Sequence record: OV876907 | Source of the DNA: Escherichia phage UGJNEcP3 | Strand: one strand, 5' to 3' | Length of the DNA stretch: 64,000 bases | Part shown: positions 1-64,000 of the stretch, piece after piece | Layout of the letters: each line of letters starts with the position of its first letter | Numbering within the stretch: position 1 is the stretch's first letter | The notes under the pieces: generated by a model | Seen by the model: the letters and a program-made list of their open reading frames with translations, nothing else | What the model was told of the DNA's origin: nothing | The model's database searches: none | Program-made: the position numbers and the translations under genes

Positions 1-528
1 ACCAATTGAAGCATTAGAACCATGAATACGAGCCTTAACCGCGATGACAGAAGGGGTCTTATCAGTAGCTCCTGATTTAATAAGGTCCTTAAGTCGTTTT
101 TCACGCTTTTTAAGGCCTCTTTGGGTGTCTTTAATATTTTTAACGATTTTACGAATTTTATAATAGTTATCGGGGGTGACTTTAAAACTATTAGGCATTT
201 TAGAACTACCTGAAATACGGACCGCTAAACGGGTTTGTGCACGTTTCAATTCGTCTAGAGACAAATCGGCCCGTAAGCTGTTATACTTGATTTTAACTGG
301 GATTACATTACCCTCAATATAGCCGATATCATTATTAAAACGTTCAAATGAAATCTTATCACTAACTGAATTCTCATCAAAGCTCTCGCCTGAATAAGCA
401 CACACTTTTTGTTCGAGAAGTCTACGAACATACTTACTAGACAGATTGAAGTCCTTACCACGTTTATAAGCAGAAGCTTTGGTGTGTTTGCGGCGGTTGT
501 AAACCTTTAACTCAAATTCAGGGGTCAT
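1..528 (-). CDS. HNH/homing-endonuclease-like protein, partial (3' end beyond window)
   Basis: ATG at 528 (minus), frame open to position 1 (176 codons); motif ...FERFNNDIGYIEGNV... resembles HNH-type core; not in ORF track because incomplete. Confidence 0.4.
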   Translation of the reverse strand, partial: MTPEFELKVYNRRKHTKASAYKRGKDFNLSSKYVRRLLEQKVCAYSGESFDENSVSDKISFERFNNDIGYIEGNVIPVKIKYNSLRADLSLDELKRAQTRLAVRISGSSKMPNSFKVTPDNYYKIRKIVKNIKDTQRGLKKREKRLKDLIKSGATDKTPSVIAVKARIHGSNASIG

Positions 529-569
529 GGTATTTTTCTCATCTTACGGACGATTAGTTGATAGGTTCT

Positions 570-599
570 ATAGTATCATGTTGCTTGGTAAAGTAAACA
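570..599 (-). promoter_or_regulatory. early-type promoter-like element (GTTTAC -35, 18-nt spacer, TACTAT -10)
   Basis: read on minus strand; member of recurring conserved intergenic module; lies upstream of ORF starting at 528. Confidence 0.45.
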
Positions 600-667
600 C
601 TTTTTTGCTTTAAATTTTCGACGGTATAATGAATCAAGGACTTTGCCTTTCAATTAAACCGGGTGGT

Positions 668-1282
668 TCAGTAAGAAAGAACGGAAAGATTCCAAATGGT
701 GTAATTATTCCATTTAGGATTTCTCTCAATAGAGTCTACGCGCAGCGTAGTTCCCGCAGGGAACATCATCTCATCTTCATCATTAATTAATTGTAAGTTT
801 GCTACACGTGTAGATTCAGGAAATGCGCCTGGGAACTCTTCAGGGGGCGCAGCACATAACATTTTAAAGATTTCTTCCTGATAATTGTACACAAATGGTG
901 CATCATTAATACAAAAGATATTAAATGTGCCGTAGAAGTTATAAGATGCGAAATTCCTTGCCACGTTGAAGTCTTTAGAGAAGCTCATCACGCGGTCGAA
1001 TTCAATTACCGCACCTACACACATTGTGGACTCTAGATACCTCATAGTCTTTTTAGATATGCCGCGATAGAGCTTATCAGGCACTACAGAAGTCAGGTTC
1101 TTACGAATAATTTTGTTCAGAGTTTCCTGGATAGAATCAGGTTTATTTTCCATACACTGCCAGAGCGTGCTCTGTTCTAAATCAGAATACACCTCATCAA
1201 TTTCTATCTGAGTATTCTCACGGAAATCATCGCATTTGACATTGTTGATAAATTCTGCTAATTTATAGCTTGGATATAACAT
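668..1282 (-). CDS. ADP-ribosyltransferase, ModA/ModB-like (paralog 1)
   Basis: R-S-E type motifs: LYRG, SFS, E-D-E; tandem paralog of next ORF; position before soc/56 as for T4 modA/modB. Confidence 0.55.
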   Translation of the reverse strand: MLYPSYKLAEFINNVKCDDFRENTQIEIDEVYSDLEQSTLWQCMENKPDSIQETLNKIIRKNLTSVVPDKLYRGISKKTMRYLESTMCVGAVIEFDRVMSFSKDFNVARNFASYNFYGTFNIFCINDAPFVYNYQEEIFKMLCAAPPEEFPGAFPESTRVANLQLINDEDEMMFPAGTTLRVDSIERNPKWNNYTIWNLSVLSY

Positions 1283-1336
1283 ATTATTCTCCTCAGTTGA
1301 TAGAAAGATAGTACCACAAGCCTCCTTGCCTGTAAA

Positions 1337-1906
1337 CTAAAAATCCAACATTTTTAAATGAATTATTTTGTACTCGATTTCGTATGGATCCCTTTTGACG
1401 GTTTCGATTGCAACAATCTCAAATCGCGATAGACTAGAGACCATGAACTCGCATTCAGTTTCAACCATATCATAGAGGTCGATACGAGATTCATCTATTT
1501 CAAGCTCATCCACATTCCCTGCAAGAACAAGGTCGATAGCATGATTGTAGTAGTCGAAAATGAACGGTGCATTCCTGAGACTTAAAATGGTTTTGGTTCC
1601 ATACTCCCATGCCCCTGCGAACTGACGAGCCTGAGAGTATTGTGTACTAAAAGAAGTAACTCGACCAGGAGACCATTGACACCCTACTGAAAGGAGCTCT
1701 AATTGCTCAAGTTCTCTGGGGGTAATCCCGCGATACAACTCTACTGGAACCGCTGAAGTAACATGCTTGCGAACCAGTTTGTCGAGGTCGTAATGGAAGT
1801 TAGGGTCCTTTTTAGCGTCCAGACATTTTTCTAAAAGATTCTGTTCGTGTTTTGAGAATTTGGAATTGATTCGGTCTTGATAAAGACATTTTTGTTCGAT
1901 GTTCAT
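1337..1906 (-). CDS. ADP-ribosyltransferase, ModA/ModB-like (paralog 2)
   Basis: LYRG, SFS, E-C-E motifs; alignable with 668..1282. Confidence 0.55.
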   Translation of the reverse strand: MNIEQKCLYQDRINSKFSKHEQNLLEKCLDAKKDPNFHYDLDKLVRKHVTSAVPVELYRGITPRELEQLELLSVGCQWSPGRVTSFSTQYSQARQFAGAWEYGTKTILSLRNAPFIFDYYNHAIDLVLAGNVDELEIDESRIDLYDMVETECEFMVSSLSRFEIVAIETVKRDPYEIEYKIIHLKMLDF

Positions 1907-1930
1907 ATGACCTCCAGTGATTTAGAGGTC

Positions 1931-1959
1931 ATTATAACATGAAGGGAGGAGGTGTAAAC
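1931..1959 (-). promoter_or_regulatory. promoter-like element GTTTAC-N17-TATAAT
   Basis: minus-strand reading of gtaaac(1954-1959) and attata(1931-1936); immediately upstream of ORF start 1906. Confidence 0.5.
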
Positions 1960-2213
1960 TACTTAAACACACCAAGTGGGGCGCCAAACACTGCAATGTC
2001 AGCAGCCATGCCTAATGAGGATTGGGTATATGAAGTATAGGAGCTTTTTGATTCATAAGAGCTTTTTGTTTCTGGCTTCTCGGCTTCAATCTTAGGAGCT
2101 TTCGCCTGAATATTTTTTTGCTCGATTTCCTTACGAGCCTGTTTACGGTCGATATCCAACGCCGATGTAGGTATATTAGTCAGCCAATTCATTATTTTAC
2201 CCAAGGAGCCCAA
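1959..2213 (-). CDS. hypothetical protein (84 aa)
   Basis: ORF on dominant strand; no motif recognised. Confidence 0.35.
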   Translation of the reverse strand: MGSLGKIMNWLTNIPTSALDIDRKQARKEIEQKNIQAKAPKIEAEKPETKSSYESKSSYTSYTQSSLGMAADIAVFGAPLGVFK

Positions 2214-2380
2214 GGTGGAGGGTCTAAGTAATAAGAAGCAAGGTCACTAAGGACCTCTTTAGGCAACTTAAAACCGTGCTTCTGTATAATCATATCAAGT
2301 TCGTTGACAAGGTCAACAGGCGGCTCCTGAGTTGTTTCAGGCTCAGGGTCTGGGATGACAAACATATCAAATAAGTCCAT
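2192..2380 (-). CDS. hypothetical protein (62 aa)
   Basis: ORF on dominant strand, start abuts upstream stop. Confidence 0.3.
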   Translation of the reverse strand: MDLFDMFVIPDPEPETTQEPPVDLVNELDMIIQKHGFKLPKEVLSDLASYYLDPPPWAPWVK

Positions 2381-2871
2381 TAGTAACCACCGATAGGGCC
2401 GTAACCGTACATACGAGCTCGTAGCTTAGCATCATGAATAGCTTCTTCGGTCGGGGTAAAGCGCAAACCTATATCAAAGTGTTTCCAAATCTGACATTCT
2501 ACTTCCGCCAGGTCTTCGACGGTAGAAATCAGATAAGTACGACCTTTAAGACGTTCGCCTGTCATTGTATCATGACCTTTATAGAAAATATCCGTTGTTC
2601 CTTCGGCATACGGGTCCGCCGGATAACGATAGCCTTTGATATGCAAGGCTTGAGCCACACTAAAAGGGCATCCCTCAGCAACATCAACGTTTTGATTATG
2701 GCGTACTTTCATCATAACATTTTCAGGAAGATTGATATCTTTTAAGCGCGATTCTAACTGGGTGATAGAATTCATACCGTTGTCAACAAGGATAAGACTT
2801 GCTGTAGCATCATAAGGACGCGTTTGGCCGGCAGAATCACGTACATGGAATTCGAGTTCATAGACTTTCAT
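2380..2871 (-). CDS. hypothetical protein (163 aa)
   Basis: ORF on dominant strand; no motif recognised. Confidence 0.45.
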
Positions 2872-3021
2872 TATGTTTTCCTCTTCTTAGTTTACCTACT
2901 AAAGGACCATCCGGAATTTTATTTTCTTGGATGTATTTCTCGTTTTCTTCCATCATTTTACTACCAATTTTAAGAAGCAAATCCAGTGCCTCTTTAGCAT
3001 GTTTTTCAGCCTCTTCAGTAG

Positions 3022-3222
3022 TCATGATTTATCCCCATAGATGTCACGCATAATTCTAAGAGCTTCACGTTCTAATTTCTTTTCGCGTTCGTCACGGATG
3101 CCTTTAAGAATCCATTCCTCGGATTCACGTTTCATTTCTGCATTAGCTTGGTCTAACCAACCGTCATCAAGATAATCACCGGGACGGTCTAGCCAATCTT
3201 TAAGCCATGATAAAGGTTTCAT
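3022..3222 (-). CDS. hypothetical protein (66 aa)
   Basis: ORF; stop/start junction with 3222..3557. Confidence 0.35.
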
Positions 3223-3557
3223 TAATCACACGAGCTAGACGACGAGTCACAGCTTCCTGAGTCATAAGACGAATAAGAAGAATCACCAGTCCAAGAACTA
3301 ACAGCCGCCGCAACCATAATAGGAGTACTATCAATATGGCTTGTGCGACGAGCTTCTAAATGTTCTTTTAACTTTTCAGAATTCAAAGGAAGGGCACCTG
3401 GGCCTACATTACCTGCTTTTTCAGGTTGCCGGATAACTTCTTCCATCATACCATCGCCCACATAAACATATTCCCTTAACTTAACGTCTGATGGACTAAT
3501 AGGAACCGGACCTTCGCCTGGGGTAATTTTGAATAAATTCTTAAGCCACTGAATCAT
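3222..3557 (-). CDS. hypothetical protein (111 aa)
   Basis: ORF; overlapping junctions with neighbours. Confidence 0.4.
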   Translation of the reverse strand: MIQWLKNLFKITPGEGPVPISPSDVKLREYVYVGDGMMEEVIRQPEKAGNVGPGALPLNSEKLKEHLEARRTSHIDSTPIMVAAAVSSWTGDSSYSSYDSGSCDSSSSSCD

Positions 3558-3799
3558 AGGAAACCTCGTTTAAATTCAACTTTATCGATATCATCAGTCT
3601 CGTGACGGATTTCAGCATTAAATTCGATAGAACCGTCTTCATGCATCATAAATGAATGGACAATAACTTCGGTATACCAAGGAGTATAAAAGTACTTTTT
3701 CAATACGTGGTTAGCGATAATTTCATCCAAAGTTTTATTAGGTTTAATCCAACGATTTAACATAGTGTTCTCCTCTATAAGGTAAGACCATCTTAACAC
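3554..3799 (-). CDS. hypothetical protein (81 aa)
   Basis: ORF; ATGA-type overlap with downstream ORF. Confidence 0.4.
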   Translation of the reverse strand: MLRWSYLIEENTMLNRWIKPNKTLDEIIANHVLKKYFYTPWYTEVIVHSFMMHEDGSIEFNAEIRHETDDIDKVEFKRGFL

Positions 3800-3828
3800 A
3801 ACCTTTCTAGAAAGTAAACCCTTAAAAC

Positions 3829-3854
3829 GAAAAAAGGAATCCCGAAGGATTCCT
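3829..3854 (-). terminator. intrinsic terminator-like hairpin downstream of soc
   Basis: AGGAATC-loop-GATTCCT stem followed by U-run on minus strand (A-run 3829-3835 on plus). Confidence 0.55.
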
Positions 3855-3859
3855 CATAA

Positions 3860-4102
3860 TTAAACTCCAGGTGATACAGGAGTCGGCGTGAACATTGCTG
3901 CGTTCTTGGTCTTCCAGTCAGCAGCATCAGTCACTACGGTTGAGTAGGCTGCAACGGCCGAAGGAAAAGTCTGATAATGAGCATTGGCAATACGGTGCTC
4001 GTTCGAATAGATTTCAAACGGAACTGATACTTCAACACCTTTAACTTCTTTACCTTCACCAGCTGGATGCGTAAAGGTTTTTATATTAACGAAACCACCC
4101 AT
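3860..4102 (-). CDS. soc: small outer capsid protein Soc
   Basis: 80 aa; ...YVNIKTF...AHYQTFPS...AAYSTV... matches Soc as recalled; late promoter upstream. Confidence 0.8.
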   Translation of the reverse strand: MGGFVNIKTFTHPAGEGKEVKGVEVSVPFEIYSNEHRIANAHYQTFPSAVAAYSTVVTDAADWKTKNAAMFTPTPVSPGV

Positions 4103-4133
4103 AATTAACTCCTTTGTTGTTTAATTACAGGTG

Positions 4134-4141
4134 TATTTATA
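4134..4141 (-). promoter_or_regulatory. T4-type late promoter TATAAATA
   Basis: plus tatttata = minus TATAAATA, about 30 nt upstream of soc ATG. Confidence 0.5.
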
Positions 4142-4144
4142 TCA

Positions 4145-4666
4145 TTAATAACCACGGTCCTGACGAGCAAAGTTCTCGGCATTTTTCAGATAATACAGTT
4201 TAAAGATTTCTTCTGCAGTAAGTCCAAGACCCTGGAACATATTCAGAACAAAGTGCAGAATATCAATCATTTCGAATTTAATTTCGAGTTGGTCTTCAGG
4301 AGACAACTCGTCGATACGACGATTACGGAATTCAGCATGCTGAGCTTTCCAAGGCTTCCACACACTAGAGGCTGCTTTTTCACCGTTGGACATACCGCCA
4401 AGAGAAGTCAGCAGTTCACGGAATTCATCGTCAATATAATCTTTCTGGTTGCGAAGCCAATCGACGACTTGACCTGCGGTAGCCAGTTCATCAGGATTAG
4501 AGTTGAATTCTGATTTTTCGGTAGCCAGGCGAACCTGTAAAGATTTCTGCATATCAAGCATAACTTGCAGAGGGTCTTTATCTTCATGAATCAGAGCATT
4601 AAAATAAGCTTCCTCAGCTTTATCAACACCAGAAATCAAACCACTACATTCGTTAAAAAATGCCAT
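4145..4666 (-). CDS. 56: dCTP pyrophosphatase (gene 56-like, MazG family)
   Basis: 173 aa, size and position as T4 gp56; all-alpha MazG-like sequence character. Confidence 0.7.
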   Translation of the reverse strand: MAFFNECSGLISGVDKAEEAYFNALIHEDKDPLQVMLDMQKSLQVRLATEKSEFNSNPDELATAGQVVDWLRNQKDYIDDEFRELLTSLGGMSNGEKAASSVWKPWKAQHAEFRNRRIDELSPEDQLEIKFEMIDILHFVLNMFQGLGLTAEEIFKLYYLKNAENFARQDRGY

Positions 4667-4670
4667 TATA

Positions 4671-5327
4671 TTATTTCCTATTAAAGTTTTCTATCATTCG
4701 TCGATAACAAATATCAGGATATCCATTATCAACAGCTATTTTATTAAATTTGGTGCGTTTAGGTTTATTATTGTAAACCCATAATTCATAAAGCATATCG
4801 TAACTATTCCATATTTCTCCACGCCTAGGATTTGGCAAACCATATCGAGGGGAATCTTTACCACTAAATCTTCCTTTTCTAGCTTTACTCATATTGGCCT
4901 TGGCTTCATCAGATATAATTTTATCTTTATGAGCCAGGCGCATTTTGGCTTTAGTTTCTTCAGGAGTTTTCATCCCTCTAATCCAGGAAGGTTTACCAAA
5001 CATCGGGTTATTTTTTCCCGAAAATGCTTTAGCGTTATTTTCTCTTAACGTGGCTATAGTTCTACTAGTTAATTTAACTCCTTTATTATATCTCATTAAA
5101 TTAACAGCATAATGTAGACCTTTTACTTCGGGATATATTTTTGTTAAAAGCCTATGAGCTACAAAGTGTTCTCTTGGCAATAAAGCAACTAAATTGTTTT
5201 TATCATCAGAACCATTCATACATCTAGGTATAACATGGTGTTCTTCCGTATAATACGATAAAGACCGCTTAGAACCTCTTAATTTTCCTTTAGATATTAA
5301 TTCCTGGTATATTTTTTCGTAATTCAT
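4671..5327 (-). CDS. HNH homing endonuclease
   Basis: EEHHVIPRCMNGSDDKNNLVALLPREHFVAH HNH core plus repeated GKNNPMFGK / NUMOD-like motifs; free-standing between 56 and 61. Confidence 0.7.
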   Translation of the reverse strand: MNYEKIYQELISKGKLRGSKRSLSYYTEEHHVIPRCMNGSDDKNNLVALLPREHFVAHRLLTKIYPEVKGLHYAVNLMRYNKGVKLTSRTIATLRENNAKAFSGKNNPMFGKPSWIRGMKTPEETKAKMRLAHKDKIISDEAKANMSKARKGRFSGKDSPRYGLPNPRRGEIWNSYDMLYELWVYNNKPKRTKFNKIAVDNGYPDICYRRMIENFNRK

Positions 5328-5360
5328 GGGATAATTGTATCATTAATTTGTAAAGCAAGT

Positions 5361-5368
5361 TATAAATA
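5361..5368 (+). promoter_or_regulatory. late promoter TATAAATA (plus strand)
   Basis: tataaata followed by AGGAGG and ATG at 5390. Confidence 0.45.
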
Positions 5369-5389
5369 TTAATTTAACAGGAGGATAAC

Positions 5390-5590
5390 ATGGGCAGTAT
5401 TTTTTACCAAATCTGGAAATTGGCCGAAAAGAAAGACAAGAAAATGATGTTAGGTTTTCTTGCGCTAGACGTATTCCTTTGGAATCTTTTAGTAGTTCCT
5501 GTAGCCGCTAGCCAAGGGGTAATTTTACCAGCGGTTACAATGGAACACGTATTAAGCATAATTGGATTCTTTAGCGGAGTTCCTGTCTAA
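5390..5590 (+). CDS. small hydrophobic membrane protein (66 aa); rare plus-strand gene
   Basis: occupies a gap with no minus ORF; strong SD AGGAGG; late promoter motif upstream; two hydrophobic segments. Confidence 0.45.
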   Translation: MGSIFYQIWKLAEKKDKKMMLGFLALDVFLWNLLVVPVAASQGVILPAVTMEHVLSIIGFFSGVPV

Positions 5591-6615
5591 ATTTTAGAAT
5601 ATTTTGAAAGCCTCATTTTTGCCATTAACCCTTGGGCTATATTAGCTTTCATATACGCCAATATATCATTTATATCAGCTTTATCTTTCATAACCATATC
5701 ATTTATATCTTTAGAAGGCCATGGAGCCTTGTCCCAGAATAGGACCCTTTCGCCGGCATCAACTAATCGTTGCATACGCTTAATTGTGTCAGGATGACGG
5801 GGTTCATTGTCCATTACCCAAGCACGAGTTTCTTTACATGGAACCATAGCCAAGTCCAACGACCCACCAGTAATTGCTATTGCATTAGGTACGAATAATG
5901 AATCAATAGGACCTTCCATTACCCACACCAATTGACGTTCGTCAACTGTATCCATTCCATATATTTTTGTAGCTTGGTCATGAGCTTTTATTGTAATATA
6001 TTTTTGTGGAGCATCTTTACGCAAGGCTCGGCCCTGAAAACTTTCAATTTGTTTATTCTTATTGAAAATTGGAATAACCAAACGTGGTTCAGGCATTTCT
6101 TTGGAATAGGTCCCTGGATTCACAGAGTTAACTAATGCTGGCCATTCTTTAGTAAACCATAACCGATTCCATTTATTTTCAGGAATGCACCGCAGAGTTA
6201 CATACTTAATAATAGGATGGTCTTTCGGCATTCTATCTAATCGTTCACAGAAATTAAGCTTTTCAATGACAGGCATCTTAGCTTTAATTTTTTCAGATAT
6301 CTCCACCTTAGGTGCAGCTTGTCTCCCAAACGATTGCTCTTTATGTTTCTCAAGAATATATTCGCGATATAAATCAGGCTCATATTCGTATAGGTACTTC
6401 TTAATTCCTGCCGAATAATCACAGTTAAAACAGTGCAGCATTACGGAGCCATCATTAGCTGGATAGGCCCAAAAACGAGCTTTGTTCTCATCTTTTAGGG
6501 AGTCGCCACATACACGACAACGACAGTTTAATTTAAAATCACTACCGGTTACTTGTCTGAATTTAGGTTGGTAATTCAAGGCACGTACAGCAAATTCTCT
6601 ATCGACATATGACAT
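5587..6615 (-). CDS. 61: DNA primase (gene 61)
   Basis: 342 aa; N-terminal zinc ribbon CRCRVCGDS...HCFNCDYS; TOPRIM-like core; position between 56 and 41. Confidence 0.85.
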   Translation of the reverse strand: MSYVDREFAVRALNYQPKFRQVTGSDFKLNCRCRVCGDSLKDENKARFWAYPANDGSVMLHCFNCDYSAGIKKYLYEYEPDLYREYILEKHKEQSFGRQAAPKVEISEKIKAKMPVIEKLNFCERLDRMPKDHPIIKYVTLRCIPENKWNRLWFTKEWPALVNSVNPGTYSKEMPEPRLVIPIFNKNKQIESFQGRALRKDAPQKYITIKAHDQATKIYGMDTVDERQLVWVMEGPIDSLFVPNAIAITGGSLDLAMVPCKETRAWVMDNEPRHPDTIKRMQRLVDAGERVLFWDKAPWPSKDINDMVMKDKADINDILAYMKANIAQGLMAKMRLSKYSKI

Positions 6616-6653
6616 TGTTTTTCCTTGGGCTCTAAATTAATAGAGCCATTATA

Positions 6654-6815
6654 TCATTCGTTTTCGGATTTTTCTTTACGCTTTTTGGATGGGATTTGTT
6701 CAGGCCCTTTGTTGACGACTGCACCTGAGGTAGTTCCGGAGGCAATATTAGATGGGTTTCCACCTGCATCACCTGCGACCATATCTTCGTTCATAACTTC
6801 TTTAAAAGATTTCAT
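6654..6815 (-). CDS. small hypothetical protein (53 aa)
   Basis: ATG 6815 preceded by AGGAG and minus-strand TATAAATA (6829-6836); below ORF-track size cut-off. Confidence 0.3.
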   Translation of the reverse strand: MKSFKEVMNEDMVAGDAGGNPSNIASGTTSGAVVNKGPEQIPSKKRKEKSENE

Positions 6816-6831
6816 AGGCTCCTGGCCTTAT

Positions 6832-7023
6832 TTATATTACGAAAATAGCTTTATCGCCATTTGCATCAGTGACTTCGTACGTATCTTCGTGGTAAAGTGG
6901 GATAATCCAGGTCACACCATCATCAGCAATAACATGGATAGCTTCTTGGTCTTTTGATACGATTTCATATTCTTCGAACAACTCGAATACAGAAATCTTA
7001 GAGCCCGTACACATTGCACTCAT
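6832..7023 (-). CDS. hypothetical protein (63 aa)
   Basis: ORF on dominant strand. Confidence 0.35.
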   Translation of the reverse strand: MSAMCTGSKISVFELFEEYEIVSKDQEAIHVIADDGVTWIIPLYHEDTYEVTDANGDKAIFVI

Positions 7024-7219
7024 ATTGTTCCCTTCTTTTAATCAGGTGGCGATGAGCCTTTTTAAGTTTACGAAGCTGGCGTTTAGTTGGCCGTGCAACA
7101 TAAGCTTGAGTAGTTACTCGTCCAAAAACACCATACTTAGGTGAAGGAGAATCAATAAAGACTTCCCACTGGCAGGAGTAACCATATACCGCTTTAGAGA
7201 ATTGAGTTAAAACAAACAT
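6998..7219 (-). CDS. hypothetical protein (73 aa)
   Basis: ORF; start lies inside the 44-bp repeated junction. Confidence 0.35.
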   Translation of the reverse strand: MFVLTQFSKAVYGYSCQWEVFIDSPSPKYGVFGRVTTQAYVARPTKRQLRKLKKAHRHLIKRREQYECNVYGL

Positions 7220-7260
7220 ATCAACCTCGATTCATAAAGGCATTAAAAATCTGGTCGTCG
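7217..7260. repeat. 44-bp direct repeat copy A (gene-junction module)
   Basis: about 90% identical to 7569-7612; encodes the C-terminal VDDQIFNAFM(N/K)R of the upstream ORF, its stop and the ATG of the next ORF. Confidence 0.7.
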
Positions 7261-7571
7261 ACAGACTGTTCTTGAGCTTTGTCTACCCCGTTCAAAATGT
7301 CGTTCGCTTCATCAGATAGCATGACTCCAATTTTGGGATTTCCTGTTATCCAGGCGGCGCAATCACGTACATTCTTTTTATCAAATGGATAGCCACGAGT
7401 ATCTTCATAAGGTCCATTCATTACCAGGAATGAGCGAGCCTTTATGATAATATCATCTTTAACGATAATATAACCAATCGCTTGATTAAACCGAGGGTCG
7501 CGGAATTCATAATGAGCATTACCATCATTATTGCTCGCCAGTTCAAAATTCAGAAAATTGTAATCATTCAT
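7221..7571 (-). CDS. hypothetical protein (116 aa), C-terminal VDDQIFNAFMNRG
   Basis: ORF; shares C-terminal tail with 7573..8007. Confidence 0.45.
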   Translation of the reverse strand: MNDYNFLNFELASNNDGNAHYEFRDPRFNQAIGYIIVKDDIIIKARSFLVMNGPYEDTRGYPFDKKNVRDCAAWITGNPKIGVMLSDEANDILNGVDKAQEQSVDDQIFNAFMNRG

Positions 7572-7612
7572 ATCAATCTCGCTTCATGAAGGCATTAAAA
7601 ATCTGGTCGTCA
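7569..7612. repeat. 44-bp direct repeat copy B
   Basis: see copy A. Confidence 0.7.
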
Positions 7613-8007
7613 ACTGAATATACAGGGGTTTCCAGAATTTTCAACAGGCTGTTTTTGATGTACTTGCTAGGGATATCCATATTAACGCAGTCGTTCAATT
7701 CGTTGTTAGGGATGATGTCTTTAAATTCAAACCCTTCAAACTCAACCTTGTCAGGAATACCATCAGCGAAAAAATAAACCAATTGGTGCATTGTATTGCA
7801 TGAAAATAATTTAGACTTCACTGCAATAAGTTCTTGCCAATGGTTTAATTCTCTATTAAGAAGTTTATGGGCAAATACAATCCTATCATCACTATCAACA
7901 ATAAAATAGCCCAGGTATTGATGGTCATCGTTCCAATACATCCTGTATGCCTGGGCATTTGGATTTTTACAACGAAGTTTTTTGATAACCAAATTTCTGT
8001 TAATCAT
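7573..8007 (-). CDS. hypothetical protein (144 aa from internal ATG), C-terminal VDDQIFNAFMKRD
   Basis: track ORF extends to 8094, overlapping the upstream gene; ATG at 8007 has SD AGGTGA. Confidence 0.4.
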   Translation of the reverse strand: MINRNLVIKKLRCKNPNAQAYRMYWNDDHQYLGYFIVDSDDRIVFAHKLLNRELNHWQELIAVKSKLFSCNTMHQLVYFFADGIPDKVEFEGFEFKDIIPNNELNDCVNMDIPSKYIKNSLLKILETPVYSVDDQIFNAFMKRD

Positions 8008-8008
8008 T

Positions 8009-8302
8009 TTATTCACCTGTAACTTCTTTAACGATATTTTTGTTATCGAAATTAGCATCGCAGTACAGAACATAGTTATACTGCATAACACCACCTGAAG
8101 CTAATTGGTCTGACACTTCTTTAGCCATATCAGGGCGGTCACGTTTAGTGATGTTCATGATATCAGCATAAATCTGATGTTCGACTGATTCTTGGTCTGC
8201 AGTCATAGACCATTCACAAAGGTCTTTATCCAATCCGGCTGTAACTGGAGCTGTACCACATGATGCTACTGTAAGGATTGCTGCGATTAATAACTTTTTC
8301 AT
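8009..8302 (-). CDS. secreted/lipoprotein (signal peptide MKKLLIAAILTVASCG)
   Basis: track ORF starts further upstream (non-ATG); ATG at 8302 with SD GAGGAG gives classic lipobox; possibly Spackle-like by position (weak). Confidence 0.5.
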   Translation of the reverse strand: MKKLLIAAILTVASCGTAPVTAGLDKDLCEWSMTADQESVEHQIYADIMNITKRDRPDMAKEVSDQLASGGVMQYNYVLYCDANFDNKNIVKEVTGE

Positions 8303-8330
8303 TTGAATCTCCTCGTTAGTTGATAGGTCT

Positions 8331-8360
8331 ATAGTATCACTACCATAGACCGTTGTAAAC
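8331..8360 (-). promoter_or_regulatory. promoter-like element GTTTAC-N18-TACTAT with inverted repeat
   Basis: conserved module ttgataggtctatagtatca; upstream of lipoprotein start. Confidence 0.45.
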
Positions 8361-8362
8361 AC

Positions 8363-8659
8363 TTATTTTACTTTAGAGTAATCCAAAGTTACTAACTGTG
8401 GTTCCATTGCCAGCCGACGCTGACGACGGAGAACCTCACCACCAACATAAGCTCGAAAAGCTTTTTTGCACTGGCGAATCTGACGCTTAGTAGGGCGAAC
8501 AGTAAATTCGTAGAACTCTACAAAATCCATTTCGCCTTTAGTTTCCTGAGAAAGGACAAGTTCCCAACGACTATTAATACGGTCTACATAAAACTTGTGC
8601 TTACCAAAAGACCGGTCCCAAAAGCCACTTTTAACAGGTTTCATAATTTGAATATTCAT
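8363..8659 (-). CDS. hypothetical protein (98 aa)
   Basis: ORF on dominant strand. Confidence 0.45.
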   Translation of the reverse strand: MNIQIMKPVKSGFWDRSFGKHKFYVDRINSRWELVLSQETKGEMDFVEFYEFTVRPTKRQIRQCKKAFRAYVGGEVLRRQRRLAMEPQLVTLDYSKVK

Positions 8660-8800
8660 TTATTCCTCACCTTCATGTTTGTGAGCAAATTCTTCGTATT
8701 CGCTGTCGCAGTCTAAACAGGTAGCGTTGTCCCAAGCATCAAATACTGCCTGGTCTTCACATACTGAACAACCACATACTACACATTCAACTTCTTCCAT
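8660..8800 (-). CDS. small Cys-rich zinc-ribbon-like protein (46 aa)
   Basis: MEEVECVVCGCSVCEDQ...CLDCDSEYEE; fills gap exactly between neighbouring ORFs; below track cut-off. Confidence 0.3.
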   Translation of the reverse strand: MEEVECVVCGCSVCEDQAVFDAWDNATCLDCDSEYEEFAHKHEGEE

Positions 8801-9007
8801 TTAGATTTCCTCAATGCGGGCATCATATTCAAAAACTTTATTGTCATTAACAAAGGCTTTCACCAGTGCATTATTCACTTCTGCATACTGCACTGTAACC
8901 CATTCAATCATTTTTTGGTCACTAACATCCAGCGCAGTTTCTTTGGTAAACATATTACCATTTTCAAACCAACCAATAAACACTACGATCTCTTTTAATT
9001 TCCACAT
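8801..9007 (-). CDS. dmd: Dmd-like antitoxin (inhibitor of RnlA/LsoA-type toxins)
   Basis: ...GWFENGNMFTKE...VQYAEVNNALVKAF... matches T4 Dmd (gene 61.5) as recalled; SD GAGGAAA. Confidence 0.6.
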   Translation of the reverse strand: MWKLKEIVVFIGWFENGNMFTKETALDVSDQKMIEWVTVQYAEVNNALVKAFVNDNKVFEYDARIEEI

Positions 9008-9325
9008 TTAGATTTCCTCACAGAAGGCCCATTCAGCATGATAAACCGTAGCGCCTTTAGTATCATTTAAACAAACCACATCTACCGGAGCAATTACACG
9101 ATAAAGACGGGGTTCTCCTCCCACTGAACGAGCTGCTCGTCCAGCATAAATCTTAGCCAAACCGATATCTTCAGTAAAGAACACACGATTTAGGTTTTTC
9201 TTACGACCGGTTTCAGACAGAACTCCTGTTTCCTCGGGAGGACAAAGCATATTACCGATATTAGCAACACTGCAACTTCCGTGATAATACACTTTATATT
9301 CTGTTTTACAGTCGATGGTTTTCAT
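9008..9325 (-). CDS. hypothetical protein (105 aa from second ATG)
   Basis: leader ATGGAGAACAAAATG: first ATG belongs to the conserved GGAG leader, second is the likely start. Confidence 0.45.
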   Translation of the reverse strand: MKTIDCKTEYKVYYHGSCSVANIGNMLCPPEETGVLSETGRKKNLNRVFFTEDIGLAKIYAGRAARSVGGEPRLYRVIAPVDVVCLNDTKGATVYHAEWAFCEEI

Positions 9326-9349
9326 TTTGTTCTCCAAGTTGATAGGTCT

Positions 9350-9378
9350 ATAGTATCATGCCTATAGGAGATGTAAAC
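9350..9378 (-). promoter_or_regulatory. promoter-like element GTTTAC-N17-TACTAT
   Basis: conserved module; follows the terminator after gene 41. Confidence 0.5.
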
Positions 9379-9385
9379 CCTTAAA

Positions 9386-9410
9386 ACAAAAAAAGGAGCC
9401 GAAGCTCCTT
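9386..9410 (-). terminator. intrinsic terminator after gene 41
   Basis: AAGGAGC-CGAA-GCTCCTT hairpin then U7 on minus strand. Confidence 0.6.
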
Positions 9411-10839
9411 AAAATTTGATAGATGCTGCTAAATCGTCCAAATCACTTCTATTAACACGCGTCTGTCGATTGACCTCGGCTTGTCGATTCATCTCACCTG
9501 TAGCCTCACGAACGGTGTTCACTGGACCCGGGTTGGAATCGTCTTCAACTTCATACCAACGTTGATTTCCTTTCTTAACACCAATCTTAAATTTGTTGTA
9601 GTAGCTCTTATCGCCATAACGAGATTTAAGCTGCTTAACCATCTGCATACCCATCTGGGCAAACTCTTCTGTCTCGACCACACCTAACATGAAGTCTGCA
9701 GTATGTGCAATACCAAAGGATTCAGCAATATCGGCCATATCGATTTCGGCTGCAACGTTCGCACCACGAGTAGTCTGGGCTGCAGTCCACAACAATAATT
9801 TCTTCTCTACTGCAAGTCCACGTAGTTCTTCGGCAACCATCTTAATCAATCCGTAACTGTTTTCAGAGAAAACTTTCGTACGAGACGATGCACAGATGGC
9901 CAAGTAGTCGACGATAACGACCTGTGGGACAAAGTTTTGTTTGAGCTTATATTCGTTTAATAATGCACGGAATGTATCGGCATTCGCACCACCAGTAGGA
10001 TACTGTTTAATCTTTAAACGACCTAAGGTAGCAGTTGAACGCCATTTATCCATCTTAGCTTTATATTCAGGCCATGAGACGTGACCATCATCGATATCGT
10101 CCAGTGACACGTCCAGAAGGTTGGCATCGATACGCTTAGCACATACTTCCTCTGCCATCTCCATGGAGATATAAAGAACATCGTATCCGGATTGAAGGTA
10201 ATCAGCAGCCAATGAACAAAGACCAAGAGACTTACCTACGTTTGTTCCTGCCAACAATACGTTTTCAGTACCAAACTCGGCACCACCCTTGGTAATCTTA
10301 TTCAGAATATTAAGACGGAATGGAACCTTACGTGCTTTATCGGAATAACTTTTGAATCGTTCTTCATAGTCATCCATCCAGTCATGACCTAATTCAGAAT
10401 CGAAACAAATCGATAATGCATCACGCATGATATCCGGAATAGCACCAATACCTGGAAGTTTTCTATTTTGTTGCTCAACCGGAAGGTCGGCATTAGTTTG
10501 GATTTCAATGATTTTTGAAGTTGCATTATACATCGCTGCTTTCTGAACGTATTTCTCCGTCTCTTTAACCAACCATTCTTGGTCTTCAGGTCCGGCATTC
10601 AGCGAACTTAAAAGCTCTTTAGCGCCTTGGTGTTCAACTTCTGAAAGCGTACTGTTATCTAACGCAATACTCAATGCATTCTTAGAAGGCACTGCATTAT
10701 ATTCATTGACATGTTTTTTAATTTCTTTGAAAAGGGTCTTTGCAGGACCCTGGTCAAAATATGAATCATTCATATAAGGCCAAACCTTAGTGAAATAATC
10801 ACTATTGCCTAGCAGTTGAGCCAAAATAGTTTCTACCAC
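9409..10839 (-). CDS. 41: replicative DNA helicase (gene 41, DnaB-like)
   Basis: Walker A AGTNVGKS; strong match to T4 gp41 over full length as recalled; likely GTG start at 10839 (SD GAGG 8 nt upstream); track start 10848 is an alternative. Confidence 0.85.
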   Translation of the reverse strand: MVETILAQLLGNSDYFTKVWPYMNDSYFDQGPAKTLFKEIKKHVNEYNAVPSKNALSIALDNSTLSEVEHQGAKELLSSLNAGPEDQEWLVKETEKYVQKAAMYNATSKIIEIQTNADLPVEQQNRKLPGIGAIPDIMRDALSICFDSELGHDWMDDYEERFKSYSDKARKVPFRLNILNKITKGGAEFGTENVLLAGTNVGKSLGLCSLAADYLQSGYDVLYISMEMAEEVCAKRIDANLLDVSLDDIDDGHVSWPEYKAKMDKWRSTATLGRLKIKQYPTGGANADTFRALLNEYKLKQNFVPQVVIVDYLAICASSRTKVFSENSYGLIKMVAEELRGLAVEKKLLLWTAAQTTRGANVAAEIDMADIAESFGIAHTADFMLGVVETEEFAQMGMQMVKQLKSRYGDKSYYNKFKIGVKKGNQRWYEVEDDSNPGPVNTVREATGEMNRQAEVNRQTRVNRSDLDDLAASIKF

Positions 10840-11162
10840 TTCCACCACCTCTTAGATTTAATTTTATCCAGTTCTTCTTGTATTTGCATTGTAACACATT
10901 TTTCTACATGAAGCGCTAGCTCTTCTTTTCGGTCTTCGGAAGGTGTTCCGAAATCAACCGACACTTTTCCATCTTTCTCAATAACAATATTCATCACATA
11001 AACGATGTGAGCAGTGCCATCGGGTAAAGTAAGCATAATTTCCTGCTTAACAGAACCCATTGACTTACGGATTATATCTAATGATTTCTCATAATAACGA
11101 GGGTCACTAGGACCCTCTTCGGTATCTTTAACAAAATTATCTAAATCAGATAAATCAGTCAT
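10833..11162 (-). CDS. 40: gene 40-like head-assembly protein
   Basis: 109 aa in the position between uvsX and 41. Confidence 0.5.
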   Translation of the reverse strand: MTDLSDLDNFVKDTEEGPSDPRYYEKSLDIIRKSMGSVKQEIMLTLPDGTAHIVYVMNIVIEKDGKVSVDFGTPSEDRKEELALHVEKCVTMQIQEELDKIKSKRWWKW

Positions 11163-12327
11163 CTAAATCCATCTCTTCTAAATCGTTTTCGATATCAGCA
11201 GCGCTTTGGGTATTTCCACCTAATTTAACAGCAACGTTCTTAGAGACGCGAGAGTTAATAAGGTCGTTAACCGCATCGTCAACTTCTTTAATAGAATTAA
11301 TTGCACCGAGCTTATACTTATTCTCGATTGCTTCACGGAACGGAGCATGTTTAAACAGCGGTCCCCAGAACTCAACGCAATCGGTAGCTTTAGCACGCCA
11401 TGCTTTTTCTTCTTGAACCATTTCACCTGTGGTTTCGTCAAGGAATGCACGATTATACCAGCCAGCTTTAGGTTTCACGACAAAGCCGATATCAGTAGCC
11501 ATTTCAAGCAATCCACTGAATGGGTCGATACCACCTTCGAAGTTAACGGTGATAGGGAACGTTGATTTCTCTTTAACCGTACGAGATTTCTCGGCCTTCA
11601 GTGTGAAGTCATAACCTGTGAGCTCGGTACCATCTTTAACCTGACGTTTAGAGATAAAGAATACGGTAGAAGCAGAGTACAGAATACCAGTACCACCACC
11701 CATAATCTCTTTAGGATACATTCCACCAATTTCCATAGCCGTGTGGTTAATTGCTACACAAGGAATATCCTTGATGGTCAGATAAGGCGTTACGATACGG
11801 AACAGAGATTTCAGTGACTTAGCACGAGTCATATCACCTACAACTTTCTCGTTCAAAGCATCTTCGGTTTCTTTCTTAGAAGCAGTGTTACCAATAGAGT
11901 CGATAAAGATAATAACCTTTTCGCCACGAGTAATTTCTTCTAACTGGTTGGTCATATCAACTTTAAGCTGTTCGACTGACTGGATTGGGGTATGAACCAC
12001 ACGTTCCAAATCAACACCCATCGAACGGAAATAAGATTCTGAAGCACCAAACTCAGAGTCATAGAACAAACAAATTGCGTCTGGATATTTCTTCATATAT
12101 GCCGCAACCATGGTAAGTCCAAACAACGTTTTAAAGTGCTTAGATGGAGCAGCAAAGATTGTCAAACCTGATTGTAAGCCTGCATTCAACGCACCACCCA
12201 ATGCAATATTCAGCATAGGGATACGAGTAGGAACTTCGTCACGACCATTAAACAATTTAGATTTGGTCAGGTCGGCAGTCATTTTAGAAGTAGAAGCTTT
12301 AATCAAACGGGATTTTAAATCAGACAT
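11155..12327 (-). CDS. uvsX: recombinase UvsX (RecA/Rad51 family)
   Basis: 390 aa; RecA-like core; position 41-40-uvsX as in T4. Confidence 0.85.
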   Translation of the reverse strand: MSDLKSRLIKASTSKMTADLTKSKLFNGRDEVPTRIPMLNIALGGALNAGLQSGLTIFAAPSKHFKTLFGLTMVAAYMKKYPDAICLFYDSEFGASESYFRSMGVDLERVVHTPIQSVEQLKVDMTNQLEEITRGEKVIIFIDSIGNTASKKETEDALNEKVVGDMTRAKSLKSLFRIVTPYLTIKDIPCVAINHTAMEIGGMYPKEIMGGGTGILYSASTVFFISKRQVKDGTELTGYDFTLKAEKSRTVKEKSTFPITVNFEGGIDPFSGLLEMATDIGFVVKPKAGWYNRAFLDETTGEMVQEEKAWRAKATDCVEFWGPLFKHAPFREAIENKYKLGAINSIKEVDDAVNDLINSRVSKNVAVKLGGNTQSAADIENDLEEMDLDD

Positions 12328-12404
12328 TATATTTTTCCATAGGCATCATTATATTTTACTCACGTTTTAAGATAGGGTAATTATATCACTTCACATTTAC
12401 AGCG

Positions 12405-13298
12405 TTAAAGGACCACGTCCTCATAACTTGGCATTTCGTGCTCAGAATGGATATGGGCACCGAAATAAATGAATTCAGCTAGACCAGGATGGAATACTAA
12501 ACCAGGATTCTCGTGATAAATGATATGAGGTCTTGATTTCAGAATCTGATAATATTCAACCTTACTAGGTTTGAATTTAATAATCTCTACATCAGGACGA
12601 TAGTCTTCACGTTTAAATGAATCATTCGGGTCGGTGATATAAAGGCGAGAACCTTCAGCTGCAGCTTGGTCTACAACTCTTTCGAATTGATAACATTTAT
12701 CAGAGATACGGAATGGATGGAAAATACCATCAATTTTAATAGGCGCTAGACCTTCAGAGTAACGCTCAATTACTGCGGGATTAATTACCTTTTGGTCTAC
12801 AAAAATCTTATCAGAGGACGCACCTCGTGACACCAGGACGTCTTTCTGGCATTGATTCAGGACTGTAGTATAAATCGAACGTTCAACTGAGGACACGTCG
12901 GTATCAATAAACTCGTCGATATAATAACGAGGAACTTCAGGGTCCATTGTAATGTTAAAGTTGAATTGTACAGTCTGAGTGCCATCATAACCTGTGATAT
13001 CGGTTACTAATCCTGAGCAGTCATAGTATTCGATTAACGAATCAACAACGAACTCGTTTTCAGACCAAAAATGTTTACGAGTTTCATAAGCATTTTCTTT
13101 ATACCAAAGCGGTACAAAATTCAGTTCAGGAAATAATTCAATGCATTCTTTGATATCGCTCGAATTTCTAGGATAAGCCAGATAATCACCTGGGCAAGCA
13201 CGGTTTAAATGGAGTTGAAAATTACCGTCCTTAAGGACGGCATATTCACCTGTTTCGTAACTACGCATACTGAAAATAGGAACGATAAACAGACTCAT
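12405..13298 (-). CDS. hypothetical protein in the beta-glucosyltransferase slot; candidate DNA-base transferase
   Basis: 297 aa; sits where T4 beta-gt lies (between uvsX and 42); no resemblance to T4 beta-gt seen by eye; ATGA overlap with gene 42 homolog. Confidence 0.5.
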   Translation of the reverse strand: MSLFIVPIFSMRSYETGEYAVLKDGNFQLHLNRACPGDYLAYPRNSSDIKECIELFPELNFVPLWYKENAYETRKHFWSENEFVVDSLIEYYDCSGLVTDITGYDGTQTVQFNFNITMDPEVPRYYIDEFIDTDVSSVERSIYTTVLNQCQKDVLVSRGASSDKIFVDQKVINPAVIERYSEGLAPIKIDGIFHPFRISDKCYQFERVVDQAAAEGSRLYITDPNDSFKREDYRPDVEIIKFKPSKVEYYQILKSRPHIIYHENPGLVFHPGLAEFIYFGAHIHSEHEMPSYEDVVL

Positions 13299-13993
13299 TT
13301 CAGGAATCCTCGAACATAGTCAAAATCACGTTCAAATACATGTGCACTAACCATAGTATGGGAATACGTACCCAGACCAACACCACACTGTTCAGCAATA
13401 AAGGCCATCAGTTTACCCTGCAGATAGAAATCCAGCTGCATAACGATAGCACAGTTCTGTGAACGCATATGAGTGTGTGCATACAGACGTCCATCACGAA
13501 TATAATATGTCACCGAATCGGTACAAGGATATTCTAAGGATTCGTCAGAATCAAGGAGGGCTTGGTCTTGTTCTTGGAGAATCTGGAACACAACTCTTCT
13601 TGAGTTAGGCTTCTCTTTAAGCTCTTTAAGTAAGGCTGGGAGTTGGGCCACAATTCGAGGTCCATAGAAAGTGTTGAAGTTTGCAGGCAATACGTCACTT
13701 TTCGGCTTATCAATGAACTTAGCAACATTAGGGTATTCCTTAAATGCTTCGGCGGCGTCAGTACCACCGGAAATCATAAACTTCCAGAAAGATTCGGCAT
13801 AATCATAGTTGATACGATTAATACGAGGGTCGGTGAATTTATAGGTGCTTGCATCCAGAACTTCAACTGAAGCCGAACCAATTTCATAACAACGACCGAT
13901 ACGAGAATCAACTGCAAACTGTGGAGCTTCCAGGATTTCTTCGTTCATTTGTTTAAATGCATTTTCAAAACTAACAGCGGTAATGTGTTTCAT
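13295..13993 (-). CDS. 42: deoxynucleotide hydroxymethylase (gene 42-like, thymidylate-synthase fold), divergent
   Basis: PNSRRVVFQ, PCTDSVTYYIRD (catalytic Cys), MRSQN...LD motifs; far more divergent from T4 than flanking core genes. Confidence 0.7.
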   Translation of the reverse strand: MKHITAVSFENAFKQMNEEILEAPQFAVDSRIGRCYEIGSASVEVLDASTYKFTDPRINRINYDYAESFWKFMISGGTDAAEAFKEYPNVAKFIDKPKSDVLPANFNTFYGPRIVAQLPALLKELKEKPNSRRVVFQILQEQDQALLDSDESLEYPCTDSVTYYIRDGRLYAHTHMRSQNCAIVMQLDFYLQGKLMAFIAEQCGVGLGTYSHTMVSAHVFERDFDYVRGFLK

Positions 13994-14526
13994 TTATTCA
14001 CCTCATAATTAATGTATTCATTAAGACGTTTTAATTCTACCATATCGACGTTAAGCAAGTTATTATGGCCGTCGTGATTTAAGATTTTAAACACGTTTTC
14101 AAAACATGTTTCATATTGGCGGATAGTTAGGTTGAACTCATCTTTAGTCAGTTTAATGAGGTCATCTTCAAAGTCTTTATCCAACGGATTACGGGTTAAA
14201 ATAACCTCAATGATATTGAATTCTTTTTTGAAATCAATCCAATCTGCTAGTTCTACATAAGGGTCCATTTCACCACGAAGGAATCCCGAGTAAACAATAT
14301 TACTAGGATAACCACGGTCTAGGATGTAAACGAAATTAGGGTCTAAAAACTTATACAACGTCTCGACTAAAGCCTTGTCATTATCAGTTCCTAACGAAAT
14401 ACATTTACCATTAATCTTTTTAGGAAAATCAATAAGACGATATTTCTTATCAGATAAAAGGGTTTCGATTAAAGTAGACTTCCCGGAATTATCCGGGCCG
14501 TCTATAACAATGATTTTTGGATTCAT
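13990..14526 (-). CDS. P-loop kinase (nucleotide/nucleoside-kinase-like)
   Basis: Walker A VIDGPDNSGKSTL near N-terminus; later DRGY motif; 178 aa. Confidence 0.55.
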   Translation of the reverse strand: MNPKIIVIDGPDNSGKSTLIETLLSDKKYRLIDFPKKINGKCISLGTDNDKALVETLYKFLDPNFVYILDRGYPSNIVYSGFLRGEMDPYVELADWIDFKKEFNIIEVILTRNPLDKDFEDDLIKLTKDEFNLTIRQYETCFENVFKILNHDGHNNLLNVDMVELKRLNEYINYEVNK

Positions 14527-14897
14527 GGATGATAGGCCTTATAACTATCAAGAGTTCCTTCGCGAACCATTTCTTTAAAGTGGTCAGGACGAATTGCTCG
14601 GTCATCGATGATAAAAGTATAACTCGGCTTGTGTGTAAGCAAATTGTGATATTTCAATCCAATTTTTTCAAGGTTCTTAACCAATGCAGGAACTACTTCA
14701 ACCAAGATTCGGCCTGGGCCGCATGAAGTCATACCACGGGCAGTGAACAATGTAATCTCATGACCTTCATCGTACAGCTTATTAATCATGGACACCATTT
14801 CGGTGTCCGGTTTAAAGTTTTCATAATCACGGTCATCTTGCCAGTGAGTAATGGTATTATCGATGTCAAAGCACAAATGCATTAAATTTTCTTCCAT
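14523..14897 (-). CDS. HAD-superfamily phosphatase-like protein
   Basis: N-terminal motif I LCFDIDNTIT (DxDxT); 124 aa. Confidence 0.5.
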   Translation of the reverse strand: MEENLMHLCFDIDNTITHWQDDRDYENFKPDTEMVSMINKLYDEGHEITLFTARGMTSCGPGRILVEVVPALVKNLEKIGLKYHNLLTHKPSYTFIIDDRAIRPDHFKEMVREGTLDSYKAYHP

Positions 14898-16555
14898 TGT
14901 TTGTGGAGTTCAGTAGAACCTGTAGGTTTATATTTTACACCAGTTTCCTGGTCAAGCAAAACCCACTTATCAGGGCATCGAGTGATAATTTGGGCCGTAA
15001 TAGGGTCACGAACTTCATCGACAAATTCACCTGTAATAAGCTTACGCTTACGAGGATGCCGCTTCAGCAGCACACTCAGTTGATATAGACCGTTGTAATA
15101 AGCGCCCAGAGCTTTCAGAGGGTTATTTTTAAAGTAACCTGCCAACGCCATCCAGATAACAGCAATCCAGAGCTTGTGCTTAAATGTACACATTGGAATA
15201 TCATCTAAAGGCATAACCTTTTCAATATCAACGAATACTCGAGTTCCATTACGAGTTAAGCCACCCCATAGAGGGTCAGAGTTAAATTTGTCATAACCAT
15301 CGATAGAATAAAGCACCTTAGCTTCATCATAAATCGCAGGGCCTTTAGAACTATTACCAAAATAACCGCGTGGGTCGATGATTTTAATATCACCTTCGTC
15401 CGACAGCATAATATTACTGTAGTGCGGGTCGCCGTGAATAAGTTGGTACGGTTCTTTATGTTCAGACAGAATTTCTAGTGCATGACGAAGAAGTTTTTCT
15501 GGGTCGCCTACCTTAAAGTCATTGACATGGGTAATGCCCTGTGGAGCAAAGCCTTCAATCAATCCAGCAATAGAAGCATTACGAATAAGGACCTTGTCCA
15601 ATACTTCTTTCTTAACATCGGAATACCATTGCTCATCGGATGGATTATCGATAGTTCCACCAAATGAACGTAATGCACTAATGACCTTATAAACCATGAG
15701 GACTTTAGTTTCTTTAGACATAAACCGATAGGCATCTGCCATGGTGCGACCAAAGATACGTTCCATTTTAATGAATTCACCTGGAGCAAAGTCTACAATG
15801 CTCGGAACAAATTCAGAATCAATAGAATTATACCAATTGATTTCTTTAGATTGGATTTCTTTACCTAATTCGTTGGTAGGTACTTTAATAGCCAGATTCT
15901 CAGTGAACTCTAATTTATTAAATTCACGGTTAATTTCAGAATCTTCATGGGCCTTAGCCAGTTTCAATTTGTCACCGACATCAACTACAAAGTCCAGCTT
16001 ACGTTCGGTCAAATGGACCATCGAATCTAGGTTATCAGCAAGGTCTTCGCCATAATTAGAACGGTTGAAGCCTGTCCAATTAGCCACCTGATACAAACCA
16101 ACCACACCACCGCCAGTACCAATTTCACGCAAGTACGGTTCTTCAAATGTAAAACGACAGTCAGTCCCGTAGGTATAGCAATAGTCGTTATCCCACTCAA
16201 CTTTATGACCCTCAGGAATGATGTCACACCAGTTAAACAAGACGTTATGGCCAATGATATCTTCAGCAATGCAATCGATAGCATGAGCTGAACCATTAGC
16301 CACATCTACGTTACGAATAGTGAATTTAGGCTTATCACTATTAATCATGTTAATGGATTTAATATAGCCTTTAACGAGGTCGTTAAATTTGCTGTGAATA
16401 ACCAGAATAATTTCATCTGATTGGTTACTATACAAATCATACAAATGTTTTAATACAGTATGTTGTTTGTAGTTAACCAATACCTTCGGGATTTCGTTAG
16501 TAATTGGATACAACCGTGAGCCAAGACCCGCGCCTAAAATAACAACCTTTTTCAT
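14882..16555 (-). CDS. bifunctional nucleotidyltransferase / APH-family (sugar- or choline-type) kinase
   Basis: N-terminal VILGAGLGSRLYPIT...PK (NDP-sugar pyrophosphorylase signature); C-terminal LIHGDPHYSNIML and IIDPRG (Brenner phosphotransferase motif); ATG 16555 with SD GAGGAA. Confidence 0.65.
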   Translation of the reverse strand: MKKVVILGAGLGSRLYPITNEIPKVLVNYKQHTVLKHLYDLYSNQSDEIILVIHSKFNDLVKGYIKSINMINSDKPKFTIRNVDVANGSAHAIDCIAEDIIGHNVLFNWCDIIPEGHKVEWDNDYCYTYGTDCRFTFEEPYLREIGTGGGVVGLYQVANWTGFNRSNYGEDLADNLDSMVHLTERKLDFVVDVGDKLKLAKAHEDSEINREFNKLEFTENLAIKVPTNELGKEIQSKEINWYNSIDSEFVPSIVDFAPGEFIKMERIFGRTMADAYRFMSKETKVLMVYKVISALRSFGGTIDNPSDEQWYSDVKKEVLDKVLIRNASIAGLIEGFAPQGITHVNDFKVGDPEKLLRHALEILSEHKEPYQLIHGDPHYSNIMLSDEGDIKIIDPRGYFGNSSKGPAIYDEAKVLYSIDGYDKFNSDPLWGGLTRNGTRVFVDIEKVMPLDDIPMCTFKHKLWIAVIWMALAGYFKNNPLKALGAYYNGLYQLSVLLKRHPRKRKLITGEFVDEVRDPITAQIITRCPDKWVLLDQETGVKYKPTGSTELHKQWKKI

Positions 16556-16615
16556 TATCTGTTCCTCAAGTGAATGTAGGTACATTATACACTATTTTTA
16601 ATAAATTGGTATTGC

Positions 16616-17116
16616 TTAAATCTTATCTTTACCGATTTCAATACACTGTTCTATTGCCGCCGGTACTTTGGTCTTGAGCTTATCGATTTGTTTCTTATAA
16701 TCACGAGCTTTACCGAAGCTCTCGGTTTCGAGCATTTCGTAATAACGAGCCTCGTGGATGGAAATCTGTAGATTGATATGGTTTACGCACATCGCATACA
16801 GTTTCTGCTTTTTGTACAAATCATCTTGGCGCTTCATTTCTGCCTGGTGTTTGGCTAGTACCGCTTCACGCTTAGACTCTTGTTCACGTTGGAATTCGAT
16901 TTCCCTTTGAGCATATTTTGCACAGTTATTACCACATTGATTATTAGCTCGGGTATACACAAGTCCAGAACCGGCACGGAATTTCATTTCGCCATCGAAT
17001 TGTTTCTGTTCAGCTGCGATACGAGCTTTACCAACTTCATCGGCTGAAACTGCATCACCATATTGGACCGCACAACCTGATAGGAGCATACTCATTGCGA
17101 TAATTAACTTTTTCAT
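16616..17116 (-). CDS. lipoprotein (signal MKKLIIAMSMLLSGC)
   Basis: lipobox LSGC; coiled-coil-rich mature part. Confidence 0.5.
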   Translation of the reverse strand: MKKLIIAMSMLLSGCAVQYGDAVSADEVGKARIAAEQKQFDGEMKFRAGSGLVYTRANNQCGNNCAKYAQREIEFQREQESKREAVLAKHQAEMKRQDDLYKKQKLYAMCVNHINLQISIHEARYYEMLETESFGKARDYKKQIDKLKTKVPAAIEQCIEIGKDKI

Positions 17117-17123
17117 AATATCC

Positions 17124-17261
17124 TCAATTAAAACAGTTATACTTAATTTGTGCTATAAGAATAATCCATCCTATGATTAATGTCGGAATCATTGGCGGAA
17201 TTGCCACTGCCCAATAAACGGTAAAGGCAGCCATTATAAGAAATAAAATAATTATCTTCAT
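17124..17261 (-). CDS. small hydrophobic protein (45 aa)
   Basis: ATGA overlap with imm stop; below ORF-track cut-off. Confidence 0.25.
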   Translation of the reverse strand: MKIIILFLIMAAFTVYWAVAIPPMIPTLIIGWIILIAQIKYNCFN

Positions 17262-17494
17262 TGTTTAACGATAATGATTTGTGCGGTTGATTTACGTTCA
17301 GCGACGATAGCCCAGATTAAAGCCACTACCCAACCAATCATCGTCCATCCTAACAGGAGATTAAGGAAGAAGATTCCGACATTGTTACGAGTGCCTCGCA
17401 GAAGAGCTAGAATCCATGGTAAGAAGTAAGCGATGAACATCATAACCAGAGAACCGAATCCTAAAACACCAGCACTAACGATTAAAGCTTCCAT
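17258..17494 (-). CDS. imm: superinfection immunity protein Imm
   Basis: 78 aa two-TM protein with ...FFLNLLLGWTMIGWVVALIWA... motif; position next to gene 43. Confidence 0.6.
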   Translation of the reverse strand: MEALIVSAGVLGFGSLVMMFIAYFLPWILALLRGTRNNVGIFFLNLLLGWTMIGWVVALIWAIVAERKSTAQIIIVKQ

Positions 17495-17526
17495 TGTAAT
17501 TTCCTCTTAAGTAGTTGTTAGGAAGG

Positions 17527-17556
17527 ATAATACCACGTTCCATGTGGTATGTAAAC
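17527..17556 (-). promoter_or_regulatory. promoter-like element GTTTAC-N18-TATTAT
   Basis: upstream of imm. Confidence 0.45.
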
Positions 17557-17558
17557 AC

Positions 17559-20270
17559 TTAAAAGTCAAACATGTCAAATAATGTTGCTTTTTTCTCGTA
17601 GTCGATTTTAGCAGACTCGGTGAAACCGGTAAGAGGTTTGATAAAGGTCTTTTGGAACAATACGTTGTAGTCCATCCAACGGAGGACTTGGTCACGAATC
17701 TGAACTGGAAGTTCAATACCTGATGGCCATGCCATACAAGCTTCACCGAACGGGTTGCCTTCTTTAAGTGGAAGTACATATACCTTTTCACCGTCGACGA
17801 TACGTGGCATAGTCAAATCACCAGCAGAAGCACGCATGTAAGCTAAGCAACCTTTGATGTGATACGGGCATTTAGAACCAGGGAATCCACCTTCATTATA
17901 TTTCTCGATGTTGTTAGCACTGGATACTGCTGCAATGCTTACATAGTTTAGTTCGTTAAATTCCTTATTAAACTGTTTGAAATATTCTTGCAAAGAGGCC
18001 TCGCCTTCCTGAAGCATACGACGGATACATTCTTTCAGAGCTTTCTGAACTGCTTTAGGTGTACTTGATTTCTGAGTTTCGAGACCCATGATTTTCAAGT
18101 GTGGTTCAGCATAACGAGTACCTTCCATGTCCCAAACGTTCAGTGCATAACGTTTCTTGCCTGTCCAGAATCCACCAAGACCTTTAGAACCAAGTGGAGG
18201 TCCTGCGATAGCTTCTCGGTCCATGAACATCAAGTGCTGTTTGTTGTTCATGTATTCACACATCTCACGGAAGCCTGCATCAATAGCAGGTTCCATACGT
18301 TCACGTGCAAATTTATCTAAGAAGTCGACCCAGTGGTTAGTATCACGGAATTTTTCTTCGCCAACTTTATTGATGATGGCATCTGCCTTAACATAAATGG
18401 AGTCAGTATCACCATAGAGCACGAACTTCTGGTTTTCAGTCTTGCACACTCTATTCAGATATTCGTTAACCTTACGTTCAATCCATTGGAGGGCCATTTG
18501 ACCAAACAGTGTGATTGCAGTTGCGTTCCTGAGGTCATAATAACGGAACCATACGTTACCAAGTGCACCATAAAGGGAGTTGATAAGCAACTTACGGTTA
18601 ATCTGAGCAGTGTTACCTGCAACTTCAGTGAGCTCGGCTTTCTTCAACATTTCTCTTAAAGAAGGCCCTGACAGTGCTTTAATCTGGGCTTTGATTTCGT
18701 CAGAGAAGTCAAAACGATAATCGATATCTAGTGGACTATCAACTGAGAGATTAGGATTTTCCAATGCTTCTTTAATTAACTCACCATTACGTTGAGCTGC
18801 AAGCATGTAACCTTTATGTTCTTTACGCTGCAAGAATACCTTGGTGATTTCTGTCGGAATCACACCTTCACGGTCTTTATAATACATCATGCCGTTAGGA
18901 GAGCAACTGTAGGTGTCGCTAGGACGCTGAGCAGTTCCGGCAATATATTCATGTATCGGTGCGTTGGCGAATGTCCCTGCGATGGTCTCTGGGCTTATAT
19001 TCACTTGCCGAATGATACTCGGGTACAGAGATGTAAGGTCAAAACTCATTACATATTTGTAAGCGTTAGGAATAGGTTCCTTAACGAAAGCACCAGGATA
19101 AGGTTGGACCACGTGTGAACGACCCTGTGGAATTACCTTGCCTTGTTCTTTAAGACTATTAAAGATAATAGCGTCCCAAGTCTTAATTGGACTGAACACC
19201 GACTGAATCTGCATCTTGGCATAATAACCCATGTCCAAACTCAGAAGAATGAACTGACGTTTCATATCAATCTGCACTACACGATATACGTCGATAATGT
19301 TATAGGAAATATATCGTTGGTGGTTCGTCTCACGTAACTTAGAGATTGGACCATCATATTTCAACTTACCTACTTTCAATTCATATTCAGAAACATAATC
19401 CAGAGAATAAGAAGGCTGGTTGGTAAAGCTGAATTTTTTATACAGGTCGATATAATCCAGAACAGAGATACCGAACAGTGTAATAATTTCACGAGCACCG
19501 TACATGTTCTCAATAACTTTAACACGAGTTTTACGATGCGGGCTTAATCGCTTAGCAGTGTTCTCACCGAACAGATTTTTCAGACGGTTATAAACGTACG
19601 GCACGTCAAATGACTCAACGTTCCACCCAGTCAAAATCACAGGAGTTTTCTGTTGCCAGAAATTCAGGTACTCAAGCATCATTTCTTCTTCAGAATTAAA
19701 CGAAAGATAAACGATTTTGTCAATGATTTCCTGTGGAACTTCGTCACCACCTTCGTCTTGGAGTTTCTCAGCGATTTTAATCGACCACTCTTCAACAGTA
19801 CCATAAGGCGAAACTAAAAGGTCGAATACATAGAATTTATCGTCAATCGAGTCGTAGTGGGTAATGGCATCGATAGGATGTTTAGCCTGAGCTGGTTCAG
19901 GGAATCCATCAGGAGATGTTACCTCGATGTCGAAGTTAGCAATACGAATCTTAGAAGAATCATATTTGATTTCTTTACGATAGGTATCAGACAAATAGGC
20001 TAATTTATAGTCGTCCATACCCAGGGCTTCGAGACCCATATCGTCCATACGTTTCATCCATTGGGATGCATCACGCATAGAGTCGAATTCTTTCTTAACA
20101 CAACCCTTACCATAGATATCAATGTATTTTACGGCTTGCTCTGGATTGGCATGCATAAACATTGTAGGCTTGTATGGAACTTCACGACTACGTTCGTTAC
20201 CATTTTTATCGATGTAACGTTCGAGAATATTATCACCGATTTGTTCGACTGTCAAATAGAATTCTTGCAT
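17559..20270 (-). CDS. 43: DNA polymerase (gene 43, family B)
   Basis: exo motif FDIE, DLTSLYPSII, KLLINSLYG, YGDTDS; track ORF starts at a TTG 60 nt upstream; ATG at 20270 with SD AAGGAAA matches T4 N-terminus. Confidence 0.9.
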   Translation of the reverse strand: MQEFYLTVEQIGDNILERYIDKNGNERSREVPYKPTMFMHANPEQAVKYIDIYGKGCVKKEFDSMRDASQWMKRMDDMGLEALGMDDYKLAYLSDTYRKEIKYDSSKIRIANFDIEVTSPDGFPEPAQAKHPIDAITHYDSIDDKFYVFDLLVSPYGTVEEWSIKIAEKLQDEGGDEVPQEIIDKIVYLSFNSEEEMMLEYLNFWQQKTPVILTGWNVESFDVPYVYNRLKNLFGENTAKRLSPHRKTRVKVIENMYGAREIITLFGISVLDYIDLYKKFSFTNQPSYSLDYVSEYELKVGKLKYDGPISKLRETNHQRYISYNIIDVYRVVQIDMKRQFILLSLDMGYYAKMQIQSVFSPIKTWDAIIFNSLKEQGKVIPQGRSHVVQPYPGAFVKEPIPNAYKYVMSFDLTSLYPSIIRQVNISPETIAGTFANAPIHEYIAGTAQRPSDTYSCSPNGMMYYKDREGVIPTEITKVFLQRKEHKGYMLAAQRNGELIKEALENPNLSVDSPLDIDYRFDFSDEIKAQIKALSGPSLREMLKKAELTEVAGNTAQINRKLLINSLYGALGNVWFRYYDLRNATAITLFGQMALQWIERKVNEYLNRVCKTENQKFVLYGDTDSIYVKADAIINKVGEEKFRDTNHWVDFLDKFARERMEPAIDAGFREMCEYMNNKQHLMFMDREAIAGPPLGSKGLGGFWTGKKRYALNVWDMEGTRYAEPHLKIMGLETQKSSTPKAVQKALKECIRRMLQEGEASLQEYFKQFNKEFNELNYVSIAAVSSANNIEKYNEGGFPGSKCPYHIKGCLAYMRASAGDLTMPRIVDGEKVYVLPLKEGNPFGEACMAWPSGIELPVQIRDQVLRWMDYNVLFQKTFIKPLTGFTESAKIDYEKKATLFDMFDF

Positions 20271-20330
20271 TTCATTTCCTTTATAGACGAGTGATTGTCT
20301 TTTGTTTGTTGATGAATCATTATACTCCAA

Positions 20331-20348
20331 AAGGGACCGAAGTCCCTT
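20331..20348 (-). other. stable RNA hairpin (8-bp stem, UUCG-type loop) followed by TGGAGTATAATG
   Basis: AAGGGAC-CGAA-GTCCCTT; between small upstream ORF and gene 43 leader. Confidence 0.5.
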
Positions 20349-20351
20349 TGC

Positions 20352-20567
20352 TTAAATTTCTATTGTTTGACGTTTAATGGTTGAATTACCATCTTCGTCT
20401 TTAGTTTTAATCATAGCCTGGAAGACTTGCTGACCGGGGTGTAGTAACTTTTGGAGGTCCTTTTGAAATTCTATTTGGAGCTCTTCGGAAAGGTCAAAAA
20501 TCGTTTGAGTTGGAGAAAGTCCGTATACCTCTTTAAGACGTTCACACGTTTCAATTTCAAGAATCAT
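20352..20567 (-). CDS. hypothetical protein (71 aa)
   Basis: track ORF overlaps regA; ATG at 20567 directly after regA stop. Confidence 0.3.
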   Translation of the reverse strand: MILEIETCERLKEVYGLSPTQTIFDLSEELQIEFQKDLQKLLHPGQQVFQAMIKTKDEDGNSTIKRQTIEI

Positions 20568-20568
20568 A

Positions 20569-20931
20569 TTAATTACCAATGGTATACTTAGACAGTAGTT
20601 CCCAGTCATTTTTCTGCTTAAAGGAAATGACACGGAAGTTATTGGTGATTTCGAACAGCTCAGAGTCGTCTACGATATCAATCAGTCCCCACTCCTTAAG
20701 AAGCTGAGCAATTGAATCTCGACGTTGATAGTCTTCACCATCGATATCAACCTGGCGGCCATCCATACGTAACATCTCTTTAAAGTGGACGATATAATAT
20801 AGCCCTTGCTTTTGCAAAATGTGACAAGATTGATATAGTTTCTTTTCTTTATTATTAGCGATACCCATACGAGTTAGGGTCTCTTTCACTTTCAAGAAGT
20901 CTTCAGGTTGTTTCAGAGTAATTTCAATCAT
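20569..20931 (-). CDS. regA: translational repressor RegA
   Basis: 120 aa, MIEITLKQPEDFLKVKETLTRMGIANNKEK... matches T4 RegA as recalled. Confidence 0.8.
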   Translation of the reverse strand: MIEITLKQPEDFLKVKETLTRMGIANNKEKKLYQSCHILQKQGLYYIVHFKEMLRMDGRQVDIDGEDYQRRDSIAQLLKEWGLIDIVDDSELFEITNNFRVISFKQKNDWELLSKYTIGN

Positions 20932-20937
20932 TTTAAT

Positions 20938-21510
20938 TTACCATTCCAATGCTTTCTTTTTCAAGTCTTTTTGTTCTTTAACATTTTTAGTTACGGATTT
21001 CAGGAATTCGTCCGTAACCAACCCTTTCATCTTCTTAAGCACCGCCGGAAGATGGCCTTTAATTTTATAAGTCTCGAGATAACGATAAGCGTCATCATTA
21101 TTAATTGAATGGTATTTCATCAATAAACGAGTAATAAAAACTACACTAACTTCATCATCATGGGCCTTAGCCCATTTACCAAATCTCTTACCCTTAGGAA
21201 CCGCGTGTAAAAGATAGTTAAAATGACTTTGGTCATCAAGTTTCAAACAGTTAACCATTGCAGCTTGCATAATGCAATCCACATGTTGGCTCAAACTATT
21301 ATCGAGCCAAAATTGATTGTAGTTTTCCGACTGAGCCAAGTTACGTTGGTTCTTACCATATGTGATATCGTTCATAATGGCGAACAATTCGTTTTCAGCC
21401 TTTTCTTTAAATGAATCGGCCAAGGCTTGAATAGCCGCATCGTTACGTTGTTTCCAAGCAACTTCATGTTCGTTCAGTTCAACGTCATCATCAAAAAGAC
21501 TTATAGCCAT
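20938..21510 (-). CDS. 62: clamp-loader small subunit (gene 62)
   Basis: 190 aa immediately upstream of gene 44 with overlapping junction. Confidence 0.7.
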   Translation of the reverse strand: MAISLFDDDVELNEHEVAWKQRNDAAIQALADSFKEKAENELFAIMNDITYGKNQRNLAQSENYNQFWLDNSLSQHVDCIMQAAMVNCLKLDDQSHFNYLLHAVPKGKRFGKWAKAHDDEVSVVFITRLLMKYHSINNDDAYRYLETYKIKGHLPAVLKKMKGLVTDEFLKSVTKNVKEQKDLKKKALEW

Positions 21511-22460
21511 TGGAGCTCCAGAGCAAGTTGGATGAACAGATAAGTCATGTGAATTTCTGGGTTAGCAGCAATACCATGGTATTGGTTATTTTCACCGACA
21601 ATTTCATACATTCTAACAATGCTTGGCCCAGGCAATTTACCATAGAGTTCGTTAGCCAATGTCATAATAAAGTTGGCATAATCATTGACATGGCGTGGGG
21701 CTAATGCACGGAGTTCTTTAAAGTTTTTATCTTTAAGTGCAGCCACTACTTCATCGATAGGCGAATTGGTATTCATTACAATACTCAAAATGCCTGAATC
21801 GATTTTACCACCGGACGAGTAACGGTCTAGTTGGTTAACTGTTTTACGGAAGTCAGGAAAGTTTTGTTTAACTAAAGCAGCAATAACTTTAAGGTCTTCG
21901 ACTTCGATATTTTCGTTTTTACAGATTGCTACAGCACGATGAATCATTTCTTTCATCATGTTTGTTTGGTCGGCCGGAGTGGCTTCACCAAATTTAATAA
22001 CACGACAACGGGACTGAAGTGGACCGATAATACCATCAATATTGTTCGCTGTAATAATTACAGAACAGTTTGAGGAATAGGCTTCTAAGAACGAACGAAG
22101 GTGACGTTGAGCTTCAGCAACACCGGCCCGGTCGAATTCGTCGATAACAATTACCTTACGCTTACCTTCGATAGATTTAGAAGATGCAAAACGAGTAAGT
22201 TCATTACGAACGAAATCAATACGGCAGTCAGAACCGTTAACAAAAAGCATATCTGAATTTGTATCAGCACACAATGCTTTAGCTACGGTAGTTTTGCCAG
22301 TGCCTGGTGAAGCAGAGACTAGGATAATGTTAGGGATTAGGCCCTTATTAACAATGGCTTGGAGAGTTTCTTTATCATGAGCAGGCAGAATACATTCAGA
22401 TAAAGTACCCGGACGATATTTCTGCTCGAACATGAATTCATTATTATTTACTGTAAGCAT
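21501..22460 (-). CDS. 44: clamp-loader ATPase (gene 44, AAA+)
   Basis: Walker A SASPGTGKTT, Walker B VIVIDEFD; 319 aa. Confidence 0.85.
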   Translation of the reverse strand: MLTVNNNEFMFEQKYRPGTLSECILPAHDKETLQAIVNKGLIPNIILVSASPGTGKTTVAKALCADTNSDMLFVNGSDCRIDFVRNELTRFASSKSIEGKRKVIVIDEFDRAGVAEAQRHLRSFLEAYSSNCSVIITANNIDGIIGPLQSRCRVIKFGEATPADQTNMMKEMIHRAVAICKNENIEVEDLKVIAALVKQNFPDFRKTVNQLDRYSSGGKIDSGILSIVMNTNSPIDEVVAALKDKNFKELRALAPRHVNDYANFIMTLANELYGKLPGPSIVRMYEIVGENNQYHGIAANPEIHMTYLFIQLALELQWL

Positions 22461-22497
22461 ATTAATTTCCTCAGGTTTGTTTTTACATTATACTCCA

Positions 22498-22516
22498 AGG
22501 GAGGATATTCCTCCCT
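22498..22516 (-). other. RNA hairpin followed by TGGAGTATAATG upstream of gene 44
   Basis: AGGGAGGA-loop-TCCTCCCT; same arrangement as upstream of gene 43. Confidence 0.45.
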
Positions 22517-22521
22517 ATGCT

Positions 22522-23220
22522 TTAGAACGAGTGGCTTGAGCCTGCTTCCATAGCCAATACATAAGAAGCTTGTGAACCTTCAAACTTGGCTGCGAAACGA
22601 GCATCCTGACCTTCACCACGAGCCCATAGCAATACATGGTAATCAGCCGGCATCATTTTCATATTGGTTTTGTTAATGATGAACTTAAAGTCAGGGCCAT
22701 CATGGTCTGCAACCACTAAGGAATACAATGGACGTGCCAGGTCCTTATCATCAACTTGTTTGTAGCCATTGATTACAATTTTACCATTGTCTACAGTAAT
22801 AGCAAATGTATCAATACCCAGACCGGAGGACACACGCATCAACTGTTGGTAATCTTCGGCTTTAAGGTCAAAAATAACTTCAGCCACTGGGAACGGAATA
22901 GCTTTGCTTGGGAATGCTATTGTGCTTGGGTCGGCAATAGGCCACTTAATAGTTGAACGTTGGTCTTTAATAATTAAGGTGGTTTGGTCTTCACTTACCG
23001 AAACTTCAGCACTTTCAGATACTAAAGACAGAATACTTAAGAAGCCGTTCAAATCATAAATTGCAGCTTCGATATCAAAGGTATCACTTACAGTAGCTTC
23101 ACCATAACTTGCACCTGTTACTGAACGGGTTAGAATAGTGTTACCAGGTTTAAGCATGATACCTGGGTTAATACCGGAGAAGTTTTTCAGAATGTTCAGA
23201 GTTTCTTTAGAGAATTTCAT
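22522..23220 (-). CDS. 45: sliding clamp (gene 45)
   Basis: 232 aa; matches T4 gp45 as recalled. Confidence 0.8.
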   Translation of the reverse strand: MKFSKETLNILKNFSGINPGIMLKPGNTILTRSVTGASYGEATVSDTFDIEAAIYDLNGFLSILSLVSESAEVSVSEDQTTLIIKDQRSTIKWPIADPSTIAFPSKAIPFPVAEVIFDLKAEDYQQLMRVSSGLGIDTFAITVDNGKIVINGYKQVDDKDLARPLYSLVVADHDGPDFKFIINKTNMKMMPADYHVLLWARGEGQDARFAAKFEGSQASYVLAMEAGSSHSF

Positions 23221-23244
23221 AATGTTTCCTTATCAAGACAAAAA

Positions 23245-23673
23245 TTAAGCAATAACGATCATTTGTTTACGAATGGATTCAGGCAGAGATTCAATATACT
23301 CTGGAATCTGGGAAGCAACAATAGCACCGGCTTCAAGCAGTTGTTCGTCAAAATCTACGCAATAATCATCTTCGAGACGTTCAGAACCATCACGGTCGAT
23401 AACCAGTTTAGCACCTGCGGCCAGCGAATCGTTATAATGACGACGCATGATTTCTACCCACTTATCGGATACGTCGTTATCAATGATACCGTAGAGCATG
23501 AACTTGGTTTCTTGTGGAAGAGACTGCAGACGACGTGCAGAGTCGGTATCAATATTCAGTACCCATGATTTACGAATACGGTTTTGATTGTGTGGGTTGG
23601 AATCGGTACGAATGGTTTTAACTTGGATATCTTTAACAGTAATAGCGTTAGCAAACATAATATTTTCTCTCAT
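23245..23673 (-). CDS. hypothetical protein in the rpbA position
   Basis: 142 aa ORF downstream of gene 45; assignment positional only. Confidence 0.35.
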   Translation of the reverse strand: MRENIMFANAITVKDIQVKTIRTDSNPHNQNRIRKSWVLNIDTDSARRLQSLPQETKFMLYGIIDNDVSDKWVEIMRRHYNDSLAAGAKLVIDRDGSERLEDDYCVDFDEQLLEAGAIVASQIPEYIESLPESIRKQMIVIA

Positions 23674-23714
23674 TTGGTTGGTAAATGTATTATAAATCTA
23701 TATTTTAAAGCAAT

Positions 23715-23906
23715 TTAATCAAAGTACTCGTAGACAAACCATGCCGGATTTCTATTTGACATGATTTTATCATATTCTGACTTAAAAGCATTTCGGAGAT
23801 ATTCTTCAGTAACAAGATGCTCATCTCCAGAGAAGTTGTTAACTAAAACGTATCTCTTTATTTCTGGAAAGGCCAACAAATGCTGGCCTGTTATAAAATC
23901 ACTCAT
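23715..23906 (-). CDS. hypothetical protein (63 aa)
   Basis: ORF on dominant strand. Confidence 0.35.
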   Translation of the reverse strand: MSDFITGQHLLAFPEIKRYVLVNNFSGDEHLVTEEYLRNAFKSEYDKIMSNRNPAWFVYEYFD

Positions 23907-24589
23907 TATGAAGCATCCTTTAATTTACAATTATCAAAGTGCCATCGTTTCATAATGTTGTTAGAGCCAATTTTATCACAATATGGGCACTTTACAGTTG
24001 GTCTGCTTTTAGCTTTTGCAGATTGTTTGCTTTTCATAGCCTGTTTTGCTTCGTCAGACCTAGAATTAAGGGCTATAGAAATTTTATCCCTTGTTTCTTG
24101 GCTATGAGTTTTTCCGAACATAGGGTTGTTCTCAGGCAAATATGTACCATTTCTTATATTACTCTGACGAATTTTTTCTATATGTTCTTTAGATTTATTT
24201 CTTAGCTCTAGGCATTTAGATTTCTTTCTAGTTTTAAAAAGGTTTTCATAAAATGAATACGGTCTATTTTTAGCAGCTATACTCTGTTTAAGTCTGGTTT
24301 CCTCTTTTATAAAAGGTGCGGCATTACCTCCTAAAGAAATATTATATGTAAGAGGGTTCTTTATAAATTCCTCATTGACTATAATTCTTTCCATTTGGAT
24401 AGCCTCTTCTCTGGTATCAAAATTATAAAGTATTTCCTTTCTATGATTTTCCAAACCATATTTTTTAATAGAAGCTTTAATATATAAACCAGAGCCCATA
24501 TACGAATCTTTAATATTTTCAGTACTATGTATCCCTACATAGTACTTATTATTAACTAAATTTATTATTTTGTAAACAAGATGTCTCAT
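23906..24589 (-). CDS. GIY-YIG homing endonuclease (Seg-like)
   Basis: N-terminal YKIINLVNNKYYVGIHS...YMGSG...R...E...NISLGGN; basic C-terminal DNA-binding region; free-standing between 45 and 46. Confidence 0.65.
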   Translation of the reverse strand: MRHLVYKIINLVNNKYYVGIHSTENIKDSYMGSGLYIKASIKKYGLENHRKEILYNFDTREEAIQMERIIVNEEFIKNPLTYNISLGGNAAPFIKEETRLKQSIAAKNRPYSFYENLFKTRKKSKCLELRNKSKEHIEKIRQSNIRNGTYLPENNPMFGKTHSQETRDKISIALNSRSDEAKQAMKSKQSAKAKSRPTVKCPYCDKIGSNNIMKRWHFDNCKLKDAS

Positions 24590-26283
24590 TATTCTAATAC
24601 TGTAAAGCGGCCAACCTTCTTCATTTGTAAATGTTGTCCATACGATTGTGGGTCATGGTCTTTGTGTGAAATTATAAAGACATTAGAATCTTCCAAAGAA
24701 TTTATAATATTTGATACACCTTTAATACCTTCTGCATCAAAACTTCCATCAAAGACCTCATCAAGAATAAGAGTAGATATATTAATGCCTGAAACCTTTG
24801 AAGCAATATCTCGCCAGGTAAATAACAGAGCCACATCTATTCTAGACTTTTCACCTTCACTAAATGAAGCATAACTAAAGTCTTCGCGTCCACGCGACTT
24901 AATCGTCTCATTGAACTCTTCGTCAAGAGAAAAACTATAATCCGCCTCTAACATCTTCAAATAAGAATTTATTTGCTTATTAAAGATAGGAATGTATTTC
25001 TTAATAATGGAACCTTTAATACCAGTGTCCTTCAACATTTCTGTCAGAATTCCACGGTGATATTTTTCCATTACCAATGACGATTTGGTAGAGACGATTT
25101 TATCAAGCTCTGCTTGAAGCGTGGCAATCTCTTCGGCATTACTTACGAACTCTGCAGCCGCTTGGTCAATTAATACTTTAACCTTTTTAGCTTTCTCGAC
25201 AGCAGTAATGGCTTGCTGCTTATGAGTAGCTATCTGAGATTTAATAGCCAGCGCTTTATTACGTTGCTCGGTTACTTGGTCTTTAATAAGTTTGAGCTCT
25301 TGGTACTGCTCATTAATCTTATCCAAAGATTTTTGAAGCTCAAAGTTCTTATCCTTAATTTTAGTAAGGATGTTCCCATGTTCTTCCAATCCTTGCATAC
25401 ATGTAGGGCAGTGACCACCTGTTTCGTATAACTTAACCACCTTTGTAAAGGTTGCCATATCATTTTTGATTGCAAACCCTTTATTACTCAGGTCACTCAT
25501 GGAGTCGCTAGGGTCATCATCTACGATAACATTGAGTAATTCATCAGTCAGGAATTCTATGCTCGCTTTCGCAGTCCTGGCTTCTTTAACGAGCTCATCA
25601 TACATTAATTGTAGTCGTGCCGCATTCTCGCCGGATAATTTACGCTGACGCTCTTCGTTGTCATTATAAATTTTAATTTGCTGGGTAATAGAATCCTGTT
25701 TAACGTCTATCACCTGGATTTGGCTATTAGTCTCACGAATCAAAGATTTGTTCAACTTATCCATATCCGCTAATACAGAAACCTCTAAAAGGTCTTCCAC
25801 CAGCTTTCGACGCGCTGGGGTTGACAAACCCATGAAGGGGGTATACCCTGCCGTGCCAAGAACGACAATCTGTTTGAAGCTTGCATAGGACATTCCGATA
25901 AGCTGTTCAAATTCTGCTTGGAAGTCTTTACTGCTGGCAGATTCATCAAGACGTTCACCGCCACAAGAGATTTCAAAAACGTTCGGTTTTTGTCCGCGTT
26001 TGATATAGTATTCTTTGCCATCGTATTCCATCCACAGTTCGACCAAAAGGTCTTTCTTGTTACTTGAGTTAATCAACTGCCCTTTCTTAACATCACGAAA
26101 AGGCTTACCGAACAGAGCAAATGTTACAGCTTCAAGGAATGTTGATTTCCCTGCACCATTTTTACCAGTGACTAAGGTCTTTTGGACCTTATCAAGTTGG
26201 ATTGTAATGGGCTGCTGCCCGACCGACATAATATTTTTATACGTTACTTTCTTTAACTTAAAAGTCTTCATCGTTATAAGCAT
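24589..26283 (-). CDS. 46: recombination nuclease subunit gp46 (Rad50/SbcC-like ATPase)
   Basis: N-terminal Walker A GKNGAGKST, long coiled coil, C-terminal LILDEVFDGSFD. Confidence 0.85.
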   Translation of the reverse strand: MLITMKTFKLKKVTYKNIMSVGQQPITIQLDKVQKTLVTGKNGAGKSTFLEAVTFALFGKPFRDVKKGQLINSSNKKDLLVELWMEYDGKEYYIKRGQKPNVFEISCGGERLDESASSKDFQAEFEQLIGMSYASFKQIVVLGTAGYTPFMGLSTPARRKLVEDLLEVSVLADMDKLNKSLIRETNSQIQVIDVKQDSITQQIKIYNDNEERQRKLSGENAARLQLMYDELVKEARTAKASIEFLTDELLNVIVDDDPSDSMSDLSNKGFAIKNDMATFTKVVKLYETGGHCPTCMQGLEEHGNILTKIKDKNFELQKSLDKINEQYQELKLIKDQVTEQRNKALAIKSQIATHKQQAITAVEKAKKVKVLIDQAAAEFVSNAEEIATLQAELDKIVSTKSSLVMEKYHRGILTEMLKDTGIKGSIIKKYIPIFNKQINSYLKMLEADYSFSLDEEFNETIKSRGREDFSYASFSEGEKSRIDVALLFTWRDIASKVSGINISTLILDEVFDGSFDAEGIKGVSNIINSLEDSNVFIISHKDHDPQSYGQHLQMKKVGRFTVLE

Positions 26284-26521
26284 CCTTGATGCATGATTCA
26301 GCCATATGAATTAATGTTTCTGGAGTATCATCTACCATTACATTAAAGCTAAATTCTACAGCCCAATCGGTAGCAACATAAACTTTAATAAGCTCGCCGG
26401 TATCACGAGTGCTCACGGCTTCAAACCAGAACTTAATTGTACTAGGTTGACCATCATCATCAATAACTATACAGTCGTGTTCCAGTTCAAGTCCCGATTT
26501 TTTGAATTCATCTAAAGTCAT
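26258..26521 (-). CDS. hypothetical protein (87 aa)
   Basis: ORF between 47 and 46. Confidence 0.4.
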   Translation of the reverse strand: MTLDEFKKSGLELEHDCIVIDDDGQPSTIKFWFEAVSTRDTGELIKVYVATDWAVEFSFNVMVDDTPETLIHMAESCIKDAYNDEDF

Positions 26522-27540
26522 CGTGTAACCTCATTATAAAGTTGTGCAGCCATAGTCTTAAGGGCTTTAACATCGGCTTCAGTGTGGCCATCAGGAAGGG
26601 CATCGATATAATCATACATCATATCCAAGAGGGATTTAACTTCGTCTTCCTCTTCAGAATCATCAATATCAACACTATTATCTACCTTAGACACAATACG
26701 TAAAGAGTGAACAACCTTTTCAAGCTCTGATTCGAACTTAGTAAGACCGTCATCGATTTTATCGACTATAACACGAACTGCGATATTTGTAAAATCTTTG
26801 TAATCGATAGTCTCGTTAGGATAATGAATCTTACGATGCCAACAGGTTTCATTAATGATGAAATCCATTTTATGAGTTTCGGTATCGAAAATCCAGAAAC
26901 CACGAGGGTCGTTCTCATCGCCTGCAGTAAGGGTCCATGGCGTACCAATGTACTTGACGTTTGCTGCATCAGAAATGGTGTGGAAGTGGCCAGACCATAC
27001 TTGCTTATACTTCTTAAGGAAATCAGGTTCTAAACCATGTGATTTCATTCCTTTATAGAAATAGAAACCATTTAATTCCCAGTGGCCAATACAGAAATCT
27101 GCCGTGGTATTTTTGATATGGTCCATGATATCAGTGGTGTTTTCTTCACACATCCATGGAATCAAATCAATTTCGGTGCCATCAAAGTTAACCGTAGTAG
27201 GTTTCTCAATAACCTTGATATGGTCATATTTACCCAGAACTTCAGAAGCTGCGTTCGGCGTCAGGGTATTTTTGTAGTGGGCATCATGGTTACCAACGAC
27301 CGTATACATGGTAATGCCACTTTCTTTAAGCAAATCAGAGATTTCGCGAGCGAATTCCATACACTTATGGGTAATTGCTTTACGAACGTCAAAGATATCA
27401 CCGTATTGAATCCACACGGTAATACCATTTGCTTTAGAATAATTGATAGCGTCTTGGATACCTTGACGTTGGATATTTTGTACCCACACATCATCGGCCT
27501 TCACTCCAAGGTGCCAGTCACCTGTGTTTAATATTTTCAT
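26518..27540 (-). CDS. 47: recombination nuclease subunit gp47 (Mre11/SbcD-like)
   Basis: phosphoesterase motifs GDWHLG, GDIFD, GNHD, GHWE, GHFH; track ORF begins at upstream TTG; ATG at 27540. Confidence 0.85.
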   Translation of the reverse strand: MKILNTGDWHLGVKADDVWVQNIQRQGIQDAINYSKANGITVWIQYGDIFDVRKAITHKCMEFAREISDLLKESGITMYTVVGNHDAHYKNTLTPNAASEVLGKYDHIKVIEKPTTVNFDGTEIDLIPWMCEENTTDIMDHIKNTTADFCIGHWELNGFYFYKGMKSHGLEPDFLKKYKQVWSGHFHTISDAANVKYIGTPWTLTAGDENDPRGFWIFDTETHKMDFIINETCWHRKIHYPNETIDYKDFTNIAVRVIVDKIDDGLTKFESELEKVVHSLRIVSKVDNSVDIDDSEEEDEVKSLLDMMYDYIDALPDGHTEADVKALKTMAAQLYNEVTR

Positions 27541-27680
27541 AAGCCGAGCACCGTTATCGCAATGCAAAATAAAATTATTGAGATGAACCCATCAGGAGTA
27601 GAAAAGAATCCTATCCAACAGGCTCGTGTGAATGTGTAGAATGCCATGAATAACACGACATATCCTAAAAGTAATTCCAT
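27537..27680 (-). CDS. small hydrophobic protein (47 aa)
   Basis: SD GAGGAG + ATG; stop overlaps gp47 ATG. Confidence 0.3.
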   Translation of the reverse strand: MELLLGYVVLFMAFYTFTRACWIGFFSTPDGFISIILFCIAITVLGL

Positions 27681-27723
27681 ATGTTCTCCTCAGTTGGTTC
27701 ATTTTATCATCCGAATATAAAGC

Positions 27724-27745
27724 AAAAAAGGAGCCTAAGCTCCTT
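27724..27745 (-). terminator. intrinsic terminator-like hairpin
   Basis: AAGGAGC-CTAA-GCTCCTT followed by U-run on minus strand. Confidence 0.5.
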
Positions 27746-27900
27746 TACCAATTAATACGCCATACAGAGGTTCATGAGAAGACCTGAACTTGATAGGCTT
27801 ATAGGTAATAGTACCTTCATTTTCCGCTTTAATACGAGCAGCTTCAAATTTAAGTATCATCTCATTTTTGTCAGATTTAATCTTATCAAAATCCATCGAA

Positions 27901-27977
27901 TTCGTCATTCATAAAACCTCTTAAACTTTTTCGTATTCGTCATTCATAGCTTAAAAATCTGGATGTTCGTCTTTCAT
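27901..27977. repeat. three spaced copies of ttcgtcattcat (third degenerate) forming tandem 8-codon mini-ORFs
   Basis: copies at 27901-27912, 27936-27947, 27965-27977; minus-strand ATGAATGACGAA... each closed within 8 codons. Confidence 0.6.
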
Positions 27978-28180
27978 TAGCCACCTGTCCATGTTATCAT
28001 CGTTGCCACCACTTCTTAAGTTGATGTGAATCCACCCAAACCTTGGCTACAGGCTCAATCCGAAAAATTTCATCGGAATACTGCCCAACCATTTTATATT
28101 CGGTTTCAGTCTGCTTAATACAAATATTACCGTATGAGCGAAGTCTGAAGGCGGCTCCAATAAGAAGCCGTTTAAAGGGT

Positions 28181-28492
28181 TTATTTACTAGCGCCATTGA
28201 TAATTTCCCAAATCTGTTTACGCGTAGTTTCCCACATAACTCTAACGATTTCGTCAGTAGTTGGTTGACGGTAAATACCACGTAATTTAATTATAGCATA
28301 TTTGTAAGCTTCGAAATTGTTTTCGAGAACAGCGCCCTGAGCATGTGTATTAAGACGCTTAATTTCACGGGCATTCTTTTTAAGAATTTTGGCAGCTTGG
28401 GAAGCGGCTTCTTTAGCATTATTCTCTTCTAAACGCTTCTGGGCTTCTTCAATTTGCTCTTCGGTCAATTGAGAAATGTCGGTGCTTTGCAT
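28181..28492 (-). CDS. hypothetical protein (103 aa)
   Basis: ORF on dominant strand. Confidence 0.4.
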   Translation of the reverse strand: MQSTDISQLTEEQIEEAQKRLEENNAKEAASQAAKILKKNAREIKRLNTHAQGAVLENNFEAYKYAIIKLRGIYRQPTTDEIVRVMWETTRKQIWEIINGASK

Positions 28493-28493
28493 A

Positions 28494-28742
28494 TTAATCC
28501 TTGTAATTCAGTTTTATATAAAAATCTTCGTCGGTAACGTGATAGTTATAAGTTAATGTTCCTTTTTCAGCTTTAATTTCTACCGAATCAGGGTGTTTTG
28601 GGTCTATTACAATAGGAAGCTTGGCAATATCCTTAAGATACATTTTAAGAACATAAGGAATTGCCGAATACTCTCCATCTACTTCTTCTAAAAGGCCTAC
28701 CAGGTTAATCTTGAGTTCCATATAAAAAATCCAGCTCACCAA
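28494..28742 (-). CDS. hypothetical protein (82 aa or shorter)
   Basis: ORF; overlaps gene 55 3' end. Confidence 0.35.
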
Positions 28743-29262
28743 CTTTAGATTCGGCGCTCTTATCAGACCCTGGCGCTTTAACTAAAGAGGTTTCATACTG
28801 AGTCATTTTGTCGTAAATATCCTGGATAAAAGTTTCATCTGCGATACCTACCATGTCGTCGTCATTGGCGTCATAAACGTTATGGACGAAGTAGCTGTAT
28901 TTCTTTGCCATTTCTTTACGTTCTTTCTTGATACGCTGAACAAAGGCATTAAAACAAGCCATAGTGATATATGCATGTGGGTTGTCGTATTTTGTTTCGT
29001 CGAAGTTATGAAGACCTTTAATAGAGGCTTCGATTCCATCAGCAATCATTTCTTGCTTCCAAGATTGGGTATATCCGGAGAAGTTGAAACGCTTAGAAAG
29101 GCCTTCAGCAATGAGCATAATAGCCAAGCCGATAACGTCGTTCTGACGAACTATTTTATTAGGGTCGGTATTTTCTCGGAGTTCTGTTTTCCACTGGGTA
29201 ATGGCTTTCAGAAGCTCCTTATTATTTACATAGTTATTTTTAGTCAGTTTAATTTCGGTCAT
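28705..29262 (-). CDS. 55: late sigma factor gp55
   Basis: 185 aa; [10 protein letters not shown]...[55 protein letters not shown]... near-identical to T4 gp55 as recalled. Confidence 0.9.
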
Positions 29263-29328
29263 TGTTACCTCAGATAACTCAAATCATAGGTCTATTATAT
29301 CATAGTATTTGGAGACCCGTTTAAAGCA

Positions 29329-29592
29329 TCAACGGAGTAAGCAATAAGCCTGAAATACTGTTTCAAGGATTTGTATGAACTCGGGATAAGAAATTGTATC
29401 AGTACATCCATGTTCGGACATATATCCGCAAAATTCTTTAAAAAGTTCCGGATAATCCCGATGGTTGTATTTGGAAATACGAGACTTCCATACTAAAGAA
29501 GTCTCACCACAAACAAACTCAACATCCATACAGTTATCTATTAAGAAAAATCCGAGACCTTCATAAGCGAGGGTGGTGGATATGGGTTTCAT
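29329..29592 (-). CDS. hypothetical protein (87 aa)
   Basis: ORF. Confidence 0.4.
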   Translation of the reverse strand: MKPISTTLAYEGLGFFLIDNCMDVEFVCGETSLVWKSRISKYNHRDYPELFKEFCGYMSEHGCTDTISYPEFIQILETVFQAYCLLR

Positions 29593-29855
29593 TGTAGGAA
29601 TCGAGCTCCTTCTAATGCATCATCAAGATTATCAAACTCATCGACGTAATCAATACCGCCAACTTCATCTTTAGCGTATAGCCAGTACCGTTTAAATTCA
29701 TATTCGATAATAAAGTGGTCACCTTCAATCTGGAGAGCCCCATCACCATTAAATTGGACTGCATAACCTGTAAAGCGGACATCATTCAGGAGTTCTTCTT
29801 TCATAGCAATCATTTCCAAGTTTTTATCGTAATTAGAGAGTTTTATTTTAATCAT
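29589..29855 (-). CDS. hypothetical protein (88 aa)
   Basis: ORF. Confidence 0.4.
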   Translation of the reverse strand: MIKIKLSNYDKNLEMIAMKEELLNDVRFTGYAVQFNGDGALQIEGDHFIIEYEFKRYWLYAKDEVGGIDYVDEFDNLDDALEGARFLQ

Positions 29856-30096
29856 TTAAATAATCCTCAAATTCATTTAATGTCATGCCTTCATCCCAAG
29901 CTATTTTAGGATCCGGCATTTTCATATAAGTGGTCTTAGAGCTTATAGGAAATATCCTAAAATCGCGATGACTTCCACTTAGCATATTAGCCGCTTTTAT
30001 AATGGTTTCACTATTATTCATCATAGGGGTACGTTGGAAACCGGCTAAAGCTTTAAGGACTATTATAACCGATACATCTTCAGGCAAATTACTCAT
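29848..30096 (-). CDS. hypothetical protein (82 aa)
   Basis: ORF. Confidence 0.4.
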   Translation of the reverse strand: MSNLPEDVSVIIVLKALAGFQRTPMMNNSETIIKAANMLSGSHRDFRIFPISSKTTYMKMPDPKIAWDEGMTLNEFEDYLND

Positions 30097-30422
30097 TTAG
30101 CTGCCTTAACAATTTTCAGGTCAACGAATTTTTTCTTACGTTGATTCTTCATACGACGGATGGTTTTGTCTGTGATTTCACCTGGCTGCCAAGCTTTAGA
30201 TTCGACACCAAAGGCGGCCACATCAAACTCGTCGAGAATATATTGAACCAGGATTTCACGAATACCGTTCTTACCAATTTTTTGGTCTTTAGAGTGCATG
30301 ATTGGTAACAGTTCAGCAACCCATTGGTCAAGAACCTGAGGAGTTACAAAGCCAGTTTTCATCAGTTCATTAACTTTATCGAAAGCGAAAGAGTTCAGTA
30401 CGTTTTTAATAGCTTGTGACAT
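30093..30422 (-). CDS. hypothetical protein (109 aa)
   Basis: ORF. Confidence 0.45.
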   Translation of the reverse strand: MSQAIKNVLNSFAFDKVNELMKTGFVTPQVLDQWVAELLPIMHSKDQKIGKNGIREILVQYILDEFDVAAFGVESKAWQPGEITDKTIRRMKNQRKKKFVDLKIVKAAK

Positions 30423-30491
30423 AATAATTTCCTCAGTTTAAAAATTTATAATCCGTAGGACCATTATACTCTGGTCCCAAGAGTTTGTAAA

Positions 30492-30692
30492 CTATTTTTG
30501 TGCTAATGCACCTTTCCAACCTTCATACATCATTGCGGCTGATATTAATATTGCTCCTGCGCATTTTGAATATTTGTTATTCCAAAACCAGTTTAGAAAA
30601 ACTTCGTCATCAATACCTTGAGCTATCATATTTTCAAAGAACTGACGACGGGCTTCAGCAATTCGTTGTGATAATTTAGATTCAGGATTCAT
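30492..30692 (-). CDS. hypothetical protein (66 aa)
   Basis: ORF. Confidence 0.35.
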   Translation of the reverse strand: MNPESKLSQRIAEARRQFFENMIAQGIDDEVFLNWFWNNKYSKCAGAILISAAMMYEGWKGALAQK

Positions 30693-30824
30693 TTAAATTT
30701 TCCAGTTGCCGTTTTCATCAATAAATTTAATCCAGTCATTTACTGACCACTTAGTCGTATCGCCTTTTGGAGTAACATTTAAAGTGTATAATCCTTGTTT
30801 AAAAAGCATACGTTTGATATTCAT
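30693..30824 (-). CDS. small hypothetical protein (43 aa from internal ATG)
   Basis: ATG 30824 with SD GAGGAAAA; track ORF extension overlaps upstream gene. Confidence 0.3.
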   Translation of the reverse strand: MNIKRMLFKQGLYTLNVTPKGDTTKWSVNDWIKFIDENGNWKI

Positions 30825-30831
30825 ATTTTCC

Positions 30832-31125
30832 TCAGCTGTAACGATAGCATTCGTTTGATTTACGTTTTGCAACTCGATGAGAAGTATTGTAATCGGGTTC
30901 ATCGTCGCTGTAAACATCTTTTTTCAGTTTTCTCACTTCTTTACGAAGTTGGCGGTTCATTTCATTCTTAACTTCAGAATCAACGCCGCTAAAGCGTTTC
31001 CATTTATCTGACCGGAAGATATTTTCATTCAAAGTTTCTTCCGATACGCCATCAGGTGCTTTACGTCTAGCAATGCAATTAAAATCTCTAGATGGCAATT
31101 CTTTACGACGGATAGTTTTACCCAT
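30832..31125 (-). CDS. hypothetical basic protein (97 aa)
   Basis: ORF. Confidence 0.4.
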   Translation of the reverse strand: MGKTIRRKELPSRDFNCIARRKAPDGVSEETLNENIFRSDKWKRFSGVDSEVKNEMNRQLRKEVRKLKKDVYSDDEPDYNTSHRVAKRKSNECYRYS

Positions 31126-31127
31126 AG

Positions 31128-31382
31128 TTACCTCAACAGTTTGTATCCAATAAGGTTTTTAATGTACTGGATGTCTTTGATATCCAAATCCAACTTAAGG
31201 TCTTTCAGACGGTCGGCCAGGGTCAAAAAGGTTACATGCTTCCAATTCTTAACAGGACAGCAATAAGTCTTAGGACCATTTGCAATTTCAATATTCTTAT
31301 CAGTGACGGTGAGAAAAATTAGGCGCTCATCATCCAGATTAAGGGTGATGACATTTTTCATTGAATGCAATTTCAGGCTCAT
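31128..31382 (-). CDS. hypothetical protein (84 aa)
   Basis: ORF. Confidence 0.4.
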   Translation of the reverse strand: MSLKLHSMKNVITLNLDDERLIFLTVTDKNIEIANGPKTYCCPVKNWKHVTFLTLADRLKDLKLDLDIKDIQYIKNLIGYKLLR

Positions 31383-31614
31383 AATTTAATTTCCTTAGCT
31401 ATCGAACAAAATACACCACGGTCACAAATCATTTTAATATTAAGGTCAATTATGGTATACCACACGTCTAGGCTAGATATTTCAGTTACTAGAACAGCTT
31501 TGCCGTTGATTGAATAATACTGGTTGACTTTAATTTCTTTATCTTGGATAGTCATAATGTTCTCCTCATGTGTTGATAGGATAGACTATAACACGTGAGG
31601 AGAGGAAGTAAACA

Positions 31615-31932
31615 CTAATCTTCAATTAAATCTCGGTCATAGCCAAGCTCAATCAAAAGGGATTTGAAGGCAGGAATATTTTCTATTTTCTTATTATCAA
31701 CAAAGATTACAGGATAGCGTATAGCTAAGCTCTTGAAGCCGGCACGTTTGGCCAATGATACTATAAGAGGCTTGTCATATACTGCGCCTGACGGCGTCTG
31801 GTTAATCACAGGATAGAAAGTATGTGGGATAGAAAGGGAATTTAGGAGCGATAGAACTGCAATGCACCCTGGACAGCGCATGACTGCCTCAGGGATACCG
31901 TAAATCTCAATTTTAGTTAACTTTTGGTCCAC
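31615..31932 (-). CDS. glutaredoxin/thioredoxin-like protein (CPGC motif)
   Basis: KIEIYGIPEAVMRCPGC; probable GTG start at 31932 with SD AAGGAG 9 nt upstream; track start further upstream. Confidence 0.4.
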   Translation of the reverse strand: MDQKLTKIEIYGIPEAVMRCPGCIAVLSLLNSLSIPHTFYPVINQTPSGAVYDKPLIVSLAKRAGFKSLAIRYPVIFVDNKKIENIPAFKSLLIELGYDRDLIED

Positions 31933-32209
31933 AGGAAATAACTCCTTGGTAGTCCCAAGTTTTGATAACTTCGTCTTCATTAGTTCCGTATGGGACGTAA
32001 ATCTGGATAAGGAAACCCGTGTCATCAAAAGAGAAATAAACCGTTGGTTTAATACCATGAATCTCTGACAGAGCATAGATGTCCTTAAGGTCGTCTTCCT
32101 TACCTTTAAAGAATTCAGGGTTCAGGTCACAGTCATGGAAGTACCAGTCATTACCGAACTTGTCCCATGCGGTCCAATTCAAAGCTACATACTCTTCAAA
32201 ACGTTTCAT
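31913..32209 (-). CDS. hypothetical protein (98 aa)
   Basis: ORF. Confidence 0.4.
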   Translation of the reverse strand: MKRFEEYVALNWTAWDKFGNDWYFHDCDLNPEFFKGKEDDLKDIYALSEIHGIKPTVYFSFDDTGFLIQIYVPYGTNEDEVIKTWDYQGVISCGPKVN

Positions 32210-32433
32210 TCTTTCACCTTCATCATTTTAGAAATAACACTATGAACAGCCTGGATTCGTTTGTCGAACTCAGTCCCTTCAAGACCCTTTTCAGTACTCA
32301 ATGCACCAATAATAACGAACAGCACTCCAAATGGGATAACCAGGATTAAAAGGCACACAATAAACAGGACAAATGTAATATTGGCCAGGATATCAGAAGC
32401 AGCATTACGAAATTTATTCATACGATAGTCCAT
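32206..32433 (-). CDS. small membrane protein (75 aa)
   Basis: long hydrophobic segment. Confidence 0.4.
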   Translation of the reverse strand: MDYRMNKFRNAASDILANITFVLFIVCLLILVIPFGVLFVIIGALSTEKGLEGTEFDKRIQAVHSVISKMMKVKE

Positions 32434-32527
32434 GTATTAGTTACAACAAATAACCATTGAGCAGGATACTCAACACCCATGCGCCGGATAATATCGTTCA
32501 TAGATTCGGTTAAGGCATAAAAATTAA

Positions 32528-33001
32528 TCATTTAAGCGATTTCCTCAGTTGTTTTTTAAATGAATCGACCATTTGTTTCTTTGTGTCAGATTCATTATAA
32601 GTCATTCCGTGTGAAAGCATTTCAGCAATCATTTCTTCCTTACCTAATCTACTGAACTCTTTGGTTTTATCAGGAACGAAATTAGGATGGATATTGTTTT
32701 CAGTATAATCAGATTTCAGATAGACAAGCAAATTCTCTAACCATTCGAGGTAGTCAACGTTTTGACCTTTAAGACCAGAGCGGTTAAACTTATGCTTCAT
32801 TTGTCCTTCTGCGGCATTACACAGGTTGCATAGTAACCCACGAACCTTACCAGCTTTTGGCCCGTTTAATTCGTGGTCATGGTCAAGGTGGTTGCTTTGA
32901 ACATCAGGGTTTAATTCACGGGTACAGATTAAACACTTACCATCCTGTGCATCATAAAGTTTTTGTTTTTCTTCTTTGTATAATTTACCAGTCAACAACA
33001 T
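32528..33001 (-). CDS. 49: endonuclease VII (gene 49, Holliday-junction resolvase)
   Basis: 157 aa; MLLTGKLYKEEKQK...CLICTRELNP...HLDHDHELNGPKAGKVRGLLCNLCNAAEG... near-identical to T4 gp49 as recalled. Confidence 0.9.
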   Translation of the reverse strand: MLLTGKLYKEEKQKLYDAQDGKCLICTRELNPDVQSNHLDHDHELNGPKAGKVRGLLCNLCNAAEGQMKHKFNRSGLKGQNVDYLEWLENLLVYLKSDYTENNIHPNFVPDKTKEFSRLGKEEMIAEMLSHGMTYNESDTKKQMVDSFKKQLRKSLK

Positions 33002-33212
33002 AATAAACCCTTACCTGTATTAGATAAGGGTATTTATTAAACATTATAAAATGAGCGATGCAACCGTTTAAATTGACGAATCATCTTTTTAGTAGGACGA
33101 GTATACAATCCAATACAGGTGGCCATAAACTGGTCGGTAGGACTTCCTTTAATAAGAAGTTTCCAGACTTTGTCACCATTTAACTTTTCGGTATAGACTA
33201 ATTTAGTTTTCA

Positions 33213-33641
33213 TCAGAATGCCTCATCAGAATAGCGAAGTTGAGCTTCAAGCCAATGGATATAATCAGCTGCGGCAGCAATCAGATTTGATTCCTGGTCT
33301 GGTAATGAACCGGAATCTGCTAGTTCATAAAGTGAATTCTCAATCAAACGACCTTTATGACGTCCTGGGTGGTGACGTTCTTCAAATTCTTCAACTTCTT
33401 TAAGTTGATTCATTGTGGCATTGCAATAGAAGCACCAGAAGCAAGATTCGCGACTATTTACATGGAGATACACGCCATTCTTAATTTTAACAGAAGTAAT
33501 ACCATCCGCATAATCAAGGTCACGAGCGGCAGTGGTAATAACCTTGAATACAACACCCTTCTTCAATTCAGGAAACTGCATCAGCAACTCTTCATCGTCG
33601 GCGATGATTTCAAATACTTTATTCACTAAATTCATACCCAA
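33213..33641 (-). CDS. hypothetical protein (142 aa)
   Basis: ORF. Confidence 0.45.
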   Translation of the reverse strand: MGMNLVNKVFEIIADDEELLMQFPELKKGVVFKVITTAARDLDYADGITSVKIKNGVYLHVNSRESCFWCFYCNATMNQLKEVEEFEERHHPGRHKGRLIENSLYELADSGSLPDQESNLIAAAADYIHWLEAQLRYSDEAF

Positions 33642-33751
33642 ACTCCATATCGATTAAATCATTGTTTGAAGGTTCATTATAATCTATTTCGGAACCGTTG
33701 TAAACCGGTTCCTCTGGCTCGGTAGTTTCCCACCGAGCGACATACCACGGC

Positions 33752-34060
33752 TTAACGGTCACACCACCAACTCGATACTTCAAAATCAGGCTCGCCGTTT
33801 TCCCAATACCAAGGGCCAACTGGATGCCAATCGCCATGCTCATCTTCTTCAAATTCTTCAGATTCTAGCCCAACGTATTGCCATTGGACTTCATAAGCAG
33901 TGCCACCGATTACAACAGTATTCTCGCCATATGGGTTAGCCACAACAAAATCAATACCTTCTGCTTTAGCCAACCAAACCATATATTCGTATAGCTTATA
34001 TTCCAGGTCATCTTCGGTACCATCACCTAGAAAAATAGTCTGTTCATTTAATTCAATCAT
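33752..34060 (-). CDS. hypothetical acidic protein (102 aa)
   Basis: ATG with SD GGAG; ATGA overlap with upstream ORF. Confidence 0.45.
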   Translation of the reverse strand: MIELNEQTIFLGDGTEDDLEYKLYEYMVWLAKAEGIDFVVANPYGENTVVIGGTAYEVQWQYVGLESEEFEEDEHGDWHPVGPWYWENGEPDFEVSSWWCDR

Positions 34061-34302
34061 AACTCCGCCATAAATTCAAATAGTTGGTCACGTACACAGG
34101 TATCAGTCCAGCCCCATTCGGTGGCTTCTTCTTTTAACCAAACCGGGAGATTTGCCAATACGGTTTCTTTACTAGGGGCAGGAGTATCAAACTCTCCTGC
34201 GCAGGTTTCATAAGCTGTATCAAATTCAGTCATTTGAAGTTCCAGAATGAAGCACCAACCAGAAATAAAGGCCAACAAATCATTGACGTCAACCACCAAC
34301 AA
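34057..34302 (-). CDS. hypothetical protein (81 aa)
   Basis: ORF. Confidence 0.4.
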   Translation of the reverse strand: MLVVDVNDLLAFISGWCFILELQMTEFDTAYETCAGEFDTPAPSKETVLANLPVWLKEEATEWGWTDTCVRDQLFEFMAEL

Positions 34303-34387
34303 AAATCACCGGAATCATCCAATTTAGCTAGGGTCTTAGCATAACCAATGCCAATGATAAGATACAAAATAACTAATGATAATTCAA

Positions 34388-34651
34388 TCATTTGAAATAT
34401 GCTCGCAGTTGGTCAAAGCCGCCAATAGAAGTTCCGTCCGGAGCAAATACCTGAGGCATAGTCAAACCCACCTGAGATTCACGTCCAAGAGCGGCCAGGA
34501 GTTCAGCAATCTTCTCATCATCAAACACACCTTTTTCTGGCATAATGTTGATGAATTCGTAAGGTTGTTTCTTAACATCCAAAAAACGTTTAGCATTATC
34601 ACAGAAAACACAACGATGAATATTTGAATCATAACCATAAATTTTAAACAT
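34388..34651 (-). CDS. nrdC: thioredoxin/glutaredoxin NrdC
   Basis: 87 aa; MFKIYGYDSNIHRCVFCDNAKR...IMPEKGVFDDEKIAELL... matches T4 NrdC as recalled; CxxC. Confidence 0.85.
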   Translation of the reverse strand: MFKIYGYDSNIHRCVFCDNAKRFLDVKKQPYEFINIMPEKGVFDDEKIAELLAALGRESQVGLTMPQVFAPDGTSIGGFDQLRAYFK

Positions 34652-34652
34652 T

Positions 34653-34889
34653 TTAAATTCCTAATACTTGTTTGAAGGTCTCAGTATAATCCGGGTATTG
34701 ACCGGTTTGTTCTTTATGTTTGTCCATAATATCATAAACTTCTGAACGCATATTATTATATGAGCGAGTTAAAGCAGATTTCAATACTGAATAACTGTCT
34801 GGGAATTTACCATGCTCTTTATAATAAGCCAGAGTAAGTTCACGAACCGCCTTATCGGCGGCCTCTACATATTCTTTACGCTTTGCCAT
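34653..34889 (-). CDS. hypothetical protein (78 aa from internal ATG)
   Basis: track ORF overlaps upstream gene; internal ATG at 34889. Confidence 0.35.
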
Positions 34890-35097
34890 TATCTTCTCGC
34901 TCAAATTTATGTTTGCAATGTCGGCATTTGTAACGAAGATTACTAGACTGCCAATGGACCAGTTGGACTTGTTCGGTTCCGCATTCCGGACAGTTAGGAA
35001 CATTCTTGGAAGCTTGTTCACGGCGATGAACCATAGCCATCACAGCATCCCAATCAGGAATAGTTTGGTCAATATCGTCAGCTAATTGATATTTCAT
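34876..35097 (-). CDS. zinc-ribbon protein (73 aa)
   Basis: CPECG...CRHCKH. Confidence 0.4.
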
Positions 35098-36104
35098 TTC
35101 AACAGCTCCAGAGCTTGTTCAAGGCGGTCTAAACGATTAGTAGACTCTTCCCAAAGTTTCTTGGCAGCAGTATATTGTCCAGTCAGTTTTTTGTTAATAG
35201 CAAGGGCGTCTTTATACGCTTTTTCCAGAGCAACGACTTCTGGTAACTTGGATTTAGTAATTGGTGTAGGGACCATGATAGGGCTGTTCAAGTCGTTAAT
35301 CAAGTCTTCTAATGTAGCAGGCTCTTTATCAGTATTCACAATTTCCTCACATTTTTCTTGGTAAATTTCAGCATCGGTTTTTGGAACATGACATTTGATT
35401 TCACGGACTGTTACTAAAACTTCATATCCTTTCCAGCCTAAGTGGTGTTTAACTTCTTGGGTCTCATATTTCTCTACGGTATCCATCAGAGCTAAAGCCT
35501 GTTCGATAGTATTCAAGGTATCGTAAGCAATATCTTGATACTTTACAACTTCTGGCTCATCTTTAGGTTTCCGGTTTGGTGACCAGATAACGGAAATAAG
35601 CACCTTTCCTTTATAGGCGTTTGTTTTAATCATGCAATTTGCCATAGGATGAATGGTGCGGCTATCACCAGCAACTACTGTTTTAGTGGCGGCTTTGAGG
35701 ATTAATGCAGAGTTAGCCTTGAATTCAGCGGCCCAACGTTGTGGAAATAAACTACTAGGGTCCATACCTTTAATTTTGACATAACCTTTTATGGTATCGC
35801 CAAACCATTTGTAGCTAACAACATGGCTAGAACCAGGATATTTCTCTCTACCAAACTCAGAAAGGATGTCCTTATTGACCAGCCGCGAAAGCAGTCGAGA
35901 ACCTTTAAATGTATCTACGATATCATTAATAAACAAGCGACCCGCGATCTTTTCGATTTCAGCTTTGAAACAGCGCGATAATGCATCATCAATTTGGTCG
36001 ACCCATTTATTGATATTAGAAACTATTACCACATATGGGGTTAATGGAGGGGTATTGGCAGTGATATACGTAGTAAAGGCATTGATGTATTCGGTACGAG
36101 TCAT
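35094..36104 (-). CDS. hypothetical protein (336 aa)
   Basis: large ORF; no motif recognised. Confidence 0.5.
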   Translation of the reverse strand: MTRTEYINAFTTYITANTPPLTPYVVIVSNINKWVDQIDDALSRCFKAEIEKIAGRLFINDIVDTFKGSRLLSRLVNKDILSEFGREKYPGSSHVVSYKWFGDTIKGYVKIKGMDPSSLFPQRWAAEFKANSALILKAATKTVVAGDSRTIHPMANCMIKTNAYKGKVLISVIWSPNRKPKDEPEVVKYQDIAYDTLNTIEQALALMDTVEKYETQEVKHHLGWKGYEVLVTVREIKCHVPKTDAEIYQEKCEEIVNTDKEPATLEDLINDLNSPIMVPTPITKSKLPEVVALEKAYKDALAINKKLTGQYTAAKKLWEESTNRLDRLEQALELLK

Positions 36105-36161
36105 GATATTCTCCTCAAGTTGATAGAAAGATTATACTCCATCCGTCCTTGGATGTAAACA

Positions 36162-37067
36162 TTATTTTAGAGCTAATACTGCAGCGCGAAGCTTATCACG
36201 TTGGAGTTCCATGTTCTTGATGCGAATCAATACGTCTTGAATGCTCTTTTTCTCATCTTCAATCTGACCATTTAAACGGTGGATTGATTCCTGAATGCTA
36301 TCTGCATAATAGGTCTCAATAGGTTTCATCGTAGGGTTAGTAACAACCAAAGAATTATCAGGTTTAATTTTCCAATGATATGGTTCGGAATTGAATGGAC
36401 TAGGCACAGCAGTGGTTTTGAATTTGTCATAGGCTGCATACTGGGCTACACTGTCACATGATACTGTAGAGGTAGCGATAGATATACGACGTTCCATTTG
36501 TGGGTCCTTTTGTTGGGATTGATAAGGGGCATAAGACAAAAGATATTCACGAGTTAGTTTAACATTAAAATACACCGCATCAGCCCGTCCAGAACAATCA
36601 GCATATTCATCGGTTGTAACTTTATATGATTCTACGGCCTTAATACGAGTCATTGCTTCTCTGAATAAGGTTTCGAATGCTTCACGAAGGGCCTTATTAC
36701 CTTTTGAGGTAGGACGGAAACGAACTTGAATACCGTCAGCCAGAATATTAATGACTAGGTTACGAGCCGTAAAATTAATACTTTTGATATTAACAGGAAC
36801 CGTAGAAATACGTCCTGCGGTAGCCAAGAGGTCTTTGATATTAGCCCGCAATGTTGCACCAAACAGGTGGGCTGGGCAACGGCAATAATCGTTCAAAGAA
36901 CCGATATAAGTTCCTTTACGTCCTACACCATAAGTATAATTACCATTACGAATATAGCCAAAGTCGGCTAGCCGATCGATAGCGATACGACGAGTCGTGT
37001 CATGGTCGTATATAGAGTATTCTTTACGTGTTTTAATGTTCATATTAAAGTCCAAATAATTTTTCAT
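36162..37067 (-). CDS. hypothetical protein (301 aa)
   Basis: large ORF; no motif recognised. Confidence 0.5.
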   Translation of the reverse strand: MKNYLDFNMNIKTRKEYSIYDHDTTRRIAIDRLADFGYIRNGNYTYGVGRKGTYIGSLNDYCRCPAHLFGATLRANIKDLLATAGRISTVPVNIKSINFTARNLVINILADGIQVRFRPTSKGNKALREAFETLFREAMTRIKAVESYKVTTDEYADCSGRADAVYFNVKLTREYLLSYAPYQSQQKDPQMERRISIATSTVSCDSVAQYAAYDKFKTTAVPSPFNSEPYHWKIKPDNSLVVTNPTMKPIETYYADSIQESIHRLNGQIEDEKKSIQDVLIRIKNMELQRDKLRAAVLALK

Positions 37068-37245
37068 AGAATTTAGCGATTGGCCAGGTTATAATAAAAA
37101 CTATCCCAAACATAACAAGAACTGGCCAGATAAAGGTGGCAAACACTGCTTCACCACCTGAGTTAATTTCCATATGATTACGACCAATAAGGACAGTAAT
37201 GAATCCTAATGCAAGGTACAGAAGAATAAAACCTGCGATTTCCAT
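37045..37245 (-). CDS. small membrane protein (66 aa)
   Basis: two hydrophobic segments. Confidence 0.4.
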   Translation of the reverse strand: MEIAGFILLYLALGFITVLIGRNHMEINSGGEAVFATFIWPVLVMFGIVFIITWPIAKFYEKLFGL

Positions 37246-37247
37246 AA

Positions 37248-38093
37248 TTAATCCTTAAGAAGATTTAAAATATCTGTATATTTCCTACGTTCAGCCTTAG
37301 CTTTAGCGTTCAGACCAGAGAGTCGGAAAATCTCATCATCTTGTTGTTGGATTGTAACATTCAAGCAAGTAAGCAAATTGCTAAAATACTCGATTTGAGC
37401 TTGATGCTTCTCATTGCTGCGCACTGGTACAGGTTCTGGTTTAGGAGCTTGTTCTGAAGGCTCTTCAGCCAGGTCTTTAATTTTATAAAGTTTAATACGC
37501 TGACCCACTCCAGTTTCGGCATCACCGAAACTAAGAACACCATGCTGTTCTAATTCAGACAGGGCCAAGCGCAGATGGAACTTCCAGTTGTCGTATTGAC
37601 ACCCACTGTAATGGGAAATAGTATACTCATTTTCATTTCCTGGGTGGTTAACAATATTAAAGATAATCCAATCACCTGAGCCATTGGTCTTAAAGGTCAT
37701 TTGTTTATCAAGACCTTTTGCAAGGCGAGCGCCAAGAGCCAGTAGACGTCGTTGGTTGGCATTAAGGTCTTGAACAACTTCGTCAAATGACATCGCCGGG
37801 ATTAAACGACCATAAAGGTCGTAGCCTTTGTTATAATTTTTAAGAATAATTTTGGCATTAGCACGAGACAACATACCTGTTTTACGAAGAGTTTTCATGA
37901 CCCGGTCTTCTAAGGTAAAAGACCCTTTGGTCTTTTCAAAGATTTTAGTGAAGTCATCTTTAACAGTACAAACATTGAACTTGTCCCACATCATATATAG
38001 AACCTTTTCAACTACTTCTTTAGAACTCGGAATACGACCAAATTTAATAACTTTTTTAACTTCAGAACGAATTTGATTAATTGCCTGTGACAT
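37248..38093 (-). CDS. hypothetical protein (281 aa)
   Basis: ORF. Confidence 0.5.
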   Translation of the reverse strand: MSQAINQIRSEVKKVIKFGRIPSSKEVVEKVLYMMWDKFNVCTVKDDFTKIFEKTKGSFTLEDRVMKTLRKTGMLSRANAKIILKNYNKGYDLYGRLIPAMSFDEVVQDLNANQRRLLALGARLAKGLDKQMTFKTNGSGDWIIFNIVNHPGNENEYTISHYSGCQYDNWKFHLRLALSELEQHGVLSFGDAETGVGQRIKLYKIKDLAEEPSEQAPKPEPVPVRSNEKHQAQIEYFSNLLTCLNVTIQQQDDEIFRLSGLNAKAKAERRKYTDILNLLKD

Positions 38094-38156
38094 AATAATT
38101 TCCTCAGTAAGTAATTAAGAACCTAGAACCATTATACCATCCTTGGTATAAAGCGT

Positions 38157-38681
38157 TTATGCGAGAACCGTCTTTAAACGCTCTTCAAATTTCTGAAGCA
38201 GAACTTGGCGTTCAGCTCGTTGTGATTTGTACTGCTCGATACGACCTGAAGTGAGGGCGTACTGTTCGTTTACTGATTCCCGCATGAATTCAGGAATCTC
38301 TTTACAAGCTTTGATTTCGTCAAACTTATCAATAACAGCTTGTTGTTCAGCAATCAGATTATCGAAATAAGCGATATCAGATTTAACGTTTGCCAGGTCA
38401 GATTCGGTAGGCATTAAACGTTTGTTACGTTCAGCTTGATAAGCTTGATTGGTTTCACGGCTCCAGTGAAGAGTACGTTTTTTGTTAGTGTTTTTATAGA
38501 GCTCTACAATACCAACTGAATCGATGACTGCAATCCAGTTCCAACGGCTTTTGTAAATCTCTCCTCCAGATACGGTAATCTCATTACCACAAGCAACGTC
38601 GTTAAAGAACTTGCTTTGTTTTTCAGATTTGAAATTACCGTTGTTGAAATTAATCAGTGAAAAAATATCTTTAGCGTTCAT
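38157..38681 (-). CDS. hypothetical protein (174 aa)
   Basis: ORF. Confidence 0.45.
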   Translation of the reverse strand: MNAKDIFSLINFNNGNFKSEKQSKFFNDVACGNEITVSGGEIYKSRWNWIAVIDSVGIVELYKNTNKKRTLHWSRETNQAYQAERNKRLMPTESDLANVKSDIAYFDNLIAEQQAVIDKFDEIKACKEIPEFMRESVNEQYALTSGRIEQYKSQRAERQVLLQKFEERLKTVLA

Positions 38682-38707
38682 GATAACCTCCAGTAGTTGA
38701 TAGGTCT

Positions 38708-38736
38708 ATAGTATCATTTCTACTGGAGATGTAAAC
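38708..38736 (-). promoter_or_regulatory. promoter-like element GTTTAC-N17-TACTAT flanked by 9-bp inverted repeat
   Basis: ctccagtag (38688-38696) / ctactggag (38721-38729) bracket the -10. Confidence 0.5.
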
Positions 38737-38738
38737 AA

Positions 38739-39080
38739 CTAATAGAAACTTTTTTCACCGGATTGTCCACTAAACCATGCTGATTGGGTGTTCTCTTTCC
38801 GTTGATGTTCAATACGAATGCGATATTCATTCCTGATGGCGCAGAGTTCACCTCGGAAGTCGCCTGCCAACTTTACCTGCTTGCGGTCTAGATTTATTAA
38901 GGCCTGGGTCTTCGCTGCCAAGAGCAGTCTCTTGTAGTCTCCTTCTTCACAATCAGTTTTATAAACTCTATTAGTATATCCATCGATAAGTTCTTTATCA
39001 TAGTCCTCGACAGACTGTTTCATGGCTTTGGAAAAAGTCTGACCTGCGTTATAAAGATTGTAAATAAATTGTTCGAACAT
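38739..39080 (-). CDS. hypothetical protein (113 aa)
   Basis: ORF. Confidence 0.45.
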   Translation of the reverse strand: MFEQFIYNLYNAGQTFSKAMKQSVEDYDKELIDGYTNRVYKTDCEEGDYKRLLLAAKTQALINLDRKQVKLAGDFRGELCAIRNEYRIRIEHQRKENTQSAWFSGQSGEKSFY

Positions 39081-39090
39081 AATTTCACCT

Positions 39091-40146
39091 TTATTTCAGA
39101 AGTGTAACTTCAGCGATTTCGCTCCAGTCATTTTTATCGGTGGCAATGAAATCCGCCAGATAAAGAGCTGTACGTAATGATACGTTACGAAGACGAGATA
39201 CATTAGCCTTCATCCAGGACAGTGCTTGATAAGTCTCGGCATCAGTCAGACCACGGTTTTGCATCATATCAGTGGACAGGATAACGTCTTCAACACGAAC
39301 CATAATCTCTTCGTTAGAGTGAACTCCGAGGTCTAAGTAAACTGAACGAGATACTAAAGCCTGGAGGTGTGGAGCAAGTTTAGTTCCACGCTCTAATTCA
39401 CGGTCAATATCAACGTTGGTGATGAACACGATGGTGCCTTCGTATTCGAATTCTTTATCGATATTTTTATCATCAAGGTAAGAACTTGAAGTGCTCCAGC
39501 ACACCTTACGTTTTTCACCGGTATCCAATGCTGCTTTTAACAGGTTCAGGATATCCATATCAGAGAATACATCAACATCATCAATAAGAAGAACACTATT
39601 AGGGCCGCGGTTATTCCAAAGCTGCTCGTAAAGACCGATTCCACTAATCTTTCCGTTGATTGATTTATATTCGATAGTTTCATTTTCGTGGGCATTTTGT
39701 AATGCTTTATCCAAAGAGTACGTTTTACCAATACCTGCTGCACCAGAGATGATAAGGGAACGAATTTTACCATCGATGATTCCATTAGTCATCATATTCA
39801 TTACTTTAAAACGTTTGTTGATGCGGTGTTTCATTTCATCCTGGGATTCAGTTACGACTACAGGAGATTCAGTACCTTCCATTTCGATGTCACATTTGAA
39901 CACCCATACACCACGTTCAACACCATCAATCTGTACAAATACCTTGCCATCACCGAGATGAGCTTCGGATTCATGAATTTTATTAGGGAACCAGGTTTTA
40001 CCTGAACTCATGAACGTACCAGAGATTTCATTACCGCGATAGATGCCTTTGTTGATTTTGATAGTTAACATTTTATTCTCCATTTCACTCAGTAGATTTG
40101 ATAGGTCCATAATAACATGCTCTACGAGGTTGTAAACACTTTTTTG
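39091..40146 (-). CDS. AAA-type P-loop ATPase
   Basis: Walker A ISGAAGIGKTYSL, Walker B VLLIDDVD; start at second ATG of ATGGAGAATAAAATG leader. Confidence 0.55.
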   Translation of the reverse strand, partial: QKSVYNLVEHVIMDLSNLLSEMENKMLTIKINKGIYRGNEISGTFMSSGKTWFPNKIHESEAHLGDGKVFVQIDGVERGVWVFKCDIEMEGTESPVVVTESQDEMKHRINKRFKVMNMMTNGIIDGKIRSLIISGAAGIGKTYSLDKALQNAHENETIEYKSINGKISGIGLYEQLWNNRGPNSVLLIDDVDVFSDMDILNLLKAALDTGEKRKVCWSTSSSYLDDKNIDKEFEYEGTIVFITNVDIDRELERGTKLAPHLQALVSRSVYLDLGVHSNEEIMVRVEDVILSTDMMQNRGLTDAETYQALSWMKANVSRLRNVSLRTALYLADFIATDKNDWSEIAEVTLLK

Positions 40147-40187
40147 CACTAGACCCAAAAAAGGACCCTTCTGGGTCCTAAATTTAG

Positions 40188-41186
40188 TTATCGATAATAG
40201 GCGTTGTGGTTGTCAAGATAAACCTCTTCAACAAATTTGTCCCAGAAGCTCATGTCTACCTTATCAGGCATACCGTTCTTGGCGGCCCAGATAGCATTTG
40301 TTTCGACTTCATCAACGATTGATTCAAGCTCAGCTTGGACATCTTTAAAAGCGTGTAGACCCTGCTTGATTTCCAGGATAAACGGAGCAGTTCTTAAAGG
40401 GTACTTTAAGTCACCAGTCATATAAATTTCTTTCAACTGATAACCAGCACGATAAGCATGACTCAGAGCTTTCCAGTCAATACCTTCATTAGCTTCGGCC
40501 TTACGAGCACGTTCACCATATTCAGCGTCCAGTTTGTTCAGAGACTGCTTAAGCTCGATAAGAGAAAGCGTTGTCTGATATTTTCGACCCAACACAGTGT
40601 AGAATGTTTGTGGACCTGTTTTCTCGTGATTGTGGAATACCCATTCGCAGAATTCGTTCTCTGGGAGTCGATGTTTAATATCTTCTACCTTAGTACGACG
40701 TTGTTTAGTTGAACCATCTTCTTGATAATCGACCCATTGTTCAGGAATCTGGTTGACGATTGCCAGTACACCACGCAGAGCAGCCAGACGAGAACCTTTA
40801 ACACCATATTTAGAAGCTTGCTTACGGACGTACCCTAAATAGGCTTTCATGTTAGTCGTATAGAACCGAGAACGGTTATCTTGGATAAATTTCCATACAT
40901 CAGGTAAATCGGATTTAACCACCATTTCAGGCGGAGTATGGAGCATATCCAGAGCAACGGTTTCGCCTTCAGCCGCTAGTTTAAAGAAATATTTCAGACT
41001 GTAAAGCTCATGGTCAACATCATCTTTAGTGTTTTTGGACGCAGTGTTATTCGTGTTCAGGTTGGTATGGTTCATTGCCGTACCCAACAGAATATCACGC
41101 GGATGTGGAACAAAGATTTCTTTAAAATCGACATCAGATTCCGGAGTACTTGTTCCATAAAGATGGCTACCGAAGTAGCCTTTCAT
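40188..41186 (-). CDS. Pol-beta-superfamily nucleotidyltransferase-like protein
   Basis: N-terminal GSHLYGTSTPESDVDF (GS-x10-DxD); start at second ATG (41186). Confidence 0.45.
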   Translation of the reverse strand: MKGYFGSHLYGTSTPESDVDFKEIFVPHPRDILLGTAMNHTNLNTNNTASKNTKDDVDHELYSLKYFFKLAAEGETVALDMLHTPPEMVVKSDLPDVWKFIQDNRSRFYTTNMKAYLGYVRKQASKYGVKGSRLAALRGVLAIVNQIPEQWVDYQEDGSTKQRRTKVEDIKHRLPENEFCEWVFHNHEKTGPQTFYTVLGRKYQTTLSLIELKQSLNKLDAEYGERARKAEANEGIDWKALSHAYRAGYQLKEIYMTGDLKYPLRTAPFILEIKQGLHAFKDVQAELESIVDEVETNAIWAAKNGMPDKVDMSFWDKFVEEVYLDNHNAYYR

Positions 41187-41194
41187 AATTGTTC

Positions 41195-41647
41195 TCATTC
41201 TTTGTTCTCGAAGTGGATTACAGGACACATCTTAGATTTACGAGCTTTAATATATTGGATAACGATGTTTTCTTTAATTTCCTTTCCTGCTCGTCGGGCT
41301 TTAATACGTTCCCATTCCTTTTCTTCTCTACGCATATCATACCATGCGTGTAAATTCATCGCGCCGAATGCCAAACCAATGGATAACGCAATAATAAGAG
41401 CTATTGCAACCAACCCTAAAACAAACCCTAGACTCAACAGAATAGGGGTACTTAATACAAAGAAATGCTCTAATACACCAGCGCCTGCAACAGTCAATCC
41501 AAAAAGCGTACTACCCGCAACAACAGCACAAGCAAAACAGGCCCAAACCATTTTCCAGAAATAAGCACACAAAGAGTGTGGTCGAGAATGACGGTCATAA
41601 AAACGGTCGTGTAATTTAACGTGCCAAGAGTTTGTATTGATAATCAT
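41195..41647 (-). CDS. membrane protein (150 aa)
   Basis: several hydrophobic segments. Confidence 0.45.
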   Translation of the reverse strand: MIINTNSWHVKLHDRFYDRHSRPHSLCAYFWKMVWACFACAVVAGSTLFGLTVAGAGVLEHFFVLSTPILLSLGFVLGLVAIALIIALSIGLAFGAMNLHAWYDMRREEKEWERIKARRAGKEIKENIVIQYIKARKSKMCPVIHFENKE

Positions 41648-41657
41648 AATATTTTCC

Positions 41658-42218
41658 TTAAGAGTTCATAGTTGGGATAACAGAGTTCAGATAAGAGACT
41701 AAAGCCTTGAGCTCGTCTTTAGTAAATACCACTTCATTTTCACCATCATGTCTTTGGACCAAGGATAGCAAATCACGGCCCTGGTGTTGATACACAGATA
41801 ATTCGGTATCATAATCCAGTTCTTCTTCGTCGCCTTCAAAGGTTTCACTAGAACGAATCACAGCATCTTGGCCTGGGACTTTCCATTCAACTTCAGGCTT
41901 ACATTCTTCTTGGAAGAGTTTAAAAATGCATTTAAAGAAATTAGCAGAATCACTAATGCTTAGGCATTCTGCATCCGTTTCCAAATTAAACCCGTTGTCA
42001 TGGTTATAAATCTGGGCCCACGTATTATCGTTAATAACAAATACACCTCTAAAACTACCATTAAGATATTCGTGTTTGTCCAAAACCTTTAAATCGTAAA
42101 GTGGTTTGATATCTTGGATAGTTAGTACGATTTTATCGTCTTCTTGTGAAAGCTCAATTGCGTTATTAACTACTTCAGCAGTCAGGTCACCAAACAAGCC
42201 AGATGTTTCGATAATCAT
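41658..42218 (-). CDS. hypothetical protein (186 aa)
   Basis: ORF. Confidence 0.45.
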   Translation of the reverse strand: MIIETSGLFGDLTAEVVNNAIELSQEDDKIVLTIQDIKPLYDLKVLDKHEYLNGSFRGVFVINDNTWAQIYNHDNGFNLETDAECLSISDSANFFKCIFKLFQEECKPEVEWKVPGQDAVIRSSETFEGDEEELDYDTELSVYQHQGRDLLSLVQRHDGENEVVFTKDELKALVSYLNSVIPTMNS

Positions 42219-42229
42219 TTTCTATTTCC

Positions 42230-42412
42230 TCATTTCACATTTTGTTTAATAAAATTTAGCAATTCTTTAAGAGCTTTATCTTCTTCTTTAGAAAGCCTAG
42301 TACAATCATCAACCGAGTAATGGTGGCAAAATGCTGTTTCGAATCTAGCAACTGTACCGGCATAGGCCTCGATAAGCTCTTCAAGCTTTAAGTGCTTTTC
42401 TTTAGTTTTCAT
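42230..42412 (-). CDS. hypothetical protein (60 aa)
   Basis: ORF. Confidence 0.3.
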   Translation of the reverse strand: MKTKEKHLKLEELIEAYAGTVARFETAFCHHYSVDDCTRLSKEEDKALKELLNFIKQNVK

Positions 42413-42415
42413 AAA

Positions 42416-42688
42416 TCACCGGTTGTGTTTTAAAATACTATAAAGCTCTTCAACTTGACTCGCGTCCAAACAAATCATATCATTTTCTTGTTGAAGCGTA
42501 ATTCCACCATGGCAGTCCCACTCTGTAACGAAAACATCGTCGTCAGAGTCTTTGTTATCCGCAAAAAGGACAATAATACCATCTTCAGAATTACCACTCG
42601 GATCATATAACATTACAGTTTCCTCGCTAACCATGAAAAGAATAAACCAATTAAAACAGGCCCTACAAGCATTGTTAACCAAGCCCAA
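42416..42688 (-). CDS. hypothetical protein (90 aa)
   Basis: ORF. Confidence 0.35.
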   Translation of the reverse strand: MGLVNNACRACFNWFILFMVSEETVMLYDPSGNSEDGIIVLFADNKDSDDDVFVTEWDCHGGITLQQENDMICLDASQVEELYSILKHNR

Positions 42689-42733
42689 GGTTCAAGATAG
42701 TAAATCATCTTCAGGCTCCTGTGCCAATAGCCG

Positions 42734-42916
42734 TTATGCTTTCAACTCATTCAGATACTCAACCAAGGCTGCTTTAGAGTTAGCCAAATCTCGTTTACAC
42801 TGCTCTATTCCGGAATACGAATAGCCTTCACAATGTTCTACTGCACTATCATAAGAATCACGTTCAATATCAGTAGCAAGTTTAATAATTTTCTCAATCT
42901 GTTCGGTAGTTAACAT
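42734..42916 (-). CDS. hypothetical protein (60 aa)
   Basis: ORF; promoter module at 42945-42973 upstream. Confidence 0.35.
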   Translation of the reverse strand: MLTTEQIEKIIKLATDIERDSYDSAVEHCEGYSYSGIEQCKRDLANSKAALVEYLNELKA

Positions 42917-43013
42917 AACTTTCTCCTCATTAGTTGATAGGTGTATAGTATCACGTTCCTAGAGGATGTAAACACTAAAACGAAAAAAGGTCCCACCGAA
43001 GTGAGACCTTTGG

Positions 43014-43400
43014 TTATTCTAACGTTAACAAATACTTAGTCTGGTAAAAGACACCAGTGATGTCGTCCAAAGTCGATTGGATGGCCTTAGGAAGATTTTT
43101 GTAGATTTTATCAGACGCTTTAATAAGTTCATCAAGAAAATCTATAGGGTCTTTAGGCAGTTCTGAAGCAGATGGTAGTGATGCTTTATATTCTTTGCCA
43201 CTAAATCCTAAATACTGTTCACTGAACTGGTCTAGTGGTCCTTGAACTTCTGTATAATAGAAGTCATATGCTTTGTGTCTTGCATAGCTTTTGGTTTCCA
43301 AATGGGCTGACTTAAAATAGGCTAAAGAAACCAACAGCCAACCAATATAAGAATCTACTTCAGTCCCTCGACTAAGTACGAAATCATTGAATTTCATCAT
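43014..43400 (-). CDS. hypothetical protein (128 aa)
   Basis: ORF. Confidence 0.45.
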   Translation of the reverse strand: MMKFNDFVLSRGTEVDSYIGWLLVSLAYFKSAHLETKSYARHKAYDFYYTEVQGPLDQFSEQYLGFSGKEYKASLPSASELPKDPIDFLDELIKASDKIYKNLPKAIQSTLDDITGVFYQTKYLLTLE

Positions 43401-43677
43401 CTACCTTCATTAGTTTAGCGTATCGTTCTCCGATAGCCCGACCTTCAATCGAGCAAGACTCTATTGTATTGCAATTTGAAATTTTCCAAGAAGCAGTTAC
43501 ATAAGCCCAGTAGTCTTCGGAGGCCTTTACACTAGGTTTACTCATTTGCGCATAAACTGGCATCGCACTACTAGCAAAGGCGTCCATCAATTTAGGGTCG
43601 GATTTGTTTGCTAGTGAAGATGTTGGGCTTAAACATCCAATCATAAGGATACAAGCCACTGTACGGAAAATACCCAT
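43384..43677 (-). CDS. secreted/lipoprotein-like protein (97 aa)
   Basis: N-terminal hydrophobic signal ...ACILMIGC. Confidence 0.4.
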   Translation of the reverse strand: MGIFRTVACILMIGCLSPTSSLANKSDPKLMDAFASSAMPVYAQMSKPSVKASEDYWAYVTASWKISNCNTIESCSIEGRAIGERYAKLMKVDDEIQ

Positions 43678-43770
43678 ACAAAAGTCCTTTGTTATTTTAT
43701 ACGAATTTGCCTTTCGGCCTTAACCGATAGCGATTACCAAAAGCTAAAGCTCTACGGTTAGTATTACTAT

Positions 43771-44049
43771 TTATAGCTTTTTAAGCTTACGACAATAAGA
43801 ATAGAACACGTCGTTAAAATTATATTCAACCCAATTCCTCTGTATAGGCGAGGTAATGGAAAGCATATAATGTGCTTTAATTAAATCCATTCCATTTTTA
43901 TTAGGGCATTCTTTATTATTAGCATTATACGTCGCTGCTACAACTTCTATCTCTCTTTTGTAAGCCGCATCATCCATGATGGGCGAAAGAACAATATAAG
44001 AGATGGCCACAGCGAACGCTAGAATTAAAATCTTTGAATTTAGGTCCAT
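43771..44049 (-). CDS. secreted protein (92 aa), possibly RI-like lysis-inhibition factor
   Basis: signal peptide; position immediately upstream of tk; weak resemblance only. Confidence 0.35.
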   Translation of the reverse strand: MDLNSKILILAFAVAISYIVLSPIMDDAAYKREIEVVAATYNANNKECPNKNGMDLIKAHYMLSITSPIQRNWVEYNFNDVFYSYCRKLKKL

Positions 44050-44056
44050 AGTACCC

Positions 44057-44629
44057 TCAACTCGTTATTTCTATCCAGTGCTTCCTGCACAATGACACGT
44101 AAGAATCGTTGCCACCTATAGAAACTTGGGCTCCGTCCTTAATTGCGACACCATCTTGGACCCTAGCAGTCATAGTAGCTTTACGGCCGCAATGGCACAC
44201 ACCTTTGTACTCAACGAGTTTATCTGCCGTAGCGAGTAATTCAGCAGAACCAGGAAACAGTTTACCCTGAAAATCAGTTCTTAGCCCATAACACATAACT
44301 GGAACATTATAATTGTCTACTATCTTTGCCAGTTGTTTTATCTGTGCAGGTTCTAAGAATTGTGCTTCATCCACAAACACACAGTGGATATCTTTTTGAG
44401 ATTCAGCCCAACGATAGAACTCGTATAGGTCCATATCTGGAGTCACCCCATTAGCCTCTTGACTAATCCCTATACGAGACGAAATGGTATGGCTTGATTC
44501 TCTATTATCTATCGCAGGCTTTAAAAGGAGTACGCCCATACCGCGTTCTTTGTAGTTATGAGCTGCCGTTAGCAATGAAGCGGTCTTACCGGAATTCATT
44601 GCTGCATAATGAAAATAAAGTTGGGCCAT
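44057..44629 (-). CDS. tk: thymidine kinase
   Basis: Walker A AAMNSGKTASLL; C-terminal zinc-binding CHCGRKAT...C; 190 aa. Confidence 0.85.
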   Translation of the reverse strand: MAQLYFHYAAMNSGKTASLLTAAHNYKERGMGVLLLKPAIDNRESSHTISSRIGISQEANGVTPDMDLYEFYRWAESQKDIHCVFVDEAQFLEPAQIKQLAKIVDNYNVPVMCYGLRTDFQGKLFPGSAELLATADKLVEYKGVCHCGRKATMTARVQDGVAIKDGAQVSIGGNDSYVSLCRKHWIEITS

Positions 44630-44798
44630 ATTACCTTCTTAAAGACTATTTACATAAGCAATTAATTCATTTTCCTTTTTAGAAAACTCATCCTCTTCGT
44701 CACCTCTCCAGTCCCAATCCAGAGAGTTATCAAATTCACATTCTGTGTTGAGTTCCATAAGCTCATGGATAAGCTCAAACAATTTATCTTTCTGCTCT

Positions 44799-45254
44799 TT
44801 ACTTAGGCTCATAATCTACCACCACCAAATTAATATCAGGAGTAAACAAATTAATCAATTGATAAACCTTATCCCAATCACCACCGGCAATACCACAACC
44901 AATACGAGGGATATAAATTCTCGGTTTAAACAAAAGACCTTTTGCTTGTTGATTTAATTCTATCATACAGTTTACTAAAGCACTGTAATCAAGATTAGGA
45001 CCTGGTTCATATTGCGTATAAAGATTATAGCAAATTTGGCCGTTATTGCCTGTGGCTTTAGTAAATGTTCCAAGTTTTGCTGCATCACCTAAATAGGTGG
45101 CTTCTCTATCAATAGCAAGAATAGGTGAATACGCCTTAGCCAATTGACCTGCTACACCTGAACCCATAGTATGGAAACAGTTACACCCATGAGCAACGTT
45201 ATTACCTTGAAGAAACAGGGCGACGATATCGCCCTTAATATAATCAATAATCAT
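44799..45254 (-). CDS. macro-domain-like protein (ADP-ribose binding/processing)
   Basis: GDIVALF...NVAHGCNC...GSGVAGQL resembles macro-domain glycine-rich motifs. Confidence 0.45.
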   Translation of the reverse strand: MIIDYIKGDIVALFLQGNNVAHGCNCFHTMGSGVAGQLAKAYSPILAIDREATYLGDAAKLGTFTKATGNNGQICYNLYTQYEPGPNLDYSALVNCMIELNQQAKGLLFKPRIYIPRIGCGIAGGDWDKVYQLINLFTPDINLVVVDYEPK

Positions 45255-45607
45255 TTAGAGTTTAGCCCTCGGTTGTAAGAGTCAACGAGTCTGTCTACCA
45301 TAGACGCGCACATTTCTTTGTACTTTTTATCAGATGGAACACATTCAGTGACGTTTAGACGTTGCTCGTATCTTTTAGAAAGAGTTTTCTCTTTCATTCG
45401 ACGATGCTCGACGTCGTTCTGCCCATCTTTAAAAGCAGCTGTTATTTTTGAACTGAATTCAATAACACATTCAGTATTACTCGGATGACAATAATCTTTT
45501 GCTGTACGGGTGGCATACTCGACAATTGAATTATTTGTATCATCAACCTGTGATGCTAATACTCCCGGAGCAATCAACATAAGCGCTATAGTCATCTGTT
45601 TAATCAT
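45251..45607 (-). CDS. secreted protein (118 aa)
   Basis: signal peptide MIKQMTIALMLIAPGVLAS. Confidence 0.45.
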   Translation of the reverse strand: MIKQMTIALMLIAPGVLASQVDDTNNSIVEYATRTAKDYCHPSNTECVIEFSSKITAAFKDGQNDVEHRRMKEKTLSKRYEQRLNVTECVPSDKKYKEMCASMVDRLVDSYNRGLNSK

Positions 45608-46147
45608 TTAATATACCGCCTCAAACATCTTTTTAGATTTTAGGTAATTGGCCTTTTCTAGAACTTCGGAAGCATATTTACTGCCTGCTTTGACATTCCA
45701 GCCCGCATTATAAGAAGCAATCGCTTTTCTCAGGTCACCTTTGTGAACATTAATCCAATAAGACAGTTCAATGTAGGCCCAAGAGGCACTGTTCTGTCGT
45801 TTTTGGACCATACGAATTATTTCTTTGTCAGACATCTTCCAACCTACCTGTTGAACACGACTTCTTAACGTAGGCAAGTAATTTTGGAACATGCCATAAG
45901 CATGGTGCTTATCTTTATTTAAACCCTGATTAATTCCGGCGGATGATTCCTGCCATAGTAATCCGGCCATAATATATCCTAATCCTTTTTGATTAGGGTT
46001 TTCTTTGAACTTTCCCGACTTTTGGTATTGTTCACCGAAAGCATACGCATAATGTAAATTATCGAGTTGTTCATTACTGAAAGTAGGCTCTACGCTATGG
46101 GCAGACATACTAACTGTCAATAGTAAAGTGGCTAATACTTTTTTCAT
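45608..46147 (-). CDS. periplasmic lytic-transglycosylase-like protein (SLT domain)
   Basis: signal peptide; WQESSAG, GMFQ, SYNAGW motifs typical of SLT family. Confidence 0.5.
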   Translation of the reverse strand: MKKVLATLLLTVSMSAHSVEPTFSNEQLDNLHYAYAFGEQYQKSGKFKENPNQKGLGYIMAGLLWQESSAGINQGLNKDKHHAYGMFQNYLPTLRSRVQQVGWKMSDKEIIRMVQKRQNSASWAYIELSYWINVHKGDLRKAIASYNAGWNVKAGSKYASEVLEKANYLKSKKMFEAVY

Positions 46148-46159
46148 GAGACCTCATTA

Positions 46160-46618
46160 TTAAAGATAGATTACTTTCGTGCTGGTTTTACCTTCTAAAC
46201 GTTTAGAGTTAACAAATGCCATACGACATTTAAGGGAATATCCTTTATCAGGATGTTTACGATCTACGGTCATACCTAGCCATAAGGTTTTATCGGTAAT
46301 TTCGAGACGCAGTGGGCGATACACCTTACCTGGGACAATTTCAGATTCTACGTCAGGAAGAGGCTCCTGGATTAAAAATTCATGGATTTCTTTAACATGG
46401 TTATGGAGCTTCTTGAACAAAGAGAAAACATATTTTTCGTCAATTTCACGTTGGATAGCACGGTCCAACAAGTGATTAGAGTACTTAATAAAGAAAGCTG
46501 GGACACCGCTCTTAATGGCGGCTTTTTTGATGGACGCGTTAAGTTCACGAAATTCGGTTTCGAACTGACGACGTAATTTGTTGCGGCGGATGAATACTTC
46601 TGAATTAATTTCTGACAT
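46160..46618 (-). CDS. regB: endoribonuclease RegB
   Basis: 152 aa; EVFIRRNKLRR...HLLDRAIQREIDE...RLEITD..LWLG... matches T4 RegB as recalled. Confidence 0.8.
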   Translation of the reverse strand: MSEINSEVFIRRNKLRRQFETEFRELNASIKKAAIKSGVPAFFIKYSNHLLDRAIQREIDEKYVFSLFKKLHNHVKEIHEFLIQEPLPDVESEIVPGKVYRPLRLEITDKTLWLGMTVDRKHPDKGYSLKCRMAFVNSKRLEGKTSTKVIYL

Positions 46619-46646
46619 TTTATAATCTCCTGTAGTTTATAGGTCT

Positions 46647-46675
46647 ATAGTATCATGTCTACAGGAGATGTAAAC
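46647..46675 (-). promoter_or_regulatory. promoter-like element GTTTAC-N17-TACTAT flanked by 9-bp inverted repeat
   Basis: ctcctgtag (46627-46635) / ctacaggag (46659-46667); upstream of regB. Confidence 0.5.
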
Positions 46676-46680
46676 TGCTT

Positions 46681-46959
46681 TTAGTATTTTTCTTCAGGTT
46701 GGAAAACGGAACGACAGGCCCACATGGATGCTTCTTTCAAGCGTTCGATTGCCGTACGAATCTGGGCGAGACGTTCATGAGTGAGGTCGAATTCTTCATC
46801 ACTCATTTTATCGACACCTGAGCATGTAAAGGCTTCAACGTATTCTTCTTCTAATGCTTTAAAGATTAAGCCTAATCGAACTTCAGCATCTTTAATGGCA
46901 TTCACTTTACCGATTTTATCGTCGGTATGCGGCTTGTAACCTTTGATATCTTCAATCAT
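46681..46959 (-). CDS. hypothetical protein (92 aa)
   Basis: ORF. Confidence 0.4.
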   Translation of the reverse strand: MIEDIKGYKPHTDDKIGKVNAIKDAEVRLGLIFKALEEEYVEAFTCSGVDKMSDEEFDLTHERLAQIRTAIERLKEASMWACRSVFQPEEKY

Positions 46960-47174
46960 TTTACTTCCTCATCAGATGCAATATCATATTCTACAAAACG
47001 AAGGCCATCGTATCCACCACTAACAGAGATATACGTAGTCGGGTAAACAATTTCTTTACCGTTCCATTGGCCACCGTCCCAACACTCCATAAAGCCTTGT
47101 TCACCCTGTTCGTGGAACCAGTCAACAAACATCTTCAGAGCTTCATCAGAGCCTTCAATTGTCAATTTAGACAT
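46956..47174 (-). CDS. hypothetical protein (72 aa)
   Basis: ORF. Confidence 0.4.
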   Translation of the reverse strand: MSKLTIEGSDEALKMFVDWFHEQGEQGFMECWDGGQWNGKEIVYPTTYISVSGGYDGLRFVEYDIASDEEVK

Positions 47175-47463
47175 ATTTTTTCCAGTCAGAAATCATATGA
47201 ATCTCTTGGTCATACGTCAAGAGACTGCGAGTAATAATACCCTTACACGGCCCAGAGATGAACTCGAGAGTGAAGTAAGGAACCTGTTTCATTAATCGGA
47301 TGCTTGGGGCATGACATCTAAAACGAGAGCCCTTAAAGGGCCCTGACATGAATACATATTCTAATGGATAGAAATAAGCATATTCGAAATTTGCAGTAAG
47401 GTCCTCTCTTCGAACCTTACGTGAGAAATAACAGAACTCAAAAAGCTCTTCATCAGTCATCAT
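47167..47463 (-). CDS. hypothetical protein (98 aa)
   Basis: ORF. Confidence 0.4.
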   Translation of the reverse strand: MMTDEELFEFCYFSRKVRREDLTANFEYAYFYPLEYVFMSGPFKGSRFRCHAPSIRLMKQVPYFTLEFISGPCKGIITRSLLTYDQEIHMISDWKKYV

Positions 47464-47987
47464 TGCATTCCTATCACAAAGAACAGTGGCAGAGGTTTAG
47501 AACCCTGGCACATAAATTTGTTAATCATTACCTGGTAAGCTTCATAGAACTTATCCATCGATGGAAGGCGCATTGGCTCTTCGATAATAATCAATAATCG
47601 AGTAACTGATAGACCACGATACTTATGGAAGTTATCTTCGTCTAAAAATGAACGCACGGTATCATATACAACAAATCCAGGACCTTCTACTTGAAGGTGT
47701 GGTTGGGCCTTAGAAACCCTTTTTATTATATTACAGATTTCTCGTGAGCGATGCGAAGAACTTGACATAACAATCACATCATTACCCTTGGAAACCCAAT
47801 CAGCTGCGAACTGAGCAAGGGCACTTGTTTTACCTGTTTGACGCCCGCCGTCAAGTCGAAGAGTACCAAACTCTTGCATTCTTGAAGTGGGTTCGTACCA
47901 GGTATATTGGTCTGAGTCTAAACGTTCAATGGCGCGTTCAGCGAAGGCGTGCATTAAGGTTAGATAAATGGGAGTTAAAAATTTCAT
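47460..47987 (-). CDS. P-loop protein (175 aa)
   Basis: Walker A-like GGRQTGKTS. Confidence 0.45.
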   Translation of the reverse strand: MKFLTPIYLTLMHAFAERAIERLDSDQYTWYEPTSRMQEFGTLRLDGGRQTGKTSALAQFAADWVSKGNDVIVMSSSSHRSREICNIIKRVSKAQPHLQVEGPGFVVYDTVRSFLDEDNFHKYRGLSVTRLLIIIEEPMRLPSMDKFYEAYQVMINKFMCQGSKPLPLFFVIGMQ

Positions 47988-48147
47988 AATGGTCTCTTAG
48001 TTGTGGGGCCGTTCCTTGGCACATAATTCAACCATGTATCCGAATGTAAACCCCTTACCGCACTCGGGCTCGACCTTATTACAGGTAGGGAAAGGTCCAT
48101 CACTCAGAGGACGCGACGTTCATGAGGAGAGGGTCGGTTTGCCTTTA

Positions 48148-48447
48148 TTAGAAAGAACCAGAACCTCTAATTGTGTTCTGGCGACCTTTATTTTCTAATT
48201 CGGAGTGGTCGATTTCATATGCTTGTGCTACGCCAAAGGCCTTTTTAACTTTAGCTAAAGAACCTTTAGATGTAACAATATTAAAAGTATTACCTTTGGT
48301 AAAATCAACAAAATCGACTTGTACGCCCTGTTTACCGAGGCTTGCTACAATAGCATCAACATATTCTTGGTCTAAATTGCCTTGAACTCCAATTTGAAAT
48401 GCTTTAGGAGCTTTGGCTTCTGTGATAAATTCTTGATAAGTTTTCAT
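48148..48447 (-). CDS. internal-protein-like capsid cargo (CTS MKTYQEFITEA)
   Basis: N-terminal capsid-targeting sequence shared with T4 IPI/IPII/IPIII. Confidence 0.55.
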   Translation of the reverse strand: MKTYQEFITEAKAPKAFQIGVQGNLDQEYVDAIVASLGKQGVQVDFVDFTKGNTFNIVTSKGSLAKVKKAFGVAQAYEIDHSELENKGRQNTIRGSGSF

Positions 48448-48490
48448 TGTTATTCCTTAAGTTGATAGAAGTATTCTATCACGGATTTAA

Positions 48491-48907
48491 TTAAGCGTAA
48501 ATAGCCTTGCCATAATGTTTGTACCAGGTAGGACGCTGTGCAATTTTTTCATCCAAACGGGTCTGAGATATAGCAATAGAAGCTTCGTGTGGAGTATAGT
48601 CACCACGGAATTCCTGAGGAATGTCACTAATGTCCTGGACAGTAGTGTCCTTGATATTAAAACCACGTTTTAAACATTCGGCTATAAGCTCAATTTGTCG
48701 CTTACGTAAAAATTCAAGCTTATCGTAAAAGAATGTAACATGGCCTGTGCCAAGGATAAAAGTAGGACTGATTTTGAAATCACGGACACGTTTACCATTA
48801 GCAACATGCTTACGAACTGCACCGAAAACACGTGGTAATTCACGGTACTCGGCCATTAAGTGTTGGTCAGCCAATTCAGATACTAAGGTAAGGTTGATAC
48901 GAGTCAT
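48491..48907 (-). CDS. denV: endonuclease V (pyrimidine-dimer DNA glycosylase DenV)
   Basis: [35 protein letters not shown]... near-identical to T4 DenV as recalled; start at second ATG (48907). Confidence 0.9.
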
Positions 48908-48967
48908 TTTAGTGTTCTCCATGTTTGTATGAGAACACTATATCACAACTATCGTAAAAATAAACCG

Positions 48968-49270
48968 TTATTTACCTTTAATTGCTTTAGCTGCTTCGGT
49001 AGCCGCTTGCTGAAGGTCATCCATAGACATACCGAATTTAGAAGCAAAGTTATCAATTTTCTTTTCGACAGAATTCAAAGGCTTGGCCTGTTTACCTTCA
49101 TTAGCGCCAGGGAGAGCGAGAATACGCTCTTTCTCAATATAAAGGCTTACAAGTTTCTTACGGTCTTTATCTGGCAAATCATGAAATGAATGGGCCTTTT
49201 TATTTACGGCGGCTTCTAATTTACCTGCAGTTACGCGGGCTTCAGTGATAAATTCTTGATAGGTTTTCAT
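48968..49270 (-). CDS. internal protein (IPII-like), CTS MKTYQEFITEA
   Basis: CTS; 100 aa; position between denV and e. Confidence 0.6.
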   Translation of the reverse strand: MKTYQEFITEARVTAGKLEAAVNKKAHSFHDLPDKDRKKLVSLYIEKERILALPGANEGKQAKPLNSVEKKIDNFASKFGMSMDDLQQAATEAAKAIKGK

Positions 49271-49311
49271 ATGTTTCCTTTAAAGGTAAATAGGTCTAAG
49301 TAATCTCTTTA

Positions 49312-49908
49312 TTAATTACCACGGGCTGCATTAGCAACGGCGTAAGCGTACTGAATATTAGCGTCTTTAAACGTACCTTTAGAGGTATCTATTTCTGCCT
49401 TAAAGCCGCCTTTAGCCATAACATCAGCAAATTCTTTACGGAAAGTCATTGCATCAAGACCTTTCCATGTTGATTTGTGCTTGGCAAATTCAAGACCAGC
49501 GAAGTTAACTGCTTTAGCCAATTTATTATCAATAGTCCATTTACCTGCTTTAGGTACAAATACCGGACCTTTCTGTTTAGAGAACAGTTTTAAATTCCAG
49601 CGACGAAGGTCACCGTCAGCTTTAACAAAAGCTGCGTCCAAGTTACTAGCAACAACATCTTGGATATGGGCAAATTTAAGTCCATCAGCTTCAATATTTA
49701 GGTCGTTACGCCAGCGAAGTCCTTCCCAGGCGAAAGCTTTAAAGTCGGAAGCTTTTGTAGCCAAGTACCGTTCAATAGGAGCTGTTTTAGCGTCAAAACC
49801 GTTTCCTGGGTTGTCAACGCCGTTTCCTTTGTAAGTCCACTCATCTTTATTAATGCCTTGGACCTTTCCTACAGAAGCTTCGGCGATAAATTCTTTATAC
49901 GTTTTCAT
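49312..49908 (-). CDS. internal protein (IPIII-like), CTS MKTYKEFIAEA
   Basis: CTS; 198 aa basic protein. Confidence 0.6.
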   Translation of the reverse strand: MKTYKEFIAEASVGKVQGINKDEWTYKGNGVDNPGNGFDAKTAPIERYLATKASDFKAFAWEGLRWRNDLNIEADGLKFAHIQDVVASNLDAAFVKADGDLRRWNLKLFSKQKGPVFVPKAGKWTIDNKLAKAVNFAGLEFAKHKSTWKGLDAMTFRKEFADVMAKGGFKAEIDTSKGTFKDANIQYAYAVANAARGN

Positions 49909-49990
49909 ACGGGTTCCTTAAAGGTAAATATTTTAATTGGTCTGTTCAAGTAACTGTAGATATACTATCACAATTCTAGGAGATGTAAAC

Positions 49991-50389
49991 TTATTTGTAG
50001 GTTTTCATCCAATTCTTGAACAAAGCCGCGACGTCTTTCTCTTTAACGTTCAGTTTAACATCCAACATTTTACCACCCGCTGCTCTTGTTTGGCGAATCT
50101 TAGCAGTACCGGTTTCGCCATTCCACTCAACATAATACTGTCCAGTGTTCATTGCAATACCATCGCCGTAGTCTTCGTTTTTAGAAGTGGTGAAGGCCAG
50201 CTTCATAGTCTTAGAGACACGAGCCTGCATGCCTGTCTGAAGAGCATTACGAACGCGAATAACCTGAGGAGTGGCCTGGGTCAGGTTCTCATTCAGTTCT
50301 TCAGTGAACTCTTCAGATTCAAACATAGCCAAAAGTTCTTTAGATGCAGGAATTACATTCTCTGCGATAAATTCATTATAAGTTTTCAT
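49991..50389 (-). CDS. internal-protein-like cargo, [13 protein letters not shown]
   Basis: CTS; 132 aa. Confidence 0.55.
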
Positions 50390-50870
50390 ATGCTTTCCAA
50401 GTACCTGTTTTAAATGTAGAAATCACGCGCTTAGCACGATTAGGAGTTTGTCTATACCAACGAGATTGGGCCAGGTTAACTGCCGCATCGTCCCAACGTT
50501 TCTGTTGGAGCATACGTAAAGAGTTAGTGAACCCGGCTACACCTGCTTCACCCATCTGGAAGACCATGTTAATTAAAGCACAACGACGAACTTCGTCTAA
50601 TACATCATAAACAGGTTTCAATTTAGGATTACGCAGAATAGCTCTACGAGCATTTTCAACCGATCGATTAAAGAGTTGCTCGGCTTCAGCCATAGTAATA
50701 CGACCATTACAAACTCGGCCCATAAGCTTATCAAGTTCAGCACGAGCAACATCTTTAGATGGGTTCTTGGTAACTAACTGGCCAATACCAATAGTCCAAT
50801 AACCTTCGGTGTCTTTATAAAGATTTAAATCAAGACCTTCGTCTTGACGCAACATATCAAAAATATCCAT
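50376..50870 (-). CDS. e: lysozyme (endolysin e)
   Basis: 164 aa; ...[20 protein letters not shown]...[22 protein letters not shown]...[10 protein letters not shown]... matches T4 lysozyme as recalled. Confidence 0.9.
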
Positions 50871-50900
50871 AATACCTCCTGAGTATAGGAGGTATTTATA

Positions 50901-51350
50901 TCAAAAGAGCGAATCTAAAACCTTAAACATCGACGGGCCCATGACATATTCCCATTGCGGACGTTTAATCAAGGCAAAAGCATCAAATTCAGGAATAGTA
51001 CGACCATCAGGGAACGTATGGTAAGCTGTACATTTGCAATCCTTGAACTGCTCGTGTTCCACAGGCACTGTATATAAGAACAGATGTAGATTCTTATTGC
51101 TTGAATATTTGAACTCACCTAGGTCTTTCAGGAATGCAGGATCGTATGCTGTGAATCCAATCTCTTCTTCGGTTTCGCGCATTGCCGCTTGAATAGGCTC
51201 TTCGCCTGGTTCGACATGACCCTTAGGAATGTCCCATTTATGACGCATGTTCTCTGGATTACGAGAGCCTGTTACACGGCCCATGACCAGTTCTTTATCA
51301 ACGGTCATGAATAAAATACCTGCCGATAATTCCTTAGCTTTCTTACTCAT
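50901..51350 (-). CDS. nudE: Nudix hydrolase (NudE-like)
   Basis: Nudix box GHVEPGEEPIQAAMRETEEEIG; internal ATG 51350 preferred over track start. Confidence 0.7.
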   Translation of the reverse strand: MSKKAKELSAGILFMTVDKELVMGRVTGSRNPENMRHKWDIPKGHVEPGEEPIQAAMRETEEEIGFTAYDPAFLKDLGEFKYSSNKNLHLFLYTVPVEHEQFKDCKCTAYHTFPDGRTIPEFDAFALIKRPQWEYVMGPSMFKVLDSLF

Positions 51351-51579
51351 CGTCTCGTTCCCATGATTGTTTAAAGATATCTCGTATAATAATTTCAACA
51401 CATGTTTCTGTTGACGGGCTTTCACTATCAGATATTTGGACCATATAATCAGAAATAGGTCGGAACATATCCAAGTCACTTTCTAAATCTTCTTTGATTT
51501 TCTCTTCTGATGTTCCGGTGTCATAGGAATACAGATAAGAATCACATGACTCAGATTTAATATAAATTGCAATACTCAT
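51343..51579 (-). CDS. hypothetical acidic protein (78 aa)
   Basis: ORF; RBS embedded in upstream gene tail. Confidence 0.4.
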   Translation of the reverse strand: MSIAIYIKSESCDSYLYSYDTGTSEEKIKEDLESDLDMFRPISDYMVQISDSESPSTETCVEIIIRDIFKQSWERDDE

Positions 51580-52163
51580 TTACGGCATTCCTTAATAAAA
51601 GAGTTTAATGTATTTTTCTTAGTGATATCGTCATATACCTTTTTAACTTTAGAAATACGAAAAGGTACTTCGATAACAGAGGTCCATAAAAATGATGCGA
51701 TAAGACCTAAGATAGCAGCAGACATCGCTGAAGCGAATACACAAATAGGCAGGTCATTATCTGTTGTCAGGAAAAACCCTAGGAGTGGGAAAAATAATAT
51801 ACCCATCCAAACATAGAATCTAGAACTCACCAATTTGTCGTATTCATCACTCCATGCACGGAAGCCGTATTTTTTGCTATAACAAATCAATGGGTCTGGA
51901 GTCTGTTCTTTATGTGGTTCCGCTTGCCAGCCGTTTACGATATAGCCCATTTTATATTCCTCAATTAAAAGCTGTTTCATTTCGGCAGTACAACCTGACC
52001 AATCTATTGTACTGGCTGAAATTCCTTCATCGCCGTCATCGATATTTCGCCAGGACTTTTTAATAATCATAGTCTCACCACTTGGGATAATAATTCCAGC
52101 ATTTTCCGACCGACGGATGAAGTTTGTGTCAATACCCATACAACCGGGTTCATAAAGGGCCAT
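51576..52163 (-). CDS. membrane protein (195 aa)
   Basis: hydrophobic segments; C-terminal FIKECRK overlaps downstream RBS. Confidence 0.45.
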   Translation of the reverse strand: MALYEPGCMGIDTNFIRRSENAGIIIPSGETMIIKKSWRNIDDGDEGISASTIDWSGCTAEMKQLLIEEYKMGYIVNGWQAEPHKEQTPDPLICYSKKYGFRAWSDEYDKLVSSRFYVWMGILFFPLLGFFLTTDNDLPICVFASAMSAAILGLIASFLWTSVIEVPFRISKVKKVYDDITKKNTLNSFIKECRK

Positions 52164-52852
52164 TACCAGCCCTCCATAGGGAATTCCAGATATACTTGAG
52201 CATTAACGCGGATTTCATTTGTAATCTTTTTAACACGGTCTGTATTACGAGACACACGACCAAACCAGCGCCACCCGTTACTTACTGCACGAGAACCTGT
52301 ATGCCATGTCTGCCAATCAAACTGGAGCAACGTGCGGTCAGGAGCATCCCACTTGGTTAATTCATTGGACTCAATTTTTTCCAGAACTTCTTTATGCCAC
52401 TGGCGATAGATAAGTTCGCCTTCAGGAATCTGACTAAATTGAGCAGTTCCGGTTGCAAAATGAGTAGGACACACATCAGCGTTAACAAGACCAAGAATAT
52501 GTTCAGAATGGTATCGAGGATTATCATAATCAGGTTGCCCTGCGGTAATAAAGTGTTGACCCACCGGAATATCCGGGCGTGGTACATCATCATGGTGGAA
52601 GCCTGGAATTGCAGGGTACCAGCCAGGCATTAACATATGTACACGGGAATCAAATACAATATCAGGGCCACATTGCCAATCTTCAGGCAGGTTTTCAATA
52701 AAGCTACGAGTAATAGGACCGCCGTGTTTATGAGCAAAATAAGCATCGCAATTAAAGAACATAGGCTCATTTTTAATCATATCATTATTGATATCTTGAG
52801 CAAAACCACCGACTGCACGAGCTTGAGAATTAAAAGTTTTCGGGCCGTTCAT
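52163..52852 (-). CDS. hypothetical protein (229 aa), His/Asp-rich
   Basis: ORF; HHDD...H cluster could be a metal site (speculative). Confidence 0.45.
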   Translation of the reverse strand: MNGPKTFNSQARAVGGFAQDINNDMIKNEPMFFNCDAYFAHKHGGPITRSFIENLPEDWQCGPDIVFDSRVHMLMPGWYPAIPGFHHDDVPRPDIPVGQHFITAGQPDYDNPRYHSEHILGLVNADVCPTHFATGTAQFSQIPEGELIYRQWHKEVLEKIESNELTKWDAPDRTLLQFDWQTWHTGSRAVSNGWRWFGRVSRNTDRVKKITNEIRVNAQVYLEFPMEGW

Positions 52853-52866
52853 AATATTTTCCTCAA

Positions 52867-53079
52867 TTACTTTTTGTTGAAAAAGTACATTTTACCTTTA
52901 GGAGATAAGGATACACGAAGTGCGTTACCAATACCAACTGAACATTTAACCAGGTCAGCAGATTTCAATTCACCAAATGCTTGACGAAGGTCACCGTCAC
53001 GAGTGTTAACCATCAGACATTTAGCACCAGCTGCACGAACTTCGTTTAACATGTTGATTGCTTGGTTAGAAAGTTTCAT
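52867..53079 (-). CDS. hypothetical protein (70 aa from second ATG)
   Basis: ATGGAGAATAAAATG leader; promoter module 53117-53145 upstream. Confidence 0.4.
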   Translation of the reverse strand: MKLSNQAINMLNEVRAAGAKCLMVNTRDGDLRQAFGELKSADLVKCSVGIGNALRVSLSPKGKMYFFNKK

Positions 53080-53157
53080 TTTATTCTCCATTTCACTCTG
53101 TTGTTTTGATAGGTCTATAGTATCACACCTATAGACCTTGTATACTGTTTTATGCAA

Positions 53158-54117
53158 TTATTTTTCGAAAGGACGAATTAAATGATGGTTATCTTGGAAC
53201 CGCTTGATGTAGTCATTTTCACCTAGGGTCTTATACATGTTCACTACCGAGTTATAATTCTCGTATGCGTATTCGCGGAACCAACCTGAAGTGATTGAGG
53301 TGCACACTTTCTCAAGAGCCATATAGAAACTTAATGACGGCGAAATATTAAAGTCATTAGGAACCTGTGAACGTTCTAGTGCCAGGACACAAGTTTCTTC
53401 ATACACACCGGCCAATTTAATAGCTTCAGGCAAAGCTTCAAACTTCTCACGAGAGGTCATGACTTCAGAACCATCCTTCATATAAAAGGTATATGCAGGG
53501 CGCCCTGCCAATGCTACTGCTTCGTGGATGGAGTCATGGTCCAGCGTATAAATGGTATCATTAAAGAATGATGATTTGTTAACGTCTAATTTAGGGTGAG
53601 AATAGCTCAACGTTTCTTTTTGACGTTGCAACATAATTTCCTGGAGTTCTTCGTTCAGGGTCACGCCTTTATTACGAAGGTATTTGATGTGGGACATAGT
53701 TTTCAAGAAGAACGGATTATTCTTAAGGAAACGATGAGAGGTTTTGATAGCCAGACAGATATCAGGGGTTGCCCAATAGAAACCTGTAAGACGGTCCTTT
53801 TTAATATGATTTTCAGCATATTTCAGGAGACGATAGCTTGAGGTGTAGTCTTCATCTTGGAGCTCACCGGTAATTTCTCGTACATTAGTCAGGGCACGGA
53901 CGATATAAGCTTCGAAATAGGTTTCTTTACCATTATGCATACATTTGAAAGCCTGAACATCAGGATTGTCAACGTGTACATGGGCGCCGAACATCCGAGC
54001 TTTAAAGTGGTTCCATGAGCCTTGGTCGGCAATGAAATCCCAATCAGAATTTTCGATATACTTATTTTCAATCAGACCTGCGTGGTGCAGTGCACGAGAA
54101 CCAATAACTAGCATCAT
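53158..54117 (-). CDS. hypothetical protein (319 aa from internal ATG)
   Basis: ATG 54117 with SD GAGGAAAA; track start further upstream. Confidence 0.45.
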   Translation of the reverse strand: MMLVIGSRALHHAGLIENKYIENSDWDFIADQGSWNHFKARMFGAHVHVDNPDVQAFKCMHNGKETYFEAYIVRALTNVREITGELQDEDYTSSYRLLKYAENHIKKDRLTGFYWATPDICLAIKTSHRFLKNNPFFLKTMSHIKYLRNKGVTLNEELQEIMLQRQKETLSYSHPKLDVNKSSFFNDTIYTLDHDSIHEAVALAGRPAYTFYMKDGSEVMTSREKFEALPEAIKLAGVYEETCVLALERSQVPNDFNISPSLSFYMALEKVCTSITSGWFREYAYENYNSVVNMYKTLGENDYIKRFQDNHHLIRPFEK

Positions 54118-54136
54118 AATATTTTCCTCAGTAAAC

Positions 54137-54376
54137 TTAAATTTCGGCAACGTAAGTATTATGTAATTCCCACATATCATTGGAATTACTCTCAACGATA
54201 GGAATTATCTCATTAGAGATTTCTTCTGCATAAGGGTCATTGATACAGTGAGCATCTTCAAAACGAACACCGTAATCAGACTTCTTATAAGAGAAGCCAT
54301 AAATCTTTTTAAACTTGGCACGAGTAATGCGTACCGGTTCATTAGACTTATCGGACATCGGGGCGTAATACCACAT
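54137..54376 (-). CDS. hypothetical protein (79 aa)
   Basis: SD GAGGAG. Confidence 0.4.
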   Translation of the reverse strand: MWYYAPMSDKSNEPVRITRAKFKKIYGFSYKKSDYGVRFEDAHCINDPYAEEISNEIIPIVESNSNDMWELHNTYVAEI

Positions 54377-54419
54377 ATGTACTCCTCATGTTTGTGTAAG
54401 GTAATAGTAACACGTATTT

Positions 54420-54770
54420 TTAGAGTTGTACATCACTTCTGCAATATTCTAAAAATAATTTATCGTTGTCTACTGTATCCCAACGACGCCAAGATGGATT
54501 CCAGACCAGAGCGTTGTCACCACAATCATTGAGCTTAAAATGGTCGTAGTACATAGCTATATGTCTAGTTTCGTCACCAGAGAACCCCAGTATAGGCTCA
54601 CCATGGGTGTGATACATATGATGGTGCATTGAGAGGTCGCATTTGTAAAACATCTCACGTTTACCACGAACGAACAAGAAGGCCTGTCCATTCATATAGA
54701 ATTCTTTATTTGTTTTCAAAAGATATTTGAATACTGAATCTTTATGCATAAGTCCTCCTACCACATCCAT
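54420..54770 (-). CDS. hypothetical protein (116 aa)
   Basis: ORF. Confidence 0.4.
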   Translation of the reverse strand: MDVVGGLMHKDSVFKYLLKTNKEFYMNGQAFLFVRGKREMFYKCDLSMHHHMYHTHGEPILGFSGDETRHIAMYYDHFKLNDCGDNALVWNPSWRRWDTVDNDKLFLEYCRSDVQL

Positions 54771-54779
54771 GTGGTTAAA

Positions 54780-55007
54780 TTATTTTCCTAACGAAACACG
54801 AGTAGGTTTTTTACCAAAATAGTCTTCGTAAGAACCATCTAAACGGCCTGCTTTAGACCGACAATACGAATCATACTTTTTGTAATAAGTCATCTCGGTA
54901 TTATAACGTGGGTGTCTATCAGCCATAATAATACTTAGTGGCCAACCTTTGGCATAATCGCGAAGACCATTTATTTTACGAATGTATCGTTTTTTCAATT
55001 TTAGCAT
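54780..55007 (-). CDS. hypothetical protein (75 aa)
   Basis: ORF. Confidence 0.4.
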   Translation of the reverse strand: MLKLKKRYIRKINGLRDYAKGWPLSIIMADRHPRYNTEMTYYKKYDSYCRSKAGRLDGSYEDYFGKKPTRVSLGK

Positions 55008-55225
55008 GAGCTTGGGTACCAGATTTTACCATCGGCCTGAGCAACGAAGGTGCGACCAGCTTCTTCACCATAACAAGAGCTATTCAGCCAATCTTCGAGA
55101 CGAACTTCACCGTCATAATCATCGAGCTCAACACCGAAATCCTGGGCAGAAGCCATATCTTTTACTTTCTTATACAGTGCAGCCAGTTCAAGAGCAGCTT
55201 TTTCTAATTCATTAATATCAGACAT
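55001..55225 (-). CDS. small protein, C-terminal tail family member 5 (...WYPSSC)
   Basis: ATG 55225 with SD AAGGAA; tail related to W-x-S-S-x-x-C family. Confidence 0.4.
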   Translation of the reverse strand: MSDINELEKAALELAALYKKVKDMASAQDFGVELDDYDGEVRLEDWLNSSCYGEEAGRTFVAQADGKIWYPSSC

Positions 55226-55235
55226 TTTTATTTCC

Positions 55236-55448
55236 TTAGCAAGACATAGAAGAAGTAAACCAGAAACCATCACCATCAGGAATGCCGTAATCATCACGGA
55301 CCCATTCGTAATCATCATATTCCGGGTTCTTTGGAGAAATGTATTGTCCACGACCAGAAACATGGAACTCTTCACCTGTTTCGTCAGCCACGGACTGGCC
55401 TTTACGTACTAATTCACGGATTTGTTTTTCAATTTCATCAATAGTCAT
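55236..55448 (-). CDS. small protein, C-terminal tail family member 4 (...WFTSSMSC)
   Basis: tandem paralog array. Confidence 0.45.
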   Translation of the reverse strand: MTIDEIEKQIRELVRKGQSVADETGEEFHVSGRGQYISPKNPEYDDYEWVRDDYGIPDGDGFWFTSSMSC

Positions 55449-55457
55449 TTTATTACC

Positions 55458-55655
55458 TTAGCATTCGTAAGAGGAGGACACCCAAGAGGTACCACTAATA
55501 GTAATACAACCGTTATAAAGCGTGATATGTCGTTCTAGGTCACGAACACCATCGATATAGATATCAGCTTCTTCGCGTTCTTCTTTACAAATCTGGATAA
55601 CGTTTTCAATAGCTGCGGCTGCAGTACGGATTGCACAATCTAGTTCACGAGACAT
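55458..55655 (-). CDS. small protein, C-terminal tail family member 3 (...WVSSSYEC)
   Basis: tandem paralog array. Confidence 0.45.
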   Translation of the reverse strand: MSRELDCAIRTAAAAIENVIQICKEEREEADIYIDGVRDLERHITLYNGCITISGTSWVSSSYEC

Positions 55656-55664
55656 AATAATTCC

Positions 55665-55946
55665 TTAACATTCAGAAGAAGAGGATACCCATCCACCATT
55701 TTCTAGGCTGGTAGTGTAATCATGTTGGTTTACAATAGCGTACTGAGCTTCACCGTATTCTTCCCAGTGGGCAAGGTCGGCTTTCAGGGCGCCAGGAGAA
55801 TAATAGTCACCGCCCATACCGCGAGCAGGGTATATATTAAAATGAGTCTCATATTTGTTAGCAATTTCCTCAGCACGACGAATAGCTTTATGAATATCAT
55901 TTACTGCTTCAGCCAGCTCTTTATTTTTACGGTAATCATTCATCAT
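55665..55946 (-). CDS. small protein, C-terminal tail family member 2 (...WVSSSSEC)
   Basis: tandem paralog array. Confidence 0.45.
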   Translation of the reverse strand: MMNDYRKNKELAEAVNDIHKAIRRAEEIANKYETHFNIYPARGMGGDYYSPGALKADLAHWEEYGEAQYAIVNQHDYTTSLENGGWVSSSSEC

Positions 55947-55955
55947 AGAATTTCC

Positions 55956-56246
55956 TTAGCACATTGCTGAAGAGGAGACCCAAGCACCAACTGTAACGAC
56001 ACCGTTTTCAACTTCACCGCCATTGTTTTCAATTTCATCTTTAAACCACTGGGAGCATTCATAACCGACAGGATAATATGTACGGCCTGAACCATAATCA
56101 CCGGTACCGAATTGAATACCGTACTTATCGGCAATAGCTTCGCATTCATGTTCGATGGTATCTACTTTATTCAGAAGAGCATAGATAGCCTTTTCTGCAG
56201 ACAGCGCGCTGTTGTATTCAGGGATTTCAATTTCAATTTTATTCAT
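55956..56246 (-). CDS. small protein, C-terminal tail family member 1 (...WVSSSAMC)
   Basis: tandem paralog array. Confidence 0.45.
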   Translation of the reverse strand: MNKIEIEIPEYNSALSAEKAIYALLNKVDTIEHECEAIADKYGIQFGTGDYGSGRTYYPVGYECSQWFKDEIENNGGEVENGVVTVGAWVSSSAMC

Positions 56247-56596
56247 GATTTACATTCCTTAATAAAGGTTTCAAGGTCATTACGTTTAGTTTGTTTTACA
56301 TACTCATTATAATTAGCCATAGCTAAAGCATATCTCTTTTTACGTGGCTTGTTTATTTTATTAGTTTGGGCAATATCAAAGACCCATGGGATAAAAAATC
56401 CTATTAAAGCCGGAACCCAAATCCACGCGAGGCTCATATCTTCAAACGGATGGCGAGGCATACCATTAATAATCCCACCGACAAGAAATCCAATTATCCC
56501 TGCAGTCATACTAGTAGCAATGCCGAGGAATAATGAAATAGAGATATCGTAATCTGCTAATGCGTAACCAGGGTCGGTTTTACTAGGCTTATGCAT
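56243..56596 (-). CDS. membrane protein (117 aa from internal ATG)
   Basis: hydrophobic core; ATG 56596 with SD AGAGG. Confidence 0.4.
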   Translation of the reverse strand: MHKPSKTDPGYALADYDISISLFLGIATSMTAGIIGFLVGGIINGMPRHPFEDMSLAWIWVPALIGFFIPWVFDIAQTNKINKPRKKRYALAMANYNEYVKQTKRNDLETFIKECKS

Positions 56597-57125
56597 TTTG
56601 AACCTCTTTAGCGTATTCGCGACATTCAGCAATAAAACGATTAAGCTTACGTTGTTGTTTACGACTTTCTAATGTGTACTCATTAGACAAAATAATAAGC
56701 TCATCTTTATCGTAATTTTTAATATCAGAGTAAGATGGGCGACGGTCAACCATTCCAAATACATCACCATTTTCTAAAGCTACATAGCATACTAAATGGT
56801 AATCATCGTCTGCCATATTAAGAAGCACACAATCAGCGCTCTCGTTTAAAGAATATACTGAATAACGTAGTCCAGCGAATTCCACTCGTTGAATAGCCAG
56901 ATTTACGTCAATAATTTCCAAAGCATCTTCAAAAGAAAGGTCTTCAGCTAAAGCAAAAATAAAAGGTAATTTGGTAGTATCGCCACGGCTAGATGTTCTG
57001 CTTAAGAAATCGTTTGAATAGCCTAGGTCTTGGCGAATTCTATAAAGAACTGAATTGGTTTCATGGGAAAGACCACTATTTTTAAACCAATCAATATTTG
57101 ATATCAGGTCGTCATATAAACTCAT
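56589..57125 (-). CDS. hypothetical protein (178 aa)
   Basis: ORF. Confidence 0.45.
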   Translation of the reverse strand: MSLYDDLISNIDWFKNSGLSHETNSVLYRIRQDLGYSNDFLSRTSSRGDTTKLPFIFALAEDLSFEDALEIIDVNLAIQRVEFAGLRYSVYSLNESADCVLLNMADDDYHLVCYVALENGDVFGMVDRRPSYSDIKNYDKDELIILSNEYTLESRKQQRKLNRFIAECREYAKEVQNA

Positions 57126-57173
57126 AATATTCTCCTCTCCTCCAAATAGGGAGACCGAAGTCTCCCGGTAACA

Positions 57174-57767
57174 TTACTTAAGTGAATTAATGTAGTCTTC
57201 GATATCAGCAGAAGTCGTATCCATTCCAACTTGCGGGCCTTTAAACGTTTCTACGCGCATCAGGGTGTCTTCGATATCAATCTTGGTCAGTGCAGCAATT
57301 TCAACAACATCGTCGGCAGTAGCAATACCAAGGGCAGCCATATTACGAGTTTCACGAATGTACTCAAGCTTAACCGCTAGTTCCTGGCGAGAGTCATCAA
57401 GTTCCTTGACCTTAAGCTTAATTTCATTACGCATTTCAACATAATCATCGGCTTTCTTACGAAGTTGAGTAGCCGTACGACGATAAAGGAGGCCGAGTTT
57501 AGCATGTACCTGGACATCGGCACCTTCTTTAATCAGTTTACGAATTTCGCGTTCTTTGGAACTAGCCAGTTGGTCCTTTTCGTTAGCGAGTTCACGAATA
57601 CGTTTTTCTTCATTCACAGACTTAACATGGGCAGTCTGGAGCTCAGTGATTTTATCAATCAAGGTAGAAGCAGCTTTAGTATACTGGTCTTCAATTGACA
57701 GGTTCTGAGCCATTGCGGTACCCAGTTTAGAACGAATGAATTCAACGAGTTTCTTTAAAGTGTTCAT
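57174..57767 (-). CDS. coiled-coil protein (197 aa), possibly PspA/IM30-like
   Basis: heptad-rich, charge-alternating sequence; family assignment speculative. Confidence 0.4.
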
Positions 57768-57845
57768 AGTATTTCCTTCAGTTGGTTAACGTTTTGTAAT
57801 CCATGAGGACATTATACCCTGTCCTCTGAGGGTTGTAAACATTTT

Positions 57846-58244
57846 TTATTTCATTTTTGCGAGGCAAATTTCATTGGCTTCCCATTGAGCTTGCTTAATA
57901 ATAGCTTTGGATACAGGAGCCCTTTGGCCATAAGTTTTTGACGTTGAGAGAACAATACATTTGTTTGCTTCATTATGCCAGCCCCATGATTTTTCGCCAT
58001 GGGTGCCTTTAACTACAGCTGACACCTCAACAGAGCAACCACCATCAGAAATCTTGGTTTCGACAATCCATTCATTTCTCTCAACAGCTTCAATTTCTAA
58101 TCTAGTTTTTTCTTCATACATCGCGGCCCAATCAGTTTTTGCCAAGTTGAAAGTAAGAGCTTTCTCTAATTCTTTGGCATATTTTTGTTGTTCAGGTGTT
58201 AATGAATTATACAACTCTTGCATTTCTTTATCTTCGATATTCAT
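57846..58244 (-). CDS. hypothetical protein (132 aa)
   Basis: ORF. Confidence 0.45.
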   Translation of the reverse strand: MNIEDKEMQELYNSLTPEQQKYAKELEKALTFNLAKTDWAAMYEEKTRLEIEAVERNEWIVETKISDGGCSVEVSAVVKGTHGEKSWGWHNEANKCIVLSTSKTYGQRAPVSKAIIKQAQWEANEICLAKMK

Positions 58245-58302
58245 TATGTTCTCCTCAAATTATGGGCTCATAATATCTTAATCATGAGCCCATGTAAACG
58301 TT

Positions 58303-58581
58303 TTATTTCATATTATTGAAATAATTTTCTGCATCAAAATCATTACCATGGTAAACTTTGGTAGACGATTTGGCGTAACCTTCAGCTGAGAACATATTAA
58401 TCACAACTTTAATTGTATACCACTGTCCATCTTCATTACCCATTACTGCATAGGTTTCATACACCGGGTGTTCAGGACCGATAACTTTAATATCGTTAAC
58501 TGTAGCACCAAATTCTTCCGGAACACATTTCATAAAGAAATTAAACACTTCACCATAATTATCCATTTTACTCTCCTTCAC
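58303..58581 (-). CDS. hypothetical protein (92 aa)
   Basis: ORF; promoter module 58602-58630 upstream. Confidence 0.45.
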   Translation of the reverse strand: MKESKMDNYGEVFNFFMKCVPEEFGATVNDIKVIGPEHPVYETYAVMGNEDGQWYTIKVVINMFSAEGYAKSSTKVYHGNDFDAENYFNNMK

Positions 58582-58653
58582 ACTGTTGTTTTGATAGGTC
58601 TATAGTATCATGTTCTACGAAAGAGTAAACATCTTTTTTAAACTTTTTAGAAA

Positions 58654-58682
58654 CAAAAAAGGCCCAACCTTTCGGAAGGGCC
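58654..58682 (-). terminator. intrinsic terminator
   Basis: GGCCC...GGGCC hairpin followed by U7 on minus strand. Confidence 0.6.
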
Positions 58683-58687
58683 TAGAA

Positions 58688-59242
58688 TCAGTTCTTGTAG
58701 AACCGGAACGGGTTTACATGGAAGGCTAACATGGCCTTAGGGATTTTACGAGACAAAAGGCTCTTAAGCTTCCAACCACAGTACACGCGAAGGTAAAAGG
58801 TAATCCCACCAACCTTAAGATATGGAACTGAAGCAAATACACCCCAGGCGTCGTCATTCCACATCCATAACCACCCGTGATGAGCTTTATCAGGAGAACC
58901 GGATTCAACGTCGGGATTACCACGATAATGGAATTCTGAGCTACAATCACGACCGAGTTTATGGTAAGCAAAGTTATAAGCTTTATTTCGCCATAGCCAA
59001 GCTACTCTCTGGAGATAAACACCACCTGGCATTTTCCTGATTTTAGCCCAACGTTTAATGTGACCTTTGTCACCGTCAATTGGATTATCGTATGTCATCA
59101 TCCAATCAAAGCCATAAGGCAATTTACCGGTCTTTTTATTGTGGAAAGGAACTACAAAAGGCGCAAGGATAACAGCCAGAACCATAGAGATAAAATCCAG
59201 TGGAACCAACAGAACCCAACTCAAATATTTTAAAAGTTTCAT
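58688..59242 (-). CDS. membrane-anchored protein (184 aa)
   Basis: N-terminal TM segment; ATG 59242 preferred over TTG at 59263. Confidence 0.45.
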   Translation of the reverse strand: MKLLKYLSWVLLVPLDFISMVLAVILAPFVVPFHNKKTGKLPYGFDWMMTYDNPIDGDKGHIKRWAKIRKMPGGVYLQRVAWLWRNKAYNFAYHKLGRDCSSEFHYRGNPDVESGSPDKAHHGWLWMWNDDAWGVFASVPYLKVGGITFYLRVYCGWKLKSLLSRKIPKAMLAFHVNPFRFYKN

Positions 59243-59286
59243 ATATTTCTCTAATTTAACCAAAAAAGCACCAGATGGGGCTTTCG

Positions 59287-59751
59287 TTATTTGATTTGTT
59301 TAGCGGACCAGATACGGTCTTTGATGATTTTCTGAATATCTTCAACATACTCTAAGTCGTGAGCATGCGGATTATCTTTGAAGCTATGTGCTCGTGCCAG
59401 TTTCTGGCCTTCTGTTTTGATTACTAAAAGCTCTTTAAGAATTGCTTCATACTTAGAAATAATTCCTTTGGCGATATTTTTTTCTTGAGCGGCTTTAGGG
59501 TCCGCTTTTGTAGCAGGTGCTTTACCTGTAGCTTTCTGGAACAATTCACCTGATGCAGCTAGGCTTTTAAAAACTCGGCTAACAGTATTAGCATTAGTAA
59601 AACCTTCGGCTTTAAAATCTCTAATAAAACGGAAACGTTCTTCATCAGAGGCGTCTTTGTAAGAATATTTACCTGCTTGAATTGCTGCAATCGCAGCGGC
59701 TTTTACATCTGAACTAGATTGTTCAGTCAAAAATTCATTGTAAGTTTTCAT
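59287..59751 (-). CDS. internal-protein-like cargo, CTS MKTYNEFLTE
   Basis: CTS; 154 aa. Confidence 0.55.
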   Translation of the reverse strand: MKTYNEFLTEQSSSDVKAAAIAAIQAGKYSYKDASDEERFRFIRDFKAEGFTNANTVSRVFKSLAASGELFQKATGKAPATKADPKAAQEKNIAKGIISKYEAILKELLVIKTEGQKLARAHSFKDNPHAHDLEYVEDIQKIIKDRIWSAKQIK

Positions 59752-59791
59752 TATTATTTCCTAAGTTAATTAACTTATCTATTTATTATGC

Positions 59792-59820
59792 CAAAAAGCC
59801 CCAACCTTTCGGAAGGGGCT
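59792..59820 (-). terminator. intrinsic terminator downstream of tRNA/small-RNA cluster
   Basis: AGCCCC...GGGGCU hairpin followed by U-run on minus strand. Confidence 0.6.
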
Positions 59821-59861
59821 ATGCCTTGCGGCAACCTTGTCGGGGTTCCACCTGCTAGGCA

Positions 59862-60201
59862 AGTGTTTGTACGAAACGCCGGGATTCGAACCCGGTTATT
59901 AAGTAGTTGACGCTACTCAATATTTTTAAAAGGCCATATCTCGACCATATCCGAACGTTCCGTCAAAAACGCTACTCGGCTTACGGCAAAGATATTTCCT
60001 CGAATCGATAATTCGGTGCGCCGTTTCTGCTGTGATGTAAGGGGGCGTTAACAGATCGTAAAGATTTGTTAATGCCAGTCCTTACTCAGGGAACATCAGT
60101 CCGACGACTTACCGGTAGCGACCCGGTTTCTTGTTTGTTGCGCCGGTGAATGCTGGTAATCAGTCTTCATACGACGGCTTGACTATATAATAGTCTTCAT
60201 T
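59862..60201 (-). ncRNA. candidate stable small RNA(s) with tRNA-like 3' T-arm
   Basis: 340 nt with no ORF between tRNA-Arg and terminator; CCGGGTTCGAATCCCGG T-arm at 59880-59896 but no acceptor/anticodon fold; local hairpins; T4 has stable RNAs next to tRNA-Arg. Confidence 0.35.
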
Positions 60202-60276
60202 TGGTATCCCGCCCTGGGATCGAACCAGGACCGCAAACTTAGAAGGATCGTATGCTATCCATTACACCAGCGGGAC
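60202..60276 (-). tRNA. tRNA-Arg (anticodon TCT)
   Basis: 75 nt incl. encoded CCA; acceptor GTCCCGC/GCGGGAT, T-arm CCTGG-TTCGATC-CCAGG, anticodon loop CTTCTAA; folded by hand. Confidence 0.75.
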
Positions 60277-60281
60277 ATAGT

Positions 60282-60359
60282 TGGTGACCCGGACCAGATT
60301 TGAACTGGTAACCTTTCCCTTATGAGGGGACTGCTGCTAACCAATTGAGCTACAGGGCC
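60282..60359 (-). tRNA. tRNA with anticodon CAT (Met, or Ile if C34 is modified)
   Basis: 78 nt incl. encoded CCA; T-arm ACCAG-TTCAAAT-CTGGT; anticodon loop CTCATAA; acceptor stem with one mismatch; folded by hand. Confidence 0.65.
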
Positions 60360-60364
60360 TTAAT

Positions 60365-60631
60365 TTAAATTACAAATCCAGCAGGAGCATTATCATCTTT
60401 AGCCATGTGCTGAATTGTATGATAAGTCATTTCTTCAGGAGCAACCAGATAAGCCGCAACGTTAACTAGTGGAATTATTTTTGGTTTAGCGAACGTGCTA
60501 TCAGAAATTGCCATAAAGGGCTCGCCATCGGTCTCAACTTCACCAAATTGGCATTCATATGAAATAGAACAACGTTTGGTAGTTGTTGTCTTGGTTTTAG
60601 GGTCATAAAAAGCTAATTTCAATACTAACAT
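60365..60631 (-). CDS. hypothetical protein (88 aa)
   Basis: ATG 60631 with SD GAGGTG. Confidence 0.4.
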   Translation of the reverse strand: MLVLKLAFYDPKTKTTTTKRCSISYECQFGEVETDGEPFMAISDSTFAKPKIIPLVNVAAYLVAPEEMTYHTIQHMAKDDNAPAGFVI

Positions 60632-60760
60632 AAACACCTCAAATAAAATTAAGTAAAGTAAGTTTTATTAATAGACCTTGTCTATTATGAAAGGTTCTTT
60701 GAGGGAAGAACCTTTGGTAATAGAGGGTATTAATGATAGAGTAATAATATCACATAATTC

Positions 60761-61246
60761 TTAAAGCATATTAAGTGCTTTAACACTAGGTATTTGGATT
60801 TCTTCTTCAACGATGTACAGCTTAACATAAGAAATTACACGGATGAAATCGCCATCATATTCACAAGCCATACCAAGGAGCTCAGTAAGAGCTTCATTCA
60901 AGTAGTATGCTTCTTCATCGTCATTCAACAAGGCTTCTAAGTCTTGAATACCTAGGACCTTATCTAAAAATTCCGGAGTCAACTGGCCCGATTTTACACC
61001 AGATTCAATGTGAGCAATAACCAAATGCTTAACTACGCCCCAGTCTTCGTTACCACATTTATCCGGGCTGTTACAATGCGAACCATGGAAAAGTTCTAAG
61101 ATATATTTGTACTGTTGGATTTCCTGTTCTTCTACACCAAATACAGTCTGGGTTTTATAGTTATCACCATCATTTTCCCAGGTTTCGATTTCAAGAACAT
61201 AACCTTTAGGAATAACTTGTCCAAATTTAATATTCATTGCGGCCAC
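60761..61246 (-). CDS. hypothetical acidic protein (161 aa)
   Basis: ORF. Confidence 0.45.
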   Translation of the reverse strand: MAAMNIKFGQVIPKGYVLEIETWENDGDNYKTQTVFGVEEQEIQQYKYILELFHGSHCNSPDKCGNEDWGVVKHLVIAHIESGVKSGQLTPEFLDKVLGIQDLEALLNDDEEAYYLNEALTELLGMACEYDGDFIRVISYVKLYIVEEEIQIPSVKALNML

Positions 61247-61524
61247 ATATTAATGTAATCAAGTTTAATAGAAGCAATCTTCAAAGGATTTTTAAAGATG
61301 TCGTATTCGATCAATCCATTTTCAGTTGCGGTATAAAAAGTAAAGTTAACAGAATTATAACGATGGCTGTTAACTTTGAGTTTAACATCGCTTGAACTAC
61401 GGCCAATATTAACCTGTTGAACATCAAGCACAGCATCTTTGCCGTAATTTCGAATCAACAACTCGGCTGCAACCTGGTCTGAATTATAGCCGTTCTCCGG
61501 ATTAGTAACCTTAACGTATAGCAT
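61234..61524 (-). CDS. hypothetical protein (96 aa)
   Basis: ORF. Confidence 0.4.
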   Translation of the reverse strand: MLYVKVTNPENGYNSDQVAAELLIRNYGKDAVLDVQQVNIGRSSSDVKLKVNSHRYNSVNFTFYTATENGLIEYDIFKNPLKIASIKLDYINMWPQ

Positions 61525-61905
61525 TTAACCCTCGTCTACAATAGTGTGGGTATTGGCATTAACAATTTGCCACCAGTCAAAACGATTGGACCCATATTGA
61601 GGTGTATTCTCGTTTTCTTTAATGATATCACGTAGTTCATCTTCAGTAGCAGCTTTTGCGATTAAGTCGGCATAGCCGCCGCGAGGATAATAGTTATCAC
61701 CTGCGAAAAGTAAAAAGTTTGGTTTGATATTATTGAACTCTTCAAGAGTAATAACCGTTCCGTTTGGTTGAACAATATCTACATAACTATATCCTAATTT
61801 CTGAGCTTCGGAAACCGCTTCAAGCAGGGTATCATGGGCCCATCCAATTTGACAATCGGGTTTTTCGGATGGATTAGCTTGGTAGTCCGCATACACTTTA
61901 TACAT
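61525..61905 (-). CDS. hypothetical protein (126 aa from internal ATG)
   Basis: ATG 61905 with SD AAGGTGA. Confidence 0.4.
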   Translation of the reverse strand: MYKVYADYQANPSEKPDCQIGWAHDTLLEAVSEAQKLGYSYVDIVQPNGTVITLEEFNNIKPNFLLFAGDNYYPRGGYADLIAKAATEDELRDIIKENENTPQYGSNRFDWWQIVNANTHTIVDEG

Positions 61906-61906
61906 T

Positions 61907-62092
61907 TTACTCACCTTTAGAGATTTTATCCATAACAAAAGAGATTGAACCAATTAAAAATGCCACTACTAAAGAGATTATATTCTCGGAAGTTGAAAGC
62001 ATATCGAGCATGAATCCTGCAAACATACTAAAGCCAAAAGCAGTAACGGCGGCCAGTGCAGTAACATTTCTAATTAATTCACAACGTTTCAT
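61907..62092 (-). CDS. small membrane protein (61 aa)
   Basis: second ATG of conserved leader; hydrophobic. Confidence 0.4.
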   Translation of the reverse strand: MKRCELIRNVTALAAVTAFGFSMFAGFMLDMLSTSENIISLVVAFLIGSISFVMDKISKGE

Positions 62093-62160
62093 TTTATTCT
62101 CCAATCACTCATTTGTTTTGATAGGGCTATAGTATCATCACTAGAGCCCGTTGTAAACAA

Positions 62161-62433
62161 TTATTTTAGATAAATTGCATACTTTTTATAACCAGCCGTT
62201 TCGTGACGCAGTCCTTTTTCATTAGCAAAACGTTCAATATTGTTAATTTGATTCTGGTCGAGTTCTGAAGTATCAAAAACAAAAAAGTTTCGCTTATTGC
62301 CTAAAGTTACGTGATTAGTCAAATCAATGTTATAGAGATGATTTATATTATCAATCATAGTCTTAACAGATTTGTTAATTTTTACTTCTTCATTAAGAAT
62401 AGATTCAGCGATAAATTCTTGGTATGATTTCAT
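62161..62433 (-). CDS. internal-protein-like cargo, CTS MKSYQEFIAE
   Basis: CTS; in the ipI position. Confidence 0.55.
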   Translation of the reverse strand: MKSYQEFIAESILNEEVKINKSVKTMIDNINHLYNIDLTNHVTLGNKRNFFVFDTSELDQNQINNIERFANEKGLRHETAGYKKYAIYLK

Positions 62434-62434
62434 T

Positions 62435-62656
62435 TTATTCTACGCCCGCGGCTTTCAAAAGTTTTTTAAGATTGGCAGTGCCTTGAGCAGAAAATGTGAC
62501 CTTGCCGCCTTTTTCGCTGATGCTCCCAGTCAATTTAGCAAGTTTATCACTAGAGACTTTTTTAAAATCAGCCAATGTACCGTCAAAGGTTTTTGTAACA
62601 ACCGGCAGTTGGTCATGTTTTTTAGCTTCTGTAATAAATTCTTGATAAGCTTTCAT
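62435..62656 (-). CDS. internal-protein-like cargo, CTS MKAYQEFITEA
   Basis: CTS; 73 aa. Confidence 0.55.
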   Translation of the reverse strand: MKAYQEFITEAKKHDQLPVVTKTFDGTLADFKKVSSDKLAKLTGSISEKGGKVTFSAQGTANLKKLLKAAGVE

Positions 62657-62693
62657 TTTGATTTCCGTTTGGTTAGTTTGTTTTGATAGGTCT

Positions 62694-62722
62694 ATAGTAT
62701 CACGCCTATAGACCTTGTAAAC
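62694..62722 (-). promoter_or_regulatory. promoter-like element GTTTAC-N17-TACTAT with perfect 9-bp inverted repeat
   Basis: ggtctatag (62689-62697) / ctatagacc (62706-62714). Confidence 0.5.
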
Positions 62723-62734
62723 ACCTTTTTTAAA

Positions 62735-63427
<693 letters not shown>

Positions 63428-63435
<8 letters not shown>

Positions 63436-64000
63436 TTTTATTTCCTAATAATTTATCAATAGTAGTGTATAGTTCAGAAAGAGTGCCGTTATTTTCAACA
63501 ACAACGTCACCAGGTAAAATTGGTAGACCCGCTTCAGTGATGTGCGAGTCTTGTACTTGACCGGTTTCAGCGCGAACTACATGAATAATCGTAGCACCCA
63601 TCGCTCTGAGTGAATCAATTTCGTGTGTTTGACGAACATCAGGTACGACATAGTATTTCGCATCAGAGTATATTTTATCAAAATAGTCTAAAGCGAACAA
63701 CTTAACCCAATACATCTTATCAAATTGGTTAACAATAATATCAGTCCCAAGGGTCTGCATGAGACGACGTACTGACCAATTGTTATTTTTATTTATTACT
63801 TCAAATAGCTGGTCTTTTGTTTCTTCAGACAGATATTGGACCGGGGTAAGACCGTAATGATATGCGGTAAGAACATCAATTCCTGGAATAGGAAGGATAT
63901 TATTCAGTTTAACAATAGCATGTTCAAAAATATCAACCACATCATACGGTTTTAAAGGAAGGGTTTCTTCACGGTCGTAACCGATACCTTCAAAACAATT
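63428..64000 (-). CDS. 1: dNMP kinase (gene 1), 5'-truncated by window edge
   Basis: ...NWSVRRLMQTLGTDIIVNQFDKMYWVKLFALDYFDK...VPDVRQTHEIDSLRAMGATIIHVVR...HITEAGLP... matches C-terminal two-thirds of T4 gp1; frame stays open to position 64000. Confidence 0.8.

Follow-up and report, generated by a model that had tools for sequence, protein, structure and literature searches.

ModA/ModB-type ADP-ribosyltransferases and a Tk.4/AdfM-type macro-domain protein in Escherichia phage UGJNEcP3

Introduction

A 64,000-nucleotide stretch of the genome of Escherichia phage UGJNEcP3 (OV876907; referred to here as the window) carries two adjacent open reading frames with the motifs of ADP-ribosyltransferases (ARTs) and, elsewhere, a gene coding for a macro-domain-like protein, raising the question of whether these genes act together to place and then read or remove ADP-ribose, or whether they serve separate purposes. 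A preliminary description, made from the sequence alone, had likened the adjacent pair to T4 ModA and ModB and presented the macro-domain protein as a potential reader or eraser of ADP-ribose; on the premise that T4 lacks a macro domain, it proposed that the protein might be an accessory anti-defence or regulatory addition. The window is 100% identical to Escherichia phage UGJNEcP4 (OV877765.1; Dhakavirus, Tevenvirinae), and we conclude that the three genes are very probably the modA, modB, and tk.4 (AdfM) orthologues of a T4-like phage, with the ARTs and the macro-domain protein working in separate pathways.

Results

A tandem pair of ModA/ModB-type ADP-ribosyltransferase genes

Both ART reading frames are present as described, and both lie on the minus strand, which the preliminary description left unstated:

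668 to 1282, minus strand: ORF1, 204 aa, predicted R-S-ExE mono-ADP-ribosyltransferase and positional ModA orthologue (open reading frame, phrog_832, synteny, AF2/Foldseek)
1337 to 1906, minus strand: ORF2, 189 aa, predicted R-S-ExE mono-ADP-ribosyltransferase and positional ModB orthologue (open reading frame, phrog_832, synteny, BLASTP)

The two products are indeed paralogues, with 31% identity over 184 aa (BLASTP, E 3e-26), and the LYRG, SFS, and E-x-E motifs are found in both at the places claimed for them. The catalytic residues are R73 in LYRG (71-74), S100-F-S102, and E169-D-E171 in ORF1, and R59 in LYRG (57-60), S85-F-S87 (85-87), and E151-C-E153 in ORF2. No variation occurs in the columns for R, G, S, and the two E residues, either among 26 sequences, 24 of them database homologues, or in alignments with T4 ModA and ModB; in the homologue alignment, the first Ser of S-x-S is invariant and at least 90% of the sequences have Ser at the third position.

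Both ORFs match phrog_832 ('RNA polymerase ADP-ribosylase'; E 2.7e-44 for ORF1 and 3.7e-37 for ORF2), and BLASTP comparison of the pair with T4 ModA/ModB gives E values of ~1e-25. PF26816 is precomputed on all 24 database homologues; with a Pfam release older than this family, ORF1 has only a sub-threshold match to DRAT (E 0.083) and ORF2 has none, and NCBIfam and PADLOC searches with the ARTs yield nothing meaningful (XopAI, 17 bits; GajB, 17 bits). Sequence searches of the PDB return chance-level matches only, and the ART fold was therefore taken from prediction. The AF2 model of ORF1 (pLDDT 91.4, pTM 0.85) has four N-terminal helices preceding the ART core, and R-S-E ARTs account for all of its best 50 PDB matches in Foldseek (E down to 1.7e-6, probability 1.00). 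ORF2 probably has the same fold, to judge from its homology to ORF1 (E 3e-26).

The locus order srd - ORF1 - ORF2 - modA.2 - modA.3 - modA.4 - srh is the same in T4, and the annotations of OV877765.1, IME08, and T4 put the two genes in the early region, flanked by srd on one side and modA.2/modA.3/srh on the other. ORF1 carries the label 'RNA polymerase ADP-ribosylase' in OV877765.1; in IME08, ORF1 and ORF2 are annotated as modA and modB, respectively. The family match, synteny, catalytic residues, and fold together support the earlier reading of ORF1 and ORF2 as T4 ModA/ModB-like ADP-ribosyltransferases of the R-S-ExE class.

Each of the two genes is preceded by a promoter-like site:

1931 to 1958, minus strand: sigma-70/T4-early-type promoter-like site upstream of ORF2 (GTTTACA, 16 nt, TATAAT; 11 of 12 matches)
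1308 to 1336, minus strand: second, weaker promoter-like site, within the 54 nt separating ORF2 from ORF1 (GTTTACA, 17 nt, TACTAT; 9 of 12 matches)

A GGAGG ribosome-binding site lies between the first of these and the ORF2 ATG at 1906; the second overlaps a short hairpin, and a GAGGAG ribosome-binding site stands ahead of the ORF1 ATG at 1282. Both sites are consensus matches, found by a consensus scan and direct reading of the sequence, and the total of such sites in the region is not above that in shuffled sequence.

Correspondence of the two genes to ModA and ModB

ORF1 adjoins srd, as T4 modA does, and in an alignment it has 37% identity to T4 ModA and 30% to ModB; this position and this difference in identity suggest that ORF1 is the ModA orthologue. 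ORF2 has 25% identity to T4 ModA and 33% to ModB by alignment, and by BLASTP it matches T4 ModB (33.5% identity over 164 aa, 85 bits) and has no match to T4 ModA; modB is likewise its sole match in a tblastn search of the T4 record. ORF2 is thus the probable ModB orthologue, by its position and its exclusive similarity to ModB.

Orthology by position leaves room for the reading that ORF1 and ORF2 are not functional one-to-one equivalents of ModA and ModB, and that targets are divided or shifted differently in Dhakavirus; ORF1 may, for example, keep ModB-like targets or RNAylation, or one of the two copies could be mainly anti-defence. The BLASTP scores of ORF1 point this way, being about equal against T4 ModB (89.0 bits) and ModA (86.7 bits), as do its N-terminal helices (34% identity to ModB vs 31% to ModA) and R-to-S core (37% vs 41%), which are similarly close to both; from residue 126 onward, however, and including the E-x-E motif, ORF1 is clearly closer to ModA (43% and 33% identity) than to ModB (26% and 19%, respectively). 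The deep nodes of a neighbor-joining tree of 51 Mod-family proteins (200 bootstraps) lack resolution, with 6% support for grouping ORF1 with ModA and none (0%) for the smallest clade that contains both ORF2 and ModB; furthermore, UniRef names a protein of the ORF1 clade 'modB', and the ModA orthologue of phage Bas37 is marked in the plot of a Mokosh type I screen (HIDEN-SEQ preprint). The srd-adjacent position and the reciprocal pattern of identities nevertheless fit simple orthology, as does the match of ORF2 to ModB only, and we regard a redistribution of targets as rather unlikely. We continue to treat ORF1 and ORF2 as the ModA and ModB orthologues, respectively, but because ORF1 scores similarly against both T4 proteins, the targets known from T4 should be carried over only with caution.

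A macro-domain protein orthologous to T4 Tk.4

The macro-domain gene is also leftward oriented:

44799 to 45254, minus strand: stand-alone macro domain of the TARG1/Poa1p/DarG-like class, 151 aa, Tk.4/AdfM orthologue (Pfam, phrog_335, synteny, fold)

Its assignment as a macro domain is sound. The protein matches the Pfam Macro family PF01661 with 31.1 bits (gathering cut-off 22) over profile positions 2-117 of 118, matches phrog_335 (E 4.6e-65), and carries the near-invariant motifs H22-G-C-N-C and P116-R-I-G-C-G-I-A-G-G. Its AF2 model (pLDDT 96.4, pTM 0.91) has Foldseek matches with TM scores of up to 0.85, comprising TARG1 (E 6e-10, TM 0.79-0.85), yeast Poa1p (E 1.3e-9, TM 0.80), BT1257, DarG macrodomains (TM 0.71-0.75), and coronavirus Mac1; PDB sequence matches are to BT1257, SCO6735, Poa1p, DarG, and TARG1. 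The fold comparison that the preliminary description had proposed as a check, done here with AF2 and Foldseek, rejects neither the macro assignment nor, with the ORF1 model, the ART assignment.

The premise that T4 has no macro domain is mistaken. The macro ORF is 54% identical to T4 Tk.4 over its full length (153 aligned positions, E 2e-65), and it lies in a tk-tk.4-vs-vs.1-regB order identical in T4; the T4 record annotates tk.4 as 'contains A1pp phosphatase motif', and the A1pp domain match of tk.4 orthologues in T4-like genomes was reported in 2006 (PMC1524935). Because T4 tk.4 itself has the macro domain, the inference of an accessory addition falls. Recent accessory acquisition of the gene was considered and rejected, since it is syntenic with its T4 counterpart and Tk.4-type macro genes are present in 2,720 phage records, including phages of Pseudomonas, Vibrio, Acinetobacter, and Aeromonas.

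The suggested anti-defence role was right, although the reason given for it was not. T4 tk.4 has been identified as the anti-DarTG2 factor AdfM (anti-DarT factor Macrodomain), on the evidence of a transposon screen and of a clean tk.4 knockout, which is sensitised to DarTG2 (bioRxiv 10.1101/2025.11.20.689424); this evidence is genetic and comes from one 2025 preprint, with T4 as the phage. DarG is also the sole NCBIfam and PADLOC family matched by the macro ORF, through its macro half only (positions 3-149 of 338 in the NCBIfam model and 3-146 of 329 in the PADLOC model) and with an NCBIfam score of 21.3 bits (cut-off 250); the C-terminal DarT-binding domain of DarG is absent from the macro ORF, in which only the macro half is matched, and a protein of 151 aa has no room for it. 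The product thus appears to be a macro domain on its own, similar to the DarG antitoxin's N-terminal half, and by analogy with T4 it most likely guards replicating phage DNA against host DarTG2, where it would strip the ADP-ribose placed by DarT2 on thymidines in single-stranded DNA. A search for a DarG-annotated gene in a plasmid collection found none among the best 30 of 48 matches.

We considered whether the protein is instead a metabolic ADP-ribose-1''-phosphate phosphatase or O-acetyl-ADP-ribose deacetylase, clearing NAD-derived by-products and not acting on DNA. The database labels 'phosphatase' or 'A1pp' would agree with this, but they come from the domain name and have no assay behind them. 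Poa1p ranks among the closest matches by both fold and sequence (E 1.3e-9, TM 0.80), and the H-x-C-N-C-type motif is common to the macro ORF and the Poa1p class, Poa1p presumably carrying it; the macro ORF also lacks the Lys/Asp pair of TARG1. Against this, T4 genetics point to protection from DarTG2 as the selectable function, and DarG is the only curated NCBIfam/PADLOC model to match, such that a metabolic enzyme seems very unlikely. Metabolic activity and DNA de-ADP-ribosylation are not mutually exclusive.

Catalytic residues of the macro domain

In the profile-to-PDB alignment, Gln81 of the macro ORF aligns with the catalytic Lys84 of TARG1 ('LITKK'), and Ala123, within PRIGCGIAGG, aligns with the TARG1 catalytic Asp125. 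Gln81 is at least 90% conserved among 121 macro family members, and BT1257 and SCO6735 share Gln at this position. DarG Lys80, the equivalent of TARG1 Lys84, is reported to be essential, and DarG likewise has no TARG1 Asp125-type residue (PMC8120803); the equivalence of Gln81 and DarG Lys80 comes from the TARG1 alignment together with this review and not from a direct alignment. With Gln81 and Ala123 in place of the TARG1 Lys84 and Asp125, and the corresponding DarG lysine being essential, a DarG-like hydrolytic mechanism for the AdfM family is a candidate only.

The near-invariant Gln at the essential lysine site raises the prospect of a different chemistry for countering DarT2, or of binding instead of hydrolysis. 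A second substrate could also be envisaged, linking the Tk.4/AdfM family to the phage's own ADP-ribosylation; candidates may include ester-linked protein ADP-ribose, ADP-ribose-1''-phosphate, and ADP-ribose-linked RNA from the ModB/NAD-cap pathway. We consider such departures from DarG-like action to be unlikely; if true, a second substrate would tie the AdfM family to the ADP-ribosylation programme of the phage, and the lack of the lysine essential in DarG is a point of possible specialist interest.

Relation between the ADP-ribosyltransferases and the macro-domain protein

The preliminary description implied that the ARTs write a mark that the macro-domain protein reads or erases. In such an arrangement the macro protein would read or remove ADP-ribose or RNA-ADP-ribose put by ModA/ModB or Alt on host or phage proteins, making the modification reversible or limiting self-modification. 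One genome does hold both ARTs and a macro domain, macrodomains are generic binders and hydrolases of ADP-ribose, with TARG1-like enzymes de-MARylating proteins (PMC8120803), and ModB auto-modifies in vitro (PMC10468400). However, the ARTs and the macro gene belong to different conserved clusters 43 kb from each other, and they differ in spread: the macro gene is found in 2,720 phage records and Mod-type ARTs in ~1,060, the latter essentially from enterobacterial T-evens. Nor does the hydrolase class fit arginine-linked ADP-ribose: macrodomains of the MacroD/TARG1 type cleave ester-linked (Asp/Glu), O-acetyl-, and nucleic-acid ADP-ribose, and arginine-ADP-ribose is removed by DraG/ARH-type enzymes (PMC8120803). 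Moreover, a specific T4 tk.4 phenotype has already been found, against DarTG2 (bioRxiv 10.1101/2025.11.20.689424). We therefore hold it highly improbable that the macro protein acts on the marks of ModA/ModB or Alt, and favor separate pathways for the ARTs and the macro protein.

Other ADP-ribose genes were sought within the 64-kb window, from which both alt and NADAR are absent. AdfN is T4 30.3, whose position is elsewhere in the genome, outside the window.

Discussion

As ORF1 and ORF2 are copies of ModA and ModB and the macro ORF is a copy of tk.4, all three genes are ordinary T-even equipment with no unusual addition among them. The finding is already known, these being standard T-even genes with the ART pair annotated in the deposited genome, and the analysis is confirmation only that a Dhakavirus has the standard T-even ADP-ribosylation toolkit and a standard tk.4 macro domain. 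What it offers in practice is a correction to the earlier premise: T4 possesses a macro domain, Tk.4/AdfM, whose known function is to counter the DarTG2 defence rather than to erase ModA/ModB marks.

For this phage, the analysis shows homology, synteny, conservation of the catalytic residues, and folds; the substrates and activities proposed are carried over from T4 experiments, across identities to T4 of 30-39% for the ARTs and 54% for the macro protein. In T4, ModA targets Arg265 on both RNA polymerase alpha subunits and ModB targets S1, EF-Tu, and trigger factor (PMC8120803; T4 record notes); both are reported to modify arginine, and E-x-E ARTs are arginine-modifying (PMC8120803). ORF1 and ORF2 would accordingly resemble these in being a pair of paralogous mono-ADP-ribosyltransferases that are expressed early and belong to the R-S-ExE (cholera-toxin/C3-like) clade, predicted to hold NAD+ through the conserved Arg and Ser-x-Ser and to move ADP-ribose onto arginine side chains of host proteins through the Glu-x-Glu pair. 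By analogy with T4, the most likely target of the ModA orthologue is Arg265 of RNA polymerase alpha, and those of the ModB orthologue are ribosomal protein S1, EF-Tu, trigger factor, and rL2, with NAD-capped RNA possibly serving as a further donor ('RNAylation'). Jointly, the two would help turn host transcription and translation toward the phage.

T4 ModA (NP_049635) and ORF1 are alike in lying immediately upstream of srd, in length (200 vs 204 aa), in having the conserved R, S-x-S, and E-x-E, and in sequence (39% identity over 166 aa by BLASTP). They differ in that T4 ModA has LWRG and SAS whereas ORF1 has the ModB-like LYRG and SFS, and in that T4 modB and modA overlap by 4 nt whereas 54 nt, containing a promoter-like site, lie between ORF1 and its upstream gene. 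T4 modB and the ORF2 gene are both upstream of the modA position, and T4 ModB (NP_049636) and ORF2 share LYRG and S-F-S/T, with the ORF2 E-x-E aligning with ModB E171-Q-E173 and ORF2 R59, like ORF1 R73, aligning with ModB R73, a residue needed for activity, which its mutation abolishes (PMC10468400). ORF2 is shorter (189 vs 207 aa), lacking ~14 N-terminal residues and the insertion that T4 ModB has before the E-x-E region; T4 ModB RNAylates rS1 and rL2 using NAD-capped RNA.

Among toxins, C3 exoenzyme, Certhrax, HopU1, and iota/CDTa share the fold and catalytic triad layout of the ORF1 model (Foldseek E ~2e-6, probability 1.00), at 9-18% identity and TM scores of 0.4-0.5; unlike these toxins, the phage enzymes work inside the bacterial host, on bacterial proteins. 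The macro ORF and T4 Tk.4 have the HGCNCFHTMGSGVAGQL, LYTQ, and PRIG-G motifs in common, although tk and tk.4 are separated by three small genes (tk.1-tk.3) in T4 and by one gene here. The DarG macrodomains of M. tuberculosis (5M3I) and T. aquaticus (5M31/5M3E) and human TARG1 (4J5R) are of the same fold class as the macro ORF (TM 0.71-0.85, probability 1.00), with sequence identities of 16-22%.

The two ADP-ribosyltransferases

Two adjacent genes in the window code for ADP-ribosyltransferases (ARTs), and the R, S-x-S and E-x-E motifs attributed to them in the preliminary description are located in both, as follows:

668-1282, minus strand: ORF1, 204 aa, with LYRG at residues 71-74, SFS at 100-102 and E-D-E at 169-171
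1337-1906, minus strand: ORF2, 189 aa, with LYRG at residues 57-60, SFS at 85-87 and E-C-E at 151-153

The two are paralogs, as had been proposed (31% identical across 184 aa, E 3e-26). In an alignment with T4 ModA, T4 ModB and 24 homologues from databases, five positions do not vary: the Arg, the Gly that follows it, the first Ser and the two Glu residues. Both match phrog_832, 'RNA polymerase ADP-ribosylase' (ORF1, E 2.7e-44; ORF2, E 3.7e-37). All of their database homologues carry Pfam PF26816, and the Pfam result for the ARTs is near-empty because the version searched lacks this family. Sequence searches with the ARTs detected no solved structure in the PDB, and we therefore predicted the fold of ORF1, obtaining a confident model (pLDDT 91.4, pTM 0.85). 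In a Foldseek comparison with the PDB, all 50 matches listed are R-S-E ADP-ribosyltransferases (E down to 1.7e-6, probability 1.00), including C3 exoenzymes, Certhrax, HopU1, XopAI, Plx2a, CDTa/iota Ia, ExoS/ExoT and Vis, as well as 6DRH, an ART toxin/immunity-pair structure. Fold prediction, the check proposed earlier for the ART assignment, thus upholds it.

Genome setting

The first 6 kb of the window are 100% identical to OV877765.1 (Escherichia phage UGJNEcP4; Straboviridae, Tevenvirinae, Dhakavirus), with window position 1 at record position 12639, and the window is thus part of a T4-like phage early region; relatives such as IME08, WG01, KIT01 and JS10 match at 90-97%. The region is already annotated in OV877765.1, where both ARTs are labeled 'RNA polymerase ADP-ribosylase', and they are named modA and modB in IME08 (94% identical). 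The genes run dda, dda.1, srd, ART, ART, modA.2, modA.3, modA.4 and srh, with soc, 56 and the primase gene farther along, as they do in T4.

There are local differences. Between the ModB orthologue and modA.2 lies a small ORF (1959-2213, minus strand; annotated as hypothetical at 1959-2192) with a Ser/Tyr-rich low-complexity stretch, KSSYESKSSYTSYTQSS; the T4 gap at this position is just 67 nt long, and IME08 has no gene annotated in the corresponding stretch. The interval from gene 56 to the primase gene also differs (window ~5000-5600, compared with 5157-5813 in IME08): where IME08 has the homing endonuclease mobE, and T4 has segF beside gene 56, the window has instead a 100-aa hypothetical gene and a short plus-strand ORF. 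These differences beside gene 56 are the usual homing-endonuclease turnover among T-even relatives.

Each ART gene is preceded by a GGAGG-type ribosome-binding site and a promoter-like site:

1958-1931, minus strand: ORF2 promoter-like site, GTTTACA, 16 nt, TATAAT (11/12 consensus matches)
1336-1308, minus strand: ORF1 promoter-like site, GTTTACA, 17 nt, TACTAT (9/12 consensus matches)

T4 early promoters typically have GTTTAC at -35. The total of promoter-like sites in the region is not above the count in shuffled sequence, and the ART sites are to be read as consensus matches only. By eye, a further GTTTAC ... TACTAT motif lies at ~560-600 (minus strand), upstream of srd in the 139 nt that separate it from the ModA orthologue, so three neighboring early genes may each have their own promoter-like site.

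Assignment as ModA and ModB

By position, ORF1, which adjoins srd, is modA, and ORF2 is modB, and the sequences agree with this, if not strongly. Across an alignment of homologues including both T4 proteins, ORF1 has 37% identity to T4 ModA and 30% to T4 ModB, and ORF2 has 25% and 33%, respectively. A search of the T4 genome with ORF2 found modB alone, and ORF2 has no BLASTP match to T4 ModA. The bit scores of ORF1 are nearly equal (86.7 to T4 ModA, 89.0 to T4 ModB), and its preference for ModA stems from the E-x-E half, residue 126 onward (43% vs 26% and 33% vs 19%, ModA vs ModB); this intermediate character is a residual curiosity. The Mod family is compact, with 41 representatives at E <= 1e-10 in an exhaustive profile search, and a neighbor-joining tree of 51 members places ORF1 in a clade with T4 ModA and ORF2 in a clade on the ModB side, with bootstrap values of 6% and 0% for these deep groupings. 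We therefore accept the orthology by position, but treat the carry-over of the specific T4 targets as inferred.

Enzymes of the R-S-E family use the Arg to position NAD+, S-x-S to stabilize the pocket and the Glu to promote transfer, and those with E-x-E typically target arginine (PMC8120803). In T4, ModA targets Arg265 of both RNA polymerase alpha subunits, and the targets of ModB include S1 and EF-Tu, among other proteins (PMC8120803; T4 record). ModB also joins RNAs with an NAD cap to rS1 and rL2; both activities are lost in an R73A/G74A mutant, whose burst is smaller (PMC10468400). The counterparts of R73 and G74 are conserved in the alignment in ORF1 and ORF2. By analogy with T4, the two enzymes would carry out NAD+-dependent ADP-ribose transfer, typically to arginine.

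The macro protein is the orthologue of T4 Tk.4

A third gene encodes a macro-domain protein:

44799-45254, minus strand: macro protein, 151 aa; Pfam Macro, 31.1 bits against a gathering threshold of 22

The macro-domain assignment stands on both this match and the predicted fold. The protein matches phrog_335 (E 4.6e-65) and, by sequence, the PDB macrodomains of BT1257, SCO6735, Poa1p, DarG and TARG1; in NCBIfam and PADLOC it matches DarG models alone, in their N-terminal macro half only. A model derived from 121 homologues has very high confidence (pLDDT 96.4, pTM 0.91), and its best structural matches are TARG1 (E 6e-10, TM 0.79-0.85), Poa1p, BT1257 and, with TM 0.71-0.75, the macrodomains of DarG from M. 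tuberculosis and T. aquaticus.

The preliminary description started from the premise that T4 has no macro domain and suggested that the gene may be an accessory addition, and neither point survives. T4 tk.4 (NP_049723) is 54% identical over its full length (E 2e-65), the tk-tk.4-vs-vs.1-regB arrangement is the same in T4, the T4 record annotates tk.4 as 'contains A1pp phosphatase motif', and tk.4 orthologues matched A1pp in a 2006 comparison of T4-like genomes (PMC1524935). With homologues in 2,720 phage records as well, this is an inherited T-even gene. Among the plasmid matches listed, a 43%-identical homologue lies on CP057073.1, a 137.6-kb E. coli 'plasmid' that is possibly a phage-plasmid, and in large Bacillus thuringiensis/velezensis plasmids (~220-235 kb) the matching region is annotated within a 'SLOG family protein', which suggests a macro-SLOG fusion or neighborhood.

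Probable protection against DarTG2

A November 2025 preprint reports that tk.4 is the single gene required by T4 when DarTG2 is present, by transposon sequencing, and that a clean knockout is sensitized to DarTG2; its authors renamed the gene adfM and propose that AdfM strips the ADP-ribose added by DarT2 off DNA, like DarG (10.1101/2025.11.20.689424). By orthology, AdfM-type DarTG2 protection is the most likely role of the macro protein. The anti-defense function suggested earlier is borne out, but for a gene that T4 has as well. The catalytic Lys84 and Asp125 of TARG1 align with Gln81 and Ala123; Gln81 is near-invariant in the Tk.4/AdfM family (at least 90% conserved in 121 members) and is found in T4 Tk.4 too, and BT1257 and SCO6735 have Gln at the same position. 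DarG Lys80, the counterpart of TARG1 Lys84 by a review's equivalence, is reported to be essential (PMC8120803). With these substitutions, a hydrolytic mechanism for AdfM is putative, and the missing catalytic lysine of the family is a residual curiosity.

That the macro protein and the ARTs form a writer-eraser pair is very improbable, and we find no support for it. A distance of 43 kb separates their genes, which belong to different conserved clusters, and the spread of the macro family is more than double that of the Mod ARTs, extending to phages of Pseudomonas, Vibrio, Acinetobacter and Aeromonas, whereas Mod ARTs are essentially restricted to enterobacterial T-evens. Arginine-linked ADP-ribose is handled by DraG/ARH-type hydrolases, and the substrates of MacroD/TARG1-type macrodomains are ADP-ribose in ester linkage and on nucleic acids (PMC8120803).

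Comparison with T4 and other T-even phages

Three further genes are of interest here:

7221-7571, minus strand: 116-aa ORF, between the primase and spackle genes
7573-8007, minus strand: adjoining 144-aa ORF, between the same genes
50901-51350, minus strand: Nudix hydrolase, adjoining the endolysin gene (Pfam NUDIX, E 7.6e-15; phrog_1185, E 1.6e-71)

Pfam AdfA (Anti-DarT factor A, PF23813) matches the 116-aa ORF below its threshold (E 1.2e-4; 22 bits, where the cut-off is 27), and the alignment covers the C-terminal end of the profile, positions 130-211 of 211. Pfam gives no match for the 144-aa ORF, and PHROGs gives only families of unknown function for the two (phrog_4122, phrog_8539). The pair, which lies in what is the 61.1-61.4 region of T4, is possibly an AdfA that has diverged or been split, and it would then be a second candidate anti-DarT gene in the window beside tk.4. 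The Nudix hydrolase, another NAD/ADP-ribose-related gene and absent from the preliminary description, occupies the position of T4 nudE (e.1), whose product is reported to act on ADP-ribose, FAD and Ap3A (PMC9503650).

The original observation and its fold assignments hold, and all three genes, modA, modB and tk.4/adfM, are known, annotated genes of the T-even phages.

Follow-up and report, generated by a model that had tools for sequence, protein, structure and literature searches.

Early promoters of a JS98-type T4-like coliphage are frequently probable promoter and stem-loop composites with copy-specific complementary arms

Early promoters combined with stem-loops have been described in T4-type phages as PeSL (promoter-early stem-loop) elements (Arbiol et al. 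2010, PMC2839356; Comeau et al. 2014, PMC4122927), and the stem-loop of an RB49 element lowered the expression of a downstream lacZ to roughly the same extent as rrnB T1 (PMC2839356). JS98-type phages are mentioned only in passing in these papers, which do not discuss compensatory change, translation or masking of the Shine-Dalgarno (SD) sequence (PMC2839356, PMC4122927). Reviews of T4 likewise give the early promoter (Pe) consensus without complementarity between the spacer and downstream sequence (PMC2988021, PMC1524935). Hairpins that hide the SD and have a late promoter embedded in them are established in T4 at e, soc, 49 and I-TevI, and GGAG is shielded from RegB when it is part of a secondary structure (PMC3014915).

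The window, by which we mean the whole 64,000-nucleotide stretch analyzed, is the early region (srd to gene 1) of a JS98-type T4-like coliphage (Dhakavirus). It is 100% identical to the Dhakavirus phage UGJNEcP4, and all of its genes are carried on the minus strand. The original prediction proposed a recurring minus-strand promoter module, and a motif search of the window bears this out: GTTTAC-N16-19-TAYWAT has 19 matches, 19/19 on the minus strand, where 0.24 are expected and the largest shuffle gave 2. Three further copies with one degenerate hexamer each (53145, 49990 and 31613) bring the total to 22, all in the orientation of the genes; those at 598, 1337 and 1959 lie below the coordinate at which the predicted series began.

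This module is a sigma-70-dependent early promoter of the T4 type. Its hexamers, spacer length, TGn, A-rich upstream region, conserved start region and position before orthologues of T4 early genes are those of T4 Pe (UP / GTTTAC / TGn / TAnnnT), with no essential difference. TGn is present in 16/22 promoters, as is an A at the inferred +1; A+T content upstream of the promoters is 0.71, compared with 0.61 for the genome, and a TAYWAT-nnnCyTATCAA block spanning the discriminator and start region occurs 12 times against 0.5 expected. The layout would comprise a UP-like A/T tract, the -35 GTTTAC, TGn, the -10 TAYWAT and a start at the A of agacctATCAA, a position derived solely from the -10 and the conserved A. 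The leader GGAGAAnAAAATG, also part of the proposed module, is present but much rarer than implied, with nine matches at no more than one mismatch and only about seven of these downstream of the promoters.

Pairing between the spacer and its own downstream sequence reaches a duplex energy of -10 kcal/mol or better in 13/22 copies. Structure is not obligatory at early promoters, as about 8/22 show little or no pairing (598, 1337, 17556, 33705, 49990, 58630, 40137 and 42973). The best perfect stems sum to 119, compared with 91.5 +/- 4.9 (maximum 115) when spacers were re-paired with the downstream regions of other copies in 100,000 re-pairings. Duplex energy between the spacer and the segment from the -10 end to +2 is -132.7 versus -80.3 +/- 10 kcal/mol (p<2e-5), and that between the spacer and the SD window is -145.4 versus -86.3 +/- 7.9 for shuffled spacers. 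The own-versus-cross test is significant in the window, in T4 and in 60 pooled non-redundant promoters (own -722, cross -455 +/- 19, z=-13.9); complementarity is therefore far above chance and copy-specific.

The four inverted repeats cited in the original prediction all exist where it placed them, and they do not share one geometry. Two arrangements had been merged, both with paired arms, one enclosing the -10 and the other masking the SD. A mismatch interrupts the repeat at 62124-62149 internally, and those at 38688-38729 and 46627-46667 do not surround the -10 but are long-range pairings of spacer and SD across 23-nt loops. In the first arrangement (class I), the -10 lies in the loop of a predicted compact hairpin (-12 to -20 kcal/mol) whose 3' arm combines the last part of the -10 with the discriminator. 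The class I sites are as follows (energies in kcal/mol).

62654..62722, minus strand: early promoter upstream of an internal-protein gene; AGGTCTATAG/CTATAGACCT, 10 bp around the -10, -15.7.
62090..62158, minus strand: early promoter; imperfect stem GGGCT-c-TAG / CTA-t-AGCCC, -12.6; orthologous to the T4 promoter at 73572 (ATAGGGT/ACCCTAT).
58242..58299, minus strand: early promoter; ATGGGCTCAT/ATGAGCCCAT, 10 bp, -20.0.
57765..57840, minus strand: early promoter of the e.6-like gene; GAGGACA/TGTCCTC, -14.9; orthologues have arms GGGAACAT/ATGTTCCC or GTGTAGGAG/CTCCTACAC.
53077..53145, minus strand: early promoter with degenerate -35 GTATAC; arms as at 62722, -15.6.
33633..33705, minus strand: early promoter upstream of a pin-like gene; weak stem GGTTC/GAACC.
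30420..30492, minus strand: early promoter; GGGACCA/TGGTCC(T) around the -10, -14.3.
8300..8360, minus strand: early promoter of spackle; GGTCTATGGTA/TACTATAGACC with one G.U pair, -16.8; orthologues have GGGGTAAT/ATTATCCC, GGGATAATA/TATTATCCC or GGACTA/TAGTCC.

The promoter and stem-loop composite is real but mostly known, PeSL elements having been described in related phages, and class I matches the published elements of RB49/phi1 and T4/PST, including cassette-level indels at promoters. Both sets comprise an A/T-rich tract, a sigma-70-type early promoter, a stem-loop, an SD and a start codon, and both are intergenic, lie mostly before small genes of unknown function and are repeated tens of times. 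The RB49/phi1 stem-loop usually sits between the two promoter hexamers or overlaps the -10, and RB49 promoters that we re-examined have their arms in the spacer and discriminator, as in class I. Unlike PeSL, the elements here have a -35 of the T4 type, GTTTAC, rather than TTGACA, and highly variable arms rather than Gn...Cn. The 2014 paper moreover places T4/PST stem-loops just upstream of the promoter (PMC4122927), whereas our re-analysis of the window and T4 finds many inside it.

Variation of the arms extends to other T4-like lineages. At the regB, nrdC.8-like, e.6-like and spackle promoters, orthologues carry wholly different arms that remain complementary, as the original prediction of compensatory change requires; this replacement is seen across five regB lineages and at three further genes. 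One fixed structure imposed on the regB alignment pairs 68% of cells, versus at most 52% in slid registers, and eight pairs are changed on both sides. A C-G pair is replaced by T-A between the orthologous promoters at 62158 in the window and 73572 in T4, and two promoters are nearly identical in the two phages (T4 65413 and 46675; T4 7215 and 30492). Paralogous arms within the window also differ, yet each pairs with its own partner, in line with the proposal that complementarity is selected rather than a fixed protein-binding site. A palindromic operator for a dimeric DNA-binding protein regulating early promoters would suit inverted repeats around the -10, a typical operator position, and the CTATAG common to several copies. 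However, arm sequence, length and register vary among copies and orthologues with complementarity alone kept, and CTATAG simply joins the last bases of the TACTAT -10 to the conserved discriminator. We consider such an operator extremely improbable, and in its sequence-specific form it is excluded by the variable arms.

Class I stems resemble intrinsic (Rho-independent) terminators in being G+C-containing RNA hairpins at the end of the upstream gene, and a published PeSL stem-loop lowered downstream reporter expression (PMC2839356). Unlike terminators, they have no T/U tract, the stems being followed by TATCAA or ATGGAT, for example; a terminator scan called none of them, and we rejected intrinsic termination as their description since the T-tract is missing. 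Embedded hairpins and canonical upstream terminators tend to be alternatives. Of the 15 promoters lying within 20 nt of a preceding stop codon, 12 have strong hairpins, compared with 0/6 where the gap is larger (p=0.0015; p=0.0012 with T4 added), with gap and energy thresholds chosen after the data were seen. Hairpins are weak at the four promoters preceded by a canonical terminator, although the direct association is marginal (p=0.053), and in relative L037 a hairpin is lost and a terminator takes its place. The class I hairpin would most likely attenuate the upstream transcript, insulate it or provide the structure of its 3' end, and may stand in for a terminator at promoters so close to the preceding stop codon that a terminator would not fit. 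The sites assigned to neither class, several with a terminator upstream, are these.

58564..58630, minus strand: early promoter without embedded hairpin; canonical intrinsic terminator about 10-40 nt upstream of the -35.
49906..49990, minus strand: early-promoter-like site with -10 TAGTAT, upstream of an internal-protein gene; weak pairing only, -6.5.
40069..40137, minus strand: early promoter; weak pairing, canonical terminator upstream; the downstream gene probably starts at 40071 rather than at the annotated 40110.
36102..36160, minus strand: early promoter; moderate bulged pairing of the spacer with leader and SD, -10.6.
30822..30915, minus strand: promoter-like site within the 3' end of the upstream ORF; stem CGATGA/TCATCG.
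17492..17556, minus strand: early promoter of imm, directly after gene 43; discriminator CCTTCC pairs with the SD, and the spacer contains a small hairpin.
9323..9378, minus strand: early promoter; CTATAG/CTATAG and TCTCC/GGAGA pairing, canonical terminator upstream.
1904..1959, minus strand: early promoter before an annotated mod-type RNA polymerase ADP-ribosylase gene; the SD GGAGGT(C) has complements both in the spacer (ACCTCC) and in the discriminator (GACCTC).
1280..1337, minus strand: early promoter before another annotated mod-type RNA polymerase ADP-ribosylase gene; no significant pairing in the spacer duplex-energy test.
526..598, minus strand: early promoter upstream of srd; no significant pairing in the spacer duplex-energy test.

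In class II, the 3' arm is the SD of the downstream gene.

46616..46675, minus strand: early promoter of regB; ATCTCCTGTAG/CTACAGGAGAT, 11 bp, spacer paired with the SD.
42914..42973, minus strand: early promoter; weak stem CCTC/GAGG, canonical terminator upstream.
38679..38736, minus strand: early promoter of the nrdC.8-like gene; stem CTCCAGTAG/CTACTGGAG.
31553..31613, minus strand: early promoter with -10 TATAGT; TCTCCTCA/TGAGGAGA masks the SD, -18.3.

Anti-SD tetramers are found in 9/21 spacers against a background of 8.3%; when class II is taken by itself, the cross-partner test gives only moderate significance (p=0.016 for the window, 0.004 for T4). The predicted probability that the SD is unpaired falls from 0.56 on RNA from the gene's own promoter to 0.21 on read-through RNA at 46675, from 0.47 to 0.01 at 38736 and from 0.59 to 0.16 at 31613; at all three, the native spacer is the best SD masker among 21 chimeras (rank 0/21). 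We found no description of class II at early promoters in the literature and no counterpart among 10 RB49 promoters sampled. By analogy, class II may be regarded as the early-promoter version of the masking hairpins of T4 e, soc, 49 and I-TevI. The logic of class II would be that of these hairpins: on the longer read-through transcript the ribosome-binding site is sequestered in a helix, while the transcript from the promoter in or just upstream of the 5' arm is without that arm and translatable. The T4 hairpins differ in embedding a late promoter (gp55) and blocking early translation of late proteins; in class II, the embedded promoter is an early sigma-70 one, it is early genes whose SD would be masked, and examples occur at several loci and in several genera.

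Where the original prediction allowed a hairpin or a cruciform, we favor an RNA hairpin on the sense strand over a DNA cruciform because interruptions are biased to G.U and loops are 8-33 nt long. Interruptions of own stems number six G.U, no A.C and one other (a small sample, n=7), compared with 43/20/88 in cross-pairings; class I loops measure 8-12 nt and class II loops 23-33 nt, the latter making cruciform extrusion implausible. A DNA-level role is nonetheless conceivable, with a cruciform or single-strand hairpin modulating RNA polymerase binding or early-promoter shut-off, or acting as a recombination or cleavage site, such as an endonuclease VII site driving cassette shuffling. The class I repeat overlaps the -10, the mechanism of T4 early-promoter shut-off is unknown (PMC2988021), and Arbiol et al. 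speculated that the stem-loop is a target for recombination proteins (PMC2839356). Moreover, cassette-level indels between related phages, as in PeSL elements, have their breakpoints at these promoters, and relative L038 lacks the promoter-plus-gene cassette of 58242..58299. However, the indel junctions lie within shared UP/-35 or leader sequence, outside the variable arms. Loops of both classes are too large for easy extrusion, a double-strand cruciform would not be expected to show G.U without A.C interruptions, and class II 3' arms always cover the SD, which is relevant solely in RNA. We judge a DNA-level role distinctly unlikely.

Quasi-palindrome templated mutation, by intrastrand template switching, is a known mechanism in T4. 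Templated correction of this kind could keep inverted repeats perfect as a by-product without function, and several stems are indeed perfect over 9-11 bp. It leaves unexplained the recurrence of repeats at one promoter position across many versions of unrelated sequence, the confinement of 3' arms to the discriminator or SD, the G.U bias and the tracking of missing intergenic space by strong stems, and we regard it as very improbable.

In both classes, the 5' arm is upstream of the inferred start site, so the stem can be present only on RNA reading through from upstream; RNA begun at the promoter itself would be without the 5' arm and hence without the helix. Ribosome-driven translational coupling is established elsewhere, for example in RNA phages, and could act on such read-through RNA. 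A ribosome ending at the upstream stop codon would melt the base of the hairpin and transiently open the downstream SD, with downstream translation coupled to the upstream ORF instead of silenced. The upstream stop codon is 0-12 nt from the -35 in 15/21 promoters, and the class II 5' arm begins about 6-12 nt after it, within reach of a terminating ribosome. Only the outer 1-4 bp of the 9-11 bp stems are reachable, however, class I stems do not involve the SD, and experimental support is absent in T4-like phages; we think this unlikely.

Our preferred explanation, held with moderate confidence, is that about half of these early promoters are PeSL-type composites that form a helix on read-through RNA, in class I and class II alike, the 17-18 nt spacer having been selected to complement a downstream segment. 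Should terminating ribosomes open the stem, the outcome might be coupling rather than silencing. In class II, read-through RNA would have a masked ribosome-binding site and promoter-proximal RNA an open one, which would make translation, and likewise the access of RegB to GGAG, dependent on the early promoter of the gene itself.

The window (record positions 12639-76638) is the early region of the phage, with srd and two genes annotated as RNA polymerase ADP-ribosylases (mod-type) at one end and gene 1 at the other; nearly all of its genes lie on the minus strand. Its bases 60000-64000 are 100% identical to those of Escherichia phage UGJNEcP4 (OV877765.1), a member of Dhakavirus, the JS98-type T4-like phages. 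Features of this region other than the promoters include the following.

60205-60359, minus strand: two tRNA genes, annotated as Arg and Met, within the stretch of internal-protein and tRNA genes
23906-24589: homing endonuclease gene flanked by the gene 46 orthologue (SbcC-like subunit) and by a small hypothetical ORF, which in turn adjoins the RNA polymerase binding protein gene
5390-5590, plus strand: a lone annotated ORF amid minus-strand genes

A search for GTTTAC-N16-19-TAYWAT returned 19 exact matches, all on the minus (coding) strand, against 0.24 expected, and tolerating one degenerate hexamer added three promoters (53145, 49990 and 31613; each promoter is designated by the window coordinate of its upstream end). 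The recurring minus-strand module of the original prediction is therefore real. Sites do occur across the proposed interval of 8316-62722, and the set also reaches lower, to 598, 1337 and 1959; the leader GGAGAAnAAAATG, described as general, is far less widespread among the copies than claimed. The -35 hexamer GTTTAC, the spacer of 17 ± 1 nt and the -10 hexamer TAnnnT are those of T4-type early promoters. An extended -10 (TG at -15/-14) is present in 16 of the 22 copies, as is an A located 7 nt after the -10, which we take as the inferred +1, and 12 copies share the block TAYWAT-nnnCyTATCAA. The 25 nt 5' of the -35 are UP-like in composition (A+T 0.71, A 0.40, versus 0.61 and 0.31 for the whole strand). 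All promoters are oriented with the genes and lie 5' of early genes of a T4-like genome, including srd, the two mod-type genes, spackle, imm, regB and internal-protein genes. At the start of one of these genes, UGJNECP4_00100 (within 40069-40114, minus strand), the ATG annotated as initiation codon, at 40110, consists of the final two bases of a -10 and the G after them. An in-frame ATG at 40071 has a strong translation initiation region (TIR), GGAGAATAAAATG, downstream of the inferred transcription start; the annotated protein is thus probably 13 residues too long.

Within these promoters, the spacer pairs with downstream sequence in two geometries. In class I, the 5' arm lies in the spacer and the 3' arm runs from the final bases of the -10 through the discriminator, so that a loop of 8-12 nt holds the -10; folding energies are -12.6 to -20 kcal/mol. 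In class II, the 3' arm is the Shine-Dalgarno sequence (SD) and the loop spans 23-33 nt.

62722, 62158, 58299, 57840, 53145, 30492 and 8360, minus strand: class I promoters (weak cases at 33705 and 9378)
46675 (the regB promoter), 38736 and 31613, minus strand: class II promoters (weaker cases at 1959, 42973, 9378 and 36160)
17556, minus strand: promoter in which the arm pairing with the SD comes from the discriminator, not the spacer

The inverted repeats originally described as surrounding the -10 include members of both classes, two separate geometries that had been merged. All four repeats offered as examples are present, that at 62124-62149 with an internal mismatch.

We compared each spacer paired with its own downstream region against the same spacer paired with those of all other copies, a control that retains base composition and conserved motifs. 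The predicted excess of complementarity over chance was borne out: the best perfect stems summed to 119 for own pairs versus 91.5 ± 4.9 after re-pairing, with a maximum of 115 in 100,000 permutations. Pairing energy between the spacer and the segment from the -10 end to +2 was -132.7 versus -80.3 ± 10 kcal/mol (p<2e-5). The spacer-leader comparison gave p=0.016 in the window, where the control is conservative because SD sequences are common to different genes; set against shuffled spacers, pairing with the SD window was -145.4 versus -86.3 ± 7.9. Anti-SD tetramers occur in 9 of 21 spacers, compared with 8.3% of background 17-mers. The effect is unevenly distributed, with duplex energies of -10 kcal/mol or better at 13 of the 22 promoters and weak or no pairing at about eight. 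Pooling 60 non-redundant promoters from the window, T4 and orthologous loci yielded -722 versus -455 ± 19 kcal/mol (z=-13.9). T4 alone is significant for stems (p=2e-5), class I (p=1.8e-4) and class II (p=0.004), and RB49 promoters gave p=0.01. Motif count, permutation, energy, pooled and shuffled-spacer tests together reject chance complementarity, and the effect in T4, with class I also in RB49, rejects a feature specific to Dhakavirus. It is nearly certain that these sites are T4-type early promoters carrying complementarity under selection.

Comparison of loci encoding the downstream genes, taken from IMG/VR, revealed how the arms evolve. At the regB promoter the stem is kept in five lineages and in T4 with differing sequences.

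Lineage variant: TCTCCTGTAG/CTACAGGAGA
Lineage variant: GTGTAG/CTACAC
Lineage variant: GGGCTAT/ATAGCCC nested in TCTCC/GGAGA
Lineage variant: TTCTCCTCTTTAT/ATAAAGAGGAGAA
Lineage variant: GGGCCAT/ATGGCCC nested in TTCCTT/AAGGAG
T4: TCCTCTT/AAGAGGA

Arms are likewise replaced in orthologues of the nrdC.8-like, e.6-like and spackle promoters. When one fixed structure was imposed on the regB alignment, 68% of cells were paired versus at most 52% for slid registers, and eight pairs had changed on both sides. The register slides between copies and lineages, making one consensus structure for all copies impossible and causing any single one to under-count pairing; for this reason, the formal pair count is limited to regB orthologues, where it yields moderate numbers only, and the own-versus-cross permutation was used instead. 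In a related locus (L025:470-600), the orthologue of the 58244 gene has no upstream promoter, and a hairpin, GGGGCgaaaGCCCC, directly precedes its SD.

Because the arms differ between copies and orthologues while pairing is retained, these data uphold the proposal that selection acts on structure and not on a fixed protein-binding sequence. A protein operator is correspondingly less well supported, and a sequence-specific one is rejected, since the arms are constant in neither sequence, length nor register. Templated quasi-palindrome mutation as the source of the complementarity is also less well supported.

The original prediction allowed for either a hairpin or a cruciform. Among single interruptions flanked by Watson-Crick pairs, own stems contain six G·U, no A·C and one other, whereas cross pairings contain 43 G·U, 20 A·C and 88 other; further G·U pairs occur in orthologues (L034, L056, L057 and L059). 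A cruciform would treat G·T and A·C alike, and the asymmetry therefore points to sense-strand RNA. Class II adds two further indications of RNA, its large loops and 3' arms that in every case span the SD; a hairpin in RNA is favored and a DNA cruciform is less well supported. In all copies the inferred start lies 3' of the 5' arm, and the stem can thus form solely on RNA from an upstream promoter. We consider it probable that the structure acts as RNA on such read-through transcripts.

Position relative to upstream genes bears on this reading. At 15 of the 21 promoters that have an upstream ORF, this ORF stops no more than 12 nt from the -35, in many cases at a distance of 0-5 nt. Strong stems are found at 12 of these 15 versus none of six with a gap above 20 nt (p=0.0015; p=0.0012 with T4 included), by thresholds set post hoc, after the data had been seen. 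Ribosome-mediated coupling is a less well-supported rival explanation. Canonical intrinsic terminators, three of them with UUCG-type tetraloops, were found at four places, given here by approximate coordinates.

About 58640-58670, minus strand: terminator 5' of promoter 58630
42980-43010, minus strand: terminator 5' of promoter 42973
40140-40170, minus strand: terminator 5' of promoter 40137
9385-9405, minus strand: terminator 5' of promoter 9378

All four promoters have weak stems. A direct test of upstream terminator against weak hairpin was marginal (Fisher p=0.053, Mann-Whitney p=0.13) and is suggestive; the gap association is the stronger of the two. In one relative (L037), the e.6 promoter lacks a stem and a canonical terminator is located just upstream. 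The embedded hairpins have no following T-run, and a terminator scan of 52000-64000 reports none of them; class I stems are therefore not canonical intrinsic terminators, and that identity was rejected for the embedded hairpins. Rfam covariance models at gathering score recovered two tRNAs only in the window and assigned the stems to no known RNA family.

The two classes differ in their predicted effect on translation signals. With the 5' arm in the spacer and the inferred +1 located 7 nt after the -10, the geometry is compatible with a promoter's own transcript being free of the arm. Predicted folding indicates that class II sequesters the SD in the longer transcript: going from RNA that begins at the inferred +1 to read-through RNA, the probability that the SD is unpaired falls from 0.56 to 0.21 at 46675, from 0.47 to 0.01 at 38736 and from 0.59 to 0.16 at 31613. 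Class I stems are predicted to leave SD accessibility unchanged. We also gave each promoter the spacers of the other 21 and predicted SD accessibility on the read-through RNA, which was bimodal across all 22. The native spacer was the best masker at 46675, 38736 and 31613, and was among the least masking at the class I sites 62158, 58299, 57840 and 30492. These modeled chimeras suggest that class I stems prevent the spacer from disturbing the TIR that follows.

Elements of this kind have been described as promoter-early stem-loops (PeSLs), defined in RB49 and phi1 by Arbiol et al. 2010 (PMC2839356). A PeSL consists of an early promoter and a stem-loop, mostly between the hexamers or over the -10, followed by an SD and ATG; about 50 copies reside mainly in plastic regions, recombination between them shuffles cassettes, and one RB49 stem-loop cut lacZ expression like a strong terminator (PMC2839356). 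Comeau et al. 2014 (PMC4122927) extended the PeSL to T4/PST, with the promoter TTTACW-N17-TAYWAT, and to KVP40/nt-1. Class I has PeSL geometry, a stem-loop between or overlapping the hexamers and then an SD and start codon, and our scan of RB49 found the same spacer/discriminator arrangement there. Abundance is also comparable in kind, with 22 copies per 64 kb and most downstream genes annotated as hypothetical or internal proteins. In RB49 (L067, 3140-3201), a 13-bp stem encloses the -10 of the PeSL that precedes gene 39, and a T-rich tract, TTTTCTTTT, follows it. The window elements lack such a tract, and its presence means that the gene 39 PeSL could be a true terminator overlapping a promoter.

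Cassette shuffling is evident as well. We compared four relatives (L038, L037, L005 and L051) with window positions 56784-58929, 46681-47002 and 8370-8760, and found that junctions of indels and replacements fall at promoters. The unit of difference between relatives is a whole promoter-plus-gene cassette, joined within common UP/-35 or leader sequence. L038 is without exactly the 58299 cassette (58293-57857), joined in common UP/-35 sequence, and L037 is without two cassettes (58685-57787). L005 carries a 210-nt insertion whose end, at 46681, is 6 nt short of the regB -35, and L051 has a different gene 5' of the spackle promoter, the replacement falling at 8370. Identical promoter cassettes also occupy non-orthologous places in T4 and the window. 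The T4 promoter at 65413, 5' of denV, has the same TCTCCTGTAG/CTACAGGAGA arms as the window regB promoter (46616-46675), and that at 7215, 5' of motB, is near-identical to 30492 (30420-30492). The stems themselves as recombination sites are a less well-supported reading than RNA structure. From the geometry and the shuffling signature together, the module is a PeSL-type element, in a genus previously mentioned only in passing.

Translation, SD masking and compensatory change are absent from the two PeSL papers (PMC2839356, PMC4122927). Masking hairpins that contain a promoter are well known at T4 e, soc, 49 and I-TevI (PMC3014915). There the embedded promoter is late (gp55, TATAAATA) and serves a late protein, whereas the window carries sigma-70 early promoters of early genes; class II thus resembles this family in its working but, its promoters being early, falls outside the described set. 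Promoter-embedded stems are not described in the T4 early-transcription reviews consulted, and Liebig & Ruger 1989 and Repoila et al. 1994 may hold earlier observations. Literature searches for T4-like early-promoter transcriptome or 3'-end data and for JS98 promoter analyses returned nothing relevant, and the eLife 2022 paper on T4 evolution contributed no information about promoter-mediated recombination. The finding is real, statistically robust and correctly interpreted from the outset, and the module is a published kind of element (PeSL/T4 early promoter). Our additions are modest: quantitative covariation, evidence at the level of RNA, the relation of strong stems to intergenic space, and a subclass that is predicted to mask the SD.

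Several functions are plausible. Class II may silence, or couple, translation of read-through RNA, and may shield GGAG from RegB; secondary structure is known to protect GGAG from this nuclease (PMC3014915). Where a promoter abuts an upstream ORF, class I may stand in for a terminator and work as an attenuator, as a 3'-end structure or as an insulator. More tentatively, and with the odds against it, we speculate that early-promoter spacers of Tevenvirinae are a genome-wide device that sorts transcripts by origin. In a sizeable fraction of early genes, only RNA from the gene's own early promoter would present the ribosome binding site and RegB-cleavable GGAG in open form. On upstream read-through RNA the site would be closed, and protein output would track the promoter's brief window of activity, which might help to explain why early protein synthesis halts so suddenly, a question still unsolved. 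Long read-through RNAs would meanwhile be spared and could serve the middle genes farther downstream. In this scheme, class I hairpins would be the insulating counterpart, shielding the TIR from the influence of sequence upstream of it at sites too tight for a terminator.

In T4 and in other T4-like genera alike, the seemingly free spacer of very strong phage promoters carries a second constraint, probably at the level of RNA. The PeSL concept, published descriptively, gains quantitative covariation support and now reaches JS98-type phages, which feature in phage therapy collections. An SD-masking variant has also been set apart, which, if confirmed, would add a layer to the distinction between immediate-early and delayed-early expression and to RegB targeting, and would be relevant to the re-use of these promoters as parts and to engineering T4-like genomes by cassette exchange.

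What the first reader, a model, noticed from the sequence alone, without database searches (positions are those of the whole stretch)
12405..16555. Five-gene DNA-modification module occupies the beta-glucosyltransferase slot
Between uvsX and imm/43, where T4 carries beta-gt and gene 42, this phage has five overlapping genes: an unknown 297-aa protein, a gene-42-like hydroxymethylase, a P-loop kinase, a HAD phosphatase and a fused nucleotidyltransferase/APH-type kinase. The flanking genes (41, uvsX, 43) look very T4-like, so the module appears swapped in as a unit. Its domain content would allow a phage to make its own activated donor (NDP-sugar or CDP-alcohol) and attach it to 5-hydroxymethyl-pyrimidine DNA, so I infer a non-glucose DNA hypermodification. 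This is the strongest candidate for an undescribed system in the window.
Basis: partly seen in the sequence, partly recalled or inferred. Interest (0 to 1): 0.92.

Follow-up and report, generated by a model that had tools for sequence, protein, structure and literature searches.

The report
Arabinosyl-5-hydroxycytosine DNA modification gene cluster

Summary
The five overlapping minus-strand genes at 12405-16555 are real. The window is 100% identical to Escherichia phage UGJNEcP4 (genus Dhakavirus). All five genes are homologues of the RB69 gp45-gp53 cluster, now known to make arabinosylated 5-hydroxycytosine (Lee et al., NAR 2026, PMC13326640).

- **232 aa:** not a gene-42 hydroxymethylase. 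It is 79% identical to RB69 gp48, an experimentally shown 5-hydroxy-dCMP synthase, and carries the published diagnostic D169N signature (Asn180).
- **297 aa ("unknown"):** a compact GT-B glycosyltransferase, the RB69 gp46:47 homologue.
- **178 aa:** a thymidylate-kinase-like kinase.
- **124 aa:** an AfhF-type HAD phosphatase.
- **557 aa:** an AfhE-type fused nucleotidyltransferase and sugar kinase that makes UDP-arabinofuranose.

The phage genome has no arabinose-5-phosphate isomerase, U32-like gene or second transferase. This is therefore the minimal core, and it probably gives mono-arabinosylation using host arabinose-5-phosphate.

It was wrong about the acceptor base, and the system is no longer undescribed. 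Lee et al. already list Dhakaviruses by synteny, but I found no chemistry on their DNA. I rate it a new member of a known kind, of low interest.

The parts
12405..13298 (-). 297-aa compact GT-B glycosyltransferase. It is the predicted first (base-proximal) arabinosyltransferase acting on 5-hydroxycytosine, and the homologue of RB69 gp47+gp46 (one gene, split in RB69 by a sequencing error).
13295..13993 (-). 232-aa thymidylate-synthase-fold 5-hydroxy-dCMP synthase, predicted to be a flavin- and O2-dependent dCMP C5-hydroxylase. It is not a hydroxymethylase.
   Evidence: 78.8% identity to RB69 gp48. PDB 9IQU/9IQC/9IR2 at 1.5e-125, against 4.7e-6 for T4 gp42 (1B5E). Alignment A1: Cys157 = ThyA C146, Glu154 = L143E, Asp188 = N177D, Asn180 = D169N. 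Activity and signature were shown for the RB69 and DLP3 enzymes in PMC13326640.
13990..14526 (-). 178-aa thymidylate-kinase-like P-loop nucleotide kinase, the RB69 gp45 homologue. Its substrate is unknown.
14523..14897 (-). 119/124-aa HAD phosphatase of AfhF type, predicted to act as an arabinose-1,5-bisphosphate 5-phosphatase. The annotated start is 14882; an alternative upstream ATG lies at 14897.
   Evidence: 61.5% identity to RB69 gp51. PDB 9IQW at 3.7e-53 and 1xpj at 1.3e-11. TIGR01689 capsule-biosynthesis phosphatase at 5.5e-14, below its cutoff. DIDNT motif at 11-15 and DD at 98-99. GenBank and PHROG label it 'phosphoheptose isomerase', which is a misnomer.
14882..16555 (-). 557-aa AfhE-type bifunctional enzyme. 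The N-terminal domain is a sugar-1-phosphate nucleotidyltransferase and the C-terminal domain is an APH-fold sugar-phosphate kinase. It is predicted to take arabinose-5-P to arabinose-1,5-bisP and arabinose-1-P to UDP-arabinofuranose.
   Evidence: Pfam NTP_transferase 2.5e-8 (residues 13-110 of the 567-aa ORF) and APH 1.3e-5 (356-427). 44% and 41% identity to RB69 gp53 and gp52 over the full length; 80% to phage Marfa. GAGLGSR 8-14, HGDPHYSN 374-381 and IDPRG 393-397. phrog_4098, 3.6e-269. Homologues in 367 phage records.
16556..16600 (-). Upstream control region of the module: a TATAAT box (16589-16584) and a GAGGA ribosome-binding site (16567-16563) before the ATG at 16555.
   Evidence: Read directly from the sequence. 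The generic promoter scan did not score it, so this is a weak lead only.
4145..4666 (-). gp56 dCTPase/dUTPase, which supplies dCMP and removes dCTP. It is an accessory step of the pathway, encoded outside the module.
   Evidence: 94% identity to RB69 gp56. Annotated as nucleoside triphosphate pyrophosphohydrolase.
63428..64000 (-). gp1 dNMP kinase, cut by the window end. The RB69 homologue phosphorylates 5-hydroxy-dCMP to the diphosphate. It is an accessory step.
   Evidence: Annotated as deoxynucleoside monophosphate kinase at record 76066-76827, which is window 63428-64189. Activity of the RB69 homologue is reported in PMC13326640.

Best explanation
The module is the minimal five-gene core of the arabinosyl-5-hydroxycytosine (ara-5hoC) DNA hypermodification system of T4-like phages.

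**Base arm**
1. gp56 dCTPase turns dCTP into dCMP.
2. The 232-aa TS-fold enzyme hydroxylates C5 of dCMP with O2 and a flavin, using the conserved catalytic Cys157, to give 5-hydroxy-dCMP.
3. The phage dNMP kinase (gp1) and host NDP kinase raise it to the triphosphate.
4. gp43 polymerase builds DNA in which 5-hydroxycytosine replaces cytosine.

**Sugar arm**
1. Arabinose-5-phosphate comes from the host KdsD/GutQ isomerases, because this phage has no isomerase of its own.
2. The C-terminal kinase domain of the 557-aa AfhE-like protein phosphorylates it at C1.
3. The HAD phosphatase (AfhF-like) removes the 5-phosphate.
4. The N-terminal nucleotidyltransferase domain of AfhE makes UDP-arabinofuranose.

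**Transfer.** The 297-aa GT-B enzyme puts one arabinofuranose on the 5-OH, giving an ether-linked sugar directly on the ring. With only one transferase in the genome, the expected product is mono-arabinosyl-5hoC.

**Kinase.** The TMK-like kinase is a conserved fifth core member whose substrate has not been established.

**Shown elsewhere for homologues:** the hydroxylase activity, the gp1 kinase step, the AfhE and AfhF activities (as reported by Lee et al. for phage HY126), and arabinosyl-5hoC in RB69, DLP3 and NP DNA.

**Inferred here:** that this phage does the same, that the sugar count is one, that it depends on host arabinose-5-P, and what the 297-aa and 178-aa proteins do.
For: - **Homology.** All five proteins are homologues of the RB69 cluster, at 79, about 66, 61, about 42 and 37% identity, in the same uvsX-gp43 slot.
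- **TS homologue.** It carries all four published determinants, C146, L143E, N177D and D169N (PMC13326640). It matches PDB 9IQU at 1.5e-125.
- **HAD.** It matches PDB 9IQW at 3.7e-53.
- **Kinase.** It folds as a thymidylate kinase.
- **AfhE-like protein.** It has both domains and their catalytic motifs.
- **Accessory steps.** The dCTPase is 94% identical to RB69's.
- **No glucosyl route.** There is no alpha- or beta-glucosyltransferase in the genome.
- **Selection.** dN/dS is 0.00-0.09.
- **Literature.** Lee et al. list Dhakaviruses as cluster carriers by synteny.
- **Precedent for the minimal content.** Shewanella phage Thanatos has the same core genes plus a U32-like gene. It has no isomerase in the 35 kb I examined and a single GT, and it is reported as mono-arabinosylated.
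Against: - I found no chemical analysis of any Dhakavirus DNA in the searchable literature.
- The sugar-arm proteins are only 37-61% identical to the characterised RB69/HY126-type alleles, and there is no phage isomerase. The identity of the sugar is therefore inferred.
- Lee et al. could not get any single purified transferase to arabinosylate 5hoC-DNA in vitro. They state that they cannot tell whether the first sugar goes onto the nucleotide or onto DNA.
- The Thanatos paper assigns the 300-aa homologue (TH1_063) a UDP-xylose pyrophosphorylase activity rather than a transferase role.
- I could not read He et al. 2026 or Mahler et al. 2025, so the AfhE and AfhF activities are second-hand.
Confidence: 0.8

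Rival explanations
1. One reading: the TS homologue is a gene-42-type dCMP hydroxymethylase, and the module attaches a non-glucose group to 5-hydroxymethylcytosine. This is also the 2018 reading of RB69.
For: The protein belongs to the thymidylate synthase family and keeps the dCMP-specifying Asp (N177D) and the L143E change that it shares with T4 gp42. RB69 was originally reported as arabosyl-hmC (PMC6024577).
Against: It has Asn180 at the D169 position where T4 gp42 has Asp. It is 79% identical to RB69 gp48, which makes 5-hydroxy-dC with 18O2 incorporation. Identity to T4 gp42 is only about 25%. The hmC assignment for RB69 has been explicitly corrected.
Confidence: 0.04
2. Same architecture, different sugar. 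The Dhakavirus/Marfavirus-type sugar arm is a divergent AfhE, HAD and kinase set with no phage isomerase. It would activate a pentose other than D-arabinofuranose, for example from ribose-5-P or another abundant host sugar phosphate, giving a different glycosyl-5hoC.
For: AfhE, HAD and the kinase are 80-86% identical to phage Marfa but only 42, 61 and 37% identical to RB69, although the polymerase shows the opposite pattern (68% against 83%). The records carrying this AfhE allele are the ones that lack an arabinose-5-P isomerase: 367 records have AfhE and 276 have the isomerase, none of them Klebsiella phages. Lee et al. stress that 5hoC carries different sugars in different phages, such as hexoses in RL38J1.
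Against: The transferase that must recognise the donor is equally similar in all three lineages (66-68%). E. coli makes arabinose-5-P constitutively for Kdo synthesis (established knowledge of KdsD/GutQ). Thanatos shows no isomerase in the 35 kb examined yet is reported as arabinosylated. The catalytic motifs are all conserved.
Confidence: 0.1
3. Pre-replicative glycosylation. The GT-B enzyme arabinosylates 5-hydroxy-dCMP rather than DNA. The TMK-like kinase then phosphorylates the bulky arabinosyl nucleotide that gp1 cannot handle, so the sugar enters DNA through the polymerase.
For: A TMK-like kinase is conserved in every cluster examined (RB69, DLP3, Marfa, Thanatos and this window), although the phages also have gp1, which already phosphorylates 5ho-dCMP. 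In RB69, DLP3 and Thanatos the kinase gene sits next to the first GT. Purified single GTs did not act on 5hoC-DNA, and the authors leave the question open.
Against: All characterised phage DNA glycosylations are post-replicative, as with T4 alpha- and beta-GT (established knowledge). The DLP3 second and third transferases act on DNA. In this window the kinase is not adjacent to the GT. There is no direct evidence either way.
Confidence: 0.15
4. The sugar genes are an auxiliary metabolic module for host capsule or LPS remodelling and are unrelated to DNA.
For: The HAD hits a 'capsule biosynthesis phosphatase' model (TIGR01689, 5.5e-14). PDB 9IQW is titled 'Capsule biosynthesis protein', and one homologue of the 557-aa protein is annotated as a capsular polysaccharide biosynthesis protein.
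Against: The genes are translationally coupled to the dCMP hydroxylase and a nucleotide kinase, inside the replication gene block. According to Lee et al., the HY126 homologues were shown to make UDP-arabinose for DNA. The capsule labels are inherited family names, and the TIGR01689 score (52 bits) is far below the cutoff (162).
Confidence: 0.01

Closest known systems
Escherichia phage RB69 (Mosigvirus) gp45-gp55 cytosine arabinosylation cluster (Lee et al., NAR 2026, PMC13326640; Thomas et al. 2018, PMC6024577)
   Same: It sits in the same uvsX-gp43 slot and has homologues of all five genes (79, about 66, 61, about 42 and 37% identity). It has the same TS signature (C146, L143E, N177D, D169N) and the same accessory dCTPase and dNMP kinase.
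   Different: RB69 additionally has an arabinose-5-P isomerase (gp55), a U32-like protein (gp50), gp49 and a second transferase (gp3) elsewhere in the genome. Its DNA is mono- plus di-arabinosylated. None of those genes exists in this phage. The gene order also differs: the kinase is next to uvsX in RB69 and between TS and HAD here. The AfhE and kinase alleles are strongly diverged.
Phage HY126 Afh pathway (He et al., Nat Chem Biol 2026, as cited by Lee et al.; PDB 9IQC/9IQU/9IR2, 9IQW, 9IQZ)
   Same: The hydroxylase and the HAD phosphatase of this window match the solved structures at E = 1.5e-125 and 3.7e-53. The AfhE/AfhF logic (kinase, then phosphatase, then uridylyltransferase) fits the domain content here.
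   Different: I link these PDB entries to HY126 only by adjacent accession codes and by the 9IQZ title. The paper itself was not readable. HY126 appears to be of the RB69 type. The 366-aa HY126 glycosyltransferase (9IQZ) resembles RB69 gp3 and has no sequence homologue here.
Klebsiella phage Marfa (Marfavirus) cluster
   Same: It has the same gene order, gp43-AfhE-HAD-kinase-...-TS-GT. AfhE, HAD, kinase and TS are 80-86% identical to this window, and there is no arabinose-5-P isomerase next to the cluster.
   Different: Marfa has a U32 'peptidase'-like gene between the kinase and TS, 89% identical to RB69 gp50. Its polymerase is only 68% identical to this phage's. I found no DNA chemistry for it either.
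Shewanella phage Thanatos-1 pentosyl-cytosine cluster (PMC12838424)
   Same: It has the same five core genes between gp43 and uvsX, a single 300-aa GT (51% identical) and no isomerase hit in the 35 kb examined. Lee et al. report it as mono-arabinosylated.
   Different: It also has a U32-like gene and a different gene order. Its authors assign the 300-aa protein a UDP-xylose pyrophosphorylase activity.
T4 glucosyl-hydroxymethylcytosine system (gp42, alpha-gt, beta-gt)
   Different: The base is hydroxymethyl in T4 and hydroxy here (Asp against Asn at the D169 position). The cofactor is folate in T4 and flavin/O2 here. The donor is host UDP-glucose in T4 and phage-made UDP-arabinofuranose here. 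There are no alpha- or beta-gt homologues here.

Membership tests
Arabinosyl-5-hydroxycytosine (ara-5hoC) hypermodification cluster of Straboviridae | TS-fold 5-hydroxy-dCMP synthase with catalytic Cys, dCMP-specifying Asp (N177D), L143E and the diagnostic D169N (E. coli ThyA numbering) | tested here: met
   Cys157, Asp188, Glu154 and Asn180 in alignment A1. T4 gp42 has Asp and E. coli ThyA has Asp at the D169 column. 78.8% identity to RB69 gp48; PDB 9IQU at 1.5e-125.
Arabinosyl-5-hydroxycytosine (ara-5hoC) hypermodification cluster of Straboviridae | AfhE-type fusion of a sugar-1-P nucleotidyltransferase domain and an APH-fold kinase domain | tested here: met
   Pfam NTP_transferase and APH in one 557-aa protein. 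GxGxxxR and HxDxxxxN...D motifs are present. Full-length homology to RB69 gp53+gp52.
Arabinosyl-5-hydroxycytosine (ara-5hoC) hypermodification cluster of Straboviridae | AfhF-type small HAD phosphatase | tested here: met
   PDB 9IQW at 3.7e-53. 61.5% identity to RB69 gp51. DxDxT and DD motifs present.
Arabinosyl-5-hydroxycytosine (ara-5hoC) hypermodification cluster of Straboviridae | Cluster-encoded compact GT-B transferase (RB69 gp46:47 / DLP3 gp79 type) | tested here: met
Arabinosyl-5-hydroxycytosine (ara-5hoC) hypermodification cluster of Straboviridae | Cluster-encoded thymidylate-kinase-like nucleotide kinase | tested here: met
Arabinosyl-5-hydroxycytosine (ara-5hoC) hypermodification cluster of Straboviridae | Location between uvsX and DNA polymerase gp43, with gp56 dCTPase and gp1 dNMP kinase elsewhere in the genome | tested here: met
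   Gene order. The dCTPase is 94% identical to RB69 gp56, and gp1 is annotated at the window end.
Arabinosyl-5-hydroxycytosine (ara-5hoC) hypermodification cluster of Straboviridae | Phage-encoded arabinose-5-phosphate isomerase (present in RB69 and DLP3, but not universal) | tested here: not met
   No tblastn or phmmer hit to RB69 gp55 in the 170,590-bp genome. It is also absent next to the Marfa cluster and from the 35 kb of Thanatos examined. I therefore treat it as accessory, not defining.
Arabinosyl-5-hydroxycytosine (ara-5hoC) hypermodification cluster of Straboviridae | Additional GT4 transferases for a second or third arabinose (RB69 gp3, DLP3 gp76/77) | tested here: not met
   No homologue of RB69 gp3 in the genome, and the GT-family profile finds only the 297-aa gene. 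The two large unannotated ORFs are nrdC.x homologues shared with T4-type phages. This predicts mono-arabosylation.
Arabinosyl-5-hydroxycytosine (ara-5hoC) hypermodification cluster of Straboviridae | Virion DNA in which cytosine is replaced by arabinosylated 5-hydroxycytosine | not testable with these tools
   This needs nucleoside LC-MS or NMR. I found no such data for any Dhakavirus.
T4-type glucosyl-hydroxymethylcytosine system | gp42-type dCMP hydroxymethylase (Asp retained at the ThyA D169 position; close similarity to T4 gp42) | tested here: not met
   Asn180 replaces the Asp. Identity to T4 gp42 is about 25% over 159 aa, and PDB 1B5E scores only 4.7e-6.
T4-type glucosyl-hydroxymethylcytosine system | alpha- and/or beta-glucosyltransferase genes | tested here: not met
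   No hit to T4 beta-gt in the genome. The gp47-gp55 interval, where T4 has alpha-gt, holds only small ORFs. An alpha-gt sequence query was not run.

The most novel reading that the evidence does not exclude
The Dhakavirus/Marfavirus-type sugar arm consists of AfhE, HAD and kinase alleles only 37-61% identical to the characterised ones. They are always linked and always lack a phage arabinose-5-P isomerase. This arm may not be a mere variant. It could either activate a different pentose, giving a new glycosyl-5-hydroxycytosine, or work with the TMK-like kinase to glycosylate at the nucleotide level before replication. The second case would be the first pre-replicative DNA glycosylation route.
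Probability: 0.12. Interest if true: 0.6.

Novelty: new member of a known kind. Interest (0 to 1): 0.25.

Why it matters
This finding adds little new biology. It places a common genus of therapeutic E. coli phages (Bp7, JS98, IME08, WG01 and relatives; 51 database records at 90% identity or more) in the arabinosyl-5-hydroxycytosine class rather than the hmC class under which they are still annotated.

That placement has practical consequences. It bears on which restriction enzymes, CRISPR nucleases, type IV systems and sequencing chemistries will work on these phages. It also means the database labels 'thymidylate synthase / dCMP hydroxymethylase' and 'phosphoheptose isomerase' are misleading.

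The module has one useful property. It contains exactly the five genes shared by all clusters compared here (RB69, DLP3, Marfa, Thanatos), so it is a natural minimal system for reconstitution. It could also serve to test two questions that Lee et al. leave open: what the TMK-like kinase does, and whether the first sugar is added to the nucleotide or to DNA.

Tried and rejected
- **Unreadable sources.** He et al. 2026 (Nat Chem Biol) is not held by DOI. Text searches did not surface He et al. or Mahler et al. 2025. No supplements of Lee et al. are held. Details of the Afh nomenclature and any Dhakavirus survey are therefore second-hand.
- **297-aa protein by sequence.** Pfam, NCBIfam and PDB sequence searches gave nothing. 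Only structure prediction identified it.
- **Accessory genes.** I looked across the whole 170.6-kb genome for an arabinose-5-P isomerase, a U32-like gp50, gp49, an RB69 gp3-type transferase and T4 beta-gt. There were no hits.
- **A hidden second transferase.** The large unannotated ORFs at 35094-36104 and 37248-38093 have no Pfam hits. They are nrdC.x homologues shared with glucosyl-hmC phages, so I rejected this idea.
- **Foreign origin.** Module GC is 0.390 against 0.390 for the window, with no skew change. I rejected a recent foreign insertion.
- **Promoter and terminator scan.** It gave no more sites than shuffled sequence.
- **Capsule or LPS auxiliary-gene reading.** I considered and rejected it (see rivals).
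- **Experimental data on Dhakavirus DNA.** I found none. Petrov et al. 2010 only noted that JS98 and RB69 have gene-42 and gene-56 homologues but no glucosyltransferases.

Full report
**What is there.** The window is 100% identical over the finding to Escherichia phage UGJNEcP4 (OV877765.1, genus Dhakavirus). Window position 1 corresponds to record position 12639. They overlap by 4, 4, 4 and 1 nt.

The last gene most likely starts at 16555 and encodes 557 aa. That start has a GAGGA ribosome-binding site, and it matches the GenBank annotation and the RB69 gp53 start. The upstream ATG at 16585 lies inside a TATAAT box.

The flanks are uvsX on one side. On the other side are a 166-aa lipoprotein-like ORF, a 36-aa hydrophobic ORF, imm and gene 43. 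T4 has segA, beta-gt and gene 42 in this slot. The module's GC content (0.390) equals that of the window. All five genes are under strong purifying selection within the genus, with dN/dS of 0.00-0.09.

**What the genes are.** Every gene has a homologue in the RB69 gp45-gp53 region, which sits in the same uvsX-gp43 slot.

| Window gene | RB69 homologue | Identity to RB69 | Identity to Marfa |
|---|---|---|---|
| 297 aa | gp47 + gp46 | 69% / 63% | 68% |
| 232 aa | gp48 | 78.8% | 85% |
| 178 aa | gp45 | 36.7% | 86% |
| 119/124 aa | gp51 | 61.5% | 83% |
| 557 aa | gp53 + gp52 | 44% / 41% | 80% |

gp47 and gp46 are one gene, split in RB69 by a sequencing error according to PMC13326640.

Lee et al. 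(NAR 2026, PMC13326640) showed that RB69 and Acinetobacter phage DLP3 DNA carry mono- and poly-arabinosylated 5-hydroxycytosine. It is not arabinosyl-hydroxymethylcytosine, as had been thought since 2018. They also showed that the TS homologue (RB69 gp48) makes 5-hydroxy-dCMP from dCMP with O2 and a flavin. Citing He et al. 2026 on phage HY126, they report two further activities:
- The fused enzyme (AfhE) phosphorylates arabinose-5-P and uridylylates arabinose-1-P.
- The HAD (AfhF) removes the 5-phosphate.

**My own tests of each assignment.**
- **TS homologue.** Aligned with E. coli ThyA, T4 gp42 and RB69 gp48, it has Cys157 (C146), Glu154 (L143E), Asp188 (N177D) and Asn180 (D169N). T4 gp42 keeps Asp at the last position. 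D169N is the signature Lee et al. used to predict nine further 5-hydroxy-dCMP synthases, all of which were active. The protein matches PDB 9IQU/9IQC/9IR2 at 1.5e-125, but T4 gp42 only at 4.7e-6.
- **HAD.** It matches PDB 9IQW at 3.7e-53 and has the DxDxT and DD motifs.
- **557-aa protein.** It has NTP_transferase and APH domains with intact catalytic motifs.

**What is missing, and what that implies.** The complete 170.6-kb genome has no detectable homologue of several genes:
- RB69 gp55 (arabinose-5-P isomerase).
- RB69 gp50 (U32-like) and gp49.
- RB69 gp3 (the second arabinosyltransferase).
- T4 beta-gt.

Two large unannotated ORFs in the window are nrdC.x homologues shared with T4-type phages, so they are not hidden transferases. 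The module is therefore exactly the set of five genes common to the RB69, DLP3, Marfa and Thanatos clusters.

I infer that arabinose-5-P comes from the host KdsD/GutQ isomerases, and that only one arabinose is added per base. The closest precedent is Shewanella phage Thanatos. It has one such GT and no isomerase in the 35 kb I examined, and Lee et al. describe it as mono-arabinosylated.

**Evolution.** The flanks are closer to RB69 than to T4. uvsX is 89.5% identical to RB69 against 66.6% to T4, and gp43 is 83.4% against 60.7%.

Inside the module the pattern is mosaic (table above). AfhE, HAD and the kinase are far closer to Klebsiella phage Marfa than to RB69, while the polymerase shows the opposite (68% to Marfa, 83% to RB69). 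Marfa has the same gene order plus a U32-like gene.

Across the phage database, 367 records carry an AfhE homologue and 276 carry the isomerase. The Dhakavirus, Klebsiella and some Proteus records with the Marfa-type AfhE allele account for most of the difference. So there are at least two allelic types of the sugar arm, and a sub-block has moved between lineages. The module was not dropped as a unit into a T4-like backbone.

- Right: a non-glucose DNA hypermodification with a phage-made nucleotide-sugar donor.
- Wrong: the acceptor base, which is hydroxy rather than hydroxymethyl.
- Wrong: the 'unknown' protein, which is the transferase.
- Wrong: the T4-like flanks and the swap as a unit.
- Wrong: the claim that the system is undescribed. 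Lee et al. explicitly list Dhakaviruses among the genera with the syntenic cluster.

**What remains open.**
- I found no chemical analysis of Dhakavirus DNA.
- The substrate of the TMK-like kinase is unknown.
- Lee et al. could not show the first transfer in vitro, and they do not know whether it occurs on the nucleotide or on DNA.
- The Thanatos study assigns the 300-aa homologue a UDP-xylose pyrophosphorylase activity.
- The divergent, isomerase-less sugar arm leaves a modest chance (about 0.1) of a different sugar or a pre-replicative route.

**Limits.** He et al. 2026 and Mahler et al. 2025 could not be read, so the AfhE and AfhF activities are second-hand. Linking PDB 9IQU and 9IQW to phage HY126 rests on adjacent accession codes and on the 9IQZ title.

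Noticed in passing
window 16616-17116 (-): A 166-aa ORF with a lipoprotein-type signal peptide (MKKLIIAMSMLLSGC, a lipobox) lies between the modification module and imm. It has no Pfam or NCBIfam family and matches phrog_1754 'unknown' at 6.9e-52. Its position next to imm suggests a possible envelope or superinfection-exclusion role.
   Followed up: partly
window 17124-17234 (-): An unannotated 36-aa hydrophobic ORF (MAAFTVYWAVAIPPMIPTLIIGWIILIAQIKYNCFN) is 56% identical to RB69 gp54. It is conserved beside the cluster in both phages. The GenBank record for UGJNEcP4 does not annotate it.
   Followed up: partly
window 12405-16555; GenBank OV877765.1 and RefSeq records of relatives: The database labels are misleading. 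The 5-hydroxy-dCMP synthase is called 'thymidylate synthase' or 'dCMP hydroxymethylase'. The HAD phosphatase is called 'phosphoheptose isomerase', inherited from phrog_1238. In some records a gene in this region is labelled 'RNA polymerase binding protein'.
   Followed up: yes
window 14523-16555 against L010 (Klebsiella phage Marfa) and L002 (RB69): The cluster is mosaic. The AfhE-HAD-kinase block is 80-86% identical to Marfavirus, while the neighbouring polymerase is 83% identical to RB69 and only 68% to Marfa. This indicates exchange of a sub-module between genera.
   Followed up: partly
window 39091-41186 (-): Two adjacent genes lie in the nrdC-region block. One is a 339-aa protein with AAA/STAND-like NTPase and C-terminal HTH hits. 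The other is a 332-aa RlaP-type (RNA-repair pathway, pol-beta family) nucleotidyltransferase. Their function was not examined.
   Followed up: no
window about 31600-32600 (record 44253-45639): No nrdD or nrdG (anaerobic ribonucleotide reductase) genes are annotated between the nrdH-like thioredoxin gene and endonuclease VII, where T4 and RB69 carry them. None is annotated anywhere in the record. This rests on annotation only and was not checked by search.
   Followed up: no
window 23906-24589 (-): A homing endonuclease gene is inserted between the gp45.2-like ORF and gene 46 (record 36544-37227). RB69 has no such gene there.
   Followed up: no
L011 (Shewanella phage Thanatos-1) 30460-31362: TH1_063 is the 300-aa homologue of the window's GT-B protein, at 51% identity. 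One paper reports it as a UDP-xylose pyrophosphorylase, and another treats it as the first DNA arabinosyltransferase. The two assignments conflict and the conflict is unresolved.
   Followed up: partly
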